From positions 120,001 through 152,000 of the forward strand of contig NZ_CP045921.1 in the NCBI RefSeq assembly GCF_025273655.1: DNA of 32,000 nt. The letters run 5' to 3'. The notes below the pieces were generated by a model. It was not told where the DNA came from and did no database searches. It saw nothing but the letters and a program-made list of their open reading frames with translations. Origin of the DNA: Candidatus Saccharimonadota bacterium. Lineage in GTDB: Bacteria > Patescibacteriota > Saccharimonadia > Saccharimonadales > Saccharimonadaceae. The number at the start of each line of letters is the position of its first letter. Positions within the stretch are counted from its first letter, which is position 1. This document shows positions 1 through 32,000 of the stretch, one piece after another. The position numbers and the translations under genes were made by a program.

Positions 1-102
1 GGAAGCGGCGGCTCATTCAAAGGCAATGCCTCGCAGATTAGCAACATGTTCTTAGCCCAAGTACCACAAGGCCAAGATTTATTGAAGAAGATCAACGAAT
101 AG
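1..102 (+). CDS. 3' end of an unidentified CDS (start lies upstream of the window)
   Basis: Open frame from position 1 to TAG at 100-102, translating ...GSGGSFKGNASQISNMFLAQVPQGQDLLKKINE. No recognisable domain. Confidence 0.3.
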   Translation, partial: GSGGSFKGNASQISNMFLAQVPQGQDLLKKINE

Positions 103-114
103 AAGGAGATCGGG

Positions 115-708
115 GTGGAACAGCCGTCCATAAAAGCCATTGTATTCGACTGTTTTGGTGTGCTCTATACCGGGAGTCTGACCGAGCTTGCGAGTCATTG
201 TGAAAGTGAGCAAGATACCAAGGACTTATATGATATTACACGGGCTGCCGATCATGGATTTGTGTCGCGTGACGATTACATCGCGAAACTTATGGAGTTG
301 ACGCGGTTGACTCGTCAGGAGATTCGTGAGCTACTCGTAGGAGCGCAAGTGAGAAGCCGAGGGGTTTTCGCCTATGCGGCAGAACTCAAGACGCGTGGTT
401 ACAAAGTTGCTGTACTGAGCAATATCGGTCGCGACACAATCCATCGCCTCTTCAACGAGGCAGATTACGAGCTTTTCAACGCTATCATCGCTTCGGGTGA
501 TATTGGGGTTACGAAGCCACACATCACCGCATACGACCGTGCGCTTGAGCGATTGCGTGTACAGCCGGGCGAGGCAATCATGATCGACGATGCGTATTCT
601 AATGTTGCAGGTGCTATAGAGGCGGGTATGTATGGTATCGTGTTTACTTCTCTTGTAGATCTTAAAGCTCGGGTCGAAGAAATACTGCATCCTTCAGTTG
701 CAGAGTAG
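115..708 (+). CDS. HAD-superfamily hydrolase (subfamily IA-like phosphatase)
   Basis: 197 aa. N-terminal nucleophile motif region IVFDCFGVLY and C-terminal MIDD motif typical of HAD-IA enzymes. GTG start preceded by AAGGAG (103-108). Confidence 0.75.
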   Translation: MEQPSIKAIVFDCFGVLYTGSLTELASHCESEQDTKDLYDITRAADHGFVSRDDYIAKLMELTRLTRQEIRELLVGAQVRSRGVFAYAAELKTRGYKVAVLSNIGRDTIHRLFNEADYELFNAIIASGDIGVTKPHITAYDRALERLRVQPGEAIMIDDAYSNVAGAIEAGMYGIVFTSLVDLKARVEEILHPSVAE

Positions 709-791
709 ATACTACAACGAATATCCACAGTACACGTAACGCGGTAACTGACACAACGTAGTAAAAACTACTTCAATATACATCACGACAC

Positions 792-820
792 TTGACAACA
801 GGCCTACGACAGGCGATAAT
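792..820 (+). promoter_or_regulatory. sigma70-type promoter of the surface-protein locus (TTGACA-17-GATAAT)
   Basis: TTGACA 792-797, 17-nt spacer, GATAAT 815-820. It predicts a CA-rich leader of about 34 nt before ATG 861. Confidence 0.5.
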
Positions 821-860
821 CGGGCTACAAACCACCACAAACACAAACAAGGCACCACAT

Positions 861-1466
861 ATGAACACACGAACTCCGCGTACTACGCATCTCGCCGCCA
901 CGGCATTGATTGTCGTTGGCGTTATCTGTTCGCCGGTCATTGCATCGGCTGCATCAACCACAGCAAACACGGTCGTAAATGCGTCTGTTGGGGCATCGAT
1001 AGGTATCACGTCGAGCTCGACTGTCGCGCTTTCGCTTACTCCTACGTCGAGTGGCGTGGTGAGTAGTGCGAGCGACACTGTGACAGTAAATACCAACAAC
1101 GCAAGTGGCTATACGTTGACACTCGCAGATGGTGATGCTAATGTTAATCTGACGAGTGGCGGTAACACCATAGGAGCTCACTCGGGTACCCAAGCAAGTC
1201 CGTCTACGCTCAGCACCAACAAATGGGGATATGCTGTAGCGGGAGTCGGTGGATTCGACGCATCGTATTCTGCAGAAGCAAACAGTACGACCAGCAGTTC
1301 GAAATGGGCAGGTATACCCGCTAGCGGTGCACCAATACAGCTCAAAACTACCGCTACTACCGCTACAAATGATACCACTACTGTCTGGTACGGTGTAAAA
1401 GCCACATCTGCTCAGCCAAACGGCACGTACAGTGATACCGTCACCTATACGGCAACAACAAACTAA
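861..1466 (+). CDS. Secreted beta-rich surface subunit, paralog 1 (WxL-like / SCPU-like, family assignment tentative)
   Basis: The track ORF starts at TTG 792, but that TTG is the -35 hexamer. ATG 861 gives 201 aa, matching the paralog lengths. Signal peptide ends ASA/AS. T/S/A/N/G-rich with no Cys. GYTL and VTYTA occupy the positions where WxL proteins carry GWxL and TWTL. Confidence 0.8.
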   Translation: MNTRTPRTTHLAATALIVVGVICSPVIASAASTTANTVVNASVGASIGITSSSTVALSLTPTSSGVVSSASDTVTVNTNNASGYTLTLADGDANVNLTSGGNTIGAHSGTQASPSTLSTNKWGYAVAGVGGFDASYSAEANSTTSSSKWAGIPASGAPIQLKTTATTATNDTTTVWYGVKATSAQPNGTYSDTVTYTATTN

Positions 1467-1487
1467 CATATCCAGGAAAACAGAGGT

Positions 1488-2105
1488 ATGAAAAGAAACA
1501 CCAAAATCACTAGCTTTGTCACAGTAGCCTCATTGGCGGCTGTTGTTGCGTCGCCTATTGTCGCATCGGCCGCATCGACTACGGCAAACACAACCATCAA
1601 TGCATCGGTAGGCAGTGTCATTAGTATGACAACTGGTACCACAGTAGCGCTGAGCCTGACACCTACCGGAAGCGGTGTTGTGACGAGTGCAAGCGACACA
1701 GTAACCGTCAACACCAATAACACAACTGGCTACAACCTGACAGTTGCAGACAGTGACGCGACGACGACCCTCGCGAGTGGCGGCAACACCTTCACCGCAC
1801 ATAGCGGTACTAAGACCGCACCGACTGCTCTCGCCAACAACACATGGGGCTTTGCAGTTGCGACTGGTACGACAGGTATCGGTACCAATGGTTTTGATGC
1901 CTCGTATTCGGCAGAAAGCAACGCTACGTCAAGTGCCACAAAATGGGCAGGTATGCCGGCTACCGGTTCTCCGATGTTGTTGAAGTCTACTACAACAGCA
2001 GCGACAAATGATACCACGACCGTGTGGTATGCGGCCAAGGCTACAACAGCCCAGCCAAATGGCACGTACACCGACACCGTGACATATACCGCGACGACGA
2101 ATTAG
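1488..2105 (+). CDS. Secreted beta-rich surface subunit, paralog 2
   Basis: 205 aa. SD AGAGG before the ATG. Signal peptide ...VASAAS. Collinear with paralogs 1 and 3. Confidence 0.85.
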   Translation: MKRNTKITSFVTVASLAAVVASPIVASAASTTANTTINASVGSVISMTTGTTVALSLTPTGSGVVTSASDTVTVNTNNTTGYNLTVADSDATTTLASGGNTFTAHSGTKTAPTALANNTWGFAVATGTTGIGTNGFDASYSAESNATSSATKWAGMPATGSPMLLKSTTTAATNDTTTVWYAAKATTAQPNGTYTDTVTYTATTN

Positions 2106-2146
2106 TATACATGCCCCGAGGAGGGGCAGGGACAGGAGAGTGACAG

Positions 2147-2749
2147 GTGAGCAAGCGAGTAGTCAGACTACTAGGGGTCAGCATACTATCGGGGTTACTG
2201 GTAGCGGCTGCTCCTATTGTCGCCTCCGCTGCGAGCCAGACTGCTTCGACGACCGTCAATGCGACGGTCGGTTCGGTTATTAGTATGAGTACGAGTACGA
2301 CGGTCGCCATCAGCCTCACGCCAACATCTGGTGGTGTCGTGAGTAGTGCGAGCGACACCGTGTCGGTGAGTACCAACAACGCGCTTGGCTACAATCTAAC
2401 ACTTGCCGACTCTGATGCAACGACGAACTTGGTCAACGGCGGTAACACGATCGGAGCTCACACCGGTACGCAAGCGAGTCCATCGGCGCTGGCATCTAAC
2501 ACGTGGGGTTACCGGGTTGTAAATGTCGGCGGATTTGGCGCTAGTGCTTACACGGCGGAGACTAACAACGGCTCTAGTACGTCGACATGGGCTGGAGTGC
2601 CGGCCACTGGCTCCGCAAACACACTCAAGTCGACTTCATCTACTGCATCGGGAGATACCACAACGGTGTGGTACGGCGTGAAAGTCAATAGTACCAAGGC
2701 AAATGGTACCTATACCGACACTGTAACCTACACAGCCACCACCAACTAG
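2147..2749 (+). CDS. Secreted beta-rich surface subunit, paralog 3
   Basis: 200 aa. GTG start preceded by CAGGAGAG. Signal peptide ...VASAAS. Collinear with paralogs 1 and 2. Confidence 0.85.
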   Translation: MSKRVVRLLGVSILSGLLVAAAPIVASAASQTASTTVNATVGSVISMSTSTTVAISLTPTSGGVVSSASDTVSVSTNNALGYNLTLADSDATTNLVNGGNTIGAHTGTQASPSALASNTWGYRVVNVGGFGASAYTAETNNGSSTSTWAGVPATGSANTLKSTSSTASGDTTTVWYGVKVNSTKANGTYTDTVTYTATTN

Positions 2750-2768
2750 CAATATCAGGAGAATACGA

Positions 2769-3683
2769 GTGAAGCGAATTTTTATCAGTAGTGTTGTAGC
2801 GATAATACTTGCACTGGCGAGTGTTTCCCAGGTAGCATTTGCAGCAGATGCCCAGCAAGTCGCTCCTGCGACTCCAGATGAGAGCATCACACTCTCGCCG
2901 GTGAGTACTCGTTTTGCGATTGATGCCGGTCAGCAGCGAGCTGGTGAGATGACAATCGTCAATGATGGCAAATCCGACTATGACTTTATCGTCTACGCGC
3001 GGCCGTATTGGGTGGCTAACGACTCATATGATCCGGTGTTTACAAAAGGCTCCAAGCAAAGTGATGCATACCAGTGGGTACGCTTGCCGCAGACGAAGTT
3101 CCACGCCAAATCCGGTGAGACGGTCAAAGTACCCTATACTATCGATGTGCCGGCTACTGCTGCGCCCGGCGGTCATTACGGTGTTATATTTGCCGAGACT
3201 CAGCCCTCCAACACTGGCGAGCAGGGCAATTCTGTGGAGCGCAAAAAACGTGTTGGCATGATCATTTATGCCTCGGTCAACGGGCAAACGATCAACAAGG
3301 GTGAGATTGTCGGTAATCAAGTACAGTTTTGGCAGACACAACCGCCAATGAAGGCGACGGCTACTGCGCGCAATGAAGGTAATGTCGACTTTGTAGACAA
3401 AGTGACATTTGCCGTCAAAGACATGTTTGGCAATCCAAAGTATGTTATCACTAAAGAATACCCAGTACTGCCCCAAACGACACGTAGTATCGGGCTTGAA
3501 TGGCCACAGTCGCCATGGTTTGGCCTGTTTAAAGTAGAGATTCAGCAGCAATTCCTCGACAAAGAACTAACATCGACGCATTATGTACTGATGATGCCGC
3601 GTCTTCTACCGGTCTTGCTGATAGCGCTCCTTGTGATAGGAGGTGGTGTTGCGCTCCTTCACCGCAAAAAACGCAAGGCGTAG
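2769..3683 (+). CDS. Signal-peptide protein with beta-sandwich ectodomain and C-terminal TM anchor (DUF916/DUF3324-like WxL-interacting-protein architecture)
   Basis: 304 aa. Signal peptide ...SQVAFA. Segments ITLSPV..F.I.AGQ...G.MTIVNDG and GGHYGVIFAE. C-terminal hydrophobic helix LLPVLLIALLVIGGGVALL followed by HRKKRKA. GTG start after CAGGAGA. Confidence 0.7.
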   Translation: MKRIFISSVVAIILALASVSQVAFAADAQQVAPATPDESITLSPVSTRFAIDAGQQRAGEMTIVNDGKSDYDFIVYARPYWVANDSYDPVFTKGSKQSDAYQWVRLPQTKFHAKSGETVKVPYTIDVPATAAPGGHYGVIFAETQPSNTGEQGNSVERKKRVGMIIYASVNGQTINKGEIVGNQVQFWQTQPPMKATATARNEGNVDFVDKVTFAVKDMFGNPKYVITKEYPVLPQTTRSIGLEWPQSPWFGLFKVEIQQQFLDKELTSTHYVLMMPRLLPVLLIALLVIGGGVALLHRKKRKA

Positions 3684-4485
3684 CTTCGCGTATCTCACGC
3701 TACTGGCGGTCATTCTGACGAGTCAGGCGGCGCCAGCATGGGCGCAGTCGAGTAGCGTCTATGCGACACTTTGTGGCACCACGTCACATATCACGATCGC
3801 TCAGCCTGCAAGCGACAGTACGGTTACGGCTGCTCAGGTGACCGTCAGTGGTACGGTGGCACAGGCAAATCAGATCGAAGTGTATATCGACGATGAGTTT
3901 GATAGCACGATACCACTAACTGTTGGACAAACGACTTATAGCGGTAGCGTGCAACTACCAAATGGCACGCATACACTTCGCGTGGAAGCGATTAATAGCT
4001 GTAGTGGTCAAAACGGCGAGGCGACGAGTGTCGTGACATATACGATACCTCCGGCTCAGGCGTCTTCTGGTACTGCGGCGGCGACTGGGGTAGCTCCGGC
4101 TCAAGGCGGTGCGGTGACTATCGGCCCAGCTCCAACTGTATCGCAGGGTGTTGGGGGGGCTCCCCGGCAGGAGGCGGCGATGCCGCTCGGATTGCCACCA
4201 CTTCTGGGGCGCCCACTCGAACAGGCGCTCGATTGGCTCAATATCGCACCCCACGATCAACAAAGCGGCGCAACAGGCTTATCACTTGGACGCGCGATGT
4301 TCGTGGTATTGGGTATGTATTTCCTCGTATTGGGCGCGGCGCCTACATTGGTGCACACCCTGGCTGGACTCGGGGTGGTCACTCGAGTGACACCGCAGTC
4401 CAACAGTGCACGTCGCCAGTATCTCGTGCGATGGGGTGTGCGGGTTGCTGGGCTGCTAGTTTTGTTACTCGCACTGTTTCTGTAG
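3643..4485 (+). CDS. Signal-peptide protein with Ig-like domain, Ala/Pro/Gly linker and C-terminal TM helices
   Basis: 280 aa. Signal peptide ...APAWA/QSS. Ig-like segment ITIAQPASDSTVTAAQVTVSGTV...GTHTLRVEAIN. Two C-terminal hydrophobic helices. The start overlaps the previous gene by 41 nt. AGGAGG at 3638-3643 suggests the real start may be TTG 3649. Confidence 0.7.
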   Translation: MVLRSFTAKNARRSFAYLTLLAVILTSQAAPAWAQSSSVYATLCGTTSHITIAQPASDSTVTAAQVTVSGTVAQANQIEVYIDDEFDSTIPLTVGQTTYSGSVQLPNGTHTLRVEAINSCSGQNGEATSVVTYTIPPAQASSGTAAATGVAPAQGGAVTIGPAPTVSQGVGGAPRQEAAMPLGLPPLLGRPLEQALDWLNIAPHDQQSGATGLSLGRAMFVVLGMYFLVLGAAPTLVHTLAGLGVVTRVTPQSNSARRQYLVRWGVRVAGLLVLLLALFL

Positions 4486-4491
4486 TCGCGC

Positions 4492-4497
4492 TATACT
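4492..4497 (+). promoter_or_regulatory. TATACT -10 box, 6 nt upstream of the mutM ATG (leaderless-type)
   Basis: gcgcTATACTaggggcATG. There is no room for an SD at functional spacing. Confidence 0.4.
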
Positions 4498-4503
4498 AGG
4501 GGC

Positions 4504-5370
4504 ATGCCAGAACTTCCTGAAGTAGAAACCGTGCGACGTGGACTCGACGGGCTGATTGTGGGTCGCGTTGTCCGTAGCGTTAGTGTGCGTGATTCGCCCA
4601 AAAGTTTTCCGAACGCCCAGGCTGATGTTGACCAGTTTTTCATCGGTGCAGAAATTATCGCTGTGCGCCGTCGCGCCAAAGTATTACTTGTCGATCTCAG
4701 TACCGACTATACTCTCGTGATTCACCTCAAGATGACTGGGCAGCTGGTGTATCGTGGTGAGCAGGTGTTTGGTGCTGGCCACCCAAACGATTCGCTGATT
4801 GGCGAGCTTCCGGACAACTCGACACGTGTTATGATCGAGTTTATGGACAATTCGTGGCTCCATTTTAACGATCAGCGCAAATTTGGCTGGATACGACTTA
4901 TGCCAACTATTGAGGTTCCCAATATTGATTTTATGCAGCGTGTTGGCCCCGAACCCCTTGAGGCAGATTTTACGCCAGAGGAGTTTGCGGCACGATTCAT
5001 ACGTCGTGCCCGCACTAACATCAAGGCAGCATTGCTAGACCAAACTGTCGTAGCGGGCGTGGGTAATATCTATGCCGATGAGTCGCTCTGGGGTGCACGG
5101 ATCAGCCCTAAACGCCTAGTGGCAGAGGTGACACCCGGCGAATTTACCACCCTCTACACAGAACTACGCAGCGTCATGAATCTTGCCATAGAAAAGGGCG
5201 GGAGTACAGATAAAAATTATGTGAACGCCGAGGGAAAACGTGGGAGCTATATGGATTTTGCGCGGGTGTTTCGCCGTGAAGGCGAGGCGTGCCCACGGTG
5301 CGGCGCGACGATAGAAAAGATCAAGTGGGCGGGTAGAGGTACACATCTGTGTCCGAATTGTCAGAAGTAG
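4504..5370 (+). CDS. mutM: Formamidopyrimidine-DNA glycosylase (Fpg/MutM)
   Basis: 288 aa. N-terminal MPELPEVE catalytic signature. C-terminal zinc finger CPRCG...CPNCQK. Confidence 0.95.
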   Translation: MPELPEVETVRRGLDGLIVGRVVRSVSVRDSPKSFPNAQADVDQFFIGAEIIAVRRRAKVLLVDLSTDYTLVIHLKMTGQLVYRGEQVFGAGHPNDSLIGELPDNSTRVMIEFMDNSWLHFNDQRKFGWIRLMPTIEVPNIDFMQRVGPEPLEADFTPEEFAARFIRRARTNIKAALLDQTVVAGVGNIYADESLWGARISPKRLVAEVTPGEFTTLYTELRSVMNLAIEKGGSTDKNYVNAEGKRGSYMDFARVFRREGEACPRCGATIEKIKWAGRGTHLCPNCQK

Positions 5371-5408
5371 CAGTAGTGACACTGGAAGTGGTGGTGCCGA
5401 GTGAAGCC

Positions 5409-5717
5409 ATGCCGTCTAGAAAAATTGAAGAATACGCACATTATTTTGGCAAACTTTCACTACAGGCATCGATCAATAGTATTGAAGCGTACTGTGAGAC
5501 AACACCCGACAAGGACGTTTCGCGAGCGTGGCTACTGAGAGACCGTGCACAGCTTGAATTACTGTTGGGGCAGAGCCGGCATCCACAAGCACACCTGCAT
5601 GGAGCGCTCATGCGTGTGAGTACCGAGATGTGGGCAAGTATGTTTATGCAGAAGTTCGTCCAGGACCGACCGCGGCGACTTCAGGGCGTGACGCAGTCGG
5701 AAATTACCACAGCGTAA
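5409..5717 (+). CDS. Hypothetical protein (start uncertain; the track ORF begins at GTG 5349, overlapping mutM)
   Basis: 102 aa from ATG 5409. No recognisable motif. It fills the mutM-holA gap in the same orientation. Confidence 0.4.
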   Translation: MPSRKIEEYAHYFGKLSLQASINSIEAYCETTPDKDVSRAWLLRDRAQLELLLGQSRHPQAHLHGALMRVSTEMWASMFMQKFVQDRPRRLQGVTQSEITTA

Positions 5718-5719
5718 CG

Positions 5720-5725
5720 TATACT
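5720..5725 (+). promoter_or_regulatory. TATACT -10 box, 7 nt upstream of the holA GTG
   Basis: aacgTATACTagctagaGTG. Confidence 0.35.
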
Positions 5726-5732
5726 AGCTAGA

Positions 5733-6629
5733 GTGATTATTGTACTAACTGGAGACAATATCTATGAAATCGACCAGGAGCTTGGTCGGATTGTTGCTGG
5801 ATTTAACGGCGAGGTGGAGCGACTGGACGGGGATTCGCTCGAAGTGCGTGATCTGACAGATATCTTTAGCGGGGTATCGCTATTTGCAACCGAACGCTTG
5901 GTGGTGGTCAAGCGGTTGAGTGAAAATGCTTCTGTCTGGGAAGCGCTGGCGAGCTGGGCTGAGCAGTCGAGCGATACAATATTGGTGCTCGTTGAGCCAA
6001 AAGTCGACAAGCGTACAAAAACCTACAAAGCGTTTGCTAAGTATGTCGACGTCCGTACGTTTGCGGCGTGGGGTGAGCGCGACACGGTCAAGGCAGAGAA
6101 GTGGTTGAGTGATGAGGCTGTGCGACGCGACATTGCACTTGCTCCGGCTGCCGCACGCGAAATAGTCCGTCGGCGCGGAGTAGAGCAATACCAGCTGGTG
6201 AATACGCTCGAACAATTGGCCGTGCTCGGTGATATTACACCAGAAATAGTCGATACTCATATCGAAAAAACGCCGCATGACAACGTATTTGAACTCCTCT
6301 CGGCTGCGCTTACTGGCGATACTATCCGAGTGCGTCGTATGATTCAAGCGCTGCGCCCGGAAAACGACCCCTATATGACTCTTGGTCTCCTCGCTTCACA
6401 GATATTCGCGCTGAGCGGCCTGGTCTTATCCGATAAATCTCAGGCTGATGTCGCGAGTGATCTTGGTGTCAGTCCCTATACTCTGCGTGGCCTCACAAGA
6501 AGTGCTGAATCACTCGATCGCACGCAGCTGCGTGTTCTAGTGGGGGCGCTTGCTGATGCCGATAGTGGCCTCAAGTCGAGCAGTGTCGACCCATGGGTGC
6601 AGATAGAAATTGCACTTACTAAACGATAG
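5733..6629 (+). CDS. holA: DNA polymerase III delta subunit (HolA-like)
   Basis: 298 aa. N-terminal IIVLTGDN.YEIDQ pattern, overall length and helical C-terminal half are typical of HolA. The assignment is by resemblance, not by a diagnostic motif. Confidence 0.65.
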   Translation: MIIVLTGDNIYEIDQELGRIVAGFNGEVERLDGDSLEVRDLTDIFSGVSLFATERLVVVKRLSENASVWEALASWAEQSSDTILVLVEPKVDKRTKTYKAFAKYVDVRTFAAWGERDTVKAEKWLSDEAVRRDIALAPAAAREIVRRRGVEQYQLVNTLEQLAVLGDITPEIVDTHIEKTPHDNVFELLSAALTGDTIRVRRMIQALRPENDPYMTLGLLASQIFALSGLVLSDKSQADVASDLGVSPYTLRGLTRSAESLDRTQLRVLVGALADADSGLKSSSVDPWVQIEIALTKR

Positions 6630-7826
6630 CTATTGCCAGACGCGCACGTAATCGACATACATGGCCGTGCCGCTTGGAACGGTGTAGCCTTTTTTGAGGG
6701 CGAGGTTGAAAATGATGTACTGTGAGATACTCGTGATATTGGCGGCGTTGGTGTAGCTTGGGCCGGGCTGGCCATCTAGGTACACCTGGATCTTATTAGC
6801 CGTCCACAACATGCCGTAGGTGTGGAAATCTTGGGTATAATCGGTGCCGCTATTACCGTAAACTGTGAGGCCAGACTGCTGGTGATTAGACGAGGTACCG
6901 TAGTGGTAGTTGAAGCTTGGGCGTGTCTGACTACTCAAGCCAAACTCAAAGATGTCGATCTCTGGTGGCCAGGTCGAATCAACTGGGGCGGGGAGCGTCC
7001 AAAAGGCGGGCCAGACGCCAGTGTTGCCAGGGACTTTGATACGCGCTTCGATGTAGCCGTATTTGTAGCTCCAGCTGCGACCGTTTTGTACCATACCGGA
7101 GCTGTAGGGGTAGCCGTTGGTGGCGCCTTGGTTGAGCGTAAGTACGAGGCTGCCGTTTTGCACCTTTGGATTATTCGCGACATAGTACGCGTCTTCGATT
7201 GAGGCATTGTACGGGTCTCCGTAGCTATAGCTCGGGCCTCGCTGAGTAGCCCACTGCGACGCGAGACTGCTGCCGTCGAACTCGTCGCGCATGATTAGAC
7301 TCCAGCTACCGCCGATGCCTACGGGAAGTGGTAGGCAGTTGGGATAGATACCGCTGTAGCCACTCGCACAGGCGGGGGTTACCGGTGTGTCGGGTGAGGG
7401 TGTACTTGGTGCCACGCCGCCGTTACTGGAGTTACCCGAAGAGGCCGCGGGGGATTTCAACGAGGTGCCTGTTATGACTGATGAGCCTGCTGTGCCGCCA
7501 GGAGCACTGGAGGCAGGGGATGTGTTGTCGGTTGAACCGCTCGCTGTAGCCGAGGTACCAGTCGTAGTCGTGGGACCGGTGCTGCTGCTGATGCTCTGGG
7601 GCGAGGTGGGCGTGTCTGCTGGTATGGTGCCTGTCGAGCCATCATGTACTTCTCTCTCGGTAGCCGCTTCGAAATGCGCCCGAGCTATCAGTGCTCCGCT
7701 GATAATCGTGCTGCTCATCCCGAGTGTGAGTAATACGAGGACGGCGCGCTGATGCGCTCGTACAAACAAGATGCCCGTGTGGCGGATCGTAGCTATCTGG
7801 GGGCTATTGGGGTGAAAAAGGTGCAT
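6630..7826 (-). CDS. Membrane-anchored glycoside hydrolase family 16 (beta-glucanase/laminarinase-like)
   Basis: 398 aa. N-terminal TM helix AVLVLLTLGMSSTIISGALIA and a Ser/Thr/Pro-rich linker. GH16 signatures GYIEARIKVPGNTGVWPAFWTLP and catalytic EIDIFE. Confidence 0.85.
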   Translation of the reverse strand: MHLFHPNSPQIATIRHTGILFVRAHQRAVLVLLTLGMSSTIISGALIARAHFEAATEREVHDGSTGTIPADTPTSPQSISSSTGPTTTTGTSATASGSTDNTSPASSAPGGTAGSSVITGTSLKSPAASSGNSSNGGVAPSTPSPDTPVTPACASGYSGIYPNCLPLPVGIGGSWSLIMRDEFDGSSLASQWATQRGPSYSYGDPYNASIEDAYYVANNPKVQNGSLVLTLNQGATNGYPYSSGMVQNGRSWSYKYGYIEARIKVPGNTGVWPAFWTLPAPVDSTWPPEIDIFEFGLSSQTRPSFNYHYGTSSNHQQSGLTVYGNSGTDYTQDFHTYGMLWTANKIQVYLDGQPGPSYTNAANITSISQYIIFNLALKKGYTVPSGTAMYVDYVRVWQ

Positions 7827-7912
7827 ACGGTGTGTTTGTGTTGGGATATTTATATATACATTAGCATAATAATGTTAAAAAAGCAATGACACCGTGACTA
7901 GTATACGCAACA

Positions 7913-7932
7913 CGCCCGCAGCGAGGCGGGCG
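7913..7932 (-). terminator. GC-rich hairpin downstream of rpsT
   Basis: cgcccgc-agcgag-gcgggcg (7-bp stem). The U-tract on the minus strand is weak. Confidence 0.4.
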
Positions 7933-7951
7933 CGAGTGAGGTGTGCGAGGG

Positions 7952-8341
7952 TTATTTAGCTGCTTTTTTAGCAACAGGCTTCTTAGCAGCTGGTTTTGCG
8001 GTGGTCTTGGTAGCTGCTTTCTTTGGAGCGGCTTTAGCTGTAGCAGGCTTTTTGGCTGCGGCTGGCTTAGCAGTTGCTTTTTTGGCTGCAGTCGGTTTGA
8101 CACCAGCGTCTTTCGCAGCCTTTGCAAGTGCGGCTTTGCGGCGGCTAGCGGTATTTTTCTTGATCAGGCCTTTTTTGACGGCTTTGTCGAGTTCGCTTTG
8201 TGCTTTTGCGGCGGTTTCGGCGGTTGGCTTAACAGCAAAAGCTTTGTTGGCACTTTTGATGTCTTTTTTGATACCGACATTGCGCTCGCGACGCACGATC
8301 GTCTGTTTCATTCGCTTGATAGCACTTTTGATGATTGGCAT
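7952..8341 (-). CDS. rpsT: 30S ribosomal protein S20 with Lys/Ala/Pro-rich C-terminal extension
   Basis: 129 aa. MPIIKSAIKRMKQ...RN S20 signature. About 47 aa of AKKPAAK-type tail. SD GAGG and a TGTATAAT box (8385-8392 on the minus strand) lie upstream. Confidence 0.9.
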   Translation of the reverse strand: MPIIKSAIKRMKQTIVRRERNVGIKKDIKSANKAFAVKPTAETAAKAQSELDKAVKKGLIKKNTASRRKAALAKAAKDAGVKPTAAKKATAKPAAAKKPATAKAAPKKAATKTTAKPAAKKPVAKKAAK

Positions 8342-8435
8342 GTAGGGTTACCTCTTATAAGTTTGTTATTGCAATCAAGAGTGAATTATACAGAAAATCC
8401 GGGGAAATGTAAAGCAGGGGACTCGGGCAATATAG

Positions 8436-8465
8436 TTGACGAGTAGACAAAGCTTATGGTACAGT
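8436..8465 (+). promoter_or_regulatory. Candidate promoter TTGACG-18-TACAGT for the DHH-like gene
   Basis: TTGACG 8436-8441 and TACAGT 8460-8465. The predicted TSS lies downstream of ATG 8456, which favours ATG 8510 as the start. Confidence 0.4.
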
Positions 8466-8509
8466 GGTACCAAAATCTAGATAAAACACAAAAATTCAAG
8501 GAACAACAG

Positions 8510-10498
8510 ATGAACGACACAGGCGCAAAGCAGCAAATCGTCGATACGATCCAGGGTGCGGATACGATATTAGTTACCGTGAGCGCAGATCCATCGGTCG
8601 ACGAGTTATCAGCGGCGCTTGGCCTCACAATGTATCTCAACGATATGGGTAAGCATGCTACGGCAGTGATGAGTGGTGCGCTGCCGCCCGCTATCACTTT
8701 CCTAGAGCCAGAGAAGACATTTGAGCCGACTGTCGATAGTCTACGCGATTTCGTGATTGCACTCGATAAGGAAAAGGCTGACCACTTGCGCTATAAGGTT
8801 GAGGGCGACGTGGTGAAGATTTTTATCACCCCCTACAAGACAGTGATTACCGACAAAGACTTGCAGTTCACCCAAGGAGATTACAATGTCGAGATGGTGA
8901 TTGCACTCGGCGTGACGGATCAGGATCACCTCGACAAGGCACTGGCTGCGCATGGCAAAATCTTCCATGATGCTTCGGTAGCAACTGTGGGTCTGAGCCA
9001 GAGTACACTTGGTACAATCGACTGGACTGACGAGTCTGCTAGTAGTGTGTCAGAGCTCACAACGAGTCTCATCGATGGACTCAAAAGTGAAGAGCACCCG
9101 GTATCGTCGCAAGTAGCGAGCTCACTTCTGACCGGTATCGTAGCGGCGACTGATCGTTTCAGCAACGATAATACATCGGCGCGCACGATGTCACTGGCTG
9201 GTGAACTGATGGCATCAGGTGCCAACCAGCAACTTATCGCATCGAAACTGCGTGAAGGTGCCAAACTACCGCTTCAAGATGACGGTAGGACCAAAAAAAT
9301 CGACAAGTCTACCCCAGAGAAAAGTAAGCCCTCCGACGAGCAGCCAAAGCGTCGTGATGGTGGTCTGAGTATCGCGCACGACGCCGAGCAGGAAGACGCG
9401 CCAGAGACACCAAAACCACGAGCCAAATCTGCTCCCAAGAAACCGATGATTGAACCACTCACTGCACAGCCGAGTGATAATCCAACTGAGGTGCTTGATC
9501 ATGCGCTCAAAAAGGCTGAAGCAGATCGCAGCGCGGCAGCCGAGCAGCAGACAGACGATCTCATCGCGTCGGTCACCGAGGAAGCAAATGCGGCCAAATC
9601 AGTAGAGGACGTCCTGTCTGAGCAGCTTGCAGCTGTGGCACCTCCTGCTGCACCAATTGCCGACGAGCTTCAACAGGCAGCTCCAGATGAGCCGAAGCTC
9701 AGCCCAGCCAAATCGCTTGTAGACACGCCAGATACAGAGGAGCCATCGTTTGGGGGTACACTGAATGCTACCGCCGAAGCCGCCGCCGAAGACAAACGAA
9801 ACGCTGATTTGAATCGCAACAAGACGATTTTGTCACACGAAAGCGGGCAATATGTCGGCGATACTCAGCCAACGTTTGAATCACCGCTCAATGCTGCGGG
9901 TCAGACAGGTGAGCAGCCATCGATAGATCCATTTGCGCCAGTGACCACCGCGCCAGCTGCCCCTATCGCACCGTTGAACCCGTTGCCACCGCTTGAGCCT
10001 ATTGCGCCAGCAACCCCTACGGGTACGCTTGCAGATATTGATCAACAAAACCGTGCCACCGAGGCGATCGTACCGGATGCATCTTCTGCTGATGCCGCGC
10101 AGAGCGCGCTCGACGCTGTTATCCAGGCAGCGCCCGACCCTCAACCATTCAACCCGCTCGATGTCATAGAGACGGCGGCGCCAGCGCCAGCTCCTCAGCT
10201 CGACAATACACCTACGGAGGGTGCACCCATGACACCGCCACCACCGCCGATGCCAGATTTTGCGCAGCTTCCACCTCTCCCGCCACCGGTCTTCCCGGCG
10301 AGTAGCGGTGTAGATATACCAGAGACACCAAGCGCGCCTGCTTTGCCGCCATTGGAGCCACAAGCGCCAGAGCTACCGCAAGCACCACTACCTCCGGAGC
10401 AACTCGGCAGTGTGCTGCCCGAGGCACCAAGTTTGCCGCCCGCACAAGACGCAGGCCCAACCGATCCTAAACAGTTTAGAATCCCCGGCCAGCAGTAG
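8510..10498 (+). CDS. DHH-family (NrnA-like) domain protein with degenerate catalytic motifs and ~400-aa Pro/Ala/Glu-rich disordered tail
   Basis: 662 aa from ATG 8510 (SD AAGGAA; alternative ATG 8456). WTDESASSVSE and GIVAATDRF segments resemble NrnA-type DHH domains. The DHH position reads FHD. No DHHA1/GGGH region is present. Confidence 0.75.
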   Translation: MNDTGAKQQIVDTIQGADTILVTVSADPSVDELSAALGLTMYLNDMGKHATAVMSGALPPAITFLEPEKTFEPTVDSLRDFVIALDKEKADHLRYKVEGDVVKIFITPYKTVITDKDLQFTQGDYNVEMVIALGVTDQDHLDKALAAHGKIFHDASVATVGLSQSTLGTIDWTDESASSVSELTTSLIDGLKSEEHPVSSQVASSLLTGIVAATDRFSNDNTSARTMSLAGELMASGANQQLIASKLREGAKLPLQDDGRTKKIDKSTPEKSKPSDEQPKRRDGGLSIAHDAEQEDAPETPKPRAKSAPKKPMIEPLTAQPSDNPTEVLDHALKKAEADRSAAAEQQTDDLIASVTEEANAAKSVEDVLSEQLAAVAPPAAPIADELQQAAPDEPKLSPAKSLVDTPDTEEPSFGGTLNATAEAAAEDKRNADLNRNKTILSHESGQYVGDTQPTFESPLNAAGQTGEQPSIDPFAPVTTAPAAPIAPLNPLPPLEPIAPATPTGTLADIDQQNRATEAIVPDASSADAAQSALDAVIQAAPDPQPFNPLDVIETAAPAPAPQLDNTPTEGAPMTPPPPPMPDFAQLPPLPPPVFPASSGVDIPETPSAPALPPLEPQAPELPQAPLPPEQLGSVLPEAPSLPPAQDAGPTDPKQFRIPGQQ

Positions 10499-10504
10499 TA
10501 CACA

Positions 10505-10532
10505 AAACCACCGCAATTAAGCGGTGGTTTTG
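10505..10532. terminator. Bidirectional rho-independent terminator between convergent genes
   Basis: aaaaccaccgc-aattaa-gcggtggtttt. The perfect stem is flanked by an A-run and a T-run. It abuts the stop codon of the minus-strand gene at 10533. Confidence 0.75.
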
Positions 10533-11219
10533 CTATGTGCGTATGATGAAATGGTTGACTGCCACTTGGTCGCCATGCGCGGCCAAGTGTGCCTCGCCAT
10601 CGCCGCGCTGCGAATGATGACAGCGGATGATATCACGCACTGTGTCTAGTGCTGCGCGGGCATCGACCGTCTCGTTGATCTCACTTAGACTACGTCCGGC
10701 AGGCATGTAGATCCAGTCAATGTTGTGTGTAGGAAACATATCACGCGAGACGCATGCGTAGCGGATGCGACTGAGTGCTAGCCCTTCGCTCTTGAGGGTG
10801 TAGTAGGCGTGTGTGGCTGCGCGCGAGGCAACCGTGTGGTCGATATGGCCGGTGATGCCATTGTCGTCTATTGTCATGAATTCCACTTCGTACTCCCCAC
10901 CATGCTGCGAGGCGATATCGCGCACGATACGAGCAATGCGCTGTTGAGCGTCGATGAGTGTTGTATTGCACAAGCAGCCGTCGTCGTAGCCTAGATGGTG
11001 TGTCGCGGTGGCACCAATCAACTCTGCCGCCGCCTGCCATTCAGCTAGTCGGACTGTACCCAGCTCTATATGTGACTCACTGTTGATGCCTGCCGCTCCA
11101 TTTGTAAGAGTGATGAGGTGGAGCTCAGTGCCGCTCCGTGTCTCAAGCACTAATGTACCGCTCGGCCCGAACGCTTCATCGTCAGGATGTGCGAAGACGG
11201 CAAAGAGGAGTTTTTTCAT
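10533..11219 (-). CDS. PIG-L/LmbE-family N-acetylglucosaminyl deacetylase
   Basis: 228 aa from the internal ATG (MKKLLFAVFAHPDDEAFGPSG, the PIG-L signature), plus HxDH-type motif GHIDH. The 77-codon upstream extension in the track overlaps truB and was trimmed. Confidence 0.85.
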   Translation of the reverse strand: MKKLLFAVFAHPDDEAFGPSGTLVLETRSGTELHLITLTNGAAGINSESHIELGTVRLAEWQAAAELIGATATHHLGYDDGCLCNTTLIDAQQRIARIVRDIASQHGGEYEVEFMTIDDNGITGHIDHTVASRAATHAYYTLKSEGLALSRIRYACVSRDMFPTHNIDWIYMPAGRSLSEINETVDARAALDTVRDIIRCHHSQRGDGEAHLAAHGDQVAVNHFIIRT

Positions 11220-11225
11220 ATATTT

Positions 11226-11233
11226 AGTATACT
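11226..11233. promoter_or_regulatory. Palindromic AGTATACT: shared -10 element for divergent PIG-L and truB
   Basis: It reads TATACT on both strands, 8 nt before the truB ATG (11242) and 6 nt before the PIG-L ATG (11219, minus strand). Confidence 0.45.
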
Positions 11234-11241
11234 TGATAGCG

Positions 11242-11901
11242 ATGACCGACGGAATTATTCTGATAGATAAACCAGCCGATATGACGAGCTTCGGTGTAGT
11301 AGCGCGTGTACGGCGAGTGCTGAGCAAGCAATCTGGCAAAAAGGTCAAGGTGGGGCACTGTGGTACGCTTGATCCGTTTGCAACAGGACTGCTCATACTC
11401 TGCGTCGGCAAAGAGTGTAAAAACGCAGGTACGTATATGAAGCATGACAAGGTCTATGAGGCAACGTTTCGCTTAGGGCAGAAGAGCTCAACTGGTGACC
11501 CTGAAGGCGAACTGATCGACGTTTCTGACAAAGTGCCGACGAGAGATGAGATAGTAGCGGCACTTCAGCAGTTTACCGGTGACATTCAGCAGCGCCCGCC
11601 CATCTTCAGTGCACTTAAGATAGACGGGGTGCGCGCGTACAAGCTGGCGCGTGACGGCCGGAAGGTTGAGATTCCGCTGCGTACAGTGACAATTCATAGT
11701 TTGGAGCTGGTCGACTACAATTATCCAGACCTCAAAGTGCGCACACATGTTAGTAGCGGTACCTACATCCGTAGTCTTGGCGTCGATATAGGCCAGGCGC
11801 TTGGTACGGGTGCCTACTGCAGTCAACTCCGCCGTACGAGTATCGCTGACTGGCAGGTGAGTGACGCACGGGTGCTGGCAGATTTCGGTGTAAGTTCCTA
11901 G
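11242..11901 (+). CDS. truB: tRNA pseudouridine(55) synthase TruB (short form, no obvious PUA domain)
   Basis: 219 aa from ATG 11242. GIILIDKP..MTS and catalytic-Asp motif GHCGTLDPFATGLL. Confidence 0.9.
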   Translation: MTDGIILIDKPADMTSFGVVARVRRVLSKQSGKKVKVGHCGTLDPFATGLLILCVGKECKNAGTYMKHDKVYEATFRLGQKSSTGDPEGELIDVSDKVPTRDEIVAALQQFTGDIQQRPPIFSALKIDGVRAYKLARDGRKVEIPLRTVTIHSLELVDYNYPDLKVRTHVSSGTYIRSLGVDIGQALGTGAYCSQLRRTSIADWQVSDARVLADFGVSS

Positions 11902-12009
11902 CATCGGCTACCAGGTATCCAATATTTCCCCTGGGTCAATCTCGAACAAGATCGTCAGGAGTTGTGTTGCTAACATGTAGCGTATTTGAGGGCAGCGCGG
12001 TTCGAGCGG

Positions 12010-12038
12010 TTGCAGCCTCTGTAAAAATCTGCTACAAT
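12010..12038 (+). promoter_or_regulatory. rpsO promoter TTGCAG-17-TGcTACAAT
   Basis: -35 at 12010-12015, extended -10 with TACAAT at 12033-12038, and ATG 7 nt downstream (12046). No SD is present. Confidence 0.5.
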
Positions 12039-12045
12039 AGCCCGG

Positions 12046-12312
12046 ATGATTACTAAAGAGAACAAGCAGAAAGCGATTGCTTTGACTCAGGTCAGCAAGA
12101 ACGATGTCGGCAGCCCGCAGGCGCAGGTATCTATCTTGACGGCTCGTATCAAAGAAGTTACAGAGCATCTTAAAGCCAACAAGCATGACTTTATGGCTCG
12201 TCGCGGCTTGGTGCAGATGGTAGGACGCCGCAAGCGTCTCCTCAAATACCTTGAGCGTACTGACTTCGATGCCTACAAGGCAACCGTTTCGAAACTTGGA
12301 CTACGCAAATAG
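12046..12312 (+). CDS. rpsO: 30S ribosomal protein S15
   Basis: 88 aa. GSPQAQVSILTARI..L..HLK.NKHD..RRGL..MVGRRKRLLKYL is the S15 signature. Confidence 0.95.
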   Translation: MITKENKQKAIALTQVSKNDVGSPQAQVSILTARIKEVTEHLKANKHDFMARRGLVQMVGRRKRLLKYLERTDFDAYKATVSKLGLRK

Positions 12313-12320
12313 TGCGAGTT

Positions 12321-12360
12321 CAAACAAAAAAGTCCCGCCAAGTCGGGACATTTTTGTTTG
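12321..12360 (+). terminator. Rho-independent terminator after rpsO
   Basis: caaacaaaaa-a-gtcccg-ccaagt-cgggac-a-tttttgtttg. GC stem extended by A/T arms, with a T-run following. Confidence 0.8.
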
Positions 12361-12380
12361 ACGTACCTGCTTGGTGAGTC

Positions 12381-12386
12381 TATACT
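12381..12386 (+). promoter_or_regulatory. TATACT -10 box, 9 nt upstream of the pilin ATG
   Basis: gagtcTATACTaaagcctatATG. No SD. Confidence 0.35.
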
Positions 12387-12395
12387 AAAGCCTAT

Positions 12396-13172
12396 ATGAA
12401 GAGCAGGGGTGGATTCACGATTGTTGAGCTGCTTATCGTCGTAGTGGTGATGGGTATTCTCGCATCTATCACGATTGTCGCGTATAACGGGATCCAAGAC
12501 CGGGCTAAAAAAGCTTCCATATCTTTTGCTCTCGTGCAGTATAGTAAAAAAATTGTGACGTATCGCGCCCCGAATGGCACCGAAGAGTATCCACCCAACA
12601 AAGAAGCCGCGGGCGTGCAAGATGCAAACGGTATACAGTATCAGTACATCTCTACTTCTGCAAGCGACTACTGCTTGATGGCAACGAGCGGCTCATTGAA
12701 TTATATTATTTCAAGCACAAACCCGACAGTTCAGGCAGGAACATGTACGGGGTATAATATGCTCGTTTGGGATGAATCATCAAGTAGCGTTCCCATAACA
12801 AGCGGTGTGGCGGATACAAGTACCTATCGTAGTGCCCCAGCTTCAGTACGTATTGCGCCAAACATGACAGGTCGCATGTTGAGTGGTAGCCCCTATAGTG
12901 GCGACGTGGGTCAGACATATACTGTATCGTTATGGGTTAAAAGTGACACAAGCTGGAACGGCACGAATGACAATTCAAAGATACGTTTCGGTAATGGCTC
13001 AAGTGGTACGTTGTTGCAGGCTTGTGGGTATGGGGGCGTGAAGGCCGACTGGACTCAAGTTACATGTAGCTATACGCTTACAACGGGCAATACAAGTGTT
13101 GGTATTAGTGTTGGCAACAGCGGCACCATCGGCAACATCTGGATAGATGATATCTCTGTGTCTCGTACGTAA
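12396..13172 (+). CDS. Type IV pilin-like protein with C-terminal CBM4/9-like (jelly-roll lectin) domain
   Basis: 258 aa. Class III signal peptide MKSRGG/FTIVELLIVVVVMGILASI (Gly-1, Phe+1, Glu+5). The C-terminal half has GQTYTVSLWVKSD...DWTQV...NIWIDDISV, typical of CBM_4_9-type modules. Confidence 0.85.
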   Translation: MKSRGGFTIVELLIVVVVMGILASITIVAYNGIQDRAKKASISFALVQYSKKIVTYRAPNGTEEYPPNKEAAGVQDANGIQYQYISTSASDYCLMATSGSLNYIISSTNPTVQAGTCTGYNMLVWDESSSSVPITSGVADTSTYRSAPASVRIAPNMTGRMLSGSPYSGDVGQTYTVSLWVKSDTSWNGTNDNSKIRFGNGSSGTLLQACGYGGVKADWTQVTCSYTLTTGNTSVGISVGNSGTIGNIWIDDISVSRT

Positions 13173-13206
13173 CACAACCTTTCAGTTTATTTTGTGACGG
13201 CCTGGT

Positions 13207-13212
13207 TATAGT
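13207..13212 (+). promoter_or_regulatory. TATAGT -10 box, 7 nt upstream of the LCP ATG
   Basis: ggtTATAGTtcgaggtATG. Confidence 0.35.
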
Positions 13213-13219
13213 TCGAGGT

Positions 13220-14209
13220 ATGAAGATACCTTTGGCTTTCAAAATAATCCTGAGCAGTCTAGTGACACTTGGTGTCGTGGGTGGTGGCGTGTATGTATAT
13301 AGCTTGTATCACACCGCCGATGCGGCGGTAGCAAGCGTAGCGTCGAGCGGTAAACTCACCGACATACTCAAAGCCGAACCTTTAAATGGCGAAGAGACTG
13401 GGCGAGTAAATATATTGATCGCGGGTAATTCGACTGACGATCCGGGACATAGCGGGGCAGAACTGACCGATTCGCTGATGGTGGCGAGTATCGATGTGAC
13501 TACTAAGAAGATTTCACTGGTAAGTATTCCGCGTGATTTGTGGGTAACGTACGACGGTATGAGTACTAAGATCAATGCGGTGTATTTAAGCGGCGGCATG
13601 GACGGGCTGAAATCCGTAGTACAAGAAGTAACGGGTCTGACGATTAATCACACAGTGCTCATGAATTACGGCGCATTGAAAAATATGATCGACACCGTAG
13701 GTGGTATCGATGTGACAATCGAGAGCGATGATCCACGGGGTATCTATGACCCGATGATTGGCTTCAGTGTCGGCAATGGTGTGCAGCACCTCGACGGTAC
13801 ACAGGCGCTGCTGCTGGCGCGGTCACGCAACGATCCGACGTACGATGGGCGCATAGCTTACGGTTTGCCAAACGGCGACTTCGACCGGCAGGCTTACCAG
13901 CGCAAAATTGCCCAGGCGCTACTGACCAAGATCACGCATAGCACAGCCATCGTGAATCCGACCACATTGGCCAAGCTAGTGCAGAGTCTACAGGGCAATG
14001 TGACGACTGATTTGAGCGTAGGGCAGATCCGTCGATTGTACGATCTCGGTACCTCGTCGACACTCTCGCTCGTATCGATTCGTACCGATGCGACCGGTGG
14101 CTCACTCTTGGCGGATTACACTTCATATGATGGCCAGTCGGCATTGGTACCAGCGGCCGGAGCGGGTGTATACTCTGGTATCCAGGCCTATATCGTGTCA
14201 CAATTATGA
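13220..14209 (+). CDS. LytR-CpsA-Psr (LCP) family cell-wall glycopolymer transferase
   Basis: 329 aa. N-terminal TM anchor. LCP core VNILIAGNSTDD...LTDSLMVASID...ISLVSIPRDLWV...KINAVY. Confidence 0.9.
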   Translation: MKIPLAFKIILSSLVTLGVVGGGVYVYSLYHTADAAVASVASSGKLTDILKAEPLNGEETGRVNILIAGNSTDDPGHSGAELTDSLMVASIDVTTKKISLVSIPRDLWVTYDGMSTKINAVYLSGGMDGLKSVVQEVTGLTINHTVLMNYGALKNMIDTVGGIDVTIESDDPRGIYDPMIGFSVGNGVQHLDGTQALLLARSRNDPTYDGRIAYGLPNGDFDRQAYQRKIAQALLTKITHSTAIVNPTTLAKLVQSLQGNVTTDLSVGQIRRLYDLGTSSTLSLVSIRTDATGGSLLADYTSYDGQSALVPAAGAGVYSGIQAYIVSQL

Positions 14210-14919
14210 GAGTGAATAGGAATTATCAAGTTCGACGCCGGCGGCCGGTAGCTACAACTCCACCGAAGCGTGTCTGGAGTCGGCGAAAACTCAGCCTACT
14301 AGTCGCTACATTGGTAGTAGGTGGTGTCGTGTGGCAGCTGGCGGCTCATCGTGATACGGCACCGGCTGTAGAGTCGACCCAGCAAGCGGTGCTGAGTTCG
14401 ACGCGAACGGATTTTCCAGTGATCGAGACGACGGGGTTTAGCGATACGCAGAAACGCGTATTGGCACTAGCGCAACAAGAATACCAGAAAAACCCGATTA
14501 ACTATGACAAGACAGTGATGAAATACACCGAAGGTTTTGAGGAGTCGTGGTGCGGTGATTTCATAAGCTGGGTATTTAACCAAGCAGGCACGCCGTTTGT
14601 GCATCCCGACACCAAATACTGGCGTATTCCTGGCGTACAGACACTCATGACGTATTACCAACAAGAGGGCGCGTATCATGAAATTGGCGATGGCTACAAA
14701 CCACAGATGGGTGATGTGGCATTTTATTTCGGTGAGACACCAGACGGTGGCAGCTCGGAGCATGTGGCCATGGTGCTCGAAGTGCGCGGTGATACGATAG
14801 TGACAATTGGCGGCAACGAGGGTGATGATGGTATACTGCGCGTGCGTTACGATAAGCTAGCGGCGGGCACCAAAGGCCTAGTGGCTATTGGCGCTTCGGG
14901 TATTGGTGTGAAATCCTGA
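14206..14919 (+). CDS. Membrane-anchored CHAP-domain peptidoglycan hydrolase/amidase
   Basis: 237 aa. TM anchor LSLLVATLVVGGVVW. CHAP Cys region WCGDFISWVF and His region SEHVAMV...GGNEGD. ATGA overlap with the LCP stop. Confidence 0.8.
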   Translation: MRVNRNYQVRRRRPVATTPPKRVWSRRKLSLLVATLVVGGVVWQLAAHRDTAPAVESTQQAVLSSTRTDFPVIETTGFSDTQKRVLALAQQEYQKNPINYDKTVMKYTEGFEESWCGDFISWVFNQAGTPFVHPDTKYWRIPGVQTLMTYYQQEGAYHEIGDGYKPQMGDVAFYFGETPDGGSSEHVAMVLEVRGDTIVTIGGNEGDDGILRVRYDKLAAGTKGLVAIGASGIGVKS

Positions 14920-14941
14920 TACTGCTTGTGTTATAAGATGT

Positions 14942-14947
14942 TATACT
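14942..14947 (+). promoter_or_regulatory. TATACT -10 box, 10 nt upstream of ABC ATPase ATG 14958
   Basis: tgtTATACTagtggtcagtATG. GTG 14949 from the track lies only 1 nt after the box. Confidence 0.35.
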
Positions 14948-14957
14948 AGTGGTCAGT

Positions 14958-15887
14958 ATGACACAAGAAACCCCGCAGCCGTTAATCCGGCTGGAGCACG
15001 TGACGAAACGCTACCGTAAATTTAAAGCAGTCGACGATGTGACTTTCGACGTGGCCTCGGGTGAAGTAATTGGTTTTGTAGGTGAAAACGGCGCTGGCAA
15101 GACAACCACGATCAGTATGTTACTTGGATTTATCTCGCCAAATCATGGTACTATCTCTGTCTTTGGCCAGCCTGTAACGCCAGCAAATGCGCATGTGTCG
15201 CATGCACGTATTGGCTATGCTGCCGGTGACATGGAGCTGCCCGAATCAATGACTGGGCGGCAATACATCAAATTTGTGATGACTCAGTCTGGTGGCAAAA
15301 AGCATGCCAAGCGCTATGAAGAGCTCTATAAGATTTTTAAACCACAGCTGGACAAAAAGATCAGCTCGCTATCGCGCGGCAACAAGCAAAAGATAGCGCT
15401 GGTGGCAGCTCTCGTGACACAGCCACAGCTGATCGTGCTCGATGAGCCAACCAGCGGGCTGGACCCCGTGATGCAAGAGGCGTTCCTGGAGACAATCCGA
15501 GACGAATCGGCCCGCGGCACAACTATATTTATGTCGTCGCACTATTTGCAGGAAGTAGCGGAAGTCTGTACGCGCGTGCTACTTATGAAAGAGGGCAAAG
15601 TCGTCGAAGATCTGACACAGATTGACCTAGCTGCACGAGCCGGCAAGACGGTGATGCTACAGACACGTACCGAAGCGCAGGCGCCCAAACATGCCACGGC
15701 TGTTGAGACGAAACGAGTAGGTGAATTGTATGAGTTGAGTTTTAGCTACACTGGTCATGTAGATGCGCTGCTAGCGTGGGTAGCTGAGCAAAAAAACGTG
15801 GCCGATATCGAGATTACCGAACGTACACTCGAAGAAGAGTTTAAACATATCTACAACGACAAGAAACCGGAGACCGACGATGAATAG
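14958..15887 (+). CDS. ABC transporter ATP-binding protein (ABC-2 exporter type)
   Basis: Walker A GENGAGKTTT, signature LSRGNKQKIAL, Walker B LIVLDEPTSGLD. The start is ATG 14958 (preferred) or GTG 14949. Confidence 0.9.
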   Translation: MTQETPQPLIRLEHVTKRYRKFKAVDDVTFDVASGEVIGFVGENGAGKTTTISMLLGFISPNHGTISVFGQPVTPANAHVSHARIGYAAGDMELPESMTGRQYIKFVMTQSGGKKHAKRYEELYKIFKPQLDKKISSLSRGNKQKIALVAALVTQPQLIVLDEPTSGLDPVMQEAFLETIRDESARGTTIFMSSHYLQEVAEVCTRVLLMKEGKVVEDLTQIDLAARAGKTVMLQTRTEAQAPKHATAVETKRVGELYELSFSYTGHVDALLAWVAEQKNVADIEITERTLEEEFKHIYNDKKPETDDE

Positions 15888-16674
15888 CGTATTACTCAAA
15901 ACTCTCTGGGATCGCCGATGGTTTACATTGGGTTGGACACTCGGATTTACGGCGTTTGCAGCGCTTATGACAAGCTTCTACCCGGCCATGCATCAGGATG
16001 GCGCGCTAGATTCGCTAGTAGCAAATATGCCAAAGGCGTTTGAAGGTTTGATTGGCAATCTGACGTACTTGAAATCGTTTGATACCTACCTGGCGTCGCA
16101 GCTGTTCGATATTCGCTTGCCACTCATCGCCGGCATCATGGCGATTATATTGGCACAGGGGATTAGTACCAACGAAGAGCGCAGTGGTGAGCTGCGCTCA
16201 GTGCTGGCGCTGCCGATTAGCCGCACGCGTCTATTGCTCGAGAAATGGGTGGCGCTTCTTATTATCACGCTAGTGGCAGTGGTTGGTCTGGGTGTGGGTA
16301 TTTATATCACTGTACCGGTGACGACAGGTGCTGAGTTGGAATTTACGGCATTTTTGAAACTAGGTTTGATGACGTGGCTACTTATGGTGACATATGGTAC
16401 TGTTGCGTTCGCCATAGGCATGATGACGGGTAACAAAGGCGTGACGTCGCTCGTGAGTATATTGGTGATTATCGGCAGTTTCATCTTATCGACATTTGGT
16501 AGCGTAGTGGACTGGCTAGCGGATTACGAGAAATTTTCGCTCATCCACTATTTCCCGGCGACCGATATAGTGCAGTATGGCATCGCGAAAAAAGATGTGT
16601 TGGTGCTGCTACTCGTGACAGTGATTATGCTCGTGGCGGCGTGGGCGGTGTTTCGCCGACGCAATGTACGCTAG
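15880..16674 (+). CDS. ABC-2 family transporter permease
   Basis: 264 aa with about 6 hydrophobic helices. 8-nt overlap with the upstream ATPase gene. Confidence 0.75.
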   Translation: MNSVLLKTLWDRRWFTLGWTLGFTAFAALMTSFYPAMHQDGALDSLVANMPKAFEGLIGNLTYLKSFDTYLASQLFDIRLPLIAGIMAIILAQGISTNEERSGELRSVLALPISRTRLLLEKWVALLIITLVAVVGLGVGIYITVPVTTGAELEFTAFLKLGLMTWLLMVTYGTVAFAIGMMTGNKGVTSLVSILVIIGSFILSTFGSVVDWLADYEKFSLIHYFPATDIVQYGIAKKDVLVLLLVTVIMLVAAWAVFRRRNVR

Positions 16675-16680
16675 TTTGGA

Positions 16681-17268
16681 TTACGCGTCTACTGCAAATC
16701 TGAGGTAGTGAGCGAGCGGCAGAGAAACCTGAAAATTGGCTAGGTCATATACTTCAGCAGCACCTGGTTGAGTGTCGGATACTCTCGTAAGTTTGCCCGC
16801 CTGTAGTGTAATCACTCCAGACAATGTCTGGTCGTCAACTGGAATCTTACCATCACCACTCACTGCGAGACATTCGATGGTTGGCACGGGGAAGATACAC
16901 GGGTCTAAGATTAATCCTGTGATTACATCACCCTCATATATTTGCTCAGCTCCCATGATGACGCCGTCGTCGTCTGCCAGGAACATCATACCAGTGCCAC
17001 ATGCTTTGATGGCAAGACCGTGGAGTTCGGGTACCTGGTTGAACTCGTAGCGGCAGTAGGCATTGACTCGTTCAATCACTTGTTGCTGTTCCGTGTCGTC
17101 GAGCTCGAATACTGGCTTTGGGAGTTGGCGTGTTTGATCCAAGGCAATAGTAGTCAGTGTACGTAGGAAGCCGTATAGTTCTTCACTCCGGTTGGTTTCG
17201 TGCCGAAGTGCACCTCGATCTGTCTCGAAGCTATCGTGAGTGTCATGTGCGGTGAAGTGATTTGTCAT
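16681..17268 (-). CDS. Hypothetical acidic cytoplasmic protein
   Basis: 195 aa, with no signal peptide or TM and no motif I recognise. It is convergent with the permease, with only a 6-bp gap. Confidence 0.6.
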   Translation of the reverse strand: MTNHFTAHDTHDSFETDRGALRHETNRSEELYGFLRTLTTIALDQTRQLPKPVFELDDTEQQQVIERVNAYCRYEFNQVPELHGLAIKACGTGMMFLADDDGVIMGAEQIYEGDVITGLILDPCIFPVPTIECLAVSGDGKIPVDDQTLSGVITLQAGKLTRVSDTQPGAAEVYDLANFQVSLPLAHYLRFAVDA

Positions 17269-17329
17269 AGTAGTGAATTTGCGGACTCCAGGGTGTACTG
17301 TTTTGTACGCCCCGGAGTCCTGTTGGAAG

Positions 17330-17503
17330 TCACCATGTCCATCGAGGGGGAGGTGCGACCCACCCCAGATGCCCTTCGCTACGCATACGCTCGTTGCGAG
17401 CTTCTCGCGTAGCTTTGGTGGCTTCTCGACGCTCCGCTCGTTTGCGGCGGCGCTTCCTGATTTCGCCCCGCTGTTTGGCGTTGGGCTTACCCTTTGGTCT
17501 CAT
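17330..17503 (-). CDS. Hypothetical small highly basic protein (57 aa)
   Basis: MRPKGKPNAKQRGEIRKRRRKRAERREATKATREARNERMRSEGHLGWVAPPPRWTW. ATG preceded by GAGAGGAAAC. It lies 61 nt upstream of, and co-oriented with, the 195-aa gene. Confidence 0.45.
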   Translation of the reverse strand: MRPKGKPNAKQRGEIRKRRRKRAERREATKATREARNERMRSEGHLGWVAPPPRWTW

Positions 17504-17575
17504 GAGTTTCCTCTCTCTCGGGGTTGGGGCTATTGTAGCTCTCGCGGGTGTCGGAGGCAAGCATAAGTGTGTGAG

Positions 17576-17584
17576 TGGTATAAT
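17576..17584 (+). promoter_or_regulatory. Extended -10 promoter TGgTATAAT for the ASCH gene
   Basis: TATAAT 17579-17584, with ATG 17592 exactly 7 nt downstream. This implies a leaderless transcript and rules out the long 17394 ORF start. Confidence 0.5.
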
Positions 17585-17591
17585 GACCTGC

Positions 17592-17969
17592 ATGACAATC
17601 TGGGAATCCGGTCGTGAATCAAAATTGCTCGATGATATCATCGCTGGCCGTAAGACGGTGGAGGGCCGTCTGAAGCGGGGCAAATTTGCTCAATATTGCG
17701 TGGGAGATATTATCAAACTGCGCCGGGATATTCGCGATCAAGACGGCGTACTCTGCGACGGCGAGCTGGATCAGGCTCGAGTGAAAATCGTGGTAATACG
17801 TGAGTATCCCAATTTCTTGAGTCTATGCCAAGCCGAAGGCTATAGACGCGTTATTCCGCATGCTGCGTCCGTCGTTGAAGCGGCCGATGAGTACAATAAA
17901 TATTACTCTACTAACGAGCAAGTGGATTGTGGAGTGCTGGCGGTAGAAATCAGAACAGTGCACTGTTAA
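17592..17969 (+). CDS. ASCH domain protein
   Basis: 125 aa. LLDDIIAGRKTVEGRLKRGKF..Y.VGDIIKL resembles the ASCH beta-barrel N-terminus. The alternative ATG 17583 overlaps the -10 box. Confidence 0.6.
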   Translation: MTIWESGRESKLLDDIIAGRKTVEGRLKRGKFAQYCVGDIIKLRRDIRDQDGVLCDGELDQARVKIVVIREYPNFLSLCQAEGYRRVIPHAASVVEAADEYNKYYSTNEQVDCGVLAVEIRTVHC

Positions 17970-18140
17970 TGCGTAACATGAAGTTCTTAGCCCTACGCTT
18001 TGTCGCGTGACGCGCAGTTTGTTTATCGGAAGCTACCTGTGATATAAAAGTGATATCTATATAAGGGGGCGTTATACGCTCTTTTTTATAGATTAGAGAT
18101 TCCTACATGGACAGTGAACTTCGACAGAAATGGTGAAACA

Positions 18141-18665
18141 ATGAGATATTGTGTGGTGGTTACGGTAGTCGTGGCCTTCATATGCACAGTAACTGGCTGT
18201 AGTGGTGGCGCGACTGCGCCATCGACTACCACGATTGTGGTGACAAGTGTGACCGAGACGAAAGTGGAAACATCAACGACAGTCGCGACCTCAACTATTG
18301 TCGTAGCACCGTTGCCTACATCTCGCACAAATACCTCAGCGGCGAGTGCCGATGGGCGAGGCTTTACTACTGGCTACGCACGATGTGACTCCGGTGATGT
18401 GGCTGTGGCAATTCTCATCACAACCGCACATGACGGCGGCTCAAGGGTGGTGATTTGTCGTAGCGGCGTCGTGCTTTATTACAGAGGTGAGCGTAGTGGT
18501 CGAGGAATTACGATAGGTGAGGTGTTCAATACTCCACACGATCAGTACGTGGCTACTACGAGTGACAACTATGCTTATGTGGTGCAGTCAGGTGGACTGA
18601 CTATCTCACGTGACAATGTCGTCATCGCCGAAGAACCTGCTGTCATGTGGGTGCAGCGCAACTGA
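18141..18665 (+). CDS. Putative lipoprotein, unknown function
   Basis: 174 aa from ATG 18141. Lipobox VAFICTVTG/C. Thr/Val-rich linker followed by a globular C-terminal part. Confidence 0.7.
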   Translation: MRYCVVVTVVVAFICTVTGCSGGATAPSTTTIVVTSVTETKVETSTTVATSTIVVAPLPTSRTNTSAASADGRGFTTGYARCDSGDVAVAILITTAHDGGSRVVICRSGVVLYYRGERSGRGITIGEVFNTPHDQYVATTSDNYAYVVQSGGLTISRDNVVIAEEPAVMWVQRN

Positions 18666-18697
18666 TGTTAGACTGAACGCGCGTGCTTCTTTCAACC

Positions 18698-18733
18698 CCC
18701 GCAGTCCGGAAATGGCCTGCGGGCTATTTTCTT
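18698..18733 (+). terminator. Rho-independent terminator after the lipoprotein gene
   Basis: cccgcag...ctgcggg stem followed by ctattttctt. Confidence 0.6.
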
Positions 18734-18874
18734 GCATGAGTCTATCTGTAGCAATCATGCGCCAGGCACGATATAATGGAAGAGTATTAATAGCGGACGG
18801 TGATAGAGATAAAAGTTTACAGTCCTGAACTTTTTCCCCTGTTACTCTCCGCACAACCAAGAAGGGAGTAGAAT

Positions 18875-20986
18875 ATGTCTACTATCAATCCAAATGGCAA
18901 AGAAATTATCTCTGTCAGTACTGAGCTGGCCGGCAAGACGCTGACACTCGAAGTCAACCGCGTCGGGTTCCGCACCACTGCGAGTGTACTTGTAAAATAC
19001 GGTGACACCGTAGTGCTCGGTACGACGCAAATCGGCAGCCGCCCGGTCAAGCTCGATTATTTCCCACTCAGTGTGGATTATGAAGAAAAAATGTATGCAG
19101 CTGGCAAAATTAGTGGCAGCCGCTTCATCAAACGCGAAGGTCGCCCGAGTGACGAAGCCATCCTGATTGGTCGCATTATCGATCGACCGATTCGTCCACT
19201 GTTTCCAAAAGGCTTCCGTGCCGAAGTGCAGGTGGTGGCGAGCGTCCTTAGTATGGACCCAAGCTTCCGCCCAGACATGGTGGCGATGATCGCTGCGAGC
19301 TCAGCTCTCTCTATCAGCGGCGCACCGTTTGACGGCCCAGTGGCTGGTCTGCGCGTGGGTCGCGTCAATGGTGAGTTCAAAGCATTCCTGAGTCCGGAAG
19401 AACGCGAGCAGAGCGACCTCGACCTCGTGGTAGCTGGCATCGAAAGCGGTGTCGTGATGGTAGAGGCAGGTGCTGACCAAGTTGACGAGGAAGTCGTGAT
19501 CGACGCGATCGCGTGGGCTCACGAAGCTATGCAGCCGGCGATTGCCCTGCAGAAAGAATTGGCCGCCAAGGTTGCCAAAGAGGCCATGGAGTATGAACTC
19601 GTGCTGCCAAACGAAGCTATCCAGACAGAGGTAGACGAGTGGACTCACGAGAAGCTTGGTACCAAACTCCACCGTCCATACCCGGAGCGCAACGAAATGG
19701 TCAACGAACTGCGTTGGAGCTTCCACGAAGAGATGACTACCAAGCACGGCGACGAGTATGAAGCACTGCACGACGAATACGACGAAGCGTTCACAATGTC
19801 GCTCCACAAAGACGTGCGCCGCGGTATTGTAGAATCACAGACGCGTCCAGACGGACGCAAGCTCGACGAGATTCGCCCACTCAGTAGCGAAGTGGGTATA
19901 TTGCCACGCACACACGGTTCAAGCATCTTCACCCGTGGTGTCACGCAGGGCATGAACATTGTCACGCTGGCGCCACTGAGCTACGCGCAAATCGTCGACA
20001 CGATGGAAGTGAGCGACGGCGAACGTCGCTACATGCACCACTACAATGCCCCTGGCTACACGGTTGGTGAAGTGCGTCGCCTTGGTAGTCCAGGCCGTCG
20101 CGAAATTGGCCATGGCTACTTGGCGGAGCGTGCTGTACTGCCAGTCCTGCCGACTGAGGAAGAGTTTCCATATGCTATCCGCAGTGTGACAGAAATAATG
20201 AGCCAAAATGGTTCAACATCGATGGCCGCCACCTGCTCGAGCGTGTTAGCGCTCATGGATGCTGGCGTGCCAATCAAGGCGCCGGTGTCCGGTATCGCCA
20301 TGGGATTGATGATGGACGGTGAAACACCGTACGTGCTGAGTGACATCGCCGATGCCGAAGACTTCGCGGGTGATATGGATTTCAAGGTAACAGGTACTGC
20401 CAAGGGCATTACCGCCGTGCAGATGGACATGAAGTTGCATGGACTGCCGGTAGAAGTATTAGCGCAGGCTATTCGCACCTCCACACCAGGTCGCGCACAT
20501 ATCCTCGAGCACATGCTCACGACACTGGCGGCACCTAAGCCAACACTGAGCCCATATGCACCGCGTATTGAGAAGATTAAGATCAACCCAGATAAGATCG
20601 GTGCGGTGATAGGCAAGGGCGGTGAAGTGATCAACAAGATTACCGCCGAGACCGGTGCCATGATCGATATCAAAGAGGACGGCTTAATCACTGTAGCTGC
20701 TGCTGATACCAAGAACATTGAAAAGGCACTCGACTGGATCCGTAGTCTTACCGAGGAACCAGAAGTGGGTCGTATCTACGAAGGCAAGGTTGTGACAATC
20801 AAAGACTTCGGCGCATTTGTGAACATCCTGCCTGGTATTGATGGCATGGTACACATCTCGCAGCTCAGTGATAGTAGAGTCGAAAATGTGACGGATGTAC
20901 TAAGCGAAGGTCAGATAGTGAAGGTGAAGCTGACTGGTATCGATGAGCGCGGACGCTTGAGTCTTTCGGTTAAGGACGCAGAGTAA
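18875..20986 (+). CDS. pnp: Polyribonucleotide nucleotidyltransferase (PNPase)
   Basis: 703 aa. Two RNase PH-like domains, a KH region (IGAVIGKGGEVINKI) and an S1 domain (GKVVTIKDFGAFVNILPGIDGMVHISQL). SD AAGGGAG. Confidence 0.97.
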   Translation: MSTINPNGKEIISVSTELAGKTLTLEVNRVGFRTTASVLVKYGDTVVLGTTQIGSRPVKLDYFPLSVDYEEKMYAAGKISGSRFIKREGRPSDEAILIGRIIDRPIRPLFPKGFRAEVQVVASVLSMDPSFRPDMVAMIAASSALSISGAPFDGPVAGLRVGRVNGEFKAFLSPEEREQSDLDLVVAGIESGVVMVEAGADQVDEEVVIDAIAWAHEAMQPAIALQKELAAKVAKEAMEYELVLPNEAIQTEVDEWTHEKLGTKLHRPYPERNEMVNELRWSFHEEMTTKHGDEYEALHDEYDEAFTMSLHKDVRRGIVESQTRPDGRKLDEIRPLSSEVGILPRTHGSSIFTRGVTQGMNIVTLAPLSYAQIVDTMEVSDGERRYMHHYNAPGYTVGEVRRLGSPGRREIGHGYLAERAVLPVLPTEEEFPYAIRSVTEIMSQNGSTSMAATCSSVLALMDAGVPIKAPVSGIAMGLMMDGETPYVLSDIADAEDFAGDMDFKVTGTAKGITAVQMDMKLHGLPVEVLAQAIRTSTPGRAHILEHMLTTLAAPKPTLSPYAPRIEKIKINPDKIGAVIGKGGEVINKITAETGAMIDIKEDGLITVAAADTKNIEKALDWIRSLTEEPEVGRIYEGKVVTIKDFGAFVNILPGIDGMVHISQLSDSRVENVTDVLSEGQIVKVKLTGIDERGRLSLSVKDAE

Positions 20987-21000
20987 TCGGTTTATCCCGC

Positions 21001-21032
21001 AAAAATCCCGCTCATATTCGTGAGCGGGATTT
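21001..21032. terminator. Bidirectional rho-independent terminator (pnp / histidine kinase)
   Basis: aaaatcccgctca-tattcg-tgagcgggatttt. Perfect stem with flanking A- and T-runs. Confidence 0.8.
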
Positions 21033-21034
21033 TG

Positions 21035-22198
21035 CTACTTTAACCACGGCCACTTTTTGGTTTTAGGCTGGGTTGAATCTGATGCCTGGTCAGGAAGTTT
21101 GACGTGTTTCACGCCCTGTGCCTGGTCAGTAAGTTGCTGTTGCATAGCCGCTTGGCGCTCTGGTGTAGCGATGTCGAGGGTGAAGCTGAAGGTGGAACCT
21201 TGACCGAGCGTGGATTGTTTGAGATAAATATCCCCGCCCATGTGGTGCATGATAAGCTTTGTAATGTAGAGCCCGAGCCCAGTGCTTTTAGATGAGTCGC
21301 CGCGAAGTGGATTATTGGATGTTTGGAAGAATTTGCCAAAGAGAGACGCTTGTTCTTCTGGTGGGATACCCGCACCGCTGTCTGTCACGGAAACTTCGAT
21401 CATGGTGGGACTCGCGGCAAGCGAGATAGTTATGCTACCAGCTTGAGTGAATTTGATAGCATTGCTCACAAGATTGGTCAGGACTTCACGCACCTTGGCT
21501 GGGTCGCCGACGACAGGGTAGCCAAGTAACTCAGACTGTTGCACGGAGAGGGCAAGATTACGCTGCTGTACGAGCACTGTGAGTGGTTGTACAGCTTCTG
21601 TGATAAGCGCGCCAATTTGTACGACCTGGAGATCAAACGTCGCGCGGCCATCTTCAAGTCGAGCCATCTCCAGGATGCTGTTTACCATATTGAGTACATC
21701 TTCGCTGCCGCTACGCACGAAACCGATGAGCTGCCTTGGCACTTCTTCAGCAAAGAGCTGGCTGAAATCTTCTTGGAGTAGTGATGCGTTGCCACGCACA
21801 GCAGTAAGCGGCGTGCGGAGTTCGTGGACGAGGGCAGGGATAAGCTTGGCGCTTTGATCACTTGATTTATCGTGAATAGAGAGCAGCCGTCCGAGAAGCT
21901 TACTCTGTTCGTCGAAGATCGGGGACAAGTAGACTGACAGATGTGATTCGTGTACGTCGAGATCTCCAAAGTTGCAGGTTAACCGGTTAGGTCCACAATG
22001 GATGACGTGTTCCATGAACTGTGTGTGCTGTGGCAATACACTTGCGATTTCGTGCAGATCCGTCGGTTCGCCTTGAACTCCAAGAAGCTGTCTTGCTTTA
22101 TCATTGATGCGTGTAATTTTATACTGATTATCAGCAATAATCACTCCGTAGTCGAGGTAATCCGTGGAGCGGGCGAGTGTATCAAGTATTGTGCTCAT
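21035..22198 (-). CDS. Cytoplasmic sensor histidine kinase (PAS-like N-terminus, HisKA, HATPase_c)
   Basis: 387 aa. H-box LVHELRTPLTAV. N, G1 and G2 boxes NLVSNAIKF, DSGAGI, GLGLYITK. No TM segment. Confidence 0.9.
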   Translation of the reverse strand: MSTILDTLARSTDYLDYGVIIADNQYKITRINDKARQLLGVQGEPTDLHEIASVLPQHTQFMEHVIHCGPNRLTCNFGDLDVHESHLSVYLSPIFDEQSKLLGRLLSIHDKSSDQSAKLIPALVHELRTPLTAVRGNASLLQEDFSQLFAEEVPRQLIGFVRSGSEDVLNMVNSILEMARLEDGRATFDLQVVQIGALITEAVQPLTVLVQQRNLALSVQQSELLGYPVVGDPAKVREVLTNLVSNAIKFTQAGSITISLAASPTMIEVSVTDSGAGIPPEEQASLFGKFFQTSNNPLRGDSSKSTGLGLYITKLIMHHMGGDIYLKQSTLGQGSTFSFTLDIATPERQAAMQQQLTDQAQGVKHVKLPDQASDSTQPKTKKWPWLK

Positions 22199-22208
22199 GC
22201 TTGTTGGT

Positions 22209-22214
22209 AGTATA
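22209..22214 (-). promoter_or_regulatory. TATACT -10 box (minus strand), 10 nt upstream of the histidine kinase ATG
   Basis: The minus strand reads cttATACTaccaacaagcATG, with TATACT spanning 22214 to 22209. Confidence 0.35.
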
Positions 22215-22251
22215 AGCTACTCATACGAGAGTCGCAAACGAGCAAATCTAG

Positions 22252-22257
22252 TATACT
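22252..22257 (+). promoter_or_regulatory. TATACT -10 box, 9 nt upstream of the UDG ATG
   Basis: tctagTATACTtgatcatatATG. Confidence 0.35.
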
Positions 22258-22266
22258 TGATCATAT

Positions 22267-22839
22267 ATGGATACACTATCGACGCTCGATGAGCTGCGGC
22301 AACAGTTACTTACACAAAAAATCTGTCCCAATCTGGCGGCGAGTGCGACACAACTAGTAATGGGCGATGGTAACCCGGATGCTGATATTGTGTTTGTTGG
22401 AGAAGCACCAGGTAAGGCAGAGGACGAACAGGGGTTGCCATTTGTAGGGGCAAGCGGGCGTTTTCTGAACGAGATGCTCGAAGCGGCAGGGCTAGTGCGC
22501 AGAGATGTGTACATCACAAATATCGTGAAGTATCGACCGCCAAATAACCGTGACCCCACACCGGAAGAAAAGCGCGAATTTTGGCCATATCTCATGCGCC
22601 AGCTCGAAATTATCAATCCAAAAGTCGTCATTACCCTGGGGCGACACAGTGGAATGTGCTTTATCCCGGATCTGCATATTTCGCGTGACCATGGTCATGC
22701 ACGCAAGGTGAAATATCGTGAACATGAATTCCTCGTGATACCGCTCTATCATCCTGCGGCAGCATTGTATAACGGCGGGATGCGGCAGACGCTCATAGAT
22801 GACTTTTTGGCAGCGGCGAAGCTGGCAGAAACCACCTAG
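22267..22839 (+). CDS. Uracil-DNA glycosylase, family 4-type
   Basis: 190 aa. Motif A VGEAPG..ED and PFVG.SG. C-terminal HP motif (LYHPAA). Confidence 0.85.
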   Translation: MDTLSTLDELRQQLLTQKICPNLAASATQLVMGDGNPDADIVFVGEAPGKAEDEQGLPFVGASGRFLNEMLEAAGLVRRDVYITNIVKYRPPNNRDPTPEEKREFWPYLMRQLEIINPKVVITLGRHSGMCFIPDLHISRDHGHARKVKYREHEFLVIPLYHPAAALYNGGMRQTLIDDFLAAAKLAETT

Positions 22840-22849
22840 AAATGAAGCA

Positions 22850-22879
22850 CCCGGCACATCACTGGTTGTGATGGCCGGG
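22850..22879. terminator. Hairpin between the convergent UDG and 126-aa genes
   Basis: cccggc-a-catcac-tggtt-gtgatg-gccggg (12 bp with one bulge). The U-rich flank is on the minus strand only. Confidence 0.45.
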
Positions 22880-22886
22880 ATGGAGC

Positions 22887-23267
22887 CTAGATGATCGTGC
22901 AGGGAAGAGGCAATGTGAGGCCGTACTTCGCGAACAGCGCGTCCATCGCTTTGCTGCGCGGAATGGACTTGGCGCAGCGCAGGTGAATGTACTCTGCCAG
23001 TGCCTCTTCGACATGATCGAGGAACTTGTCGGCGTCGTAGAGCGCCTGGGTGAGGACTTCGAGCTCTTCCATTGAACCGCCGGCACGCTTGAGCCGCTGG
23101 TGCTCGCTGGCTGGAAGCGGCAGTGTGAGCGCCAGTAGTACATCTGCGTGCGTAAACTCGATGTCACGCAGCGCGAAGTACTCTTCGAAACGCACGGGAT
23201 TGTCGAGCTGGGTGCATACGCGTCGTAGCTCACAGATCTCCTGGTAGTTCAAGCCATACTCGGGCAT
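22887..23267 (-). CDS. Hypothetical helical protein
   Basis: 126 aa. Strong SD (AGGAG, 5-nt spacing). No recognisable domain. Confidence 0.6.
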   Translation of the reverse strand: MPEYGLNYQEICELRRVCTQLDNPVRFEEYFALRDIEFTHADVLLALTLPLPASEHQRLKRAGGSMEELEVLTQALYDADKFLDHVEEALAEYIHLRCAKSIPRSKAMDALFAKYGLTLPLPCTII

Positions 23268-23372
23268 GATATCTCCTAGATGTAGGGTGGGCTCTATCTG
23301 GAAATAGCTGGCTGCTAACCTCAGATATATTATATATTATACGCTAAAAATCAATAAAAGTCAATATCATGC

Positions 23373-23401
23373 TTGACTTCTTAAGCTTCGTCTGCTATCA
23401 T
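23373..23401 (+). promoter_or_regulatory. Near-consensus promoter TTGACT-17-TGcTATCAT upstream of RNase J
   Basis: -35 at 23373-23378 and -10 at 23396-23401, with an A/T-rich UP-like tract at 23320-23370. It predicts a 5' UTR of about 125 nt. Confidence 0.6.
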
Positions 23402-23531
23402 AAGAGTACTTTCAAAGGGGAAACGACCGAACACTGACCACCCAATCCTCGCATATTTAATACGCATATTACCTAAATGATACAACTCAGCAATCCACGA
23501 AAGTACTTGCTGAAAAGGAGAAACAAACTAT

Positions 23532-25691
23532 ATGGGTCAACGAAGACTCTCAAACGCTCAATCAGATGATCTGAGCAAGCGCCCTGCATCTGGGCAACCA
23601 AAGAAAAAATCTAACATCGCCGCACTGAACCAGACAAGCACACGCAAGGGCGAAGTGTTCCGTGCACAGCGCCGCACTAGCGAAAACGTCAATGTCCGCG
23701 CCAGCCAGCACATGATCGATGTGCCAGTGAACAAATCTATCTACAACGGCTACGACGGTCGCCAGTTTAGCACAGCTGAGTGGAAGCGCCAGCCCCGTAC
23801 CAAAGGTCCAGTGCTCAAGGTGATGCCTATCGGTGGTCTCGGCGAGATGGGTATCGGCAAAAACATGATGGCGATCGAATACGACAACGACATTATCGTG
23901 GTGGACTGTGGCTTCTTGTTCCCAGGCAGCGACTACCCGGGCATCAACTACATCACCCCGGATATCACCTATCTGCTCGAAAACAAGCACAAGGTGCGCG
24001 CTTGGGTGTTCACTCATGGTCACCTCGATCATATCGGTGCCTTCCGTCACATTATTCATCAGCTGCCTGCACCTGTGTATGGTAGTAAATTCACGCTGGC
24101 CATGGTCAAACGCACTATGGAAGAGGCCACAAGTGGCTACGAACCTGCGTACAACGAGATGGATCCAGAATCACATGAGCGCGTGCAAATCGGCGATAGC
24201 TTCAATATCGAGCTTGTCCGAGTGAATCACTCCATTCCAGATGCGACTGCTGTCGTGATCCGCACTCCTATGGGTGTCCTAGTCGACACTGGTGACTGGC
24301 GTTTCGAAGAAAATCCTGTCGATGGCAAGAAGTTCGATCTGGAACGCCTGACAGAAATCAGTGCCAAAGAAGGCATCCTGATGCTTATGAACGAGTCGAC
24401 CAACTGCGAAAGCGAAGGTACGCACAATCACGGTGAGCCGGAGATCCAAGCGAGCCTCGGCCAGGTGATGGAGAAGTATCCAAGCAATCGCCTCATCATC
24501 AGCTGCTTTAGCTCGCAGCTTCACCGTATGCAGGGTATTTTGGACGAGGCAAAGAAGAGCGGTCGCAAAGTCGCTTTCGCCGGTTATAGTATGATCCAGA
24601 ACGTCGAAGTAGGCCTACGCACCGGTGTGATCAAAGTGCCAAAAGACGTGGTAGTGAAGATGGAAGACATCGTGAAGATGCCCGATGGCAAAGTTACCAT
24701 CGTCTGTACTGGTAGCCAGGGCGAGTTCAACGCTGTGCTCAACCGTATGGCATCTGGTGCTCACAAACACATCAAGATCAAAAACAGCGACGTCGTCGTC
24801 TTTAGCTCCAACCCGATTCCGGGCAACGAGAAGTATGTGGTACGCACAGTCGATGGTCTCATGCGCGAGGGTAGTGACGTGGTGCAAAACGGCAAATCAC
24901 ACCTTACTGGCGTCGGCCCACTCCATCTTAGTGGTCATGGCTACTACGATGATCACGTCAAACTTATCAGTGCGTTGAACCCTACGTACTACATGCCAAT
25001 TCATGGTGAATTTCATATGCTGGTGCATAATGCCGAGCTGGCTGAGAAAGAATGCGCCATCCCACGCAGCAATATCTTTGTTTGCGACAGTGGCGATGTT
25101 ATCGAAATTACTGCCGATGGTGCCAAGAAAAACGGCCGTATCCCGGTCGGTGGCATCATGTACGATGACAGCGGCGCAGTCGTATCGGAAGTAGTCCTCA
25201 AAGACCGTATTCATATGTCTCAGGAAGGTATGTTTGTGGTGGTGCTAACAGTGCACAAGGGAAGCGGTCGCTTGCTCACAAGCCCGGATATCATCAGCCG
25301 CGGCTTTATCTACCTGCGCGATAGCGAGGAGCTGATGAATTTGATGCGTCAGTATTTGAAGCAAAAAGTGCAGCGCAGCTTCGGTGGCAGGCGCCCTGAT
25401 ATGGATCAGCTGAAGAAGGAGCTGAAAGACGAAATTACACACCTCCTCTATGACCAGACGCGTCGTACACCGATCGTGATTCCTGTTATCAACGAGATTG
25501 GTGGTGGGGGTGGCCAGCAGCAGGGTGGCGGTAACCGCGATAATCGTCAACAGCGTGGCAATAATCGCCCAGCGACCGACGGTCAAGTGAAGCCATTTGC
25601 GGCGCCAGCAGCCAAGAAGTTTCCGCCAAAGCAAGTGCCAGACAGCGATGCAATCGAGCCTCGCGCCAAGGCTGATACGCGCGGCTACTAG
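23532..25691 (+). CDS. rnj: Ribonuclease J with N- and C-terminal low-complexity extensions
   Basis: 719 aa. Metallo-beta-lactamase motif THGHLDHIG, beta-CASP region, and collinearity with B. subtilis RNase J1 from MPIGGLGEMG onward. SD AAGGAG. Confidence 0.95.
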   Translation: MGQRRLSNAQSDDLSKRPASGQPKKKSNIAALNQTSTRKGEVFRAQRRTSENVNVRASQHMIDVPVNKSIYNGYDGRQFSTAEWKRQPRTKGPVLKVMPIGGLGEMGIGKNMMAIEYDNDIIVVDCGFLFPGSDYPGINYITPDITYLLENKHKVRAWVFTHGHLDHIGAFRHIIHQLPAPVYGSKFTLAMVKRTMEEATSGYEPAYNEMDPESHERVQIGDSFNIELVRVNHSIPDATAVVIRTPMGVLVDTGDWRFEENPVDGKKFDLERLTEISAKEGILMLMNESTNCESEGTHNHGEPEIQASLGQVMEKYPSNRLIISCFSSQLHRMQGILDEAKKSGRKVAFAGYSMIQNVEVGLRTGVIKVPKDVVVKMEDIVKMPDGKVTIVCTGSQGEFNAVLNRMASGAHKHIKIKNSDVVVFSSNPIPGNEKYVVRTVDGLMREGSDVVQNGKSHLTGVGPLHLSGHGYYDDHVKLISALNPTYYMPIHGEFHMLVHNAELAEKECAIPRSNIFVCDSGDVIEITADGAKKNGRIPVGGIMYDDSGAVVSEVVLKDRIHMSQEGMFVVVLTVHKGSGRLLTSPDIISRGFIYLRDSEELMNLMRQYLKQKVQRSFGGRRPDMDQLKKELKDEITHLLYDQTRRTPIVIPVINEIGGGGGQQQGGGNRDNRQQRGNNRPATDGQVKPFAAPAAKKFPPKQVPDSDAIEPRAKADTRGY

Positions 25692-25708
25692 CCTTAGGTT
25701 TGCATACC

Positions 25709-25745
25709 AAATACATCGAGCAATGCTCGGTGTATTGACTTATTA
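25709..25745 (+). terminator. Hairpin terminator after rnj
   Basis: aatacatcgagc-aat-gctcggtgtatt (12 bp including one G-U), followed by a U-rich gacttattat. Confidence 0.5.
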
Positions 25746-25798
25746 TAATGTTTATGCTATTATTAAATTATAGTAACAATCAAATACAAACAGATAAC

Positions 25799-26104
25799 AT
25801 GATAGAAATTCTTTACTCACTGGCCGGTTCTGTCGCTCTGGTGGCGAGCGGCTCCCAAGTGCGCCAGCTCATTCGCAGCGGTCGCTCAGACGAACTAAGT
25901 GTAGCCACTTGGTCGCTGTGGTGTGGCACACAGCTCGTATCGCTTGTATATATGATTTCGATTCATCAGCCGCTACTTATCGTATTCAACGGTCTATGGG
26001 CGACACTGTATGCGCTGATGGTGGGGCTCATATTGTACTATCGTCGTTATCCACGCCAAGTCATAGATCTTGATTCTGTTAGGCTGCCAGAAGAAGCTTC
26101 ATAA
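25799..26104 (+). CDS. Small 3-TM membrane protein, PQ-loop/SemiSWEET-like
   Basis: 101 aa from ATG 25799. Three hydrophobic helices. TM1 is followed by GSQVRQLIRSGRSDELSV, where PQ-loop proteins carry PQ....k..s..g.S. The start is uncertain (the track ORF starts at 25748). Confidence 0.5.
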   Translation: MIEILYSLAGSVALVASGSQVRQLIRSGRSDELSVATWSLWCGTQLVSLVYMISIHQPLLIVFNGLWATLYALMVGLILYYRRYPRQVIDLDSVRLPEEAS

Positions 26105-26109
26105 AGTAA

Positions 26110-26144
26110 ACTCACCCCGCTCTCTATCTACGAGCGGGGTGAGT
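26110..26144. terminator. 13-bp perfect hairpin between convergent genes
   Basis: actcaccccgctc-tctatctac-gagcggggtgagt. Confidence 0.55.
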
Positions 26145-26162
26145 TCGTAGGTGGCGGGGTGC

Positions 26163-26579
26163 TTAGTCCTGATAGAGCTGGACGGAGATGACCTGCTGGA
26201 GCGCACCGAGTTCGAACGATATATCGGTGCCGTCGAGTACTGCGCAGACTGCCTCGCCGACTGCTAGCGGCGCCGAACGAGCTCGCCAAGTGCCGACGAC
26301 GAGTATGGGCACATCGTGACAGTTCTCGAGGAACTTGCGTATTCGTGCACGTACCTCTGGTTGAAGTGGGTGCGCTCCGCTTGCAGCTGTCTCGAGGGCA
26401 AACATATGCAGGAGGTCCCATTGATTACCAGTTGGGTAGACCGTCTGAAGTGCGAAGAATAGTTCGCCGTTCTTGGCTTGACGAGATTCGAGTATGAGTC
26501 GTCCTCTCTCTGTAGTTTGTACTATGAGACGATGCACATCGCACGGGTGGATGTCATCATGATGGTTACTAGGTGTCAT
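26163..26579 (-). CDS. Hypothetical protein
   Basis: 138 aa. SD AAGGA upstream. No recognisable domain. Confidence 0.6.
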   Translation of the reverse strand: MTPSNHHDDIHPCDVHRLIVQTTERGRLILESRQAKNGELFFALQTVYPTGNQWDLLHMFALETAASGAHPLQPEVRARIRKFLENCHDVPILVVGTWRARSAPLAVGEAVCAVLDGTDISFELGALQQVISVQLYQD

Positions 26580-26652
26580 GTCCTATCCTTTTGGTTGTCG
26601 GGACGTACCTGTAGAGTAGGTGGTGATGCGCTAAGATGCAACCATAAGAAGC

Positions 26653-26681
26653 TTGCAAATTGTGGTATTTTGTGCTACAAT
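26653..26681 (+). promoter_or_regulatory. Candidate distal ftsK promoter TTGCAA-17-TGcTACAAT
   Basis: -35 at 26653-26658 and TACAAT at 26676-26681, with the TG motif at 26673-26674. Confidence 0.45.
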
Positions 26682-26753
26682 ACAAACATTCGCCGCAGAG
26701 TAGCGTAGGAAATAACACCACGTCCACCTGCACGAAACCGACAAAAACAGTAG

Positions 26754-26759
26754 TATACT
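26754..26759 (+). promoter_or_regulatory. TATACT -10 box (within palindrome TAGTATACTA), 7 nt upstream of the ftsK ATG
   Basis: cagTAGTATACTAgagctaATG. Confidence 0.4.
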
Positions 26760-26766
26760 AGAGCTA

Positions 26767-29052
26767 ATGGCAAAAAAGAAGAAAACCACTAGGGGTAAAA
26801 AAGCTGCACCGTCCAAGCCACAACACATGTTGCCGGCTGGTTTTTGGGCGCAAGTTGGCGCCGTAGCGCTCATCGTCGTTTCGATACTCTATATTGTGGC
26901 GTGGTTTGGCGCGGGCGGGCCGGTGCTCGATTGGGTGCAAGCGATGAGCCTGGAGTTTATCGGTTATGCGGTCTATGTGCTGCCAATCTTATTTACGTAC
27001 CTGGCTGTGGAGACTTTCCGCGCTAGTAACAACAAACTGGCGCTCATGACCAAACTTTCAACTGCACTTCTGGTAGTGTGGTGTGCCGGTCTCTTTGGGC
27101 TTATGCAAGATGGTTCAGGTAATGCTACTGGTGGCTGGGTGGGCGCTACACTCAATGATAATGTCATGCTGCCGATGGTGAGCCCGACCGTAGCAGGGTT
27201 TATCTATGTGGTTCTCATCGTTATCACCGTGCTATTTGTACTGCGCGTGTCGCCGTTTACTGTTATCAGTCGTGTCTGGGGTTGGATTAGTACCAATATG
27301 CGCGAAGAAGAGCGTACCAACAAAGAGGTGATCAAAAAAGCAAATGCAGAAGAAGCGACCAAAAGCACTGGTATTCGCTTGAAGTTTGGTGGCAGTGAAA
27401 AAGACAAAAAAGACGAAGACAAATCGAACGATATCGCCGAGCTCAAACTCAAAGGTATGGTGACAGCCGATGCCGAGGAAGAGAAACCAAAACCACGCCT
27501 GTCGAGCCTACGTGGTAGTGTCCAGCAGGACAAGGTTGCCGAGGAGAAGCAGGCACTAGTAGCTGTTAACGACCCGAACTGGCAGGCACCAAGTCTCGAT
27601 CTACTAGAAAAGAAGCAGAAACCAGCCGATCCAGGTGATGTCCAGCAGAGTGCTCAGACGATCAAAGATACTTTGAGCGAGTTCAACATCGATGTGGAGA
27701 TGGAAGGTGCCAATGTCGGACCAAAGGTGACGCAATATACACTCAAGCCGCCAAGTGGTGTCAAACTGACCCGTATTACGGCATTGGAGACCAATATCGC
27801 ACTCAATCTGGCTGCGCAGAGTTTGCGTATGGAAGCGCCAATTCCTGGTCAAAAAGCTGTGGGCATTGAAGTGCCAAACTTGCGTGCGGCCGACGTGCGT
27901 TTGTACGGCATTCTGGAATCCAAGCAGTGGAAGACGAGTACCCAGCCGCTCAGTTTTGCGATAGGTAAGGATATCTCTGGTCATGCCGTAGTCGGCGAGC
28001 TCAACAAGATGCCCCACTTGCTGATTGCCGGTCAGACGGGCTCTGGTAAATCTGTGATGATCAATACGCTTCTGACGAGCTTGCTCTACCGCAATAGTCC
28101 GAGCCAGATGAAGCTGATTTTGGTGGATCCGAAGCAGGTCGAGATGGCACCGTACGAAGACATTCCGCATCTGCTGACACCAGTGATCAACGAGCCTGAA
28201 AAGACCGTAAGTGCACTCAAATGGGCTGTCAATGAGATGGAGCGCCGCTACAAATTGCTGGCCGAAGAAAAGGTGCGTGAGATAGAGAGTTACAATAAGC
28301 GTTTGGCGCAGCGTGGTCGCAAAATCTCCGTCGAAGACGAAGAAGGTAATATGCAGGAGCACGAAGAGGGCACAATGCCGTACATCGTAATCGTAATCGA
28401 CGAGCTGGCTGACCTGATGATGCTGGCAGCTCGCGATGTAGAGGCGCTGATCGTGCGCCTAGCGCAGAAGGCTCGTGCTGTTGGTATCCACCTGGTATTG
28501 GCGACGCAGCGTCCGAGTGTCAATGTCATCACCGGCCTTATCAAAGCCAACGTACCGGCGCGTATCGCCTTTACAGTGGCGAGTCAGGTGGACAGCCGTA
28601 CGATTCTGGATGTGATGGGCGCCGAGAAGCTGCTCGGCCAGGGTGATATGCTCATGAAGACTGCTCAGATGGGCAAACCGAAGCGCGTGCAGGGCGCGTG
28701 GGTGACGGATGAAGAGGTGCTCAAGATTACCGATCATCTGCGCATGCAGAGCGCACCGCAGTATAACGACGAGATTGTGGCGCAGCCCGTGCAGCTCAAC
28801 GGCAAGGGTGGTGTGGTGATGGATTTCGACAGTGACGGTACTGATGATATGTACAAAGATGCCGTGCGCGTGGTGGTAGAGAGTAAAAAGGCGAGCACGA
28901 GCTTGCTGCAGCGTCGTCTACGTATTGGCTACGCACGCGCTGCTCGTGTGATCGAAGAGCTCGAGGAACAAGGCGTAATCGGACCGGCTGACGGTGCCCG
29001 TCCTCGCGAGGTGCTGATTAGTAGTCTTGACGACCTTAACAGTGGTGAATAA
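26767..29052 (+). CDS. ftsK: DNA translocase FtsK/SpoIIIE
   Basis: 761 aa. N-terminal TM helices and a charged linker. Motor domain with Walker A GQTGSGKS and Walker B VIVIDELAD. C-terminal gamma winged-helix LLQRRLRIGYARAARVIEELE. Confidence 0.95.
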   Translation: MAKKKKTTRGKKAAPSKPQHMLPAGFWAQVGAVALIVVSILYIVAWFGAGGPVLDWVQAMSLEFIGYAVYVLPILFTYLAVETFRASNNKLALMTKLSTALLVVWCAGLFGLMQDGSGNATGGWVGATLNDNVMLPMVSPTVAGFIYVVLIVITVLFVLRVSPFTVISRVWGWISTNMREEERTNKEVIKKANAEEATKSTGIRLKFGGSEKDKKDEDKSNDIAELKLKGMVTADAEEEKPKPRLSSLRGSVQQDKVAEEKQALVAVNDPNWQAPSLDLLEKKQKPADPGDVQQSAQTIKDTLSEFNIDVEMEGANVGPKVTQYTLKPPSGVKLTRITALETNIALNLAAQSLRMEAPIPGQKAVGIEVPNLRAADVRLYGILESKQWKTSTQPLSFAIGKDISGHAVVGELNKMPHLLIAGQTGSGKSVMINTLLTSLLYRNSPSQMKLILVDPKQVEMAPYEDIPHLLTPVINEPEKTVSALKWAVNEMERRYKLLAEEKVREIESYNKRLAQRGRKISVEDEEGNMQEHEEGTMPYIVIVIDELADLMMLAARDVEALIVRLAQKARAVGIHLVLATQRPSVNVITGLIKANVPARIAFTVASQVDSRTILDVMGAEKLLGQGDMLMKTAQMGKPKRVQGAWVTDEEVLKITDHLRMQSAPQYNDEIVAQPVQLNGKGGVVMDFDSDGTDDMYKDAVRVVVESKKASTSLLQRRLRIGYARAARVIEELEEQGVIGPADGARPREVLISSLDDLNSGE

Positions 29053-29064
29053 GCATTAAGGTAA

Positions 29065-29093
29065 TTGACAAAATAATATCTTTGGTGTATAAT
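29065..29093 (+). promoter_or_regulatory. Consensus sigma70 promoter TTGACA-17-TATAAT
   Basis: TTGACA 29065-29070 and TATAAT 29088-29093, preceded by TG. It predicts a leader of about 100 nt before ATG 29200. Confidence 0.65.
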
Positions 29094-29199
29094 ATATACA
29101 TCTCGACTCGAGAGGCATCTTCGCCTCCGGGCTAGGGTGTTTTTTGAGAGTTTTAGCTAGATTCAGGCAATAGCAACATACCTCGACCAGGGAGTTTTC

Positions 29200-30159
29200 A
29201 TGTCGTTTGTTTCGAAGACCTACAACAATATCGCCGACGCGAAGTTGGTTGACAAGGACTTCATGGAGGGCAAGTACGTTCTCTTGACCGGTGTCGCTGA
29301 TCCGAAGGGGTTAGGCGCGCAACTGCTCAACTTTTTCTGTGAGATGAGGATTGCGGGTGCAATTCTCATCGACATCGACGAGCGTGTCGCCAACGGTGAA
29401 CTCGTTGCCAAGTGTGTTGGGATGGGCGTGAAGGATGTCTTCACGGCTCAGGCCGACGTCACGGACGATGCTTCGATGGCCGATTTGGCACCGGCAATCG
29501 CAGGTTTCCTTGCCGGCAACAAGTTGTCTTATGTGATGGCGGGGGCAGGGTATTTCGCCCCCTCGACTGCCATGTATTTAGATATGGAAGCCTTCGCCAG
29601 GGCGATGGACGTGACCGTCAAAGGCACGTCATATACGTTCCAACTGGCTGAGTCGTTCGCCGCTGATCAATGCATCTTCATCGGTGCGGGTTCGGCGGCG
29701 AGCGACGCGTGCTTTGTCGACATGACCATCTACAATGTGGCGAAGGCAGCACTCGAGGCATACATCAACTCGCTGAAAGGCGAGTATGCTGGCACCGGAT
29801 GGGAGTTCCATTGCATGAAGTTTGCACAAGTCGAGGGCACCCAGCTCTCACAGTGGTTCTCCAAGTTGGAGTTCGCACGGACGTTGCTCGCACGCAATAA
29901 GCGTGCGGCGCGCGTACTCAACCGGCACGCATCGGCACGACCTGCAATCCGTAGCCTTGTCCAGATGGGGCGCGGTGGCATGTACGCTGAGCTGTATCGG
30001 CAGTACCCGAAGTCTCGGGTGGTGCCGCTTGCCACTCTGCCTACCGTGGCTCGGCCGGTAATTCGTAAACTCATTGGCTCGATCTCGGAAGACGATCGAG
30101 TGATGATGCGACTCGACGCTGAGCGTGAGACGGGTCGCGTGTCTGGGCTGCTGCAGTAA
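29200..30159 (+). CDS. SDR-superfamily oxidoreductase (FabI-like N-terminus) with Arg-rich C-terminal extension
   Basis: 319 aa. GKYVLLTGVADPKGLGAQL Rossmann motif and YNVAKAALEAY catalytic YxxxK. About 110 aa of C-terminal region has no recognisable match. SD AGGGAG. Confidence 0.7.
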   Translation: MSFVSKTYNNIADAKLVDKDFMEGKYVLLTGVADPKGLGAQLLNFFCEMRIAGAILIDIDERVANGELVAKCVGMGVKDVFTAQADVTDDASMADLAPAIAGFLAGNKLSYVMAGAGYFAPSTAMYLDMEAFARAMDVTVKGTSYTFQLAESFAADQCIFIGAGSAASDACFVDMTIYNVAKAALEAYINSLKGEYAGTGWEFHCMKFAQVEGTQLSQWFSKLEFARTLLARNKRAARVLNRHASARPAIRSLVQMGRGGMYAELYRQYPKSRVVPLATLPTVARPVIRKLIGSISEDDRVMMRLDAERETGRVSGLLQ

Positions 30160-30196
30160 CACTAGCGGACTCTCTGGAGAGCTCGTCGACTAGGAA

Positions 30197-30245
30197 CTCG
30201 CCAACGTATTGTTGGGATGAGCGGCCTAGTTGGCGAGCTCCTTTT
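30197..30245. terminator. Hairpin between the convergent SDR and SGNH genes
   Basis: ctcgccaac ... gttggcgag (9-bp stem, 23-nt loop), followed by ctccttttc. Confidence 0.4.
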
Positions 30246-30254
30246 CGTATCTGC

Positions 30255-31124
30255 TTATAGAGAGTTGTAGATCAGATTTGCTATAGCGCTGCTGCCGAGA
30301 GGGGTGGGGTGGCGTGTCTGATATAGCGAAGCGGGGGCGTCGCCATTGAACCAGCGCTCAGAACCGCTACAGACATCGTGGCCGTTTTGGGCTGGCGTGT
30401 CGACATCGACAAAAGTTACACCTTGATTATCTGCGGCAGTCTTGAGCGTGCCATTGAACTGAGCGAAGAAACCGGTAACAATGGGTCCGTCGGCATTGCT
30501 ATAGCCTGCCTGGAACGCACATCCAGTGGAGTCGTAGAGTCCGCCATGACCAACAAGTACTACTTGTGCAGTCGGTGCACGATTTTTTACTACCTGTAAG
30601 ACTTCTTCTACTTTTGGCTGTAATCCAGCCAACGCAGTAGCGATTGATGGTTGTAGATTTTGATCATCTCGGCACTTGCGGTCTATGCCGGGTATCATGC
30701 TGATACATTTGTCCACGAATTGCGACCAACCGATGTCGTTTCCGCCGATAGAAACTGTGACAAGGTTGGTGTCACTCGTAACGGCGTCAATCTGTACTGG
30801 CACCGAGGCGAGCAGTGTTCGCTGTGGTGAGCTGAGGATATTTTCTGTTTTTGCTGCGGTGCACGATTTGTCTATCAAAGTGGCGCCAAGGCGTCCGGCG
30901 AGGACTTTGGGGTACGATGACGAGGTTTGTCCGCAACCATTGCCTGTGAGTACTGATGTGTACGTAGGTGCGGCTGCTCGGGAATCTCCAAGTGCAACAT
31001 ACCTCACCGGCGCTTGGGGTGGGGCTGCAAACAGAGTGTGTGCAGCGAGTAGCGAAACCAGGCTTGCGATCCCGAGCACAAGTGCAATGAATAGATTGGT
31101 ACGATAACGATATCTAGTATTCAT
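30255..31124 (-). CDS. Secreted SGNH/GDSL-family hydrolase (lipase/esterase)
   Basis: 289 aa. Signal peptide ...HTLFA/APP. Block I YVALGDS, block III SIGGNDIG, block V region HPT. Strong SD AGAGGAGG. Confidence 0.85.
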   Translation of the reverse strand: MNTRYRYRTNLFIALVLGIASLVSLLAAHTLFAAPPQAPVRYVALGDSRAAAPTYTSVLTGNGCGQTSSSYPKVLAGRLGATLIDKSCTAAKTENILSSPQRTLLASVPVQIDAVTSDTNLVTVSIGGNDIGWSQFVDKCISMIPGIDRKCRDDQNLQPSIATALAGLQPKVEEVLQVVKNRAPTAQVVLVGHGGLYDSTGCAFQAGYSNADGPIVTGFFAQFNGTLKTAADNQGVTFVDVDTPAQNGHDVCSGSERWFNGDAPASLYQTRHPTPLGSSAIANLIYNSL

Positions 31125-31305
31125 GGGACCTCCTCTACGTAGTACTTACTATCTATTGTACGCGAATTAGCGCAGTTGAATAAAAGAATCTTCAAAAGCC
31201 TCGAGACTGGATTTTTCCACAGGTCTAGTGTATAATTACTAGTGTTATTAACTCGGCCTGTACAGTGATACAAGCATCCAATAGGATTCCAGAGGAGGAA
31301 ATCTA

Positions 31306-31659
31306 GTGAAAGAATACGAATTAACCGTACTCATTCACCCCGACCTCGAGGCAGATATCGAGAAGCCACTTGCGAAAGTGCGCGATATCGTCAAGAGTGC
31401 CGGTGGTGAAATTACCAAAGAAGATAACTGGGGCAAGAAGAAGCTTGCGTACAGTATCAAGCGTGAAGATTTCGCAGTGTATGTCTACATGGACGTCAAG
31501 CTGCCAGCCGATGCGCCTTTGAAGATCAGCAACACGCTCAACATCACCGAGGAAGTACTACGCTACCTACTGGTAACTGTCGACGAGAAGGGTCGCGCGC
31601 TCATCGCTGAAGACAAGAAGCGTGCTGCCGATCAGGGTGAAGACGTAGAAGAGAAGTAG
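31306..31659 (+). CDS. rpsF: 30S ribosomal protein S6
   Basis: 117 aa. MKEYELTVLIHPDLE...WGKKKLAYSIK signature and acidic C-terminus. GTG start after GAGGAGG. TGTATAAT box at 31229-31236. Confidence 0.95.
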   Translation: MKEYELTVLIHPDLEADIEKPLAKVRDIVKSAGGEITKEDNWGKKKLAYSIKREDFAVYVYMDVKLPADAPLKISNTLNITEEVLRYLLVTVDEKGRALIAEDKKRAADQGEDVEEK

Positions 31660-31690
31660 TTAGGAATATAGGGAGTAAGGGAGTTAGACT

Positions 31691-32000
31691 ATGGCACGAG
31701 GAATCAATCAAGTAATACTGATGGGACGTCTTACGCGAGACCCAGAAGTTCGCACTACCGGTAGCGGCAAGAGTGTTACCAGCTTCAGCTTGGCAGTCGA
31801 CCGCGGCGGCCAAGATGATCAAGCAGACTTCTTCGATGTGACTGCATGGGAGAAGACCGGTGAACTGGTCGCGCAGTATCTGAGTAAGGGTCGTCGCTGC
31901 CTTGTGCAGGGGCGCTTGCGCCAGGACAGCTGGGACGACAAAGATACCGGCAAGAAGCGTACTCGCGTGGAAGTTGTTGCGTTTGACGTGACCTTCCTCG
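31691..32000 (+). CDS. ssb: Single-stranded DNA-binding protein (5' part; continues past the window end)
   Basis: My own translation from ATG 31691 gives MARGINQVILMGRLTRDPEVRTTGSGKSVTSFSLAVDR...FFDVTAWEKTGE...GRLRQDSW, an OB-fold SSB signature. SD AAGGGAG. rpsF-ssb is a conserved gene pair. Confidence 0.9.
   Translation, partial: MARGINQVILMGRLTRDPEVRTTGSGKSVTSFSLAVDRGGQDDQADFFDVTAWEKTGELVAQYLSKGRRCLVQGRLRQDSWDDKDTGKKRTRVEVVAFDVTFL

Follow-up and report, generated by a model that had tools for sequence, protein, structure and literature searches.

A five-gene locus of Candidatus Mycosynbacter amalyticus that looks like a miniature relative of Pam pili and WxL/WxLIP clusters

The parasitic ultrasmall saccharibacterium Candidatus Mycosynbacter amalyticus JR1 is the source of the window analysed here (32,000 nucleotides), in which five tightly packed plus-strand open reading frames (g1–g5) form one operon-like locus at positions 792–4485. 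This locus looks like a so far undescribed miniature relative of both the Pam pili and the Gram-positive WxL/WxLIP clusters. Its best explanation is, in our opinion, a compact surface assembly that does without an usher and relies on beta-strand complementation, i.e. a variant that links these two systems, and we consider this reading probable. Gene organisation, folds, homology links and synteny were established computationally, and from these we infer strand donation, polymerisation, anchoring and a role in host contact. [quoted passage not shown] This 2026 preprint makes outdated the statement in a preliminary description of this DNA that no such locus had been described outside Firmicutes.

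Layout, expression signals and conservation

Upstream of g1 a sigma-70-like promoter is predicted at 792–820 (plus strand), reading TTGACA-17-GATAAT with 11 of 12 consensus positions. The promoter scan gave three sites in total versus 3.2 in shuffled sequences, thus no excess, and for this reason only the quality and position of the site count as evidence. The open reading frame of g1 begins with TTG 792 but, since this triplet belongs to the -35 hexamer, ATG 861 is the likely start. The genes are separated by 21 nt (g1–g2), 41 nt (g2–g3) and 19 nt (g3–g4), the last 41 nt of g4 overlap with g5, and upstream of g2, g3, g4 and g5 there are ribosome-binding sites of GGAG type. According to sequence analysis each of the five proteins has a hydrophobic segment at its N-terminus with AxA-type cleavage sites behind it, and all are predicted to be exported by Sec. 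Promoter, packed same-strand genes and signal peptides had all been proposed before and were found again.

The order of one to three subunit genes, chaperone gene and g5 recurs in about 45 Saccharimonadia genomes. These genomes are independent, and the recurrence marks the layout as more than chance. In about 40 genomes g5 comes after the chaperone gene.

The subunit family

The plus-strand paralogues g1 (861–1466, 201 aa), g2 (1488–2105, 205 aa, defined by its reading frame and the paralogue alignment) and g3 (2147–2749, 200 aa; GII36_00675 = QHN42373.1 = WP_260763664.1, an exact protein-collection match) show pairwise identities of 63–66% (g1 versus g2 66%) and an identical C-terminus, DTVTYTATTN. 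In g1 a signal peptide and the conserved N-terminal extension are followed by a beta-rich domain of about 155 aa. Serine and threonine make up 34–36% of the residues, each protein has only 12–14 charged residues, and the only cysteine lies within the signal peptide of g1, a single exception to the earlier claim of paralogues of about 200 aa with few charges and no cysteine.

The pilin-family HMM recognizes g1 with E 5e-91. NF058581 (CPR_Pam_pilin_C) is matched below threshold by g1 (E 6.6e-4), g2 (E 1.2e-4) and g3 (E 1e-4), and 54 of 56 family members match this and no other NCBIfam family (best E 3.3e-7, all below the curated cutoff). Matches to Pfam SCPU are weak and likewise below the cutoff (g1: E 0.012). 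That all Pam, SCPU and PamR sequence matches stay below curated cutoffs counts against the preferred reading, as does the subunit identity of 60–86% across species, which is unusually high for adhesins.

The family HMM also covers the C-terminal ~140 aa of PamT-like and of 440–490-aa proteins that adjoin a second chaperone in other genomes and have the C-terminal motif G-x-Y-x-(D/N)-T-V-T-Y-T-A-T in common with the subunits. Among the best 150 representatives 28 of 29 long members carry the subunit domain at the extreme C-terminus, a position comparable to that in large WxL proteins, in adhesins of the FimH type and in Pam pilins composed of an N- and a C-terminal domain. Lyase, transglutaminase-like and propeller passengers occur in such long proteins.

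The AF2 model of g3 (pLDDT 90) was compared with solved structures by Foldseek, and the best 25 matches were almost all chaperone–usher pilins, with weak scores (E 0.02–1, best E 0.024; TM 0.3–0.5); this weakness, too, counts against our reading. Behind the AxA cleavage site of g3 (A26, A28) the mature protein starts with a conserved N-terminal extension (2231–2287, plus strand; residues 29–47, ASQTASTTVNATVGSVISM) that is also found in g1 and g2. It shows alternating conserved hydrophobic positions (I/V37, A39, V41, I45, I/M47), with T35 and I45 invariant in 56 subunit-family sequences, and is missing from the RCC1-type long members. This pattern suggests that the extension may act as donor strand.

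The chaperone-like protein and the candidate anchor

Gene g4 (2769–3683, plus strand; GII36_00680 = QHN42374.1 = WP_260763666.1) encodes a putatively membrane-anchored two-domain chaperone-like protein of 304 aa that contains the motifs MTIVNDG and PGGHYGVIFAE. Its AF2 model (pLDDT 89.4) comprises a signal peptide, two beta-sandwiches and a C-terminal helix (279–303). Together with the hydropathy segment 270–300 this helix delimits the predicted transmembrane element with its basic tail (3603–3680, plus strand; LLPVLLIALLVIGGGVALL-HRKKRKA), in agreement with the topology expected earlier. The best solved Foldseek match is the WxLIP (DUF916/DUF3324) of Enterococcus faecium (9i1y/9i25_C, E 8e-14), in 9i25 bound to a long WxL protein, followed by RbmA and then CfaA, CsuC, PapD, FimC and EcpB at 1e-8 to 1e-6. 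The distant homologues L050 and L051 (HMM E 5e-43 and 7e-33) exceed the cutoff of Pfam PF06030 (WxLIP_PGBD, DUF916), which corroborates the DUF916/DUF3324 architecture assigned in the preliminary description. The DUF3324 profile itself had no match at the locus. Counting against the preferred reading, g4 matched no NCBIfam family and its sequence had no detected similarity to solved WxLIP or chaperone–usher chaperones.

The most conserved element of g4 is a hairpin (3165–3281, plus strand; residues 133–171), namely PGGHYGVIFAE, a loop and RKKRVGMIIYASVNG, with invariant P133–G138, F141, K160, R161 and G163. In the AF2 model it forms two long strands around a loop of lower confidence. We regard it as candidate strand-donating element, presumably analogous to the F1–G1 hairpin of PapD-like chaperones and to the WxLIP hairpin, a strand of which completes the WxL sandwich by AF2 prediction (PMC10599100).

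The Ig-like product of g5 (3643–4485, plus strand, 280 aa) has a linker rich in Pro, Gly and Ala as well as two transmembrane helices at its C-terminus, and is a candidate base or terminator. Pfam Glucodextran_B matches residues 50–125 (27.6 bits, cutoff 27), hydropathy places the helices at about 211–246 and 260–280, and Cys44/Cys119 are conserved; both parts of the original assignment, Ig-like fold and membrane helices, were thus recovered. NF058578 (PamR) is matched below threshold by g5 (E 0.0086) and by 11 of 39 members of its family (best E 1.4e-5, all below the curated cutoff).

Relation to known systems

With the Pam system the locus shares, besides the organism and the absence of an usher, Sec-exported subunits with a C-terminal domain of truncated-Ig type, a two-domain chaperone with C-terminal transmembrane helix and a membrane-anchored Ig/FnIII-like PamR-type protein. 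It differs in that g1–g3 are single-domain proteins (about 17 kDa when mature) that lack both the nine-strand N-terminal domain of PamA/B/E and Cys pairs, that one chaperone is present instead of two, and that g5 combines a single Ig-like domain with two transmembrane helices; the NCBIfam scores are far below cutoffs. Moreover, Pam filaments have been observed, whereas a g1–g5 filament is a prediction.

Like the WxL/WxLIP (Csc) clusters found in Lactobacillales and Bacillales (PMC10599100, PMC9772566; PDB 9i1y, 9i25), it combines several small subunit genes with one gene for a protein with signal peptide, two Ig-like domains and a transmembrane helix, whose strand is predicted to complete the sandwich of the partner. 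In contrast, it occurs in Saccharimonadota, and g5 replaces the LPXTG partner. Archaic (Csu/CupE, SCPU) and classical chaperone–usher pili of Gram-negative bacteria resemble it in the succession of several pilin genes and a chaperone gene, in the strand motif G-x-Y-x-D-T-V-T-Y-T that fits the SCPU C-terminus, and in folds, those of Caf1, Fim and Csu pilins being nearest to the subunit. Here, however, the usher is missing in an organism without outer membrane, the chaperone is membrane-anchored instead of soluble, and all similarities are structural or sub-threshold. These resemblances of g4 and the subunits, together with the Pam precedent, favour the usher-less chaperone–pilin organisation that had first been offered as alternative.

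Alternative explanations

The locus could also display small WxL-like wall binders without any fibre: g1–g3 would pair 1:1 with g4 or be passed to peptidoglycan and would coat the own surface or bind the host wall, with g5 as small anchored Csc/LPXTG-like partner. This is unlikely in our estimation, even if g4 structurally matches WxLIP best, including its complex with long WxL, the gene content (at least one WxLIP-like and at least two small subunit genes) falls within the published definition of WxL clusters (PMC10599100), and small and large proteins with a common C-terminal domain parallel small and large WxL proteins. In addition, PamA and PamB filaments were the only classes that cryo-EM resolved in M. 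amalyticus (Troman et al.), and the list of the 40 most abundant proteins contains none of QHN42371–42375; both the missing third filament class and the abundance count against the fibre. In UniRef g3 is labelled "WxL domain-containing", which is an automatic name only, and g4 "DUF916 domain-containing". On the other side, Pfam WxL had no match in g1–g3 (E<=10), in 56 relatives (E<=1) or in subunits adjoining true DUF916 genes, and the subunit profile found nothing relevant in the PDB although entry 9i25 contains a long WxL chain; the subunits are not detectable WxL domains. The motifs GY(N/T)L and VTYTA, once interpreted as Trp-to-Tyr variants of WxL signatures, are real and conserved, but W-x-L is absent from the sequences and the proposed derivation from WxL was not supported. 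Subunits consistently match the Pam pilin C-domain instead, and wall binding gives the conserved N-terminal extension no stated role.

That domain, and the mixed PamA/PamB composition of known Pam filaments (Troman et al.), would also suit minor or adaptor subunits of these filaments, with g4 as third Pam chaperone and g5 as alternative PamR, and a PamT-like gene plus a second chaperone gene immediately follow the module in many other Saccharimonadia. In M. amalyticus, however, about 900 genes separate the locus (QHN4237x) from the pam operon (QHN43268–43274), and it is equipped with a separate promoter, chaperone and anchor. The locus goes unmentioned in the Pam paper, whose models needed no g1–g5 proteins, and the subunit family, with 2088 clusters at 50% identity, greatly exceeds the 88–344 genomes reported for PamA/PamB (counted in different databases), so that we find such an accessory function quite improbable. 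Least credible is a donor-strand fibre that forms independently of a chaperone, in the manner of TasA, archaeal threads, bundling pili or Tat-fimbriae, with g4 and g5 only as anchors or wall-spanning scaffolds. Large homologues adjoining the module weakly match TafC of haloarchaeal Tat-fimbriae, which assemble by strand donation (PMC12337348), and such fibres of monoderms are described as forming without a chaperone. Yet g4 is invariably adjacent to subunit genes, often translationally coupled, its fold is that of a two-domain chaperone/WxLIP, and the hairpin rather than the anchor is its most conserved element.

Proposed assembly and role

In the chaperone-assisted assembly that we prefer, all five products would be exported by Sec and g4 would be tethered to the cytoplasmic membrane via its C-terminal helix. 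A strand of its hairpin would enter the incomplete beta-sandwich of each newly exported g1–g3 subunit, as with WxLIP, PamC/PamD and PapD-type chaperones, until the 14–19-residue N-terminal extension of the next subunit displaces it by donor-strand exchange. The product would be a thin fibre of Ser/Thr-rich, probably glycosylated subunits, with g5 (Ig-like domain and transmembrane hairpin) anchored in the membrane as its base or terminator, the part that PamR is proposed to play. Large proteins that elsewhere carry the same C-terminal domain may be displayed on such fibres or at their tip. The likely role of this structure would be contact with, or adhesion to, the envelope of the Gordonia host.

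Organization of the locus

The locus (positions 792-4485) comprises five plus-strand open reading frames, arranged as the preliminary description had it: three subunit genes g1 (861-1466), g2 (1488-2105) and g3 (2147-2749), the chaperone-like g4 (2769-3683) and the anchor candidate g5 (3643-4485). The gaps between the first four genes measure 21, 41 and 19 nt, g4 and g5 overlap by 41 nt, and ribosome-binding sites of the GGAG type precede g2 to g5. A predicted promoter (TTGACA-17-GATAAT, 792-820, plus strand) matches the consensus at 11 of 12 positions. Promoter-like sites were no more numerous in the scan than in shuffled sequences, so that all the weight lies on how good this one is and where it is placed. 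The long g1 reading frame opens with a TTG that belongs to the -35 hexamer; hence ATG 861 is the likely start of g1. No terminator was found 3' of g5 and mutM (4504-5370) begins 18 nt past it and may be co-transcribed. Between the gene of a HAD hydrolase (115-708) and mutM there is no sixth gene, and the cluster contains no usher.

The products of g3 (GII36_00675; QHN42373.1, WP_260763664.1) and g4 (GII36_00680; QHN42374.1, WP_260763666.1) are identical to those of Candidatus Mycosynbacter amalyticus, a cultured member of Saccharimonadota with a genome of 1.08 Mb that parasitises Gordonia amarae. The other genes of the window are in keeping with this origin and encode MutM, HolA, S20, a type IV pilin, PNPase, RNase J and FtsK. 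At a distance of three genes downstream of g1-g5, a secreted glycoside hydrolase of family GH16 is encoded (6630-7826, minus strand), with a long N-terminal region rich in Ser, Thr and Pro; possibly it degrades the host wall. The type IV pilin-like protein (12396-13172, plus strand; N-terminus GFTIVELLIVVVVMGILA, C-terminal domain of 230 aa) is unrelated to g1-g5 and represents a further surface-filament gene. An acidic protein of 680 aa (8456-10498, plus strand; 71.7 kDa, pI 4.35), whose C-terminal half is long and rich in Pro and Ala, appears from size and gene order to be QHN42381.1, which the published proteome of M. amalyticus lists at rank 29 in abundance under the name "hypothetical protein, 71.6 kDa" (10.64898/2026.03.03.709456).

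Reference systems

Two systems are of immediate relevance. For M. amalyticus itself two filaments, PamA and PamB, have been solved and an usher-less donor-strand-exchange pathway was proposed, in which PamC and PamD are PapD/FimC-like chaperones with a C-terminal transmembrane (TM) helix (10.64898/2026.03.03.709456, a 2026 preprint). The pam operon (QHN43268-43274) adjoins the ATP synthase genes according to the same source; it lies about 900 genes away from g1-g5, and the window contains no ATP synthase genes. Supplementary Table 1 of this preprint labels QHN42421.1 (119 kDa) as pamC. This looks like a labelling slip, since PamC is according to the text a chaperone of the PapD type from the pam operon, a description that QHN43268.1 (36.5 kDa, rank 38) suits better.

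In Firmicutes, WxL clusters are defined by at least one WxLIP, at least two WxL-domain proteins and non-covalent peptidoglycan binding (Hassan, Chaudhuri & Williamson 2023, PMC10599100). WxLIP consists of two Ig-like domains and a TM helix, and AlphaFold2 predicts that the WxL sandwich has a gap which a strand of the WxLIP hairpin occupies (PMC10599100). As modelled, this contact would amount to strand complementation of the chaperone type, though it does not go by that name.

The chaperone-like protein g4

The AlphaFold2 model of g4, built from 56 homologues (pLDDT 89.4), comprises a signal peptide, two domains of the beta-sandwich type and, at the C-terminus, a helix (residues 279-303) followed by HRKKRKA. 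Its best Foldseek match in the PDB is the WxLIP of Enterococcus faecium (9i1y and 9i25_C, the latter bound to a long WxL protein; E 8e-14), followed by RbmA (1e-9) and the chaperone-usher chaperones CfaA, CsuC, PapD, FimC and EcpB (2e-8 to 1.5e-6). By its model g4 has the complete WxLIP architecture of signal peptide, two tandem Ig-like domains and C-terminal TM helix, and together with these matches it is equally a FimC/PapD-like chaperone with a C-terminal TM helix, a feature it shares with the Pam chaperones. The DUF916/DUF3324-type architecture foreseen for this gene was thus right.

At the level of sequence profiles the relationship is more remote. The Pfam comparison proposed with that assignment returned no match of any of the five proteins to PF06030 (DUF916), PF11797 (DUF3324) or WxL at E≤10, and g4 accordingly reaches the gathering score of neither DUF916 nor DUF3324. 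Among the 56 members of the g4 family 19 give weak PF06030 matches (best 0.0011) and none matches PF11797. Two distant homologues, L050 and L051 from our genome scan, exceed the PF06030 gathering score (29.6 and 33.3 bits versus 27.3), and the g4-family HMM recognises them at 5e-43 and 7e-33. As only these distant relatives pass, the homology of g4 with DUF916 is transitive. The g4-family profile retrieved nothing relevant from the PDB; the same holds for the profiles of L051, a true DUF916 protein by Pfam, and of its neighbouring subunit. The automatic UniRef name of g4 is of the DUF916 type and agrees with the WxLIP reading. The fold match, the weakly matching relatives and the two passing homologues place g4 in the WxLIP/DUF916 lineage as a divergent member.

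The most conserved element of g4 is a hairpin composed of PGGHYGVIFAE, a loop and RKKRVGxIxYAxVNG. At the C-terminus (3591-3683) a near-invariant Y-V-L-x-x-P-R motif stands just ahead of the TM helix and basic tail. Comparison of the g4 family with NCBIfam returned no PamC/PamD-type or other relevant model; the TM-plus-basic tail weakly matches C-terminal sorting-signal models and nothing else (PID-CTERM, LPXTG-like and PEP-CTERM, all very weak). Motif and matches together raise the possibility that this C-terminus is a processed sorting signal instead of a plain anchor.

The subunits g1-g3

The three subunits are paralogues with 63-66% mutual identity, 34-36% Ser plus Thr and few charged residues; their sole Cys is found in the signal peptide of g1. 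Mature proteins of about 172 aa consist of a short N-terminal extension and a single domain. The extension (14-19 residues after the AxA cleavage site) is strongly conserved, with the alternating hydrophobics I37, A39, V41, I45 and I47, a pattern that would be expected of a donor strand. The motifs GY(N/T)L and VTYTA, already flagged in the preliminary description as putative counterparts of the WxL motifs, are nearly invariant in the family.

The reading of these proteins as variants of the WxL family was not supported. PF13731 (WxL) matches neither g1-g3 at E≤10 nor their 56 relatives, nor the subunits that adjoin Pfam-true DUF916 genes in loci of CPR and Actinomycetota. The dual Trp-x-Leu motif of WxL-domain proteins is absent from g1-g3, where Trp occurs only as WGY/WGF, WAG and WYG/WYA, and the subunit-family profile retrieved neither the WxL chain that the PDB contains nor anything else relevant. 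The single WxL label is the UniRef name of g3, "WxL domain-containing protein", which profile searches did not reproduce. For the archaic pilin profile SCPU (PF05229, cutoff 22.4 bits), suggested as the other possible relationship, all scores stay below threshold: g1 reaches 16.4 bits (E 0.012) and g3 9.9 bits, both confined to the C-terminal 40 residues, and 16 of the 56 relatives match weakly (best 0.0027).

The most consistent similarity is with the C-terminal domain of the Pam pilins (NF058581). It is sub-threshold for g1-g3 (19.8-22.4 bits, E 1e-4 to 7e-4) and the alignment spans positions 5-146 of the 148 in the profile; 54 of the 56 relatives match as well (best 3.3e-7, all below cutoff), and a single weak match of one relative is all that was found to any other family. 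The AlphaFold2 model of g3 (pLDDT 90) retrieves almost exclusively chaperone-usher pilins as best solved structures, namely the FimH pilin domain, Caf1, FimA/F/G and CsuA/B, at poor scores (best E 0.024); PamA and PamB structures are absent from its top 50 matches.

The anchor candidate g5

The g5 protein consists of a signal peptide, an Ig-like domain (Glucodextran_B, barely at the Pfam cutoff) in which two Cys are conserved as a pair, a variable Pro/Gly/Ala linker and two C-terminal TM helices joined by an Arg-rich loop. PamR, the proposed terminator and anchor of the Pam pilus, is TM-anchored and has an RbmA-like tandem of FnIII domains with an N-terminal strand (10.64898/2026.03.03.709456). 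Its model (NF058578, cutoff 300 bits) matches g5 weakly (15 bits, E 0.0086) and is the sole family that recurs among the matches of the g5 family (11 of 39 members, best 1.4e-5). The architectures differ: one Ig-like domain with two TM helices in g5, tandem FnIII with a C-terminal TM helix in PamR.

Distribution and domain architecture

Among the species representatives of GTDB 77 loci were found. The order of one to three subunit genes, chaperone and g5, frequently with overlaps, is found in about 45 species-level Saccharimonadia genomes, the closest relative having three subunit copies as well, and no usher gene occurs in the syntenic loci. The locus is a real and conserved feature. Conserved synteny, the lack of an usher and the breadth of the family within CPR led us to reject both chance reading frames and a recent transfer of a Gram-negative chaperone-usher operon. 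Subunits are the most conserved component across species (60-86% identity, versus 45-81% for g4 and 20-49% for g5). This atypical feature points to a structural rather than a host-specific role.

In many Saccharimonadia genomes the module is followed by a protein of 237 aa or 440-490 aa and a second chaperone-like gene, located downstream of the g5 homologue (e.g., L003, 7689-9268; L017, 7528-9872; also L019, L035, L037 and L039). The C-terminal ~140 residues of these proteins match the subunit HMM and end in the subunit motif G-x-Y-x-(D/N)-T-V-T-Y-T-A-T; their N-terminal part weakly matches PamT (NF058579) and haloarchaeal TafC of strand-donation fimbriae. In M. amalyticus mutM takes this place, and thus the two modules seem to have been split apart in its genome. 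Seven loci (L005, L008-L011, L015 and L048) carry an extra divergent chaperone-like gene on the plus strand upstream of the subunit genes, adjoining an oppositely oriented and likewise divergent subunit gene (HMM E 1e-21 to 1e-37 and 1e-12 to 1e-18, respectively), i.e. a second, convergent copy of the chaperone-subunit pair.

More remote homologues of the chaperone (22-29% identity) are present in Gracilibacteria, Parcubacteria-type CPR and metagenome-assembled genomes (MAGs) of Actinomycetota, so the family reaches beyond CPR and Firmicutes. In the Actinomycetota MAGs (L052, L054, L056, L057, L060 and L070) these homologues are longer (388-469 aa) with several C-terminal TM segments. Two neighbours in L070 (180 and 559 aa) possess a related C-terminal strand with Y-x-(S/T), THTYTVVSQ and YSTSSVFILIEQP, preceded by LNWED/INWED.

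In an exhaustive profile search the subunit domain was found in 2088 clusters (50% identity). Long proteins (260-1773 aa) make up 29 of the top 150 representatives, and in 28 of these the domain is located at the extreme C-terminus. Among the passengers N-terminal to it are two enzymatic types, a polysaccharide lyase and a transglutaminase-like core, as well as a PD40 propeller and RCC1 propellers combined with Fn3 and TIG domains. Members of the RCC1 class match the profile from position ~45 and lack the N-terminal extension, which suggests that they are acceptor-only, like tip adhesins; the enzyme class retains an extension-like linker.

Relationship with known systems and proposed assembly

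The locus sits between the Pam and the WxL/WxLIP systems, combining a WxLIP-like chaperone with subunits that resemble the C-terminal domain of Pam pilins. It shares the WxLIP architecture with WxL clusters but has no detectable WxL domain in its subunits. It differs from the Pam system in that the Pam pilins have two domains (a nine-strand N-terminal beta-sandwich, a linker donor strand and the C-terminal domain) whereas g1-g3 have one, and from archaic Csu/SCPU systems in lacking their outer-membrane usher. It is best read as a compact, single-domain-subunit relative of the Pam pili with a WxLIP-type chaperone. The preliminary description was confirmed for the locus as such, and its two readings, a WxL/Csc-like cluster or an usher-less chaperone-pilin operon, prove to describe the same proposed mechanism from two sides, apart from the WxL identity of the subunits, which is not supported.

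In the proposed mechanism all five proteins are exported by Sec. From fold, conservation and analogy we infer that membrane-tethered g4 would then use a strand of its conserved hairpin to cap each subunit, whose fold is incomplete, and that the N-terminal extension of the next subunit would displace this strand, giving rise to a thin fibre with g5 as putative anchor or terminator and the long family members as possible tips or cargo. The main rival is WxL-style display without a polymer, the subunits remaining on g4 or the cell wall. The donor-strand-like extension is what polymerization would use. Cryo-EM of M. amalyticus resolved two filament classes only, and the published abundance list (the top 40 plus the Pam proteins) contains none of the g1-g5 products (QHN42371-42375); both count against an abundant third filament. 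A further rival holds that g1-g5 encode accessory parts of the Pam pilus; the NF058581 similarity speaks for it, the position of the genes outside the pam operon against it.

The widest reading of the strand-exchange fibre has three parts: a third type of Saccharibacteria filament that has so far escaped observation, thin and built from single-domain subunits which a membrane-anchored chaperone of the WxLIP type assembles by donor-strand exchange; an evolutionary bridge that unites Firmicute WxL/WxLIP, CPR Pam and Gram-negative chaperone-usher systems in one strand-complemented superfamily across monoderm lineages (CPR, Actinomycetota and Firmicutes); and the C-terminal domain as general mount for enzymes and propeller adhesins. 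Taken together we consider it rather unlikely.

Biological significance

The locus has not been described before for M. amalyticus. No earlier account of a locus of this type was found in the literature on WxL/DUF916 in Saccharibacteria, and the Pam preprint (10.64898/2026.03.03.709456) mentions neither WxL, DUF916 or SCPU nor any g1-g5 accession. The main value of the locus is the link among the WxL/WxLIP, Pam and chaperone-usher systems, the first two of which have mutually uncited literatures that are joined here. According to the WxLIP papers the TM helix inserts into membranes of the host; the analogy with Pam and chaperone-usher systems suggests that it may mark a membrane-tethered assembly chaperone. 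Should the C-terminal domain serve generally as a mount, it would predict which large surface proteins of CPR are displayed on fibres, including lyases, transglutaminase-like proteins and RCC1 propellers. Few CPR parasites are in culture, M. amalyticus among them, and filaments are credited with its host contact. A second, widely conserved system of putative strand complementation would add a candidate host-attachment apparatus.

Follow-up and report, generated by a model that had tools for sequence, protein, structure and literature searches.

A -10-like box directly in front of start codons points to leaderless mRNAs in Saccharibacteria

The classical leaderless mRNA is the cI transcript of phage lambda. 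It starts from PRM on the A of the AUG, with no need of a Shine-Dalgarno (SD) sequence for its translation. In Actinobacteria the -10 element of leaderless genes is the loose TAnnnT. The GeneMarkS-2 "group C" comprises Actinobacteria (Mycobacterium, Corynebacterium, Streptomyces) and Deinococcus-Thermus, and in these genomes about 25-50% of the transcription units are leaderless (PMC6028130, PMC4007540). Leaderless genes of bacteria are recognised by a Pribnow box located 6-8 nt from the start codon (PMC6028130). Transcription start sites (TSSs) across bacteria centre on the position 7 bp downstream of the -10 element (PMC12641261), and for Deinococcus deserti transcripts with very short 5′ UTRs have been reported to be efficiently translated (PMC4007540).

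Here we analyze a window of 32,000 nucleotides from Candidatus Saccharimonadota bacterium (NZ_CP045921.1:120001-152000). [quoted passage not shown] The predicted architecture matches that of the group C genomes known in Actinobacteria and Deinococcus: the -10 element is localised 6-10 nt upstream of an AUG or GUG start codon, it has DNA-level flanks, and the SD is found on other genes. We consider it very probable that the hexamers are sigma-70-type -10 elements giving leaderless mRNAs, and that they do so lineage-wide in Saccharibacteria.

Box and SD genes in the window

A position check in the window sequence found all twelve hexamers and start codons where they had been placed. We defined the box as TA[TCG]ANT with 6-10 nt between hexamer end and start codon. 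It precedes 12 of 35 curated starts, which bears out the proposed third. The gene identities were confirmed by Pfam. The box genes and the elements discussed with them are as follows; distances are counted from the end of the hexamer to the start codon.

4492-4506, plus strand: mutM, -10 TATACT, 6 nt, ATG (TATACTAGGGGCATG)
5720-5735, plus strand: holA, -10 TATACT, 7 nt, GTG, first start in the open reading frame (ORF)
11217-11231, minus strand: PIG-L deacetylase, -10 TATACT, 6 nt, ATG
11226-11233, no strand assigned: palindrome AGTATACT, two overlapping -10 hexamers between the divergent PIG-L and truB
11228-11244, plus strand: truB, -10 TATACT, 8 nt, ATG
12010-12048, plus strand: rpsO promoter and start, TTGCAG, 17 nt, TGcTACAAT, 7 nt, ATG
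12332-12359, plus strand: intrinsic terminator behind rpsO, stem GTCCCG/CGGGAC followed by a T-run
12358-12398, plus strand: pilin promoter and start, TTGACG, 17 nt, TATACT, 9 nt, ATG, 10 of 12 consensus matches
13207-13222, plus strand: LCP (LytR-CpsA-Psr), -10 TATAGT, 7 nt, ATG, first start in the ORF
14942-14960, plus strand: ABC ATPase, TGtTATACT, 10 nt, ATG
17576-17594, plus strand: ASCH-domain gene, extended -10 TGgTATAAT, 7 nt, ATG
22196-22237, minus strand: histidine kinase promoter and start, TTGCGA, 17 nt, TATACT, 10 nt, ATG, 9 of 12 consensus matches
22250-22269, plus strand: UDG, AGTATACT (-10 TATACT at 22252), 9 nt, ATG
26751-26769, plus strand: ftsK, TAGTATACTA (-10 TATACT at 26754), 7 nt, ATG

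The association of the box with gene starts is far above expectation. Shuffled upstream 40-mers gave on average 0.71 positives with a maximum of 6 in 20,000 trials, and among the ATGs other than gene starts only 9 of 935 (0.96%) are box-positive (binomial p = 4e-16). TATACT itself is present in 24 copies, whereas dinucleotide-preserving shuffles of the window contain 10.65 +/- 3.4 and none of 100 reached 24; nine of the 24 copies are placed 6-10 nt before a gene start. The TG extension is present in only three of the twelve boxes and a good -35 element in few. Thus, promoter strength in this species would rest mainly on the hexamer.

The start codons (11 ATG, one GTG; several SD genes of the window use GTG) are in eight of twelve cases the first possible start of the ORF. 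Automatic gene calls place the same starts for mutM, holA, PIG-L, truB, rpsO, pilin, LCP, histidine kinase, UDG and ftsK. The mutM start is set by the N-terminal M-P-E-L, with a Fapy_DNA_glyco match that begins at position 1; the N_methyl motif of the pilin starts at residue 1, and the N-termini of truB (MTDGIILIDKP) and ftsK (MAKK) are conserved among orthologues. The ASCH orthologues begin at a conserved MT[ITD]WESGRES and three of the four carry the box; in the fourth, an in-frame stop precedes the conserved start by two codons. At the sequence level the ASCH start is thus confirmed by orthologues, against the public gene calls. For LCP (ATG 13220) and the histidine kinase (ATG 22198) the start codon is predicted, the choice having no backing from orthologues.

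Public gene calls appear to misplace starts of genes of the leaderless type; the ASCH-domain gene is called 30 codons too early. Just left of the window there is also an rpoD gene, which encodes sigma regions 1.2, 2, 3 and 4.

Of the twelve box starts, for all of which the lack of an SD had been asserted, two carry an SD-like G-run, mutM (AGGGG) and LCP (GAGGT). Both end 0-1 nt before the ATG and, by established SD spacing rules, are too near to it to function as SD. A classical SD is found, as had been claimed, at rpsT, rpsF, ssb, pnp, rnj, the SGNH gene and the hypothetical genes at 1488, 2147 and 2769. Five of these are given in detail.

8339-8356, minus strand: rpsT, SD AAGAGGT, 8 nt, ATG, with a TGTATAAT promoter upstream
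18862-18877, plus strand: pnp, SD AAGGGAG, 6 nt, ATG
23515-23534, plus strand: rnj, SD AAGGAG, 11 nt, ATG
31122-31135, minus strand: SGNH hydrolase, SD GAGGAGG, 4 nt, ATG, with TACAAT upstream
31292-31308, plus strand: rpsF, SD GAGGAGG, 7 nt, GTG

From the promoter TATAAT at 18772, pnp has about 90 nt of structured leader, and the rnj promoter is TTGACT-17-TATCAT at 23373-23401.

The box in related species

We compared the window with 80 other Saccharibacteria (TM7/CPR) species. When hexamers in front of a start opening an ORF of 100 codons or more were counted in the loci of these species, a peak appeared at a spacing of exactly 6 nt (TATACT 43, TATAAT 61, TACAAT 21). Background counts are about 2-8 per position, and with permuted hexamers the profile is flat. 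At the 6-nt spacing the A of the ATG occupies the canonical +1, the seventh base past the -10 element. In 1018 ORFs of at least 150 aa, with the first start codon used, TA[TCG]A[ACT]T is found 81, 24, 27, 24 and 20 times at spacings of 6, 7, 8, 9 and 10 nt, with a background of about 5 per position. If any start within the first 40 codons is allowed, 24% are box-positive compared with 6-8% at control offsets.

For the flanks, 176 box starts were aligned on the hexamer and only positions not used in the selection were scored. At hexamer-relative positions -3/-2 the extended -10 is evident (T 64%, G 64%; TG background 12%), T and G are enriched at -23 and -21, and a -35 TTG with a 16-18 bp spacer is found in 34-48% against a background of 9.5%. 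Position -1 is a pyrimidine in 77%. The start codons of these box genes are ATG (90%), GTG (7%) and TTG (3%).

An SD-like motif is found in 3 of the 176 box genes and in 286 of 842 others (p = 7e-24), so that box and SD are mutually exclusive. Box frequency also varies with the upstream gap: 35-40% of genes have a box at gaps of 15-60 nt, and the frequency falls to background at gaps below 15 nt and above 120 nt, where the SD dominates. Further, the assignment is conserved per gene family. The box is present in all 18 ftsK and all 11 PIG-L orthologues (TATACT in 10), in 33 of 55 for truB, 27 of 51 for UDG (spacing mostly 6 nt), 17 of 35 for holA and 10 of 16 for the ABC ATPase. It is found in none of the orthologues of pnp (SD in 79 of 80), rnj (SD in 46 of 47) and rpsF (SD in 26 of 27). 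The coexistence of two initiation regimes, as first suggested from the window, is therefore supported. Position, composition, promoter-specific flanks and conservation of the box are direct observations. Together, the spacing peak, the TG extension, the -35 TTG, the pyrimidine at -1, the exclusion of the SD and the conservation argue for the leaderless reading.

The boxes could instead be real but minor internal promoters, with several of the genes, above all mutM, holA, LCP and the ABC ATPase, expressed chiefly from longer polycistronic mRNAs and translated by re-initiation or coupling without an SD. The mutM box lies inside the 18-nt gap behind the stop codon of a co-directional gene and holA follows a co-directional gene after 15 nt; both genes may thus also be carried by read-through transcripts. 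The gaps at LCP (47 nt) and the ABC ATPase (38 nt) are short as well, no terminator-like site was found in any of the four gaps while one was found after rpsO, and mutM orthologues mostly have an SD (16 of 23). However, across the phylum it is the boxes 15-60 nt behind a co-directional gene which have the strongest promoter signals (TG in 76%, background 12%; -35 TTG in 48%, background 9.5%), genes at gaps below 15 nt, where coupling would be expected, lack the box, and a read-through mRNA would offer none of the four genes an SD at a workable distance. We regard this explanation as unlikely.

Much less probable still is that the T/A-rich hexamer acts in the mRNA, as a non-SD ribosome-binding or enhancer signal of the GeneMarkS-2 group B type on transcripts with ordinary leaders. 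Its distance is roughly that of a ribosome-binding site, and non-SD motifs of this kind are found in about 10% of bacterial genomes, 495 of 4769 (PMC6028130). Yet the enriched flanks are DNA-only features (TG at -15/-14, TTG with the 16-18 bp spacer, pyrimidine/purine at -1/+1), the box is absent from tightly packed internal genes whereas group B motifs precede all genes, the SD genes of the window have the same type of hexamer far upstream, and at divergent pairs a palindromic box serves both strands.

Finally, AT-rich intergenic composition with starts picked to fit is refuted by the shuffle counts, the spacing peak in 80 species and the orthologue conservation, and has a negligible probability: the starts were indeed chosen by eye and the ASCH start differs from the public calls, but eight of twelve are the first possible, automatic calls agree for ten, orthologues confirm that of ASCH, and peak and conservation are independent of these choices.

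rpsO and the divergent PIG-L/truB pair

Ribosomal protein S15 of Escherichia coli, encoded by rpsO, autoregulates its translation through a pseudoknot in the 5′ UTR. Like its E. coli counterpart, rpsO of the window has a promoter and a terminator to itself and is monocistronic; the terminator delimits a unit of about 310 nt. Unlike in E. coli, there is no predicted space for a 5′ UTR, since only 7 nt separate the -10 element from the ATG and leave no room for a structure. No Rfam family was matched in the window at gathering thresholds, a search for the S15-leader RNA around rpsO (11880-12400) gave no match even at E <= 10, and accordingly no structured 5′ UTR of the known S15 leader family was found at this gene. 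Among 68 rpsO orthologues 62 have the box, and of these 60 have the -35 TTG and 59 the TG extension; most have a spacing of 9-10 nt as compared with 7 nt in the window. The proposal that rpsO is leaderless thus holds on these grounds and probably extends to the whole phylum. Judged by this comparison, the E. coli type of feedback cannot operate here as it does in E. coli.

The start codons of PIG-L and truB are only about 22-23 nt apart. The same palindrome arrangement is found at this gene pair in eight other species and at other gene pairs in further loci, and across loci the distance between the two start codons of divergent box-start pairs clusters at 20-24 nt. Thus, a single AGTATACT palindrome appears to drive two divergent leaderless genes. 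The box had been described as often embedded in a palindrome. This is correct for specific divergent promoters, and TAGTATACTA is present at ftsK (26751-26760) as claimed, but the description does not apply to the box in general.

Warman et al. (bioRxiv 10.1101/2020.01.31.928960) reported that bidirectional promoters arise from the symmetry of the -10 element. In this class the divergent TSSs are 7-25 bp apart, and the configuration that dominates in E. coli separates them by 18 bp and pairs positions 2 and 6 of the opposed hexamers (10.1101/2020.01.31.928960). The PIG-L/truB promoter resembles this class in that opposed -10 hexamers overlap in a short symmetric sequence and the predicted TSSs fall within 7-25 bp. 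It differs from the dominant form in that the two hexamers, shifted by 2 bp, have a central TATA in common, with predicted TSSs about 21 bp apart. By its sequence, the palindrome is a different configuration of the same symmetry principle. In contrast to the promoters of Warman et al., both predicted products are leaderless mRNAs of conserved protein-coding genes (PIG-L, truB), and as a consequence the whole intergenic region of this type would comprise only 20-24 bp.

Proposed initiation and comparison with known systems

From these features we infer the TSSs and the mode of ribosome recruitment, and suggest the following scheme. The housekeeping sigma-70 -10 element is placed such that at spacings of 6-7 nt transcription would start on the A of the start codon, and at spacings of 8-10 nt 1-4 nt before it. 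Spacings of 9-10 nt (pilin, UDG, ABC ATPase, histidine kinase and most rpsO orthologues) imply leaders of 2-4 nt, so that these mRNAs would not be strictly leaderless. The mRNAs of box genes would have neither a usable 5′ UTR nor an SD. Their translation would therefore have to follow the leaderless route, with a 5′-terminal AUG bound by ribosome and initiator tRNA. The other genes would fall into two groups. One has a similar promoter 25-140 nt upstream and a GGAGG-type SD; the other lies 0-15 nt from the preceding gene and would use an SD or translational coupling. The box regime would be a lineage-wide habit of Saccharibacteria, with the regime conserved for several genes. The architecture permits very short intergenic spacers. 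With a co-directional gene just upstream, the -35 region would lie inside the 3′ end of that gene, and some divergent pairs would share a single 8-bp palindrome (AGTATACT) as the -10 element of both genes.

This mode of gene expression is already known. For its occurrence in the Saccharibacteria phylum, or in CPR, we found no report of a leaderless architecture in the literature, and a TM7x transcriptome preprint makes no mention of TSSs, UTRs or promoters.

As in group C genomes, a Pribnow-type -10 element is positioned about 6-8 nt before first-in-unit genes which lack an SD, and the SD is used on the rest. Different is the lineage, Saccharibacteria/CPR with epibiont genomes of roughly 1 Mb, and many of the box units are located 15-60 nt behind the previous gene. 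Compared with Actinobacteria the consensus, TGnTATAAT or TATACT, is fuller and often accompanied by a -35 element. The box genes resemble lambda cI in their predicted start on the A of the AUG, as well as in a translation that would be independent of an SD. However, cI is a single exceptional transcript in E. coli, whereas the box genes appear to represent a genome-wide regime.

Start codons preceded by a -10-like hexamer

The initial annotation described twelve genes of the window (mutM, holA, PIG-L, truB, rpsO, pilin, LCP, ABC ATPase, ASCH, histidine kinase, UDG and ftsK) as carrying a -10-like hexamer, here called the box, shortly before the start codon, and took about a third of the genes to be leaderless. 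All twelve hexamers and start codons are found at exactly the positions described, with a spacing of 6-10 nt in each case, and Pfam agrees with the gene names. The window (32 kb, about 52% GC) contains 24 copies of TATACT compared with 10.65 +/- 3.4 in shuffled sequences, and 9 of the 24 lie 6-10 nt ahead of a gene start. The relaxed hexamer TA[TCG]ANT stands at this distance before 12 of 35 curated starts, against a mean of 0.71 in shuffled upstream regions and 0.96% of 935 other ATGs (p = 4e-16). Three further contigs carry sequence identical to the window: two metagenomic ones (79 and 97 kb) and a third that exceeds 1 Mb.

The proposed start is the first possible start of the open reading frame in eight of the twelve genes, and independent automatic gene calls use the same start in ten. 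The mutM protein begins with the M-P-E-L of its family and matches the profile from position 1. For the ABC ATPase no automatic call was retrieved; its reading frame could first start with the GTG at 14949, three codons 5' of the proposed ATG. ASCH is the only start with which the automatic calls disagree, since the public calls for the same genome give 155 aa from 17502, that is 30 codons more. The start at 17592 (125 aa), directly after TGgTATAAT, is backed by the N-termini of the orthologues, which all begin with MT[ITD]WESGRES. In three of four orthologues a -10 box lies 6-9 nt before this start; the remaining one (locus L019) has an in-frame stop two codons upstream.

We also scanned the flanks of the window in the same genome, 10 kb on the left side and 7 kb on the right.

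Box-adjacent starts in the flanks
polA: 4455-4540 of the left-hand flank (L084), about 5.4 kb left of the window; TATACT, 6 nt, ATG
AAA_33 kinase-like gene: TGcTACAAT, 6 nt
Hypothetical gene: TGaTACAGT, 6 nt
Second hypothetical gene: TTGACT-17-TGaCACAAT, 6 nt

The tlyA gene is probably a further case. In the public call polA begins 20 codons late, at an internal ATG behind GAGGG, and the start of the 5'-nuclease domain is lost; from the box-adjacent ATG the 5_3_exonuc_N profile aligns from position 1 (174.7 bits) instead of 22 (147.5 bits). Gene callers which expect a Shine-Dalgarno (SD) sequence misplace starts of box-class genes. Annotation of CPR genomes is almost entirely automatic, and start-codon errors of this kind could therefore be common.

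Gene models are uncertain at 6630-7826 (minus strand), 7387-7889 (plus strand) and at 8456 and 8510 (plus strand). The GH16 protein (6630-7826, minus strand) has 398 aa, or 220 aa in public calls, and two small plus-strand open reading frames face its 5' part. For the 680-aa protein an alternative start at 8510 may apply (662 aa, with the SD sequence AAGGA). Neither alternative start adjoins a -10 box.

The hexamer in 80 Saccharibacteria species

It had been proposed to examine the distance between hexamer and start codon genome-wide. As a stand-in we used loci of 80 other Saccharibacteria species (1.44 Mb) and counted TATACT, TATAAT and TACAAT ahead of start codons with an open reading frame of at least 100 codons. 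The spacing peaks at exactly 6 nt (TATACT 43, TATAAT 61, TACAAT 21) with a shoulder up to 10 nt over a background of 2-8 per position, and the profile of permuted hexamers is flat. We also counted from the starts, taking the naive first start of 1018 reading frames of at least 150 aa; for TA[TCG]A[ACT]T the counts at spacings of 6 to 10 nt are then 81, 24, 27, 24 and 20, at a background of about 5 per position. When any start within the first 40 codons is allowed, 24% are box-positive versus 6-8% at control offsets. With the strict hexamer definition the excess amounts to about one long gene in six.

With 6 nt in between, the seventh base after the -10 hexamer, the canonical position of the transcription start site (PMC12641261), is the A of the ATG. 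We aligned 176 cases on the hexamer and read the flanking signals at positions outside the selection. The extended -10 TG is present (T 64%, G 64%), T at -23 and G at -21 are enriched, corresponding to a 17-bp spacer, position -1 is a pyrimidine in 77%, and 90% of the starts are ATG. Such hexamers anywhere in the genomes have TG in 12% and a -35 TTG in 9.5%. The flanking signals are DNA-level and not mRNA-level signals. Immediately to the left of the window there is a gene for RpoD with sigma regions 1.2, 2, 3 and 4. Only the clade of the window prefers TATACT to TATAAT (TATACT makes up 13 of 26 boxes in its seven closest relatives); TATAAT dominates in most of the phylum.

The observation is thus confirmed and the leaderless interpretation is supported. 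Judged by sequence, most of the twelve genes would very probably be transcribed from these boxes, with predicted leaders of 0-4 nt. Several genes of the window and most rpsO orthologues have a spacing of 8-10 nt, and therefore the predicted leader is 1-4 nt and not zero. In Deinococcus deserti transcripts with leaders of 1-4 nt are reported to be efficiently translated and are grouped with the leaderless mRNAs (PMC4007540). A promoter scan with two hexamers was rejected as a test of the twelve genes; it finds only the pilin and histidine kinase promoters among them, because most do not have a good -35.

Two probable initiation regimes

The suggestion that two regimes of translation initiation coexist is supported in the 80 loci. 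An SD-like sequence precedes only 3 of 176 box genes versus 286 of 842 others (p = 7e-24), a near mutual exclusion that is partly geometric because both elements would need the same bases. A first test for operon-internal genes, based on open frames of 100 codons or more whose end fell close to the start, showed no box depletion. It was set aside as unreliable, since it could also have counted the antisense shadows of divergent genes, and an analysis of neighbouring genes took its place.

Regime and distance to the previous co-directional gene
Overlap: box 3.5%, SD-like 25%
Gap 0-15 nt: box 8%, SD-like 48%
Gap 15-30 nt: box 35%, SD-like 6.5%
Gap 30-60 nt: box 40%, SD-like 23.5%
Gap 120-300 nt: box 4%, SD-like 50%

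Spacer length tracks the regime in these loci (L003-L082): the box class is concentrated at gaps of 15-60 nt, SD genes at 0-15 or more than 120 nt. The short-gap subset has the strongest promoter signals (TG 76%, -35 TTG 48%), so that the -35 region lies within the 3' end of the upstream gene. The SD genes of the window, namely rpsT (7952-8341, minus strand), pnp, rnj, SDR, rpsF and SGNH, carry promoters of this type at a distance of 25-140 nt upstream. At 23336-23401 two divergent leadered promoters stand back to back with their -35 boxes 8 bp apart.

Divergent leadered promoters
23364-23336, minus strand: promoter of a 126-aa gene, TTGACT-17-TATAAT
23373-23401, plus strand: rnj promoter, TTGACT-17-TATCAT; about 125 nt of leader precede the SD

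The regime is also conserved gene by gene.

Box and SD-like sequences among orthologues
rpsO: box 62/68, SD-like 6
ftsK: box 18/18, SD-like 1
PIG-L: box 11/11, SD-like 0
truB: box 33/55, SD-like 11
UDG: box 27/51, SD-like 6
holA: box 17/35, SD-like 11
ABC ATPase: box 10/16, SD-like 3
mutM: box 6/23, SD-like 16
pnp: box 0/80, SD-like 79
rnj: box 0/47, SD-like 46
rpsF: box 0/27, SD-like 26

The promoter of rpsO follows the textbook pattern TTGaca-17-TGnTAnAAT. Among the box-positive orthologues the -35 TTG is present in 60/62 and the TG in 59/62, the spacer sequences have freely diverged, and the spacing is mostly 9 nt. In the window the arrangement is TTGCAG-17-TGcTACAAT-7-ATG with an intrinsic terminator downstream (12332-12359). 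With its own promoter and terminator rpsO is therefore predicted to be a monocistronic unit of about 310 nt which is essentially leader-free. Rfam gives no match at rpsO, neither to the S15 leader nor to any other family, and no known RNA family in the window. At 12332-12386 the T-run of the rpsO terminator merges into the -35 of the pilin promoter (TTGACG at 12358); terminator and promoter have bases in common within the 83-nt spacer.

The pnp gene is leadered. The 80 best relatives of the window PNPase are 66-89% identical and come almost all from genomes labelled Saccharibacteria, TM7 or Saccharimonadales. At 18772-18877 a conserved promoter (TATAAT at 18772) is followed by about 90 nt of leader, which contains a long-range stem, and then by the SD. 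The stem is formed by GGUGAUAG and CUGUUACU and hardly varies across 16 species: six of eight pairs are identical in 16/16 species and the other two vary between A-U and G-U. Pairs with compensatory changes extend it inward (8 pairs, RNAalifold), and the outer stem GCGGA/UCCGC covaries as judged by eye (GUAGA/UCUAC, GCAGA/UCUGC, GCGAA/UUCGC). The leader matches no Rfam family. It may correspond to the autoregulatory hairpin which RNase III cuts in the pnp leader.

Divergent pairs and comparison with known systems

When opposed combinations of box, start codon and long reading frame are called in the 80 loci, they cluster at 20-24 nt between the start codons, and most of these pairs have a central AGTATACT or AGTATAAT in common. 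The PIG-L/truB layout of the window, where the start codons are 22 nt apart, recurs in eight further species, and it is kept though PIG-L identity falls to 38-54%. Unrelated pairs have it as well, for example a folP-like gene with UDG (locus L007), a hypothetical gene with ASCH (locus L008), and others. Both products of such a AGTATACT pair would be leaderless. We considered AGTATACT as a generally over-represented motif, for example a transcription-factor site. With 26 copies in 1.44 Mb it is about as frequent as other AT-rich palindromic 8-mers; its relevance is confined to divergent promoters.

The UDG and ftsK boxes have palindromic partners, minus-strand copies of TATACT at 22250-22255 and 26752-26757. 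From the first, an additional transcript with a leader could run towards the histidine kinase gene. From the second, a transcript could reach the 138-aa gene that starts at 26579 and has an SD; its leader would be about 165 nt long.

We lean, if only slightly, towards (near-)leaderless initiation (0-4 nt) as an ancestral, phylum-wide and unreported mode of Saccharibacteria which includes a leaderless rpsO, nested promoters and a bidirectional unit. rpsO would be kept leaderless in about 90% of species and, if so, would be free of 5'-UTR-based S15 feedback. Promoters would be nested within the last codons of the preceding gene, which would make spacers of 15-60 nt possible. In the minimal bidirectional unit one 8-bp palindrome, AGTATACT, would be the -10 of two leaderless mRNAs, and the whole control region of two conserved genes would thereby be compressed to 20-24 bp. 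Short spacers, and promoters that lie within adjacent genes, would tie the trait to genome compaction. The regime is conserved per gene, with rpsO predicted leaderless and pnp, rnj and rpsF leadered, pnp with a conserved leader structure. The actinobacterial hosts of Saccharibacteria are rich in leaderless genes. More speculatively, a regime common to both partners would ease the expression of exchanged genes.

A full-text literature search for leaderless genes in Saccharibacteria, TM7, Patescibacteria or CPR found no report, only mentions in reference lists and a single comment about YchF. A paper on ribosomes of the CPR deals with anti-SD loss in some Parcubacteria and does not take up leaderless genes, the preprint on the N. 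lyticus TM7x transcriptome does not mention transcription start sites, UTRs or promoters, and an NAR 2025 study inferred 188 TM7x start sites from RNA-seq. To a specialist the finding will be unsurprising in kind. It is useful because it would add the CPR to the list of leaderless-rich bacterial lineages, would account for systematic start-codon errors in CPR annotation and offers promoter parts; its most distinctive details are the conserved bidirectional leaderless unit of 20-24 bp and the leaderless rpsO. Saccharibacteria have become transformable only recently and current cassettes use whole tuf and rpsJ "promoter regions" (PMC10633639). A defined leaderless promoter of 35-45 bp, or a bidirectional one of 22 bp, would be a compact and predictable part for their genetics.

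The divergent AGTATACT pairs follow the same principle as the symmetry-based bidirectional promoters of Warman et al. The register differs: here the hexamers share TATA and the predicted transcription start sites are about 21 bp apart, not 18. In group C of GeneMarkS-2 a Pribnow box lies 6-8 nt from the start of first-in-operon genes, with SD sequences elsewhere, and 25-50% of the operons are leaderless; the group takes in about 22% of bacterial species, with Actinobacteria and Deinococcus-Thermus as its main members (PMC6028130). The Saccharibacteria architecture has every sequence-level feature that defines this group and would, on these grounds, belong to it.

Follow-up and report, generated by a model that had tools for sequence, protein, structure and literature searches.

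In the 32,000-nt stretch of Saccharibacteria (Saccharimonadales) DNA analysed here (the window), a gene for a PIG-L/LmbE deacetylase and truB are divergently oriented and 22 nt apart. Judging from its sequence and from that of its relatives, this gap is most probably a core promoter of minimal size that works in both directions and yields two mRNAs with no leader or almost none. A sequence-only reading had proposed that one palindromic -10 element, read on both strands, serves the two divergent genes, and that neither a leader nor a Shine-Dalgarno site can be accommodated on either side. Comparative evidence strongly supports this proposal: 43 loci have preserved the core and the lengths of the spacers but not the sequences of the spacers, TATACT or TATAAT located 6–9 nt before ATG is a general signature in the window and in related DNA, non-palindromic variants retain T1, A2 and T6 on both strands, and nearly all genes that have become separated keep a hexamer.

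Positions 11217–11219 read cat, the minus-strand ATG of the PIG-L gene, 11220–11241 correspond to the 22-nt sequence atatttAGTATACTtgatagcg, and 11242–11244 are the ATG of truB, so that the two start codons stand where the earlier reading had placed them, with only these 22 nt in between. The features of the locus are collected in Table 1. The PIG-L product matches Pfam PF02585 (E=6.7e-22, residues 7–139 on model positions 2–129), with weak, sub-cut-off matches to models of the BshB1/MshB type. TruB matches TIGR00431 (E=5.1e-66, 222 bits for a cut-off of 151, residues 3–209 on model positions 2–204) as well as Pfam TruB_N (E=7e-51). The N-termini MKK(I/L)(I/L)FG..FAHPDDE for PIG-L and MxDGI(I/L)LIDKP for TruB are found again across dozens of relatives in differing upstream contexts, and that of PIG-L is kept across 94 homologues. 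Both predicted start codons thus agree with the family profiles. The two reading frames are open 5' of these starts, to a TTG at 11450 for PIG-L and to a GTG at 11008 for truB. As these upstream frames are without stop codons, it is homology only that excludes longer products; extensions to 11450 and 11008 are ruled out by the profile alignments and by the conserved N-termini. The in-frame TTG at 11233 was also considered as a truB start and rejected, since it is not conserved and relatives show CTG at this place or another spacer. Scans of the whole window for tRNAs and Rfam families gave no matches, so no RNA element accounts for the region.

Table 1. Coordinates of the PIG-L/truB locus in the window.
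Feature	Positions	Strand	Remark
PIG-L/LmbE-family deacetylase gene, 228 aa	10533–11219	-	ORF + Pfam PF02585; start ATG 11219–11217
PIG-L spacer (discriminator), 6 nt	11220–11225	-	Between hexamer and PIG-L ATG
Predicted TATACT -10 hexamer for PIG-L	11226–11231	-	Read 11231–11226
Perfect 8-bp palindrome AGTATACT, common core of both predicted -10 hexamers	11226–11233		Hexamers overlap by central TATA
Predicted TATACT -10 hexamer for truB	11228–11233	+	Read on plus strand
truB spacer, 8 nt	11234–11241	+	Between hexamer and truB ATG
truB, tRNA pseudouridine-55 synthase, 219 aa	11242–11901	+	TIGR00431 + Pfam TruB_N

Because AGTATACT is a perfect palindrome, TATACT is read on both strands; its distance to the ATG is 6 nt on the PIG-L side and 8 nt on the truB side. 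The coordinates bear out the spacings given in the sequence-only reading. The opposite-strand TAnnnT elements overlap by 4 bp, as expected for a promoter made bidirectional by -10 symmetry, and a Pribnow-like box at 6 and 8 nt from the two start codons is the arrangement of the leaderless group C. The hexamers predict a start-to-start distance of 21–23 bp in the window, and the A-to-A distance in relatives is 21–25 bp. The claim that no Shine-Dalgarno site fits on either side also stood, as neither strand of the 22 nt contains GGAG, GAGG or AGGA. No convincing -35, TGn or extended -10 element was found in the gap. A sigma-70 consensus scan demanding both a -35 and a -10 hexamer did not call the site, because no -35 is present. 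This missed call is not counted against the promoter, since the other leaderless-type promoters of the window are mostly without a -35 as well.

The hexamer is not restricted to this locus. The window holds 24 copies of TATACT for 10.65 expected, a number attained in none of 100 shuffles, and three copies of AGTATACT for 0.30 expected; the pattern exceeds chance. TATACT at 6–10 nt before ATG is a recurrent gene-start signature in this Saccharibacteria genome. TATACT, TACAAT or TATAGT is found at this distance from the starts of fpg (4504), a holA-like gene (5733), rpsO (12046), a pilin gene (12396), an LCP gene (13220), an ABC ATPase gene (14958), a histidine kinase gene (22198, minus strand), the UDG gene (22267) and ftsK (26767). 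The start of fpg serves as an anchor, because the Pfam Fapy_DNA_glyco model aligns from residue 1 of Fpg (MPELPEVE) and so fixes its ATG; TATACT lies 6 nt before this ATG in three genomes whose spacers differ. About 11–12 of the ~34 genes (32 kb plus flanks) carry the leaderless-type signature. Other genes of the window have AGGAGG with a leader, so the organism uses Shine-Dalgarno sites elsewhere.

A survey of 359 kb, comprising the window and 21 relatives, gave the same picture when an ATG was counted only if it opened an ORF of 80 codons or more. TATACT was found 6–10 nt before such an ATG in 60 of its 198 copies (30, 14, 8, 6 and 2 at 6, 7, 8, 9 and 10 nt, respectively), for 0–3 with control hexamers, and 30 of these 60 instances belong to genes outside the PIG-L/truB pair. 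At 6–9 nt, TATACT is more frequent than TATAAT (58 versus 21 copies). Beyond PIG-L/truB, the only other divergent pairs with a common hexamer in the 359 kb involve spurious antisense ORFs. At the level of sequence, these data show a putative leaderless signature that is general in the lineage.

Comparison of 13 genomes, in which TruB is 65–81% identical, gave a mean pairwise identity of 0.89 for the AGTATACT core, and of 0.47 and 0.34 for the spacers on the PIG-L and truB sides, respectively. In the codon comparison for the same genomes, identity is 0.88 at positions 1 and 2 and 0.44 at third positions. The core is conserved like codon positions 1 and 2, and the spacers have drifted like third positions. 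A larger sample, drawn from metagenomes as well as related genomes, comprised the starts of 94 PIG-L homologues, orthologous sequences whose counts are not independent events. TAnnnT is present 5–10 nt upstream of 85 of these 94 starts (TATACT in 66), for a background of ~10% of all ATG trinucleotides in related DNA, and the hexamer stands 6 nt from the ATG in 63 homologues, 7 nt away in 20 and 8 nt away in two. A divergent truB is located at 20–24 nt in 43 loci, which represent 41 distinct sequences, and TAnnnT can be read on both strands in every one of the 43. Among the 55 loci with a nearby PIG-L gene, truB is preceded by TATACT, TATAAT, TAAACT or TAGAAT at 6–10 nt in 53; its spacer in relatives is 6–10 nt long, mostly 7–8 nt. 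In three related loci belonging to one lineage (L019, L042 and L091), the conserved PIG-L ATG has a GAGGAG-type sequence 8–9 nt upstream, which indicates that the leaderless mode is not universal.

The gene pairs that are no longer closely apposed are informative as well. Where the gap measures 26, 29 or 42–189 nt, and likewise where genes are inserted (L003, L004, L008), nearly all genes have a hexamer of their own at 6–9 nt. For the genes 42–189 nt apart there are two exceptions among 20 gene starts, PIG-L in L091 and truB in L085, which keep no hexamer of their own. The PIG-L hexamer is retained where truB is not adjacent. Conversely, there are seven relatives in which the truB start is clear, another gene lies upstream and PIG-L is either missing or far away. 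In six of them (L003, L014, L015, L019, L040 and L042) truB has TATACT or TATAAT at 7–9 nt; no such hexamer was found in the seventh, L010.

Other explanations for the gap can be weighed against these data. Transcription could start at promoters farther upstream, inside the opposite coding region, and yield leaders devoid of a Shine-Dalgarno site on which initiation would be, for example, S1-dependent or structure-dependent as in Bacteroidota, the conserved TATACT not being a promoter. The open upstream frames would allow this, and there is a weak promoter-like match, TTGATA-17-TATTCT, on the plus strand at 11233–11261, but its position is downstream of the truB ATG. However, this scenario leaves unexplained why the TAnnnT-to-ATG distances are fixed at 6–7 and 6–10 nt in 43 of 43 loci despite the drift of the spacers, why an identical signature precedes many unrelated genes, and why nearly every separated gene has a hexamer of its own. 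Moreover, on the minus strand more than 5 kb upstream of PIG-L are without a gene that could give read-through. We consider it very unlikely. Alternatively, PIG-L alone could be truly leaderless, with the canonical 6-nt spacing, truB having a short leader or another start and its plus-strand TATACT being partly a by-product of the palindrome. The tight spacing on the PIG-L side and the looser one on the truB side fit this idea, but the hexamer that truB keeps in six of seven relatives without a close PIG-L gene does not, nor do the variants AGTATAAT and AGTATAGAAT, which specifically improve or preserve the truB-side hexamer. The probability of such a one-sided arrangement appears small.

A perfect 8-bp inverted repeat centred between divergent genes is also the classic layout of an operator, and the palindrome could be bound by a dimeric transcription factor, or be a restriction-modification or methylation site (GTATAC), co-regulating both genes. 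In line with this, 24 of the 41 distinct short-gap intergenic sequences have the perfect AGTATACT palindrome. The variants, however, behave otherwise. AGTATAAT, present in 11 of the 41, breaks the palindrome and keeps TAnnnT on both strands, and in ATTATACT, AGTATAGAAT, AGTGTAAACT, AGTATAAACT and ATTGTACAAT the palindrome is lost or changed with T1, A2 and T6 retained on both strands; AGTATAAT, AGTATAGAAT, AGTGTAAACT and AGTATAAACT lose the dyad and have TAnnnT at the right distances. Altogether 17 of the 41 are without the perfect core. Two of these have another palindrome, of 10 bp, and the other 15 are devoid of dyad symmetry, yet TAnnnT occurs on both strands in all 41. Dyad symmetry itself is hence not the conserved property, and the variants appear to discriminate a -10 element from an operator. 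The hexamer also precedes many unrelated genes without the preceding AG or G of the palindrome: AG stands before TATACT in 12 of 13 focal promoters but in only 6 of 30 non-focal ones, and G in 12 of these 30. Finally, where the genes have moved apart the half-sites have parted too, each staying with its own gene. Binding of an additional factor is possible, nothing demands one, and an operator or modification site as the explanation for the palindrome seems highly improbable. As for chance, the element is short (8 bp) and intergenic DNA is often rich in TATA, but the excess of AGTATACT in the window and, above all, the conservation of the core, as strong in 13 genomes as that of codon positions 1 and 2, and the presence of the core in 43 loci already refute a fortuitous palindrome within an AT-rich gap, whose likelihood is negligible.

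We favour a bidirectional leaderless promoter that would operate as follows. The sigma-70-type RNA polymerase holoenzyme would read TATACT as a -10 element and, as AGTATACT is self-complementary, could bind in either orientation. In one orientation the minus strand would be the non-template strand (A 11230, T 11226) and the DNA would be opened leftwards. Transcription would then start at or beside A11219, the canonical +1 (seventh nucleotide past the hexamer) and the A of the ATG, and the mRNA would begin with the PIG-L AUG. In the other orientation (A 11229, T 11233) opening would be rightwards, with a predicted start at A11242 (ninth nucleotide) or, for a leader of 1–2 nt, at G11241 or C11240; the truB mRNA would be leaderless or near-leaderless. 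Since the truB spacer, 8 nt here and up to 10 nt in relatives, exceeds the canonical 6 nt, truB may carry a leader of 1–3 nt. As a Shine-Dalgarno site fits into neither transcript, ribosomes would initiate translation by binding to the 5'-terminal AUG. We infer both the transcription start sites and leaderless translation at PIG-L/truB from the sequence. With neither a -35 nor a TGn element, these would be -10-only promoters, a type typical of leaderless-rich bacteria. Because both binding modes use the same 8 bp with a near-identical footprint, they would never be occupied simultaneously. On such steric grounds only, we infer that the two directions may compete or be mutually exclusive. In E. 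coli, competition was negligible at basal activity for five tested bidirectional promoters and appeared only with one direction strongly activated (PMC12825309).

That symmetry of the -10 hexamer generates bidirectional promoters, as the sequence-only reading stated, is a real principle: many bacteria have -10 elements that overlap and from which transcription proceeds divergently (Warman et al., bioRxiv 10.1101/2020.01.31.928960). Common distances between divergent start sites are 18, 10 and 23 bp, within an expected range of 7–25 bp (bioRxiv 10.1101/2020.01.31.928960; PMC12825309). The PIG-L/truB gap resembles the promoters of Warman, Forrest, Wade and Grainger in that opposite-strand -10 hexamers overlap, a short pseudo-symmetric sequence would serve both directions and the polymerase can be bound only one way round at any moment. 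The 23 bp that separate the two A's in the window equal one of the reported values. It differs from the dominant E. coli class, in which starts are 18 bp apart and the hexamers are offset by 1 bp, with pairing between positions 2 and 6. At PIG-L/truB the overlap spans the first four bases of each hexamer (TATA), for a canonical distance of 21 bp and an observed range of 21–25 bp. Unlike in Warman et al., both predicted products would be leaderless mRNAs from conserved housekeeping genes, so that the promoter would be the whole intergenic region, and the layout is conserved throughout the lineage, whereas their promoters are enriched in horizontally acquired DNA. A Pribnow box at 6–8 nt from the start defines the leaderless group C genomes (GeneMarkS-2, PMC6028130). 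As in this group, known from Actinobacteria and Deinococcus-Thermus (PMC6028130; D. deserti, PMC4007540), TAnnnT is located 6–8 nt before the start with no Shine-Dalgarno site and ATG strongly dominates; about one third of the genes in the window have the signature, and others are Shine-Dalgarno-led. Unlike in group C, the phylum is Saccharibacteria/Patescibacteria and the favoured hexamer is TATACT, not TATAAT or TANNNT. The lysG/lysE pair of Mycobacterium tuberculosis is likewise divergent with overlapping promoter elements, and one of its transcripts can be leaderless (PMC5648196). We do not regard it as an equivalent precedent, given its 108-bp region (PMC5648196). Divergent regulator/target pairs of this kind have ~100 bp, an operator for the encoded regulator and separate -10/-35 sets, whereas the PIG-L/truB gap is 20–24 bp, no regulator is encoded and the -10 core itself is common.

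In the literature searched, we found no description of a double-leaderless promoter with one common -10, no transcription start data for any Saccharibacteria, and no report of leaderless expression or promoter architecture in Saccharibacteria/Patescibacteria. The PIG-L/truB promoter would thus join two known principles in a geometry and a phylum that are undescribed. The natural series of hexamers with 4-bp overlap, with 2-bp overlap, abutting and fully separated suggests promoters that merge or split without losing function. As asymmetry is confined to the discriminator (6 nt versus 8 nt), the gap offers a clean substrate for studying what decides polymerase orientation, and such a natural, minimal and perfectly symmetric promoter is suited to asking whether competition between orientations matters. 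More generally, the sequence-based evidence points to Saccharibacteria, an uncultured-majority phylum of the Candidate Phyla Radiation, as expressing a large share of their genes from -10-only promoters and as leaderless mRNAs. This usage bears on the annotation of gene starts and on how expression tools are designed for the few strains in cultivation. Taken jointly, and with about even confidence for and against, these data may mean that Saccharibacteria, perhaps Patescibacteria more widely, are leaderless-rich, and that a 20–24 bp module, made of a self-complementary -10 core and two 6–8 nt discriminators, would hold all the information for initiation of transcription and translation of two housekeeping genes, be maintained across the order, lock their synteny and leave their expression to be set by polymerase orientation.

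The divergent genes for a PIG-L/LmbE-family deacetylase and for TruB are separated in the window by the short stretch atatttAGTATACTtgatagcg. The sequence-only reading had placed here a palindromic -10 element, and the anatomy that it claimed (ATG positions, palindrome, 8-nt and 6-nt spacings) proved exact on direct reading of the sequence. Both open reading frames continue upstream of these positions, but profile alignments, together with N-termini that are conserved in relatives, identify the two ATGs as the starts. TATACT occurs 24 times in the window against 10.65 expected, a count reached in none of 100 shuffles. The palindrome is present in three copies, whereas 0.30 would be expected in 32 kb. 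The focal site lacks a -35 or TGn element (17 bp upstream, truB has GAGGAG and PIG-L has TTCCGT), and a sigma-70 consensus scan did not call it, which fits -10-only promoters like those of leaderless-rich phyla.

Coordinates of the focal element and of gene starts in the window (spacing, nt between hexamer and start codon)
Feature	Position	Strand	Hexamer	Spacing (nt)	Remark
PIG-L/LmbE-family deacetylase gene	10533-11219	minus			ATG 11219-11217; Pfam PF02585, residue 7 on model position 2
truB	11242-11901	plus			ATG 11242-11244; TIGR00431 222 bits, residue 3 on model position 2
Palindrome AGTATACT	11226-11233	both			inside PIG-L/truB gap
Hexamer for truB	11228-11233	plus	TATACT	8	
Hexamer for PIG-L	11231-11226	minus	TATACT	6	
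fpg	start 4504			6	
holA-like	start 5733			7	
rpsO	start 12046		TACAAT	7	
pilin	start 12396			9	
LCP gene	start 13220			7	
ABC ATPase	start 14958			10	
Histidine kinase gene	21035-22198	minus	TATACT, 22214-22209	10	start 22198
UDG-family gene	22267-22839	plus	TATACT, 22252-22257	9	start 22267
ftsK	start 26767			7	
Shine-Dalgarno-led starts, examples	2147, 2769, 18875 (pnp), 23532, 30255-31124 (minus), 31306, rpsT				AGGAGG-like site and leader

When reference genomes were scanned with TruB, 21 Saccharibacteria (Saccharimonadales) relatives came up, their TruB proteins 62-81% identical, which places the window in this lineage. Thirteen reference genomes have the divergent pair in the arrangement CAT, 6-7 nt, core, 6-9 nt, ATG. 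Their mean pairwise identity is 0.89 in the 8-bp core, versus 0.47 in the PIG-L-side spacer and 0.34 in the truB-side spacer; in the flanking 20 codons it is 0.44 at third positions and 0.88 at first and second positions. Scanning metagenome contigs with the PIG-L profile enlarged the sample to 94 PIG-L starts. TAnnnT ends 5-10 nt upstream of 85 of these, most often at 6 nt (63) or 7 nt (20), and is TATACT in 66 of the 85. A divergent truB start lies within 330 nt in 55 of the 94 loci, and in 43 of the 55, representing 41 distinct sequences, the gap is 20-24 nt (4, 9, 19, 8 and 3 loci at 20, 21, 22, 23 and 24 nt). In each of the 43 short-gap loci, both strands carry TAnnnT 5-10 nt before their ATG, against a background of 10% per ATG trinucleotide. 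Between the window and the related locus L001, PIG-L is only about 51% identical and TruB of the same pair 81%; genes that would share a promoter thus differ greatly in their rate of evolution.

Among the 41 distinct sequences, the core is AGTATACT in 24, AGTATAAT in 11 and ATTATACT in one, and five have ten-bp cores in which the hexamers overlap by TA only (AGTATAGAAT, AGTGTAAACT, AGTATAAACT, AGTATATACT, ATTGTACAAT). The core could also be taken for an operator or a restriction site. This is argued against by the asymmetric variants, which have lost the dyad yet keep T1, A2 and T6 of the hexamer on each strand without exception, and these are important positions in the sigma-70-type -10 element. 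The AG needed to make the palindrome complete also speaks for a shared -10 element: 12 of 13 focal cores have it, against 6 of 30 TATACT promoters of unrelated genes. Being unusual elsewhere, it would be retained for the opposite-strand hexamer and not as a general extended consensus.

Wider gaps (26, 29, 42, 43, 48, 58, 67, 68, 90, 107, 150 and 189 nt) were also seen, and in the related loci L003 and L008 genes are inserted between PIG-L and truB. In separated pairs each gene nearly always has its own hexamer 6-9 nt before it, the exceptions being PIG-L in L091 and truB in L085. For PIG-L it is TATACT at 6 nt in L004 and L008 and TATGAT at 7 nt in L003; for truB, TATAAT at 9 nt in L008. The intervening DNA of L008 (3525-4376, about 850 bp) is far more GC-rich and contains an ORF of about 240-270 codons; foreign DNA seems to have split a shared promoter here, with each gene nevertheless keeping its own hexamer. 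Among the seven relatives that have another gene upstream of a clear truB start, TATACT or TATAAT precedes this start by 7-9 nt in six (L003, L014, L015, L019, L040 and L042) but not in L010. In L014 and L040, from which PIG-L is missing at this position, the gene directly upstream of truB is a homologue of window gene 8456-10498, convergent with PIG-L; its 680-aa product has a long, Pro/Ala-rich, low-complexity C-terminal half and no Pfam match. One lineage (L019, at 9880-10001, L042 and L091) has GAGGAA or GAGGAG 8-12 nt upstream of a conserved PIG-L start (MGKI...). A 30-codon in-frame extension of PIG-L in L019 reaches an ATG 23 nt from truB, and the core ATTATATACT gives TATAAT at 6 nt on one strand and TATACT at 7 nt on the other. 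The outcome would be a leaderless product with an N-terminal extension or else a leader of about 90 nt with a Shine-Dalgarno site, which looks like a switch between two initiation modes.

Inspection of the 50 nt preceding each plausible window gene revealed two kinds of start. One is Shine-Dalgarno-led with a leader; in the other, the start codon follows TATACT, TACAAT or TATAGT at a distance of 6-10 nt, too short for a Shine-Dalgarno site to fit. To the former belong three tandem paralogous genes at 792-2749 (792-1466, 1488-2105 and 2147-2749), whose products have a signal-peptide-like N-terminus followed by the common motif ASAAS(T/Q)TA(N/S)T..NA.VGS. At the fpg/mutM start (4492-4506) the Pfam Fapy_DNA_glyco alignment begins at residue 1 (MPELPEVE), so that the ATG cannot be misplaced; this start is an independent anchor for the predicted leaderless-type layout. 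Pro2 of the Fpg family is the catalytic N-terminal nucleophile. In the relatives L002 and L018, TATACT likewise lies 6 nt before the fpg ATG, with unrelated spacers. The rpsO gene has its own hexamer (start region 12033-12048) and is not solely co-transcribed with truB; 3' of it, a GC-rich hairpin that has T-runs on either strand (12332-12349) resembles a bidirectional terminator. A second divergent leaderless-type pair, histidine kinase and UDG (start region 22196-22269), has a 68-nt gap with two separate TATACT back to back. The UDG-side copy is embedded in AGTATACT (22250-22257), whose minus-strand reading could give a second, leadered start towards the histidine kinase gene. The third window copy of this palindrome (in the region 26752-26769) supplies the TATACT 7 nt before the ftsK ATG; on the opposite strand it faces a gene start at 26579, some 170 nt off, and might give rise to divergent or leadered transcription.

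An analysis independent of gene calls, over 359 kb (window plus 21 relatives), agrees with this leaderless-type signature. Of 198 TATACT copies, 60 lie 6-10 nt before an ATG opening at least 80 codons (30, 14, 8, 6 and 2 copies at 6, 7, 8, 9 and 10 nt), versus 0-3 copies for three control hexamers; half of them (30 of 60) belong to genes outside the focal pair. The same signature, a Pribnow box placed 6-8 nt from the start in leaderless transcription, defines the bacterial group C of GeneMarkS-2 (PMC6028130).

Each focal hexamer puts the canonical +1 at or beside the A of its start codon, the 7th nt after it being A11219 for PIG-L and the 7th to 9th C11240, G11241 and A11242 for truB. RNA polymerase holoenzyme would bind in one of two orientations, melting would nucleate at the central TA/TA, and the DNA would then open either to the left, across the PIG-L ATG, or to the right, across that of truB. 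The mRNA would begin with 5'-AUG or a 1-2-nt leader and be translated without a Shine-Dalgarno site. Since the two polymerase footprints would overlap almost wholly, simultaneous occupancy would be impossible, and competitive expression of the two genes, as the sequence-only reading proposed, is conceivable. Strong comparative evidence supports the initial proposal of one palindromic -10 for two divergent leaderless genes, and such a shared-core bidirectional mechanism is in our opinion quite probable.

That -10 symmetry gives bidirectional promoters, as the sequence-only reading had stated, is an established principle (bioRxiv 10.1101/2020.01.31.928960). Common TSS distances in such promoters are 18, 10 and 23 bp, and in five bidirectional promoters of E. 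coli basal competition was negligible, being seen only with one direction strongly activated (PMC12825309). In contrast to known cases, the focal hexamers overlap by four bases (TATA) with a canonical distance of 21 bp (A-to-A distances observed, 21-25 bp), and both products would be leaderless, so that the promoter would be the entire intergenic region. The module is moreover conserved lineage-wide and concerns two housekeeping genes. In open-access papers and bioRxiv we found no description of a double-leaderless shared -10 promoter, nor of leaderless expression, promoters or start sites in Saccharibacteria or the Candidate Phyla Radiation. With neither -10-symmetry bidirectional promoters nor leaderless expression documented in this phylum in that search, the focal element is best classed as a putative -10-symmetry bidirectional promoter that also gives leaderless expression.

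Follow-up and report, generated by a model that had tools for sequence, protein, structure and literature searches.

Type IV pilins that carry lectin modules are an already known kind of protein. In Streptococcus sanguinis, PilC and PilB join a small pilin module with a class III signal peptide to a C-terminal functional module through a short junction (PMC9934059, PMC8179133); the module of PilC is a glycan-binding lectin, which the published model displays at the tip of a retractile type IV pilus (T4P) in a monoderm. Saccharibacterial pilins with extra C-terminal domains have also been described in Nanosynbacter lyticus TM7x, where PilX1 (beta-jelly-roll-like) and PilX2 (beta-propeller) were presented as 'lectin-like minor pilins' and proposed to bind host cell-wall glycans (PMC11623550). 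Phages offer a further point of comparison, as the N-terminal domain (NTD) of gp20 (PDB 8ZDO/8ZDP), the central fibre protein of Mycobacteriophage Douge, which has a mycolata host, is an experimentally shown binder of envelope glycans (PMC13033339).

Here we report a type IV prepilin whose C-terminal module, in the predicted structure, is a CBM4/9-like jelly roll and is predicted to bind glycans. Its layout is that of the S. sanguinis proteins, the difference from PilC being that the effector is a 140-aa CBM4/9/16/22-like jelly roll akin to phage tail-fibre modules, and that the gene is an orphan beside rpsO whereas the PilC gene lies within the pil locus. Compared by description only, PilX1 and PilX2 are encoded in T4P loci and have no predicted prepilin-peptidase signal, in contrast to the textbook signal and orphan gene found here; the PilX1 jelly roll shares with the present one its invisibility to standard domain searches (PMC11623550).

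The window, by which we mean the whole 32-kb stretch of DNA that was analysed, contains on its forward strand an open reading frame (ORF; 12396-13172) that starts with ATG and encodes 258 aa plus a stop, a complete modular prepilin CDS. The product, WP_260763682.1 / QHN42385.1, belongs to Ca. Mycosynbacter amalyticus, an ultrasmall bacterium that kills Gordonia; we found no mention of either accession in papers or in the supplement of the Pam preprint. It is a member of a conserved, uncharacterised Saccharibacterial family with more than 120 full-length homologs (45-100% identity across at least 95% of the length), which domain databases currently label merely as 'prepilin-type N-terminal domain' proteins. 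A scan of genome contigs with narrow peptide patterns, which under-samples the taxonomic distribution, recovered 13 loci. Residue conservation and cysteine covariation were counted among 66 homologs.

The N-terminus reads MKSRGG/FTIVELLIV with Glu at mature position +5, bearing out the initial annotation, which had called it a textbook prepilin. The leader (12396..12413, forward strand) has the form of a class III signal peptide (MKSRGG/FTIVELLIVVVVMGILASITIVAY), being short, ending in Gly and preceding a hydrophobic segment, with a predicted prepilin peptidase cut after Gly6. Both dedicated models pass, Pfam N_methyl with 26.2 bits (gathering score 21.2) and TIGR02532 with 24.2 bits (cutoff 16.3), and the critical positions are near-invariant in the family (Gly-1 in 63 of 66 homologs, Phe+1 and Glu+5 in 65 each). 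The hydrophobic N-terminal part, FTIVELLIVVVVMGILASITIVAY, with its Glu+5 is the polymerisation core of type IV filaments. No other prepilin motif occurs in the whole 32-kb window.

The pilin module (residues 7-117) consists of an alpha-1 helix (residues 7-60; 12414..12575, forward strand), modelled by AlphaFold2 (AF2) as helical over residues 9-55, and a small head (residues 61-117; 12576..12746, forward strand), modelled as an alpha-beta loop and a three-stranded sheet (80-88, 91-98, 101-106). The predicted shape is the pilin lollipop, with pLDDT 86-95 in the helix and strands. Phmmer and profile searches match PilE and PilA structures, and the family profile aligns with solved pilins (E 1e-12 to 1e-9) past the helix, as far as roughly profile position 111. 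C93 and C117 (codons 12672-12674 and 12744-12746) are predicted to close the head with a D-region-type disulfide, and they covary perfectly: both are present in 59 homologs, neither in 7, and one alone in none. Mean pairwise identity is 88% in the alpha-1 helix, 56% in the C-terminal domain and 43% in the pilin head, the most variable part; a C-terminal domain more conserved than the head that carries it fits the expectation for a functional module. At locus L003, from a different lineage, the pilin next to the homolog (313 aa) has a similar pilin module (residues 1-126, 51% identical) joined to another kind of C-terminal module, and such a swap suggests a carrier-plus-effector logic. The combination of a pilin module with an independently folding non-T4P module is that of the modular pilins of Raynaud et al. 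2021.

The C-terminal module (residues 118-258; 12747..13169, forward strand) was delimited from the AF2/Foldseek fold, profiles and the family survey. The initial annotation had proposed a pilin head followed by a lectin domain from about residue 115; both domains are seen in the AF2 model, where the second starts nearer residue 118, and every motif it quoted was found (GQTYTVSLWVKSD at residues 172-184, DWTQVTCSYTL at 218-228 and NIWIDDISV at 247-255). In the AF2 model, with a mean pLDDT of 90, the protein has two domains, the C-terminal one all-beta. A Foldseek search of the PDB with this predicted structure as query returned as top matches 3oeb and 2zex (CBM16), 1gui and 2y6j (CBM4) and 4xuo (CBM22), at probability 1.00, E 2e-6 to 7e-6 and target TM 0.47-0.65. 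The model thus has the jelly roll that the initial annotation had expected, of CBM4/9/16/22 type, in the galactose-binding-domain-like superfamily.

The agreement with CBM4, 9, 16 and 22 in fold extends to the C-terminal W-x-D-D strand, which aligns with the end of the Pfam model, whereas identity is only 10-17% and those modules are attached to glycoside hydrolases, not fibres. Pfam CBM_4_9 (PF02018) scores 15.7 bits with the whole protein and 17.1 bits with the C-terminal domain, short of the gathering score of 25.9; it matches 17 of 66 family members at E<0.1 (best E 6.9e-6), and one homolog (P0103) has a precomputed PF02018 match. NCBIfam NF048003 (a phage head spike fibre domain; GTA_spike_fiber, a name that presumably refers to the head spikes of gene transfer agents) reaches 22.1 bits (E 1.8e-4, C-domain residues 18-136) against a cutoff of 36. 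Since both stay below their curated cutoffs, we rejected filing the module under either. A catalytic, glucanase-like reading was also rejected, given that there is no glycoside-hydrolase family match and that the structures closest to the module are CBMs without catalytic function. Within the family W125, W180, W187, W219 and W249 are invariant; residues specific to the pilin-borne module are the invariant C210/C224 (13023-13025, 13065-13067), N121, W125, P166 and K216.

Phage tail-fibre and receptor-binding proteins, not enzymes, carry the copies to which the module is most closely related (36-42% identity). The CBM4/9-like assignment of the initial annotation holds for the predicted fold and not for family membership. 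The C-domain profile matches Douge gp20 residues 200-318 (8zdo_v) at E 1e-6, followed by 4mgq (a GH10-associated CBM) and 1gui. This NTD, the best solved sequence homolog (26% Foldseek identity), shares the motifs GQxYxVSxW, WTQVT and GxxWxDD; it belongs to a phage fibre (trimeric, 878 aa) instead of a pilin, and is without the pilin-specific Cys pair. The PHROG tail families phrog_38009 (E 1.3e-8) and phrog_38533 (E 4.6e-8), like NF048003, give weak, consistent matches over most of the C-domain, although these are families of virion proteins. The module occurs in 581 representative proteins, some 20 of them pilins of around 260 aa and the others 1,000-3,600 aa long; all of the long proteins examined are phage tail fibres or receptor-binding proteins, or are located in a phage genome.

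A signature common to the phage copies (G172, W180, G189, N193-S-K-I-R197 at 12972-12986, W219, G246, W249 and D251-D252) is present in the pilin, and of 104 phage copies 71-97% keep each of its elements (the fourth as NSKxR). Pilin-borne copies, with their own invariant Cys pair, form one clade in a distance tree (196 of 200 bootstraps). Judged by its sequence, the module belongs to the CBM subfamily of phage receptor-binding proteins typified by the Douge gp20 NTD. BFVD matches include Gordonia, Tsukamurella and Mycobacterium phages, and all 14 tblastn matches are to actinophages. The strong form of the idea that the module is specific to phages of the parasite's own host group was nevertheless rejected: the closest phage copies (36-42%) come from tail fibres similar to the ones in large Bacillus phages and from a lambda-like phage whose host seems to be Gram-negative, which points to a subfamily generic to phage receptor-binding proteins.

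Upstream of the pilin gene lies rpsO (Pfam Ribosomal_S15; 12046-12312), and a terminator scan placed its intrinsic terminator at 12332..12359 on the forward strand (hairpin GTCCCG-CCAAGT-CGGGAC and a T-run), isolating the pilin gene transcriptionally from rpsO. A sigma-70-type promoter follows (TTGACG-17 nt-TATACT; 12358..12386, forward strand; 10 of 12 consensus matches). The -10 box stops 9 nt short of the ATG and a Shine-Dalgarno sequence is lacking; the mRNA, from an inferred transcription start, is therefore probably leaderless or nearly so. The arrangement recurs in homologs L001, L012-L016 and L018-L020, where a box resembling TATACT/TATAAT precedes the ATG by 6-11 nt and is joined in several cases by a TTGAC -35 box. 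A strong promoter of its own and an essentially leaderless mRNA would make expression independent of the pilus machinery locus. The gene indeed stands alone, as the initial annotation had it: none of the ORFs in the 32-kb window was recognised as a T4P machinery gene, and PilM, PilB and PilT were located about 37-44 genes downstream by accession order in the published proteome, with a 17.7-kDa pilin, at QHN42422-42429.

Downstream on the forward strand are LytR-CpsA-Psr (LCP; 13220-14209) and CHAP (14206-14919) genes, which we regard as context only. In the stretch that separates the pilin gene from them the scan predicted no terminator, and the genes may be co-transcribed. An LCP-CHAP-ABC series follows the gene solely in the 74%-identical relative and is gone at 62-63% identity or below. 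We therefore rejected any inference of function from LCP and CHAP, and the suggestion that cell-wall-modifying neighbours betray the target of the module turned out to be weak.

The best explanation of these observations, and on balance a probable one, is that WP_260763682.1 is a modular type IV minor pilin whose phage-type lectin module binds a host envelope glycan. The initial annotation had allowed for a module on every subunit or on a minor or tip pilin, and the published whole-cell proteome favours the minor pilin. Its table, made from host-free cells, lists the 40 most abundant proteins, among them the 17.7-kDa pilin at rank 12, PilT at 15, PilM at 27 and PilB at 37; QHN42385 is not listed. 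The modular pilins characterised so far are likewise minor, and in S. sanguinis they are tip-located (PMC8179133, PMC9934059), and we regard the present protein as probably a minor, tip-exposed adhesive modular pilin. Against this stand traits typical of major pilins, which would suit an additional, thicker type IV filament with this protein as its major subunit, a multivalent glycan-binding fibre with a CBM on every subunit: the canonical leader and Glu+5, the near-consensus promoter and leaderless arrangement kept across the family, and the orphan location near ribosomal-protein genes, with paralogs arranged in tandem in a different lineage. In pilus structures the D-region, which the module follows on its C-terminal side, lies exposed at the surface, a rough surface-area estimate would be compatible with one 140-aa module per subunit, and TM7x makes two distinct T4P (PMC11623550). 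Such a filament nonetheless seems unlikely to us, given the proteome ranks and the outcome of cryo-EM on sheared M. amalyticus filaments, which resolved PamA and PamB fibres only, that is, Pam pili and not type IV pili, an outcome that tells against the favoured T4P as well.

The ligand invites two further readings. The Douge gp20 NTD bound alpha-glucan and arabinofuranose-rich LAM/AM fragments on a glycan array (PMC13033339); the glycans bound were similar for each of the six Douge domains in the assay, which may therefore discriminate poorly, and at just 26% identity the specificity is not transferable to the pilin. Gordonia mutants resistant to the parasite are affected in mycolic-acid synthesis and in aftB, a gene for the arabinan terminus (PMC11880426), which speaks for a ligand in the host envelope; the mutations mainly hit mycolic acids, however, which are lipids and not glycans. 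The weight of the mycolic-acid pathway among these mutations would fit a jelly roll that binds something other than a glycan, such as a host protein, a mycolate lipid or a partner minor pilin in a tip complex, as would the sub-threshold PF02018 score and the non-lectin proteins among the Foldseek matches (Stig cyclases, toxin domains). We hold this very unlikely, as the nearest sequence homolog with data, the Douge gp20 NTD, binds glycans, and as the common signature and the closest structural matches both point to carbohydrate-binding modules. Quite improbable, too, is a pilin-like surface or pseudopilus protein that captures free or self polysaccharide or works on the envelope, by analogy with the archaeal 'bindosome' sugar binders with class III signal peptides or with a T2SS-type pseudopilin. 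The N-terminus does resemble GspG weakly (32 bits, far under the cutoff of 88.85), LCP, CHAP and an ABC transporter follow the gene in the closest relatives, and genes for secreted-type glycan enzymes (GH16; Glucodextran_B-like) also lie in the window. Moreover, the C-domain is highly conserved across many environmental Saccharibacteria with presumably different hosts, unlike fast-evolving host-range determinants, which could mean a generic or self ligand. Yet the ABC system is of the ABC-2 exporter type and not a sugar importer, the neighbourhood is not kept past the nearest relative, no T2SS or bindosome components were seen, and the closest relatives of the module are phage adsorption devices.

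Under the favoured reading, that of a minor pilin with a host-directed lectin, prepilin peptidase would remove the six-residue leader, and the alpha-1 helix with its Glu+5 would insert the subunit into a T4P built by PilB, PilM and PilT from genes about 40 genes away. The 140-residue lectin module, directly after the head disulfide, would by its predicted fold be displayed outside the fibre. The subunit would most likely be of low abundance, and probably tip-exposed, on a filament of the 17.7-kDa major pilin. The module's subfamily comprises the CBM4/9-like domains that phages use on tail or central fibres for envelope polysaccharides, and the pilin module would most likely bind a host envelope glycan, arabinan or alpha-glucan type polymers being plausible in Gordonia amarae. 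Retraction by PilT would then draw the parasite onto the host surface.

The kinship with phage proteins raises a more tentative possibility, which we consider somewhat doubtful, namely that Saccharibacteria acquired a module for host recognition from among phage tail fibres and set it on a retractile pilus, as a cellular 'tail fibre' that can be used again, and that the fused gene is mobile. No fused pilin-CBM gene was found on IMG/VR viral contigs, which held one distant copy of the module only. A full-length copy of the fused gene is present in Nocardioides cheoyonin, in a low-GC island that adjoins a large serine recombinase. Nocardioides cheoyonin is an actinobacterium, from a phylum that hosts Saccharibacteria, and its copy might serve as a decoy or exclusion factor.

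The gene is a concrete candidate adhesin, with a separable 140-residue domain, by which the parasite may grip its host, and as such it bears on host recognition by Saccharibacteria and other CPR episymbionts. Defining this conserved pilin family and tying it to phage receptor-binding modules should be useful for the annotation of CPR genomes, and the link between pilins and phages for thinking about the exchange of modules between phages and parasitic bacteria. If the capture from phages is true, episymbiotic parasites and phages would share one exchangeable repertoire of envelope-glycan binders.

The open reading frame at 12396-13172 (+) encodes a modular prepilin (pilin-CBM) of 258 residues that begins MKSRGG/FTIVELLIVVVVMGILASITIVAYNGIQDRA, and all the motifs quoted in the initial annotation are present (GQTYTVSLWVKSD at residues 172-184, DWTQVTCSYTL at 218-228 and NIWIDDISV at 247-255). 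The N-terminus, described there as a textbook prepilin, scores above the curated thresholds of both Pfam N_methyl (26.2 vs 21.2 bits) and TIGR02532 (24.2 vs 16.3); the protein aligns with solved type IV pilins far beyond the hydrophobic segment, and no other prepilin motif occurs in the 32-kb window. The sequence is that of WP_260763682.1 / QHN42385.1 (100% identity), from Candidatus Mycosynbacter amalyticus (CP045921), a saccharibacterium and parasite that lyses Gordonia amarae. NCBI labels WP_260763682.1 just [quoted passage not shown], and no mention of the accession was found in the searched literature. The finding first made from the sequence is real, and its essentials were read correctly.

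An AlphaFold2 model built from the family alignment (mean pLDDT 90, pTM 0.64) contains a helix (residues 9-55), a three-stranded sheet (80-106) and an all-beta domain that begins near residue 118 and runs to the C-terminus, that is, a predicted pilin fold with a grafted jelly roll. The best Foldseek matches in the PDB are carbohydrate-binding modules of families CBM16 (3oeb, 2zex), CBM4 (1gui, 2y6j) and CBM22 (4xuo), with E values of 2e-6 to 7e-6, probability 1.00 and target-normalised TM up to 0.65, so that the jelly roll proposed earlier is borne out in the predicted structure. The proposed kinship with CBM_4_9 (PF02018) holds for the fold and fails for the profile, as the Pfam scores (15.7-17.1 bits) lie below the gathering score of 25.9 and just 17 of the 66 family members match at E<0.1. 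We therefore assign the module to the fold superfamily and reject its placement in PF02018.

The module is homologous to phage receptor-binding modules. Against PDB sequences its profile gave one clear match, residues 200-318 of gp20, the central fibre protein of Mycobacteriophage Douge (E 1e-6); next, and weaker, were a CBM associated with GH10 (E 0.002) and laminarinase 16A's CBM4 (E 0.18). BFVD structure matches of 22-27% identity are actinobacteriophage minor tail proteins, as are all 14 records matched by tblastn among 50,697 phage records, and matches to PHROG tail families have E values of about 1e-8. When 1.84 billion representative proteins were searched exhaustively with hmmsearch, 581 carriers were recovered at E<=1e-3 (129 at E<=1e-10): about 20 pilins of ~260 aa, the remainder being proteins of 1,000-3,600 aa with one to six module copies. 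All long carriers examined are phage tail proteins, with matches to PHROG families for tail fibres, receptor binding or host range in six of six; they include a protein like lambda J within the tail module of a siphovirus (P0126), proteins encoded in 122-247 kb phage genomes alongside holins and a GH25-LysM endolysin (P0140, P0142), and proteins resembling tail fibres of large Bacillus phages (P0141, P0142).

The phage copies nearest to the pilin's module have 36-42% identity with it and share the signature G172, W180, G189, N193-S-K-x-R197, W219, G246, W249 and D251-D252, while the C210/C224 pair, N121, W125, P166 and K216 are restricted to pilin copies. In 196 of 200 neighbour-joining bootstraps, the 40 pilin copies formed a group apart from the 99 phage copies; the tree is unrooted, and transfer from phage to pilin is only suggested by the far greater diversity on the phage side. 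Because M. amalyticus preys on a member of the mycolata and the first phage matches were Gordonia, Tsukamurella and Mycobacterium phages, a host-specific module shared by the parasite and its host's phages was considered; we rejected it, since its nearest copies belong to fibres like those of Bacillus phages and to a phage with an apparently Gram-negative host, which makes the subfamily a general phage receptor-binding module.

On a lambda-like siphovirus contig (JGI 3300027984 Ga0209629_10000069), a T2SSG/pseudopilin-like protein (PF08334; L007:5395-5871 (+)) is encoded inside the tail-gene block, immediately upstream of the tape-measure gene, and the same phage encodes a 3,346-aa J-like protein with four copies of the module. 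A 46%-identical copy lies in a 1,858-aa ORF, probably a prophage tail fibre, in the Bacillaceae genome of Terribacillus aidingensis (L022:20-5596 (+)), and a 28%-identical copy in Paracoccus kondratievae (L023) may relate to a gene transfer agent (GTA) or a prophage.

Full-length pilin-CBM homologs form more than 120 clusters (242-276 aa, 45-90% identity, at least 95% coverage), and their named sources are Saccharibacteria or Patescibacteria in a survey whose reach is limited by its pattern-based scan. In a 66-sequence alignment the prepilin residues are nearly constant (Gly-1 in 63, Phe+1 in 65, Glu+5 in 65), C210 and C224 are invariant, and the head cysteines C93 and C117 covary perfectly (both in 59, neither in 7, one alone in 0), the pattern predicted by a D-region disulfide. 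Mean pairwise identity is 88% in alpha-1N, 49% in alpha-1C, 43% in the pilin head and 56% in the C-terminal domain; the appended module is thus more strongly constrained than the head that carries it.

A full-length homolog also occurs in a high-GC actinobacterium, Nocardioides cheoyonin KR10-350 (L017:3611-4429 (+); NZ_JBDZDM010000002.1, about 300.1-300.9 kb). Its prepilin motif reads G/FTLVELLIV..., its C-terminal domain is 52% identical, and it adjoins a large serine recombinase (Resolvase, Recombinase and Zn-ribbon; L017:1224-3104 (-)). GC content around the gene drops to 57-65%, against 73-77% on either side. The setting has the look of a horizontal transfer, by way of an integrative element, between Saccharibacteria and the host phylum, an assembly chimera being possible.

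Modular pilins are known to include carbohydrate-binding modules and CPR examples (PMC8179133). Pilin-CBM fits that definition and, by analogy, would work like Streptococcus sanguinis PilC, a proven lectin pilin (PMC9934059), and like the “lectin-like minor pilins” of the saccharibacterium TM7x, PilX1 with a jelly roll and PilX2 with a beta-propeller (PMC11623550), compared here by description. In another lineage (GCA_040384025.1), two adjacent pilin genes (L003:7060-7998 (+) and L003:8001-8807 (+)) encode pilin modules 51% identical over residues 1-126, up to a Cys-x-G-H junction beyond which the C-terminal modules are unrelated, one being the CBM and the other having no Pfam match. The pair indicates probable module swapping at a junction past the D-region cysteine, and in it a carrier-plus-effector logic is seen directly. 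The same genome encodes a further modular pilin, of at least 431 aa, with N_methyl and NHL/TEN_NHL beta-propeller repeats (L003:15627-16807 (+)), which recalls TM7x PilX2.

The gene follows the rpsO terminator (12332-12349) and has its own promoter, TTGACG-17-TATACT (12358-12386), with a -10 box ending 9 nt before the ATG and no Shine-Dalgarno sequence before that codon. Homologs at L001:7931-8003, L012-L016 and L018-L020 likewise lack a Shine-Dalgarno sequence; in them a -10 box resembling TATACT/TATAAT stops 6-11 nt short of the ATG and is often accompanied by TTGAC as the -35 box. Recurrence of this arrangement across lineages suggests that genes of the family are characteristically transcribed on their own, as a leaderless mRNA.

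The other window genes are housekeeping genes (fpg, holA, truB, rpsO, pnp, RNase J, ftsK) and genes for GH16, PIG-L deacetylase, LCP, CHAP and an ABC-2 transporter; T4P (type IV pilus) machinery was not found among them, in agreement with the earlier statement that the gene stands alone. Its rpsO-proximal placement is kept in relatives down to 62% identity, and the LCP-CHAP-ABC genes lie downstream in a 74%-identical relative only, so that reading function from neighbouring cell-wall enzymes, as had been proposed, is unsupported. In a more distant lineage, a 165-aa pilin, resembling CBM-pilins over its first ~40 residues only, stands in tandem with two CBM-pilin paralogs (P0063, P0120; L005:7497-9656 (+)) among rpsU, yqeY, adk, map and ftsAZ. 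Bacterial rpsO and pnp are usually adjacent; here they (12046-12312 and 18875-20986) are ~6.5 kb apart, separated by the pilin, LCP, CHAP, ABC-2 transporter, two hypothetical genes and an ASCH-domain gene. Upstream, a 680-aa protein (8456-10498 (+)) with a long Pro/Ala-rich C-terminal half has no Pfam match, and in relatives its homolog likewise precedes PIG-L and truB. The GH16 glycoside hydrolase (6630-7826 (-)) and a protein with a marginal Glucodextran_B match (3643-4485 (+)) are possibly secreted glycan-active proteins in a genome of minimal metabolism.

PilB, PilT, PilM and a small pilin are present and abundant in the M. amalyticus proteome (2026 preprint, supplement), where a 17.7-kDa “putative pilin” (QHN42429) ranks 12, PilT (QHN42427) 15, PilM (QHN42422) 27 and PilB (QHN42426) 37. 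QHN42381 (71.6 kDa, rank 29) corresponds to the 680-aa ORF four genes upstream of pilin-CBM, so accession order tracks gene order and places the T4P locus (QHN42422-QHN42429) ~37-44 genes downstream of pilin-CBM, just beyond the window. The initial annotation allowed the module on every subunit or on a minor or tip pilin. That pilin-CBM is the major subunit is still a live alternative, given its Glu+5, strong promoter and orphan location, and by our own rough estimate geometry does not forbid a module on each subunit. Against this, QHN42385 was not found among the 40 proteins shown in the published proteome, while the 17.7-kDa pilin ranks 12; filaments sheared from M. amalyticus are Pam pili, not T4P (2026 preprint); and analyses of S. 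sanguinis PilB and PilC put modular pilins at the pilus tip (PMC8179133, PMC9934059). Jointly, these observations favour a minor, tip-exposed pilin.

The gp20 region matching the module falls within “CFP-NTD” (165-321). Assayed on an array of mycobacterial glycans, this domain bound alpha-glucan as well as LAM/AM fragments rich in arabinofuranose, though the assay may not discriminate strongly, as all six Douge domains tested behaved alike (PMC13033339). One class of Gordonia resistance mutation is in aftB, whose product completes the mycolate-bearing ends of arabinan. On the analogy with gp20 and these mutations, our best guess is that the ligand would be a polymer of the arabinan or alpha-glucan type, and the strong conservation of the module argues for one shared widely.

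As a minor, tip-exposed pilin, pilin-CBM would be processed by the prepilin peptidase and enter the T4P at low stoichiometry; its module would bind a host envelope glycan, and PilT-powered retraction would draw the parasite into contact with its host. New here is a conserved family that lacks annotation and escapes domain databases at their thresholds; new too are its module of the phage receptor-binding type, with a cysteine pair specific to pilins, and its presence in a parasite-host pair that can be cultivated. Pilin-CBM is a directly testable adhesin candidate, and the sequence kinship of its module points to related glycan-binding hardware in episymbiotic bacteria and phages.
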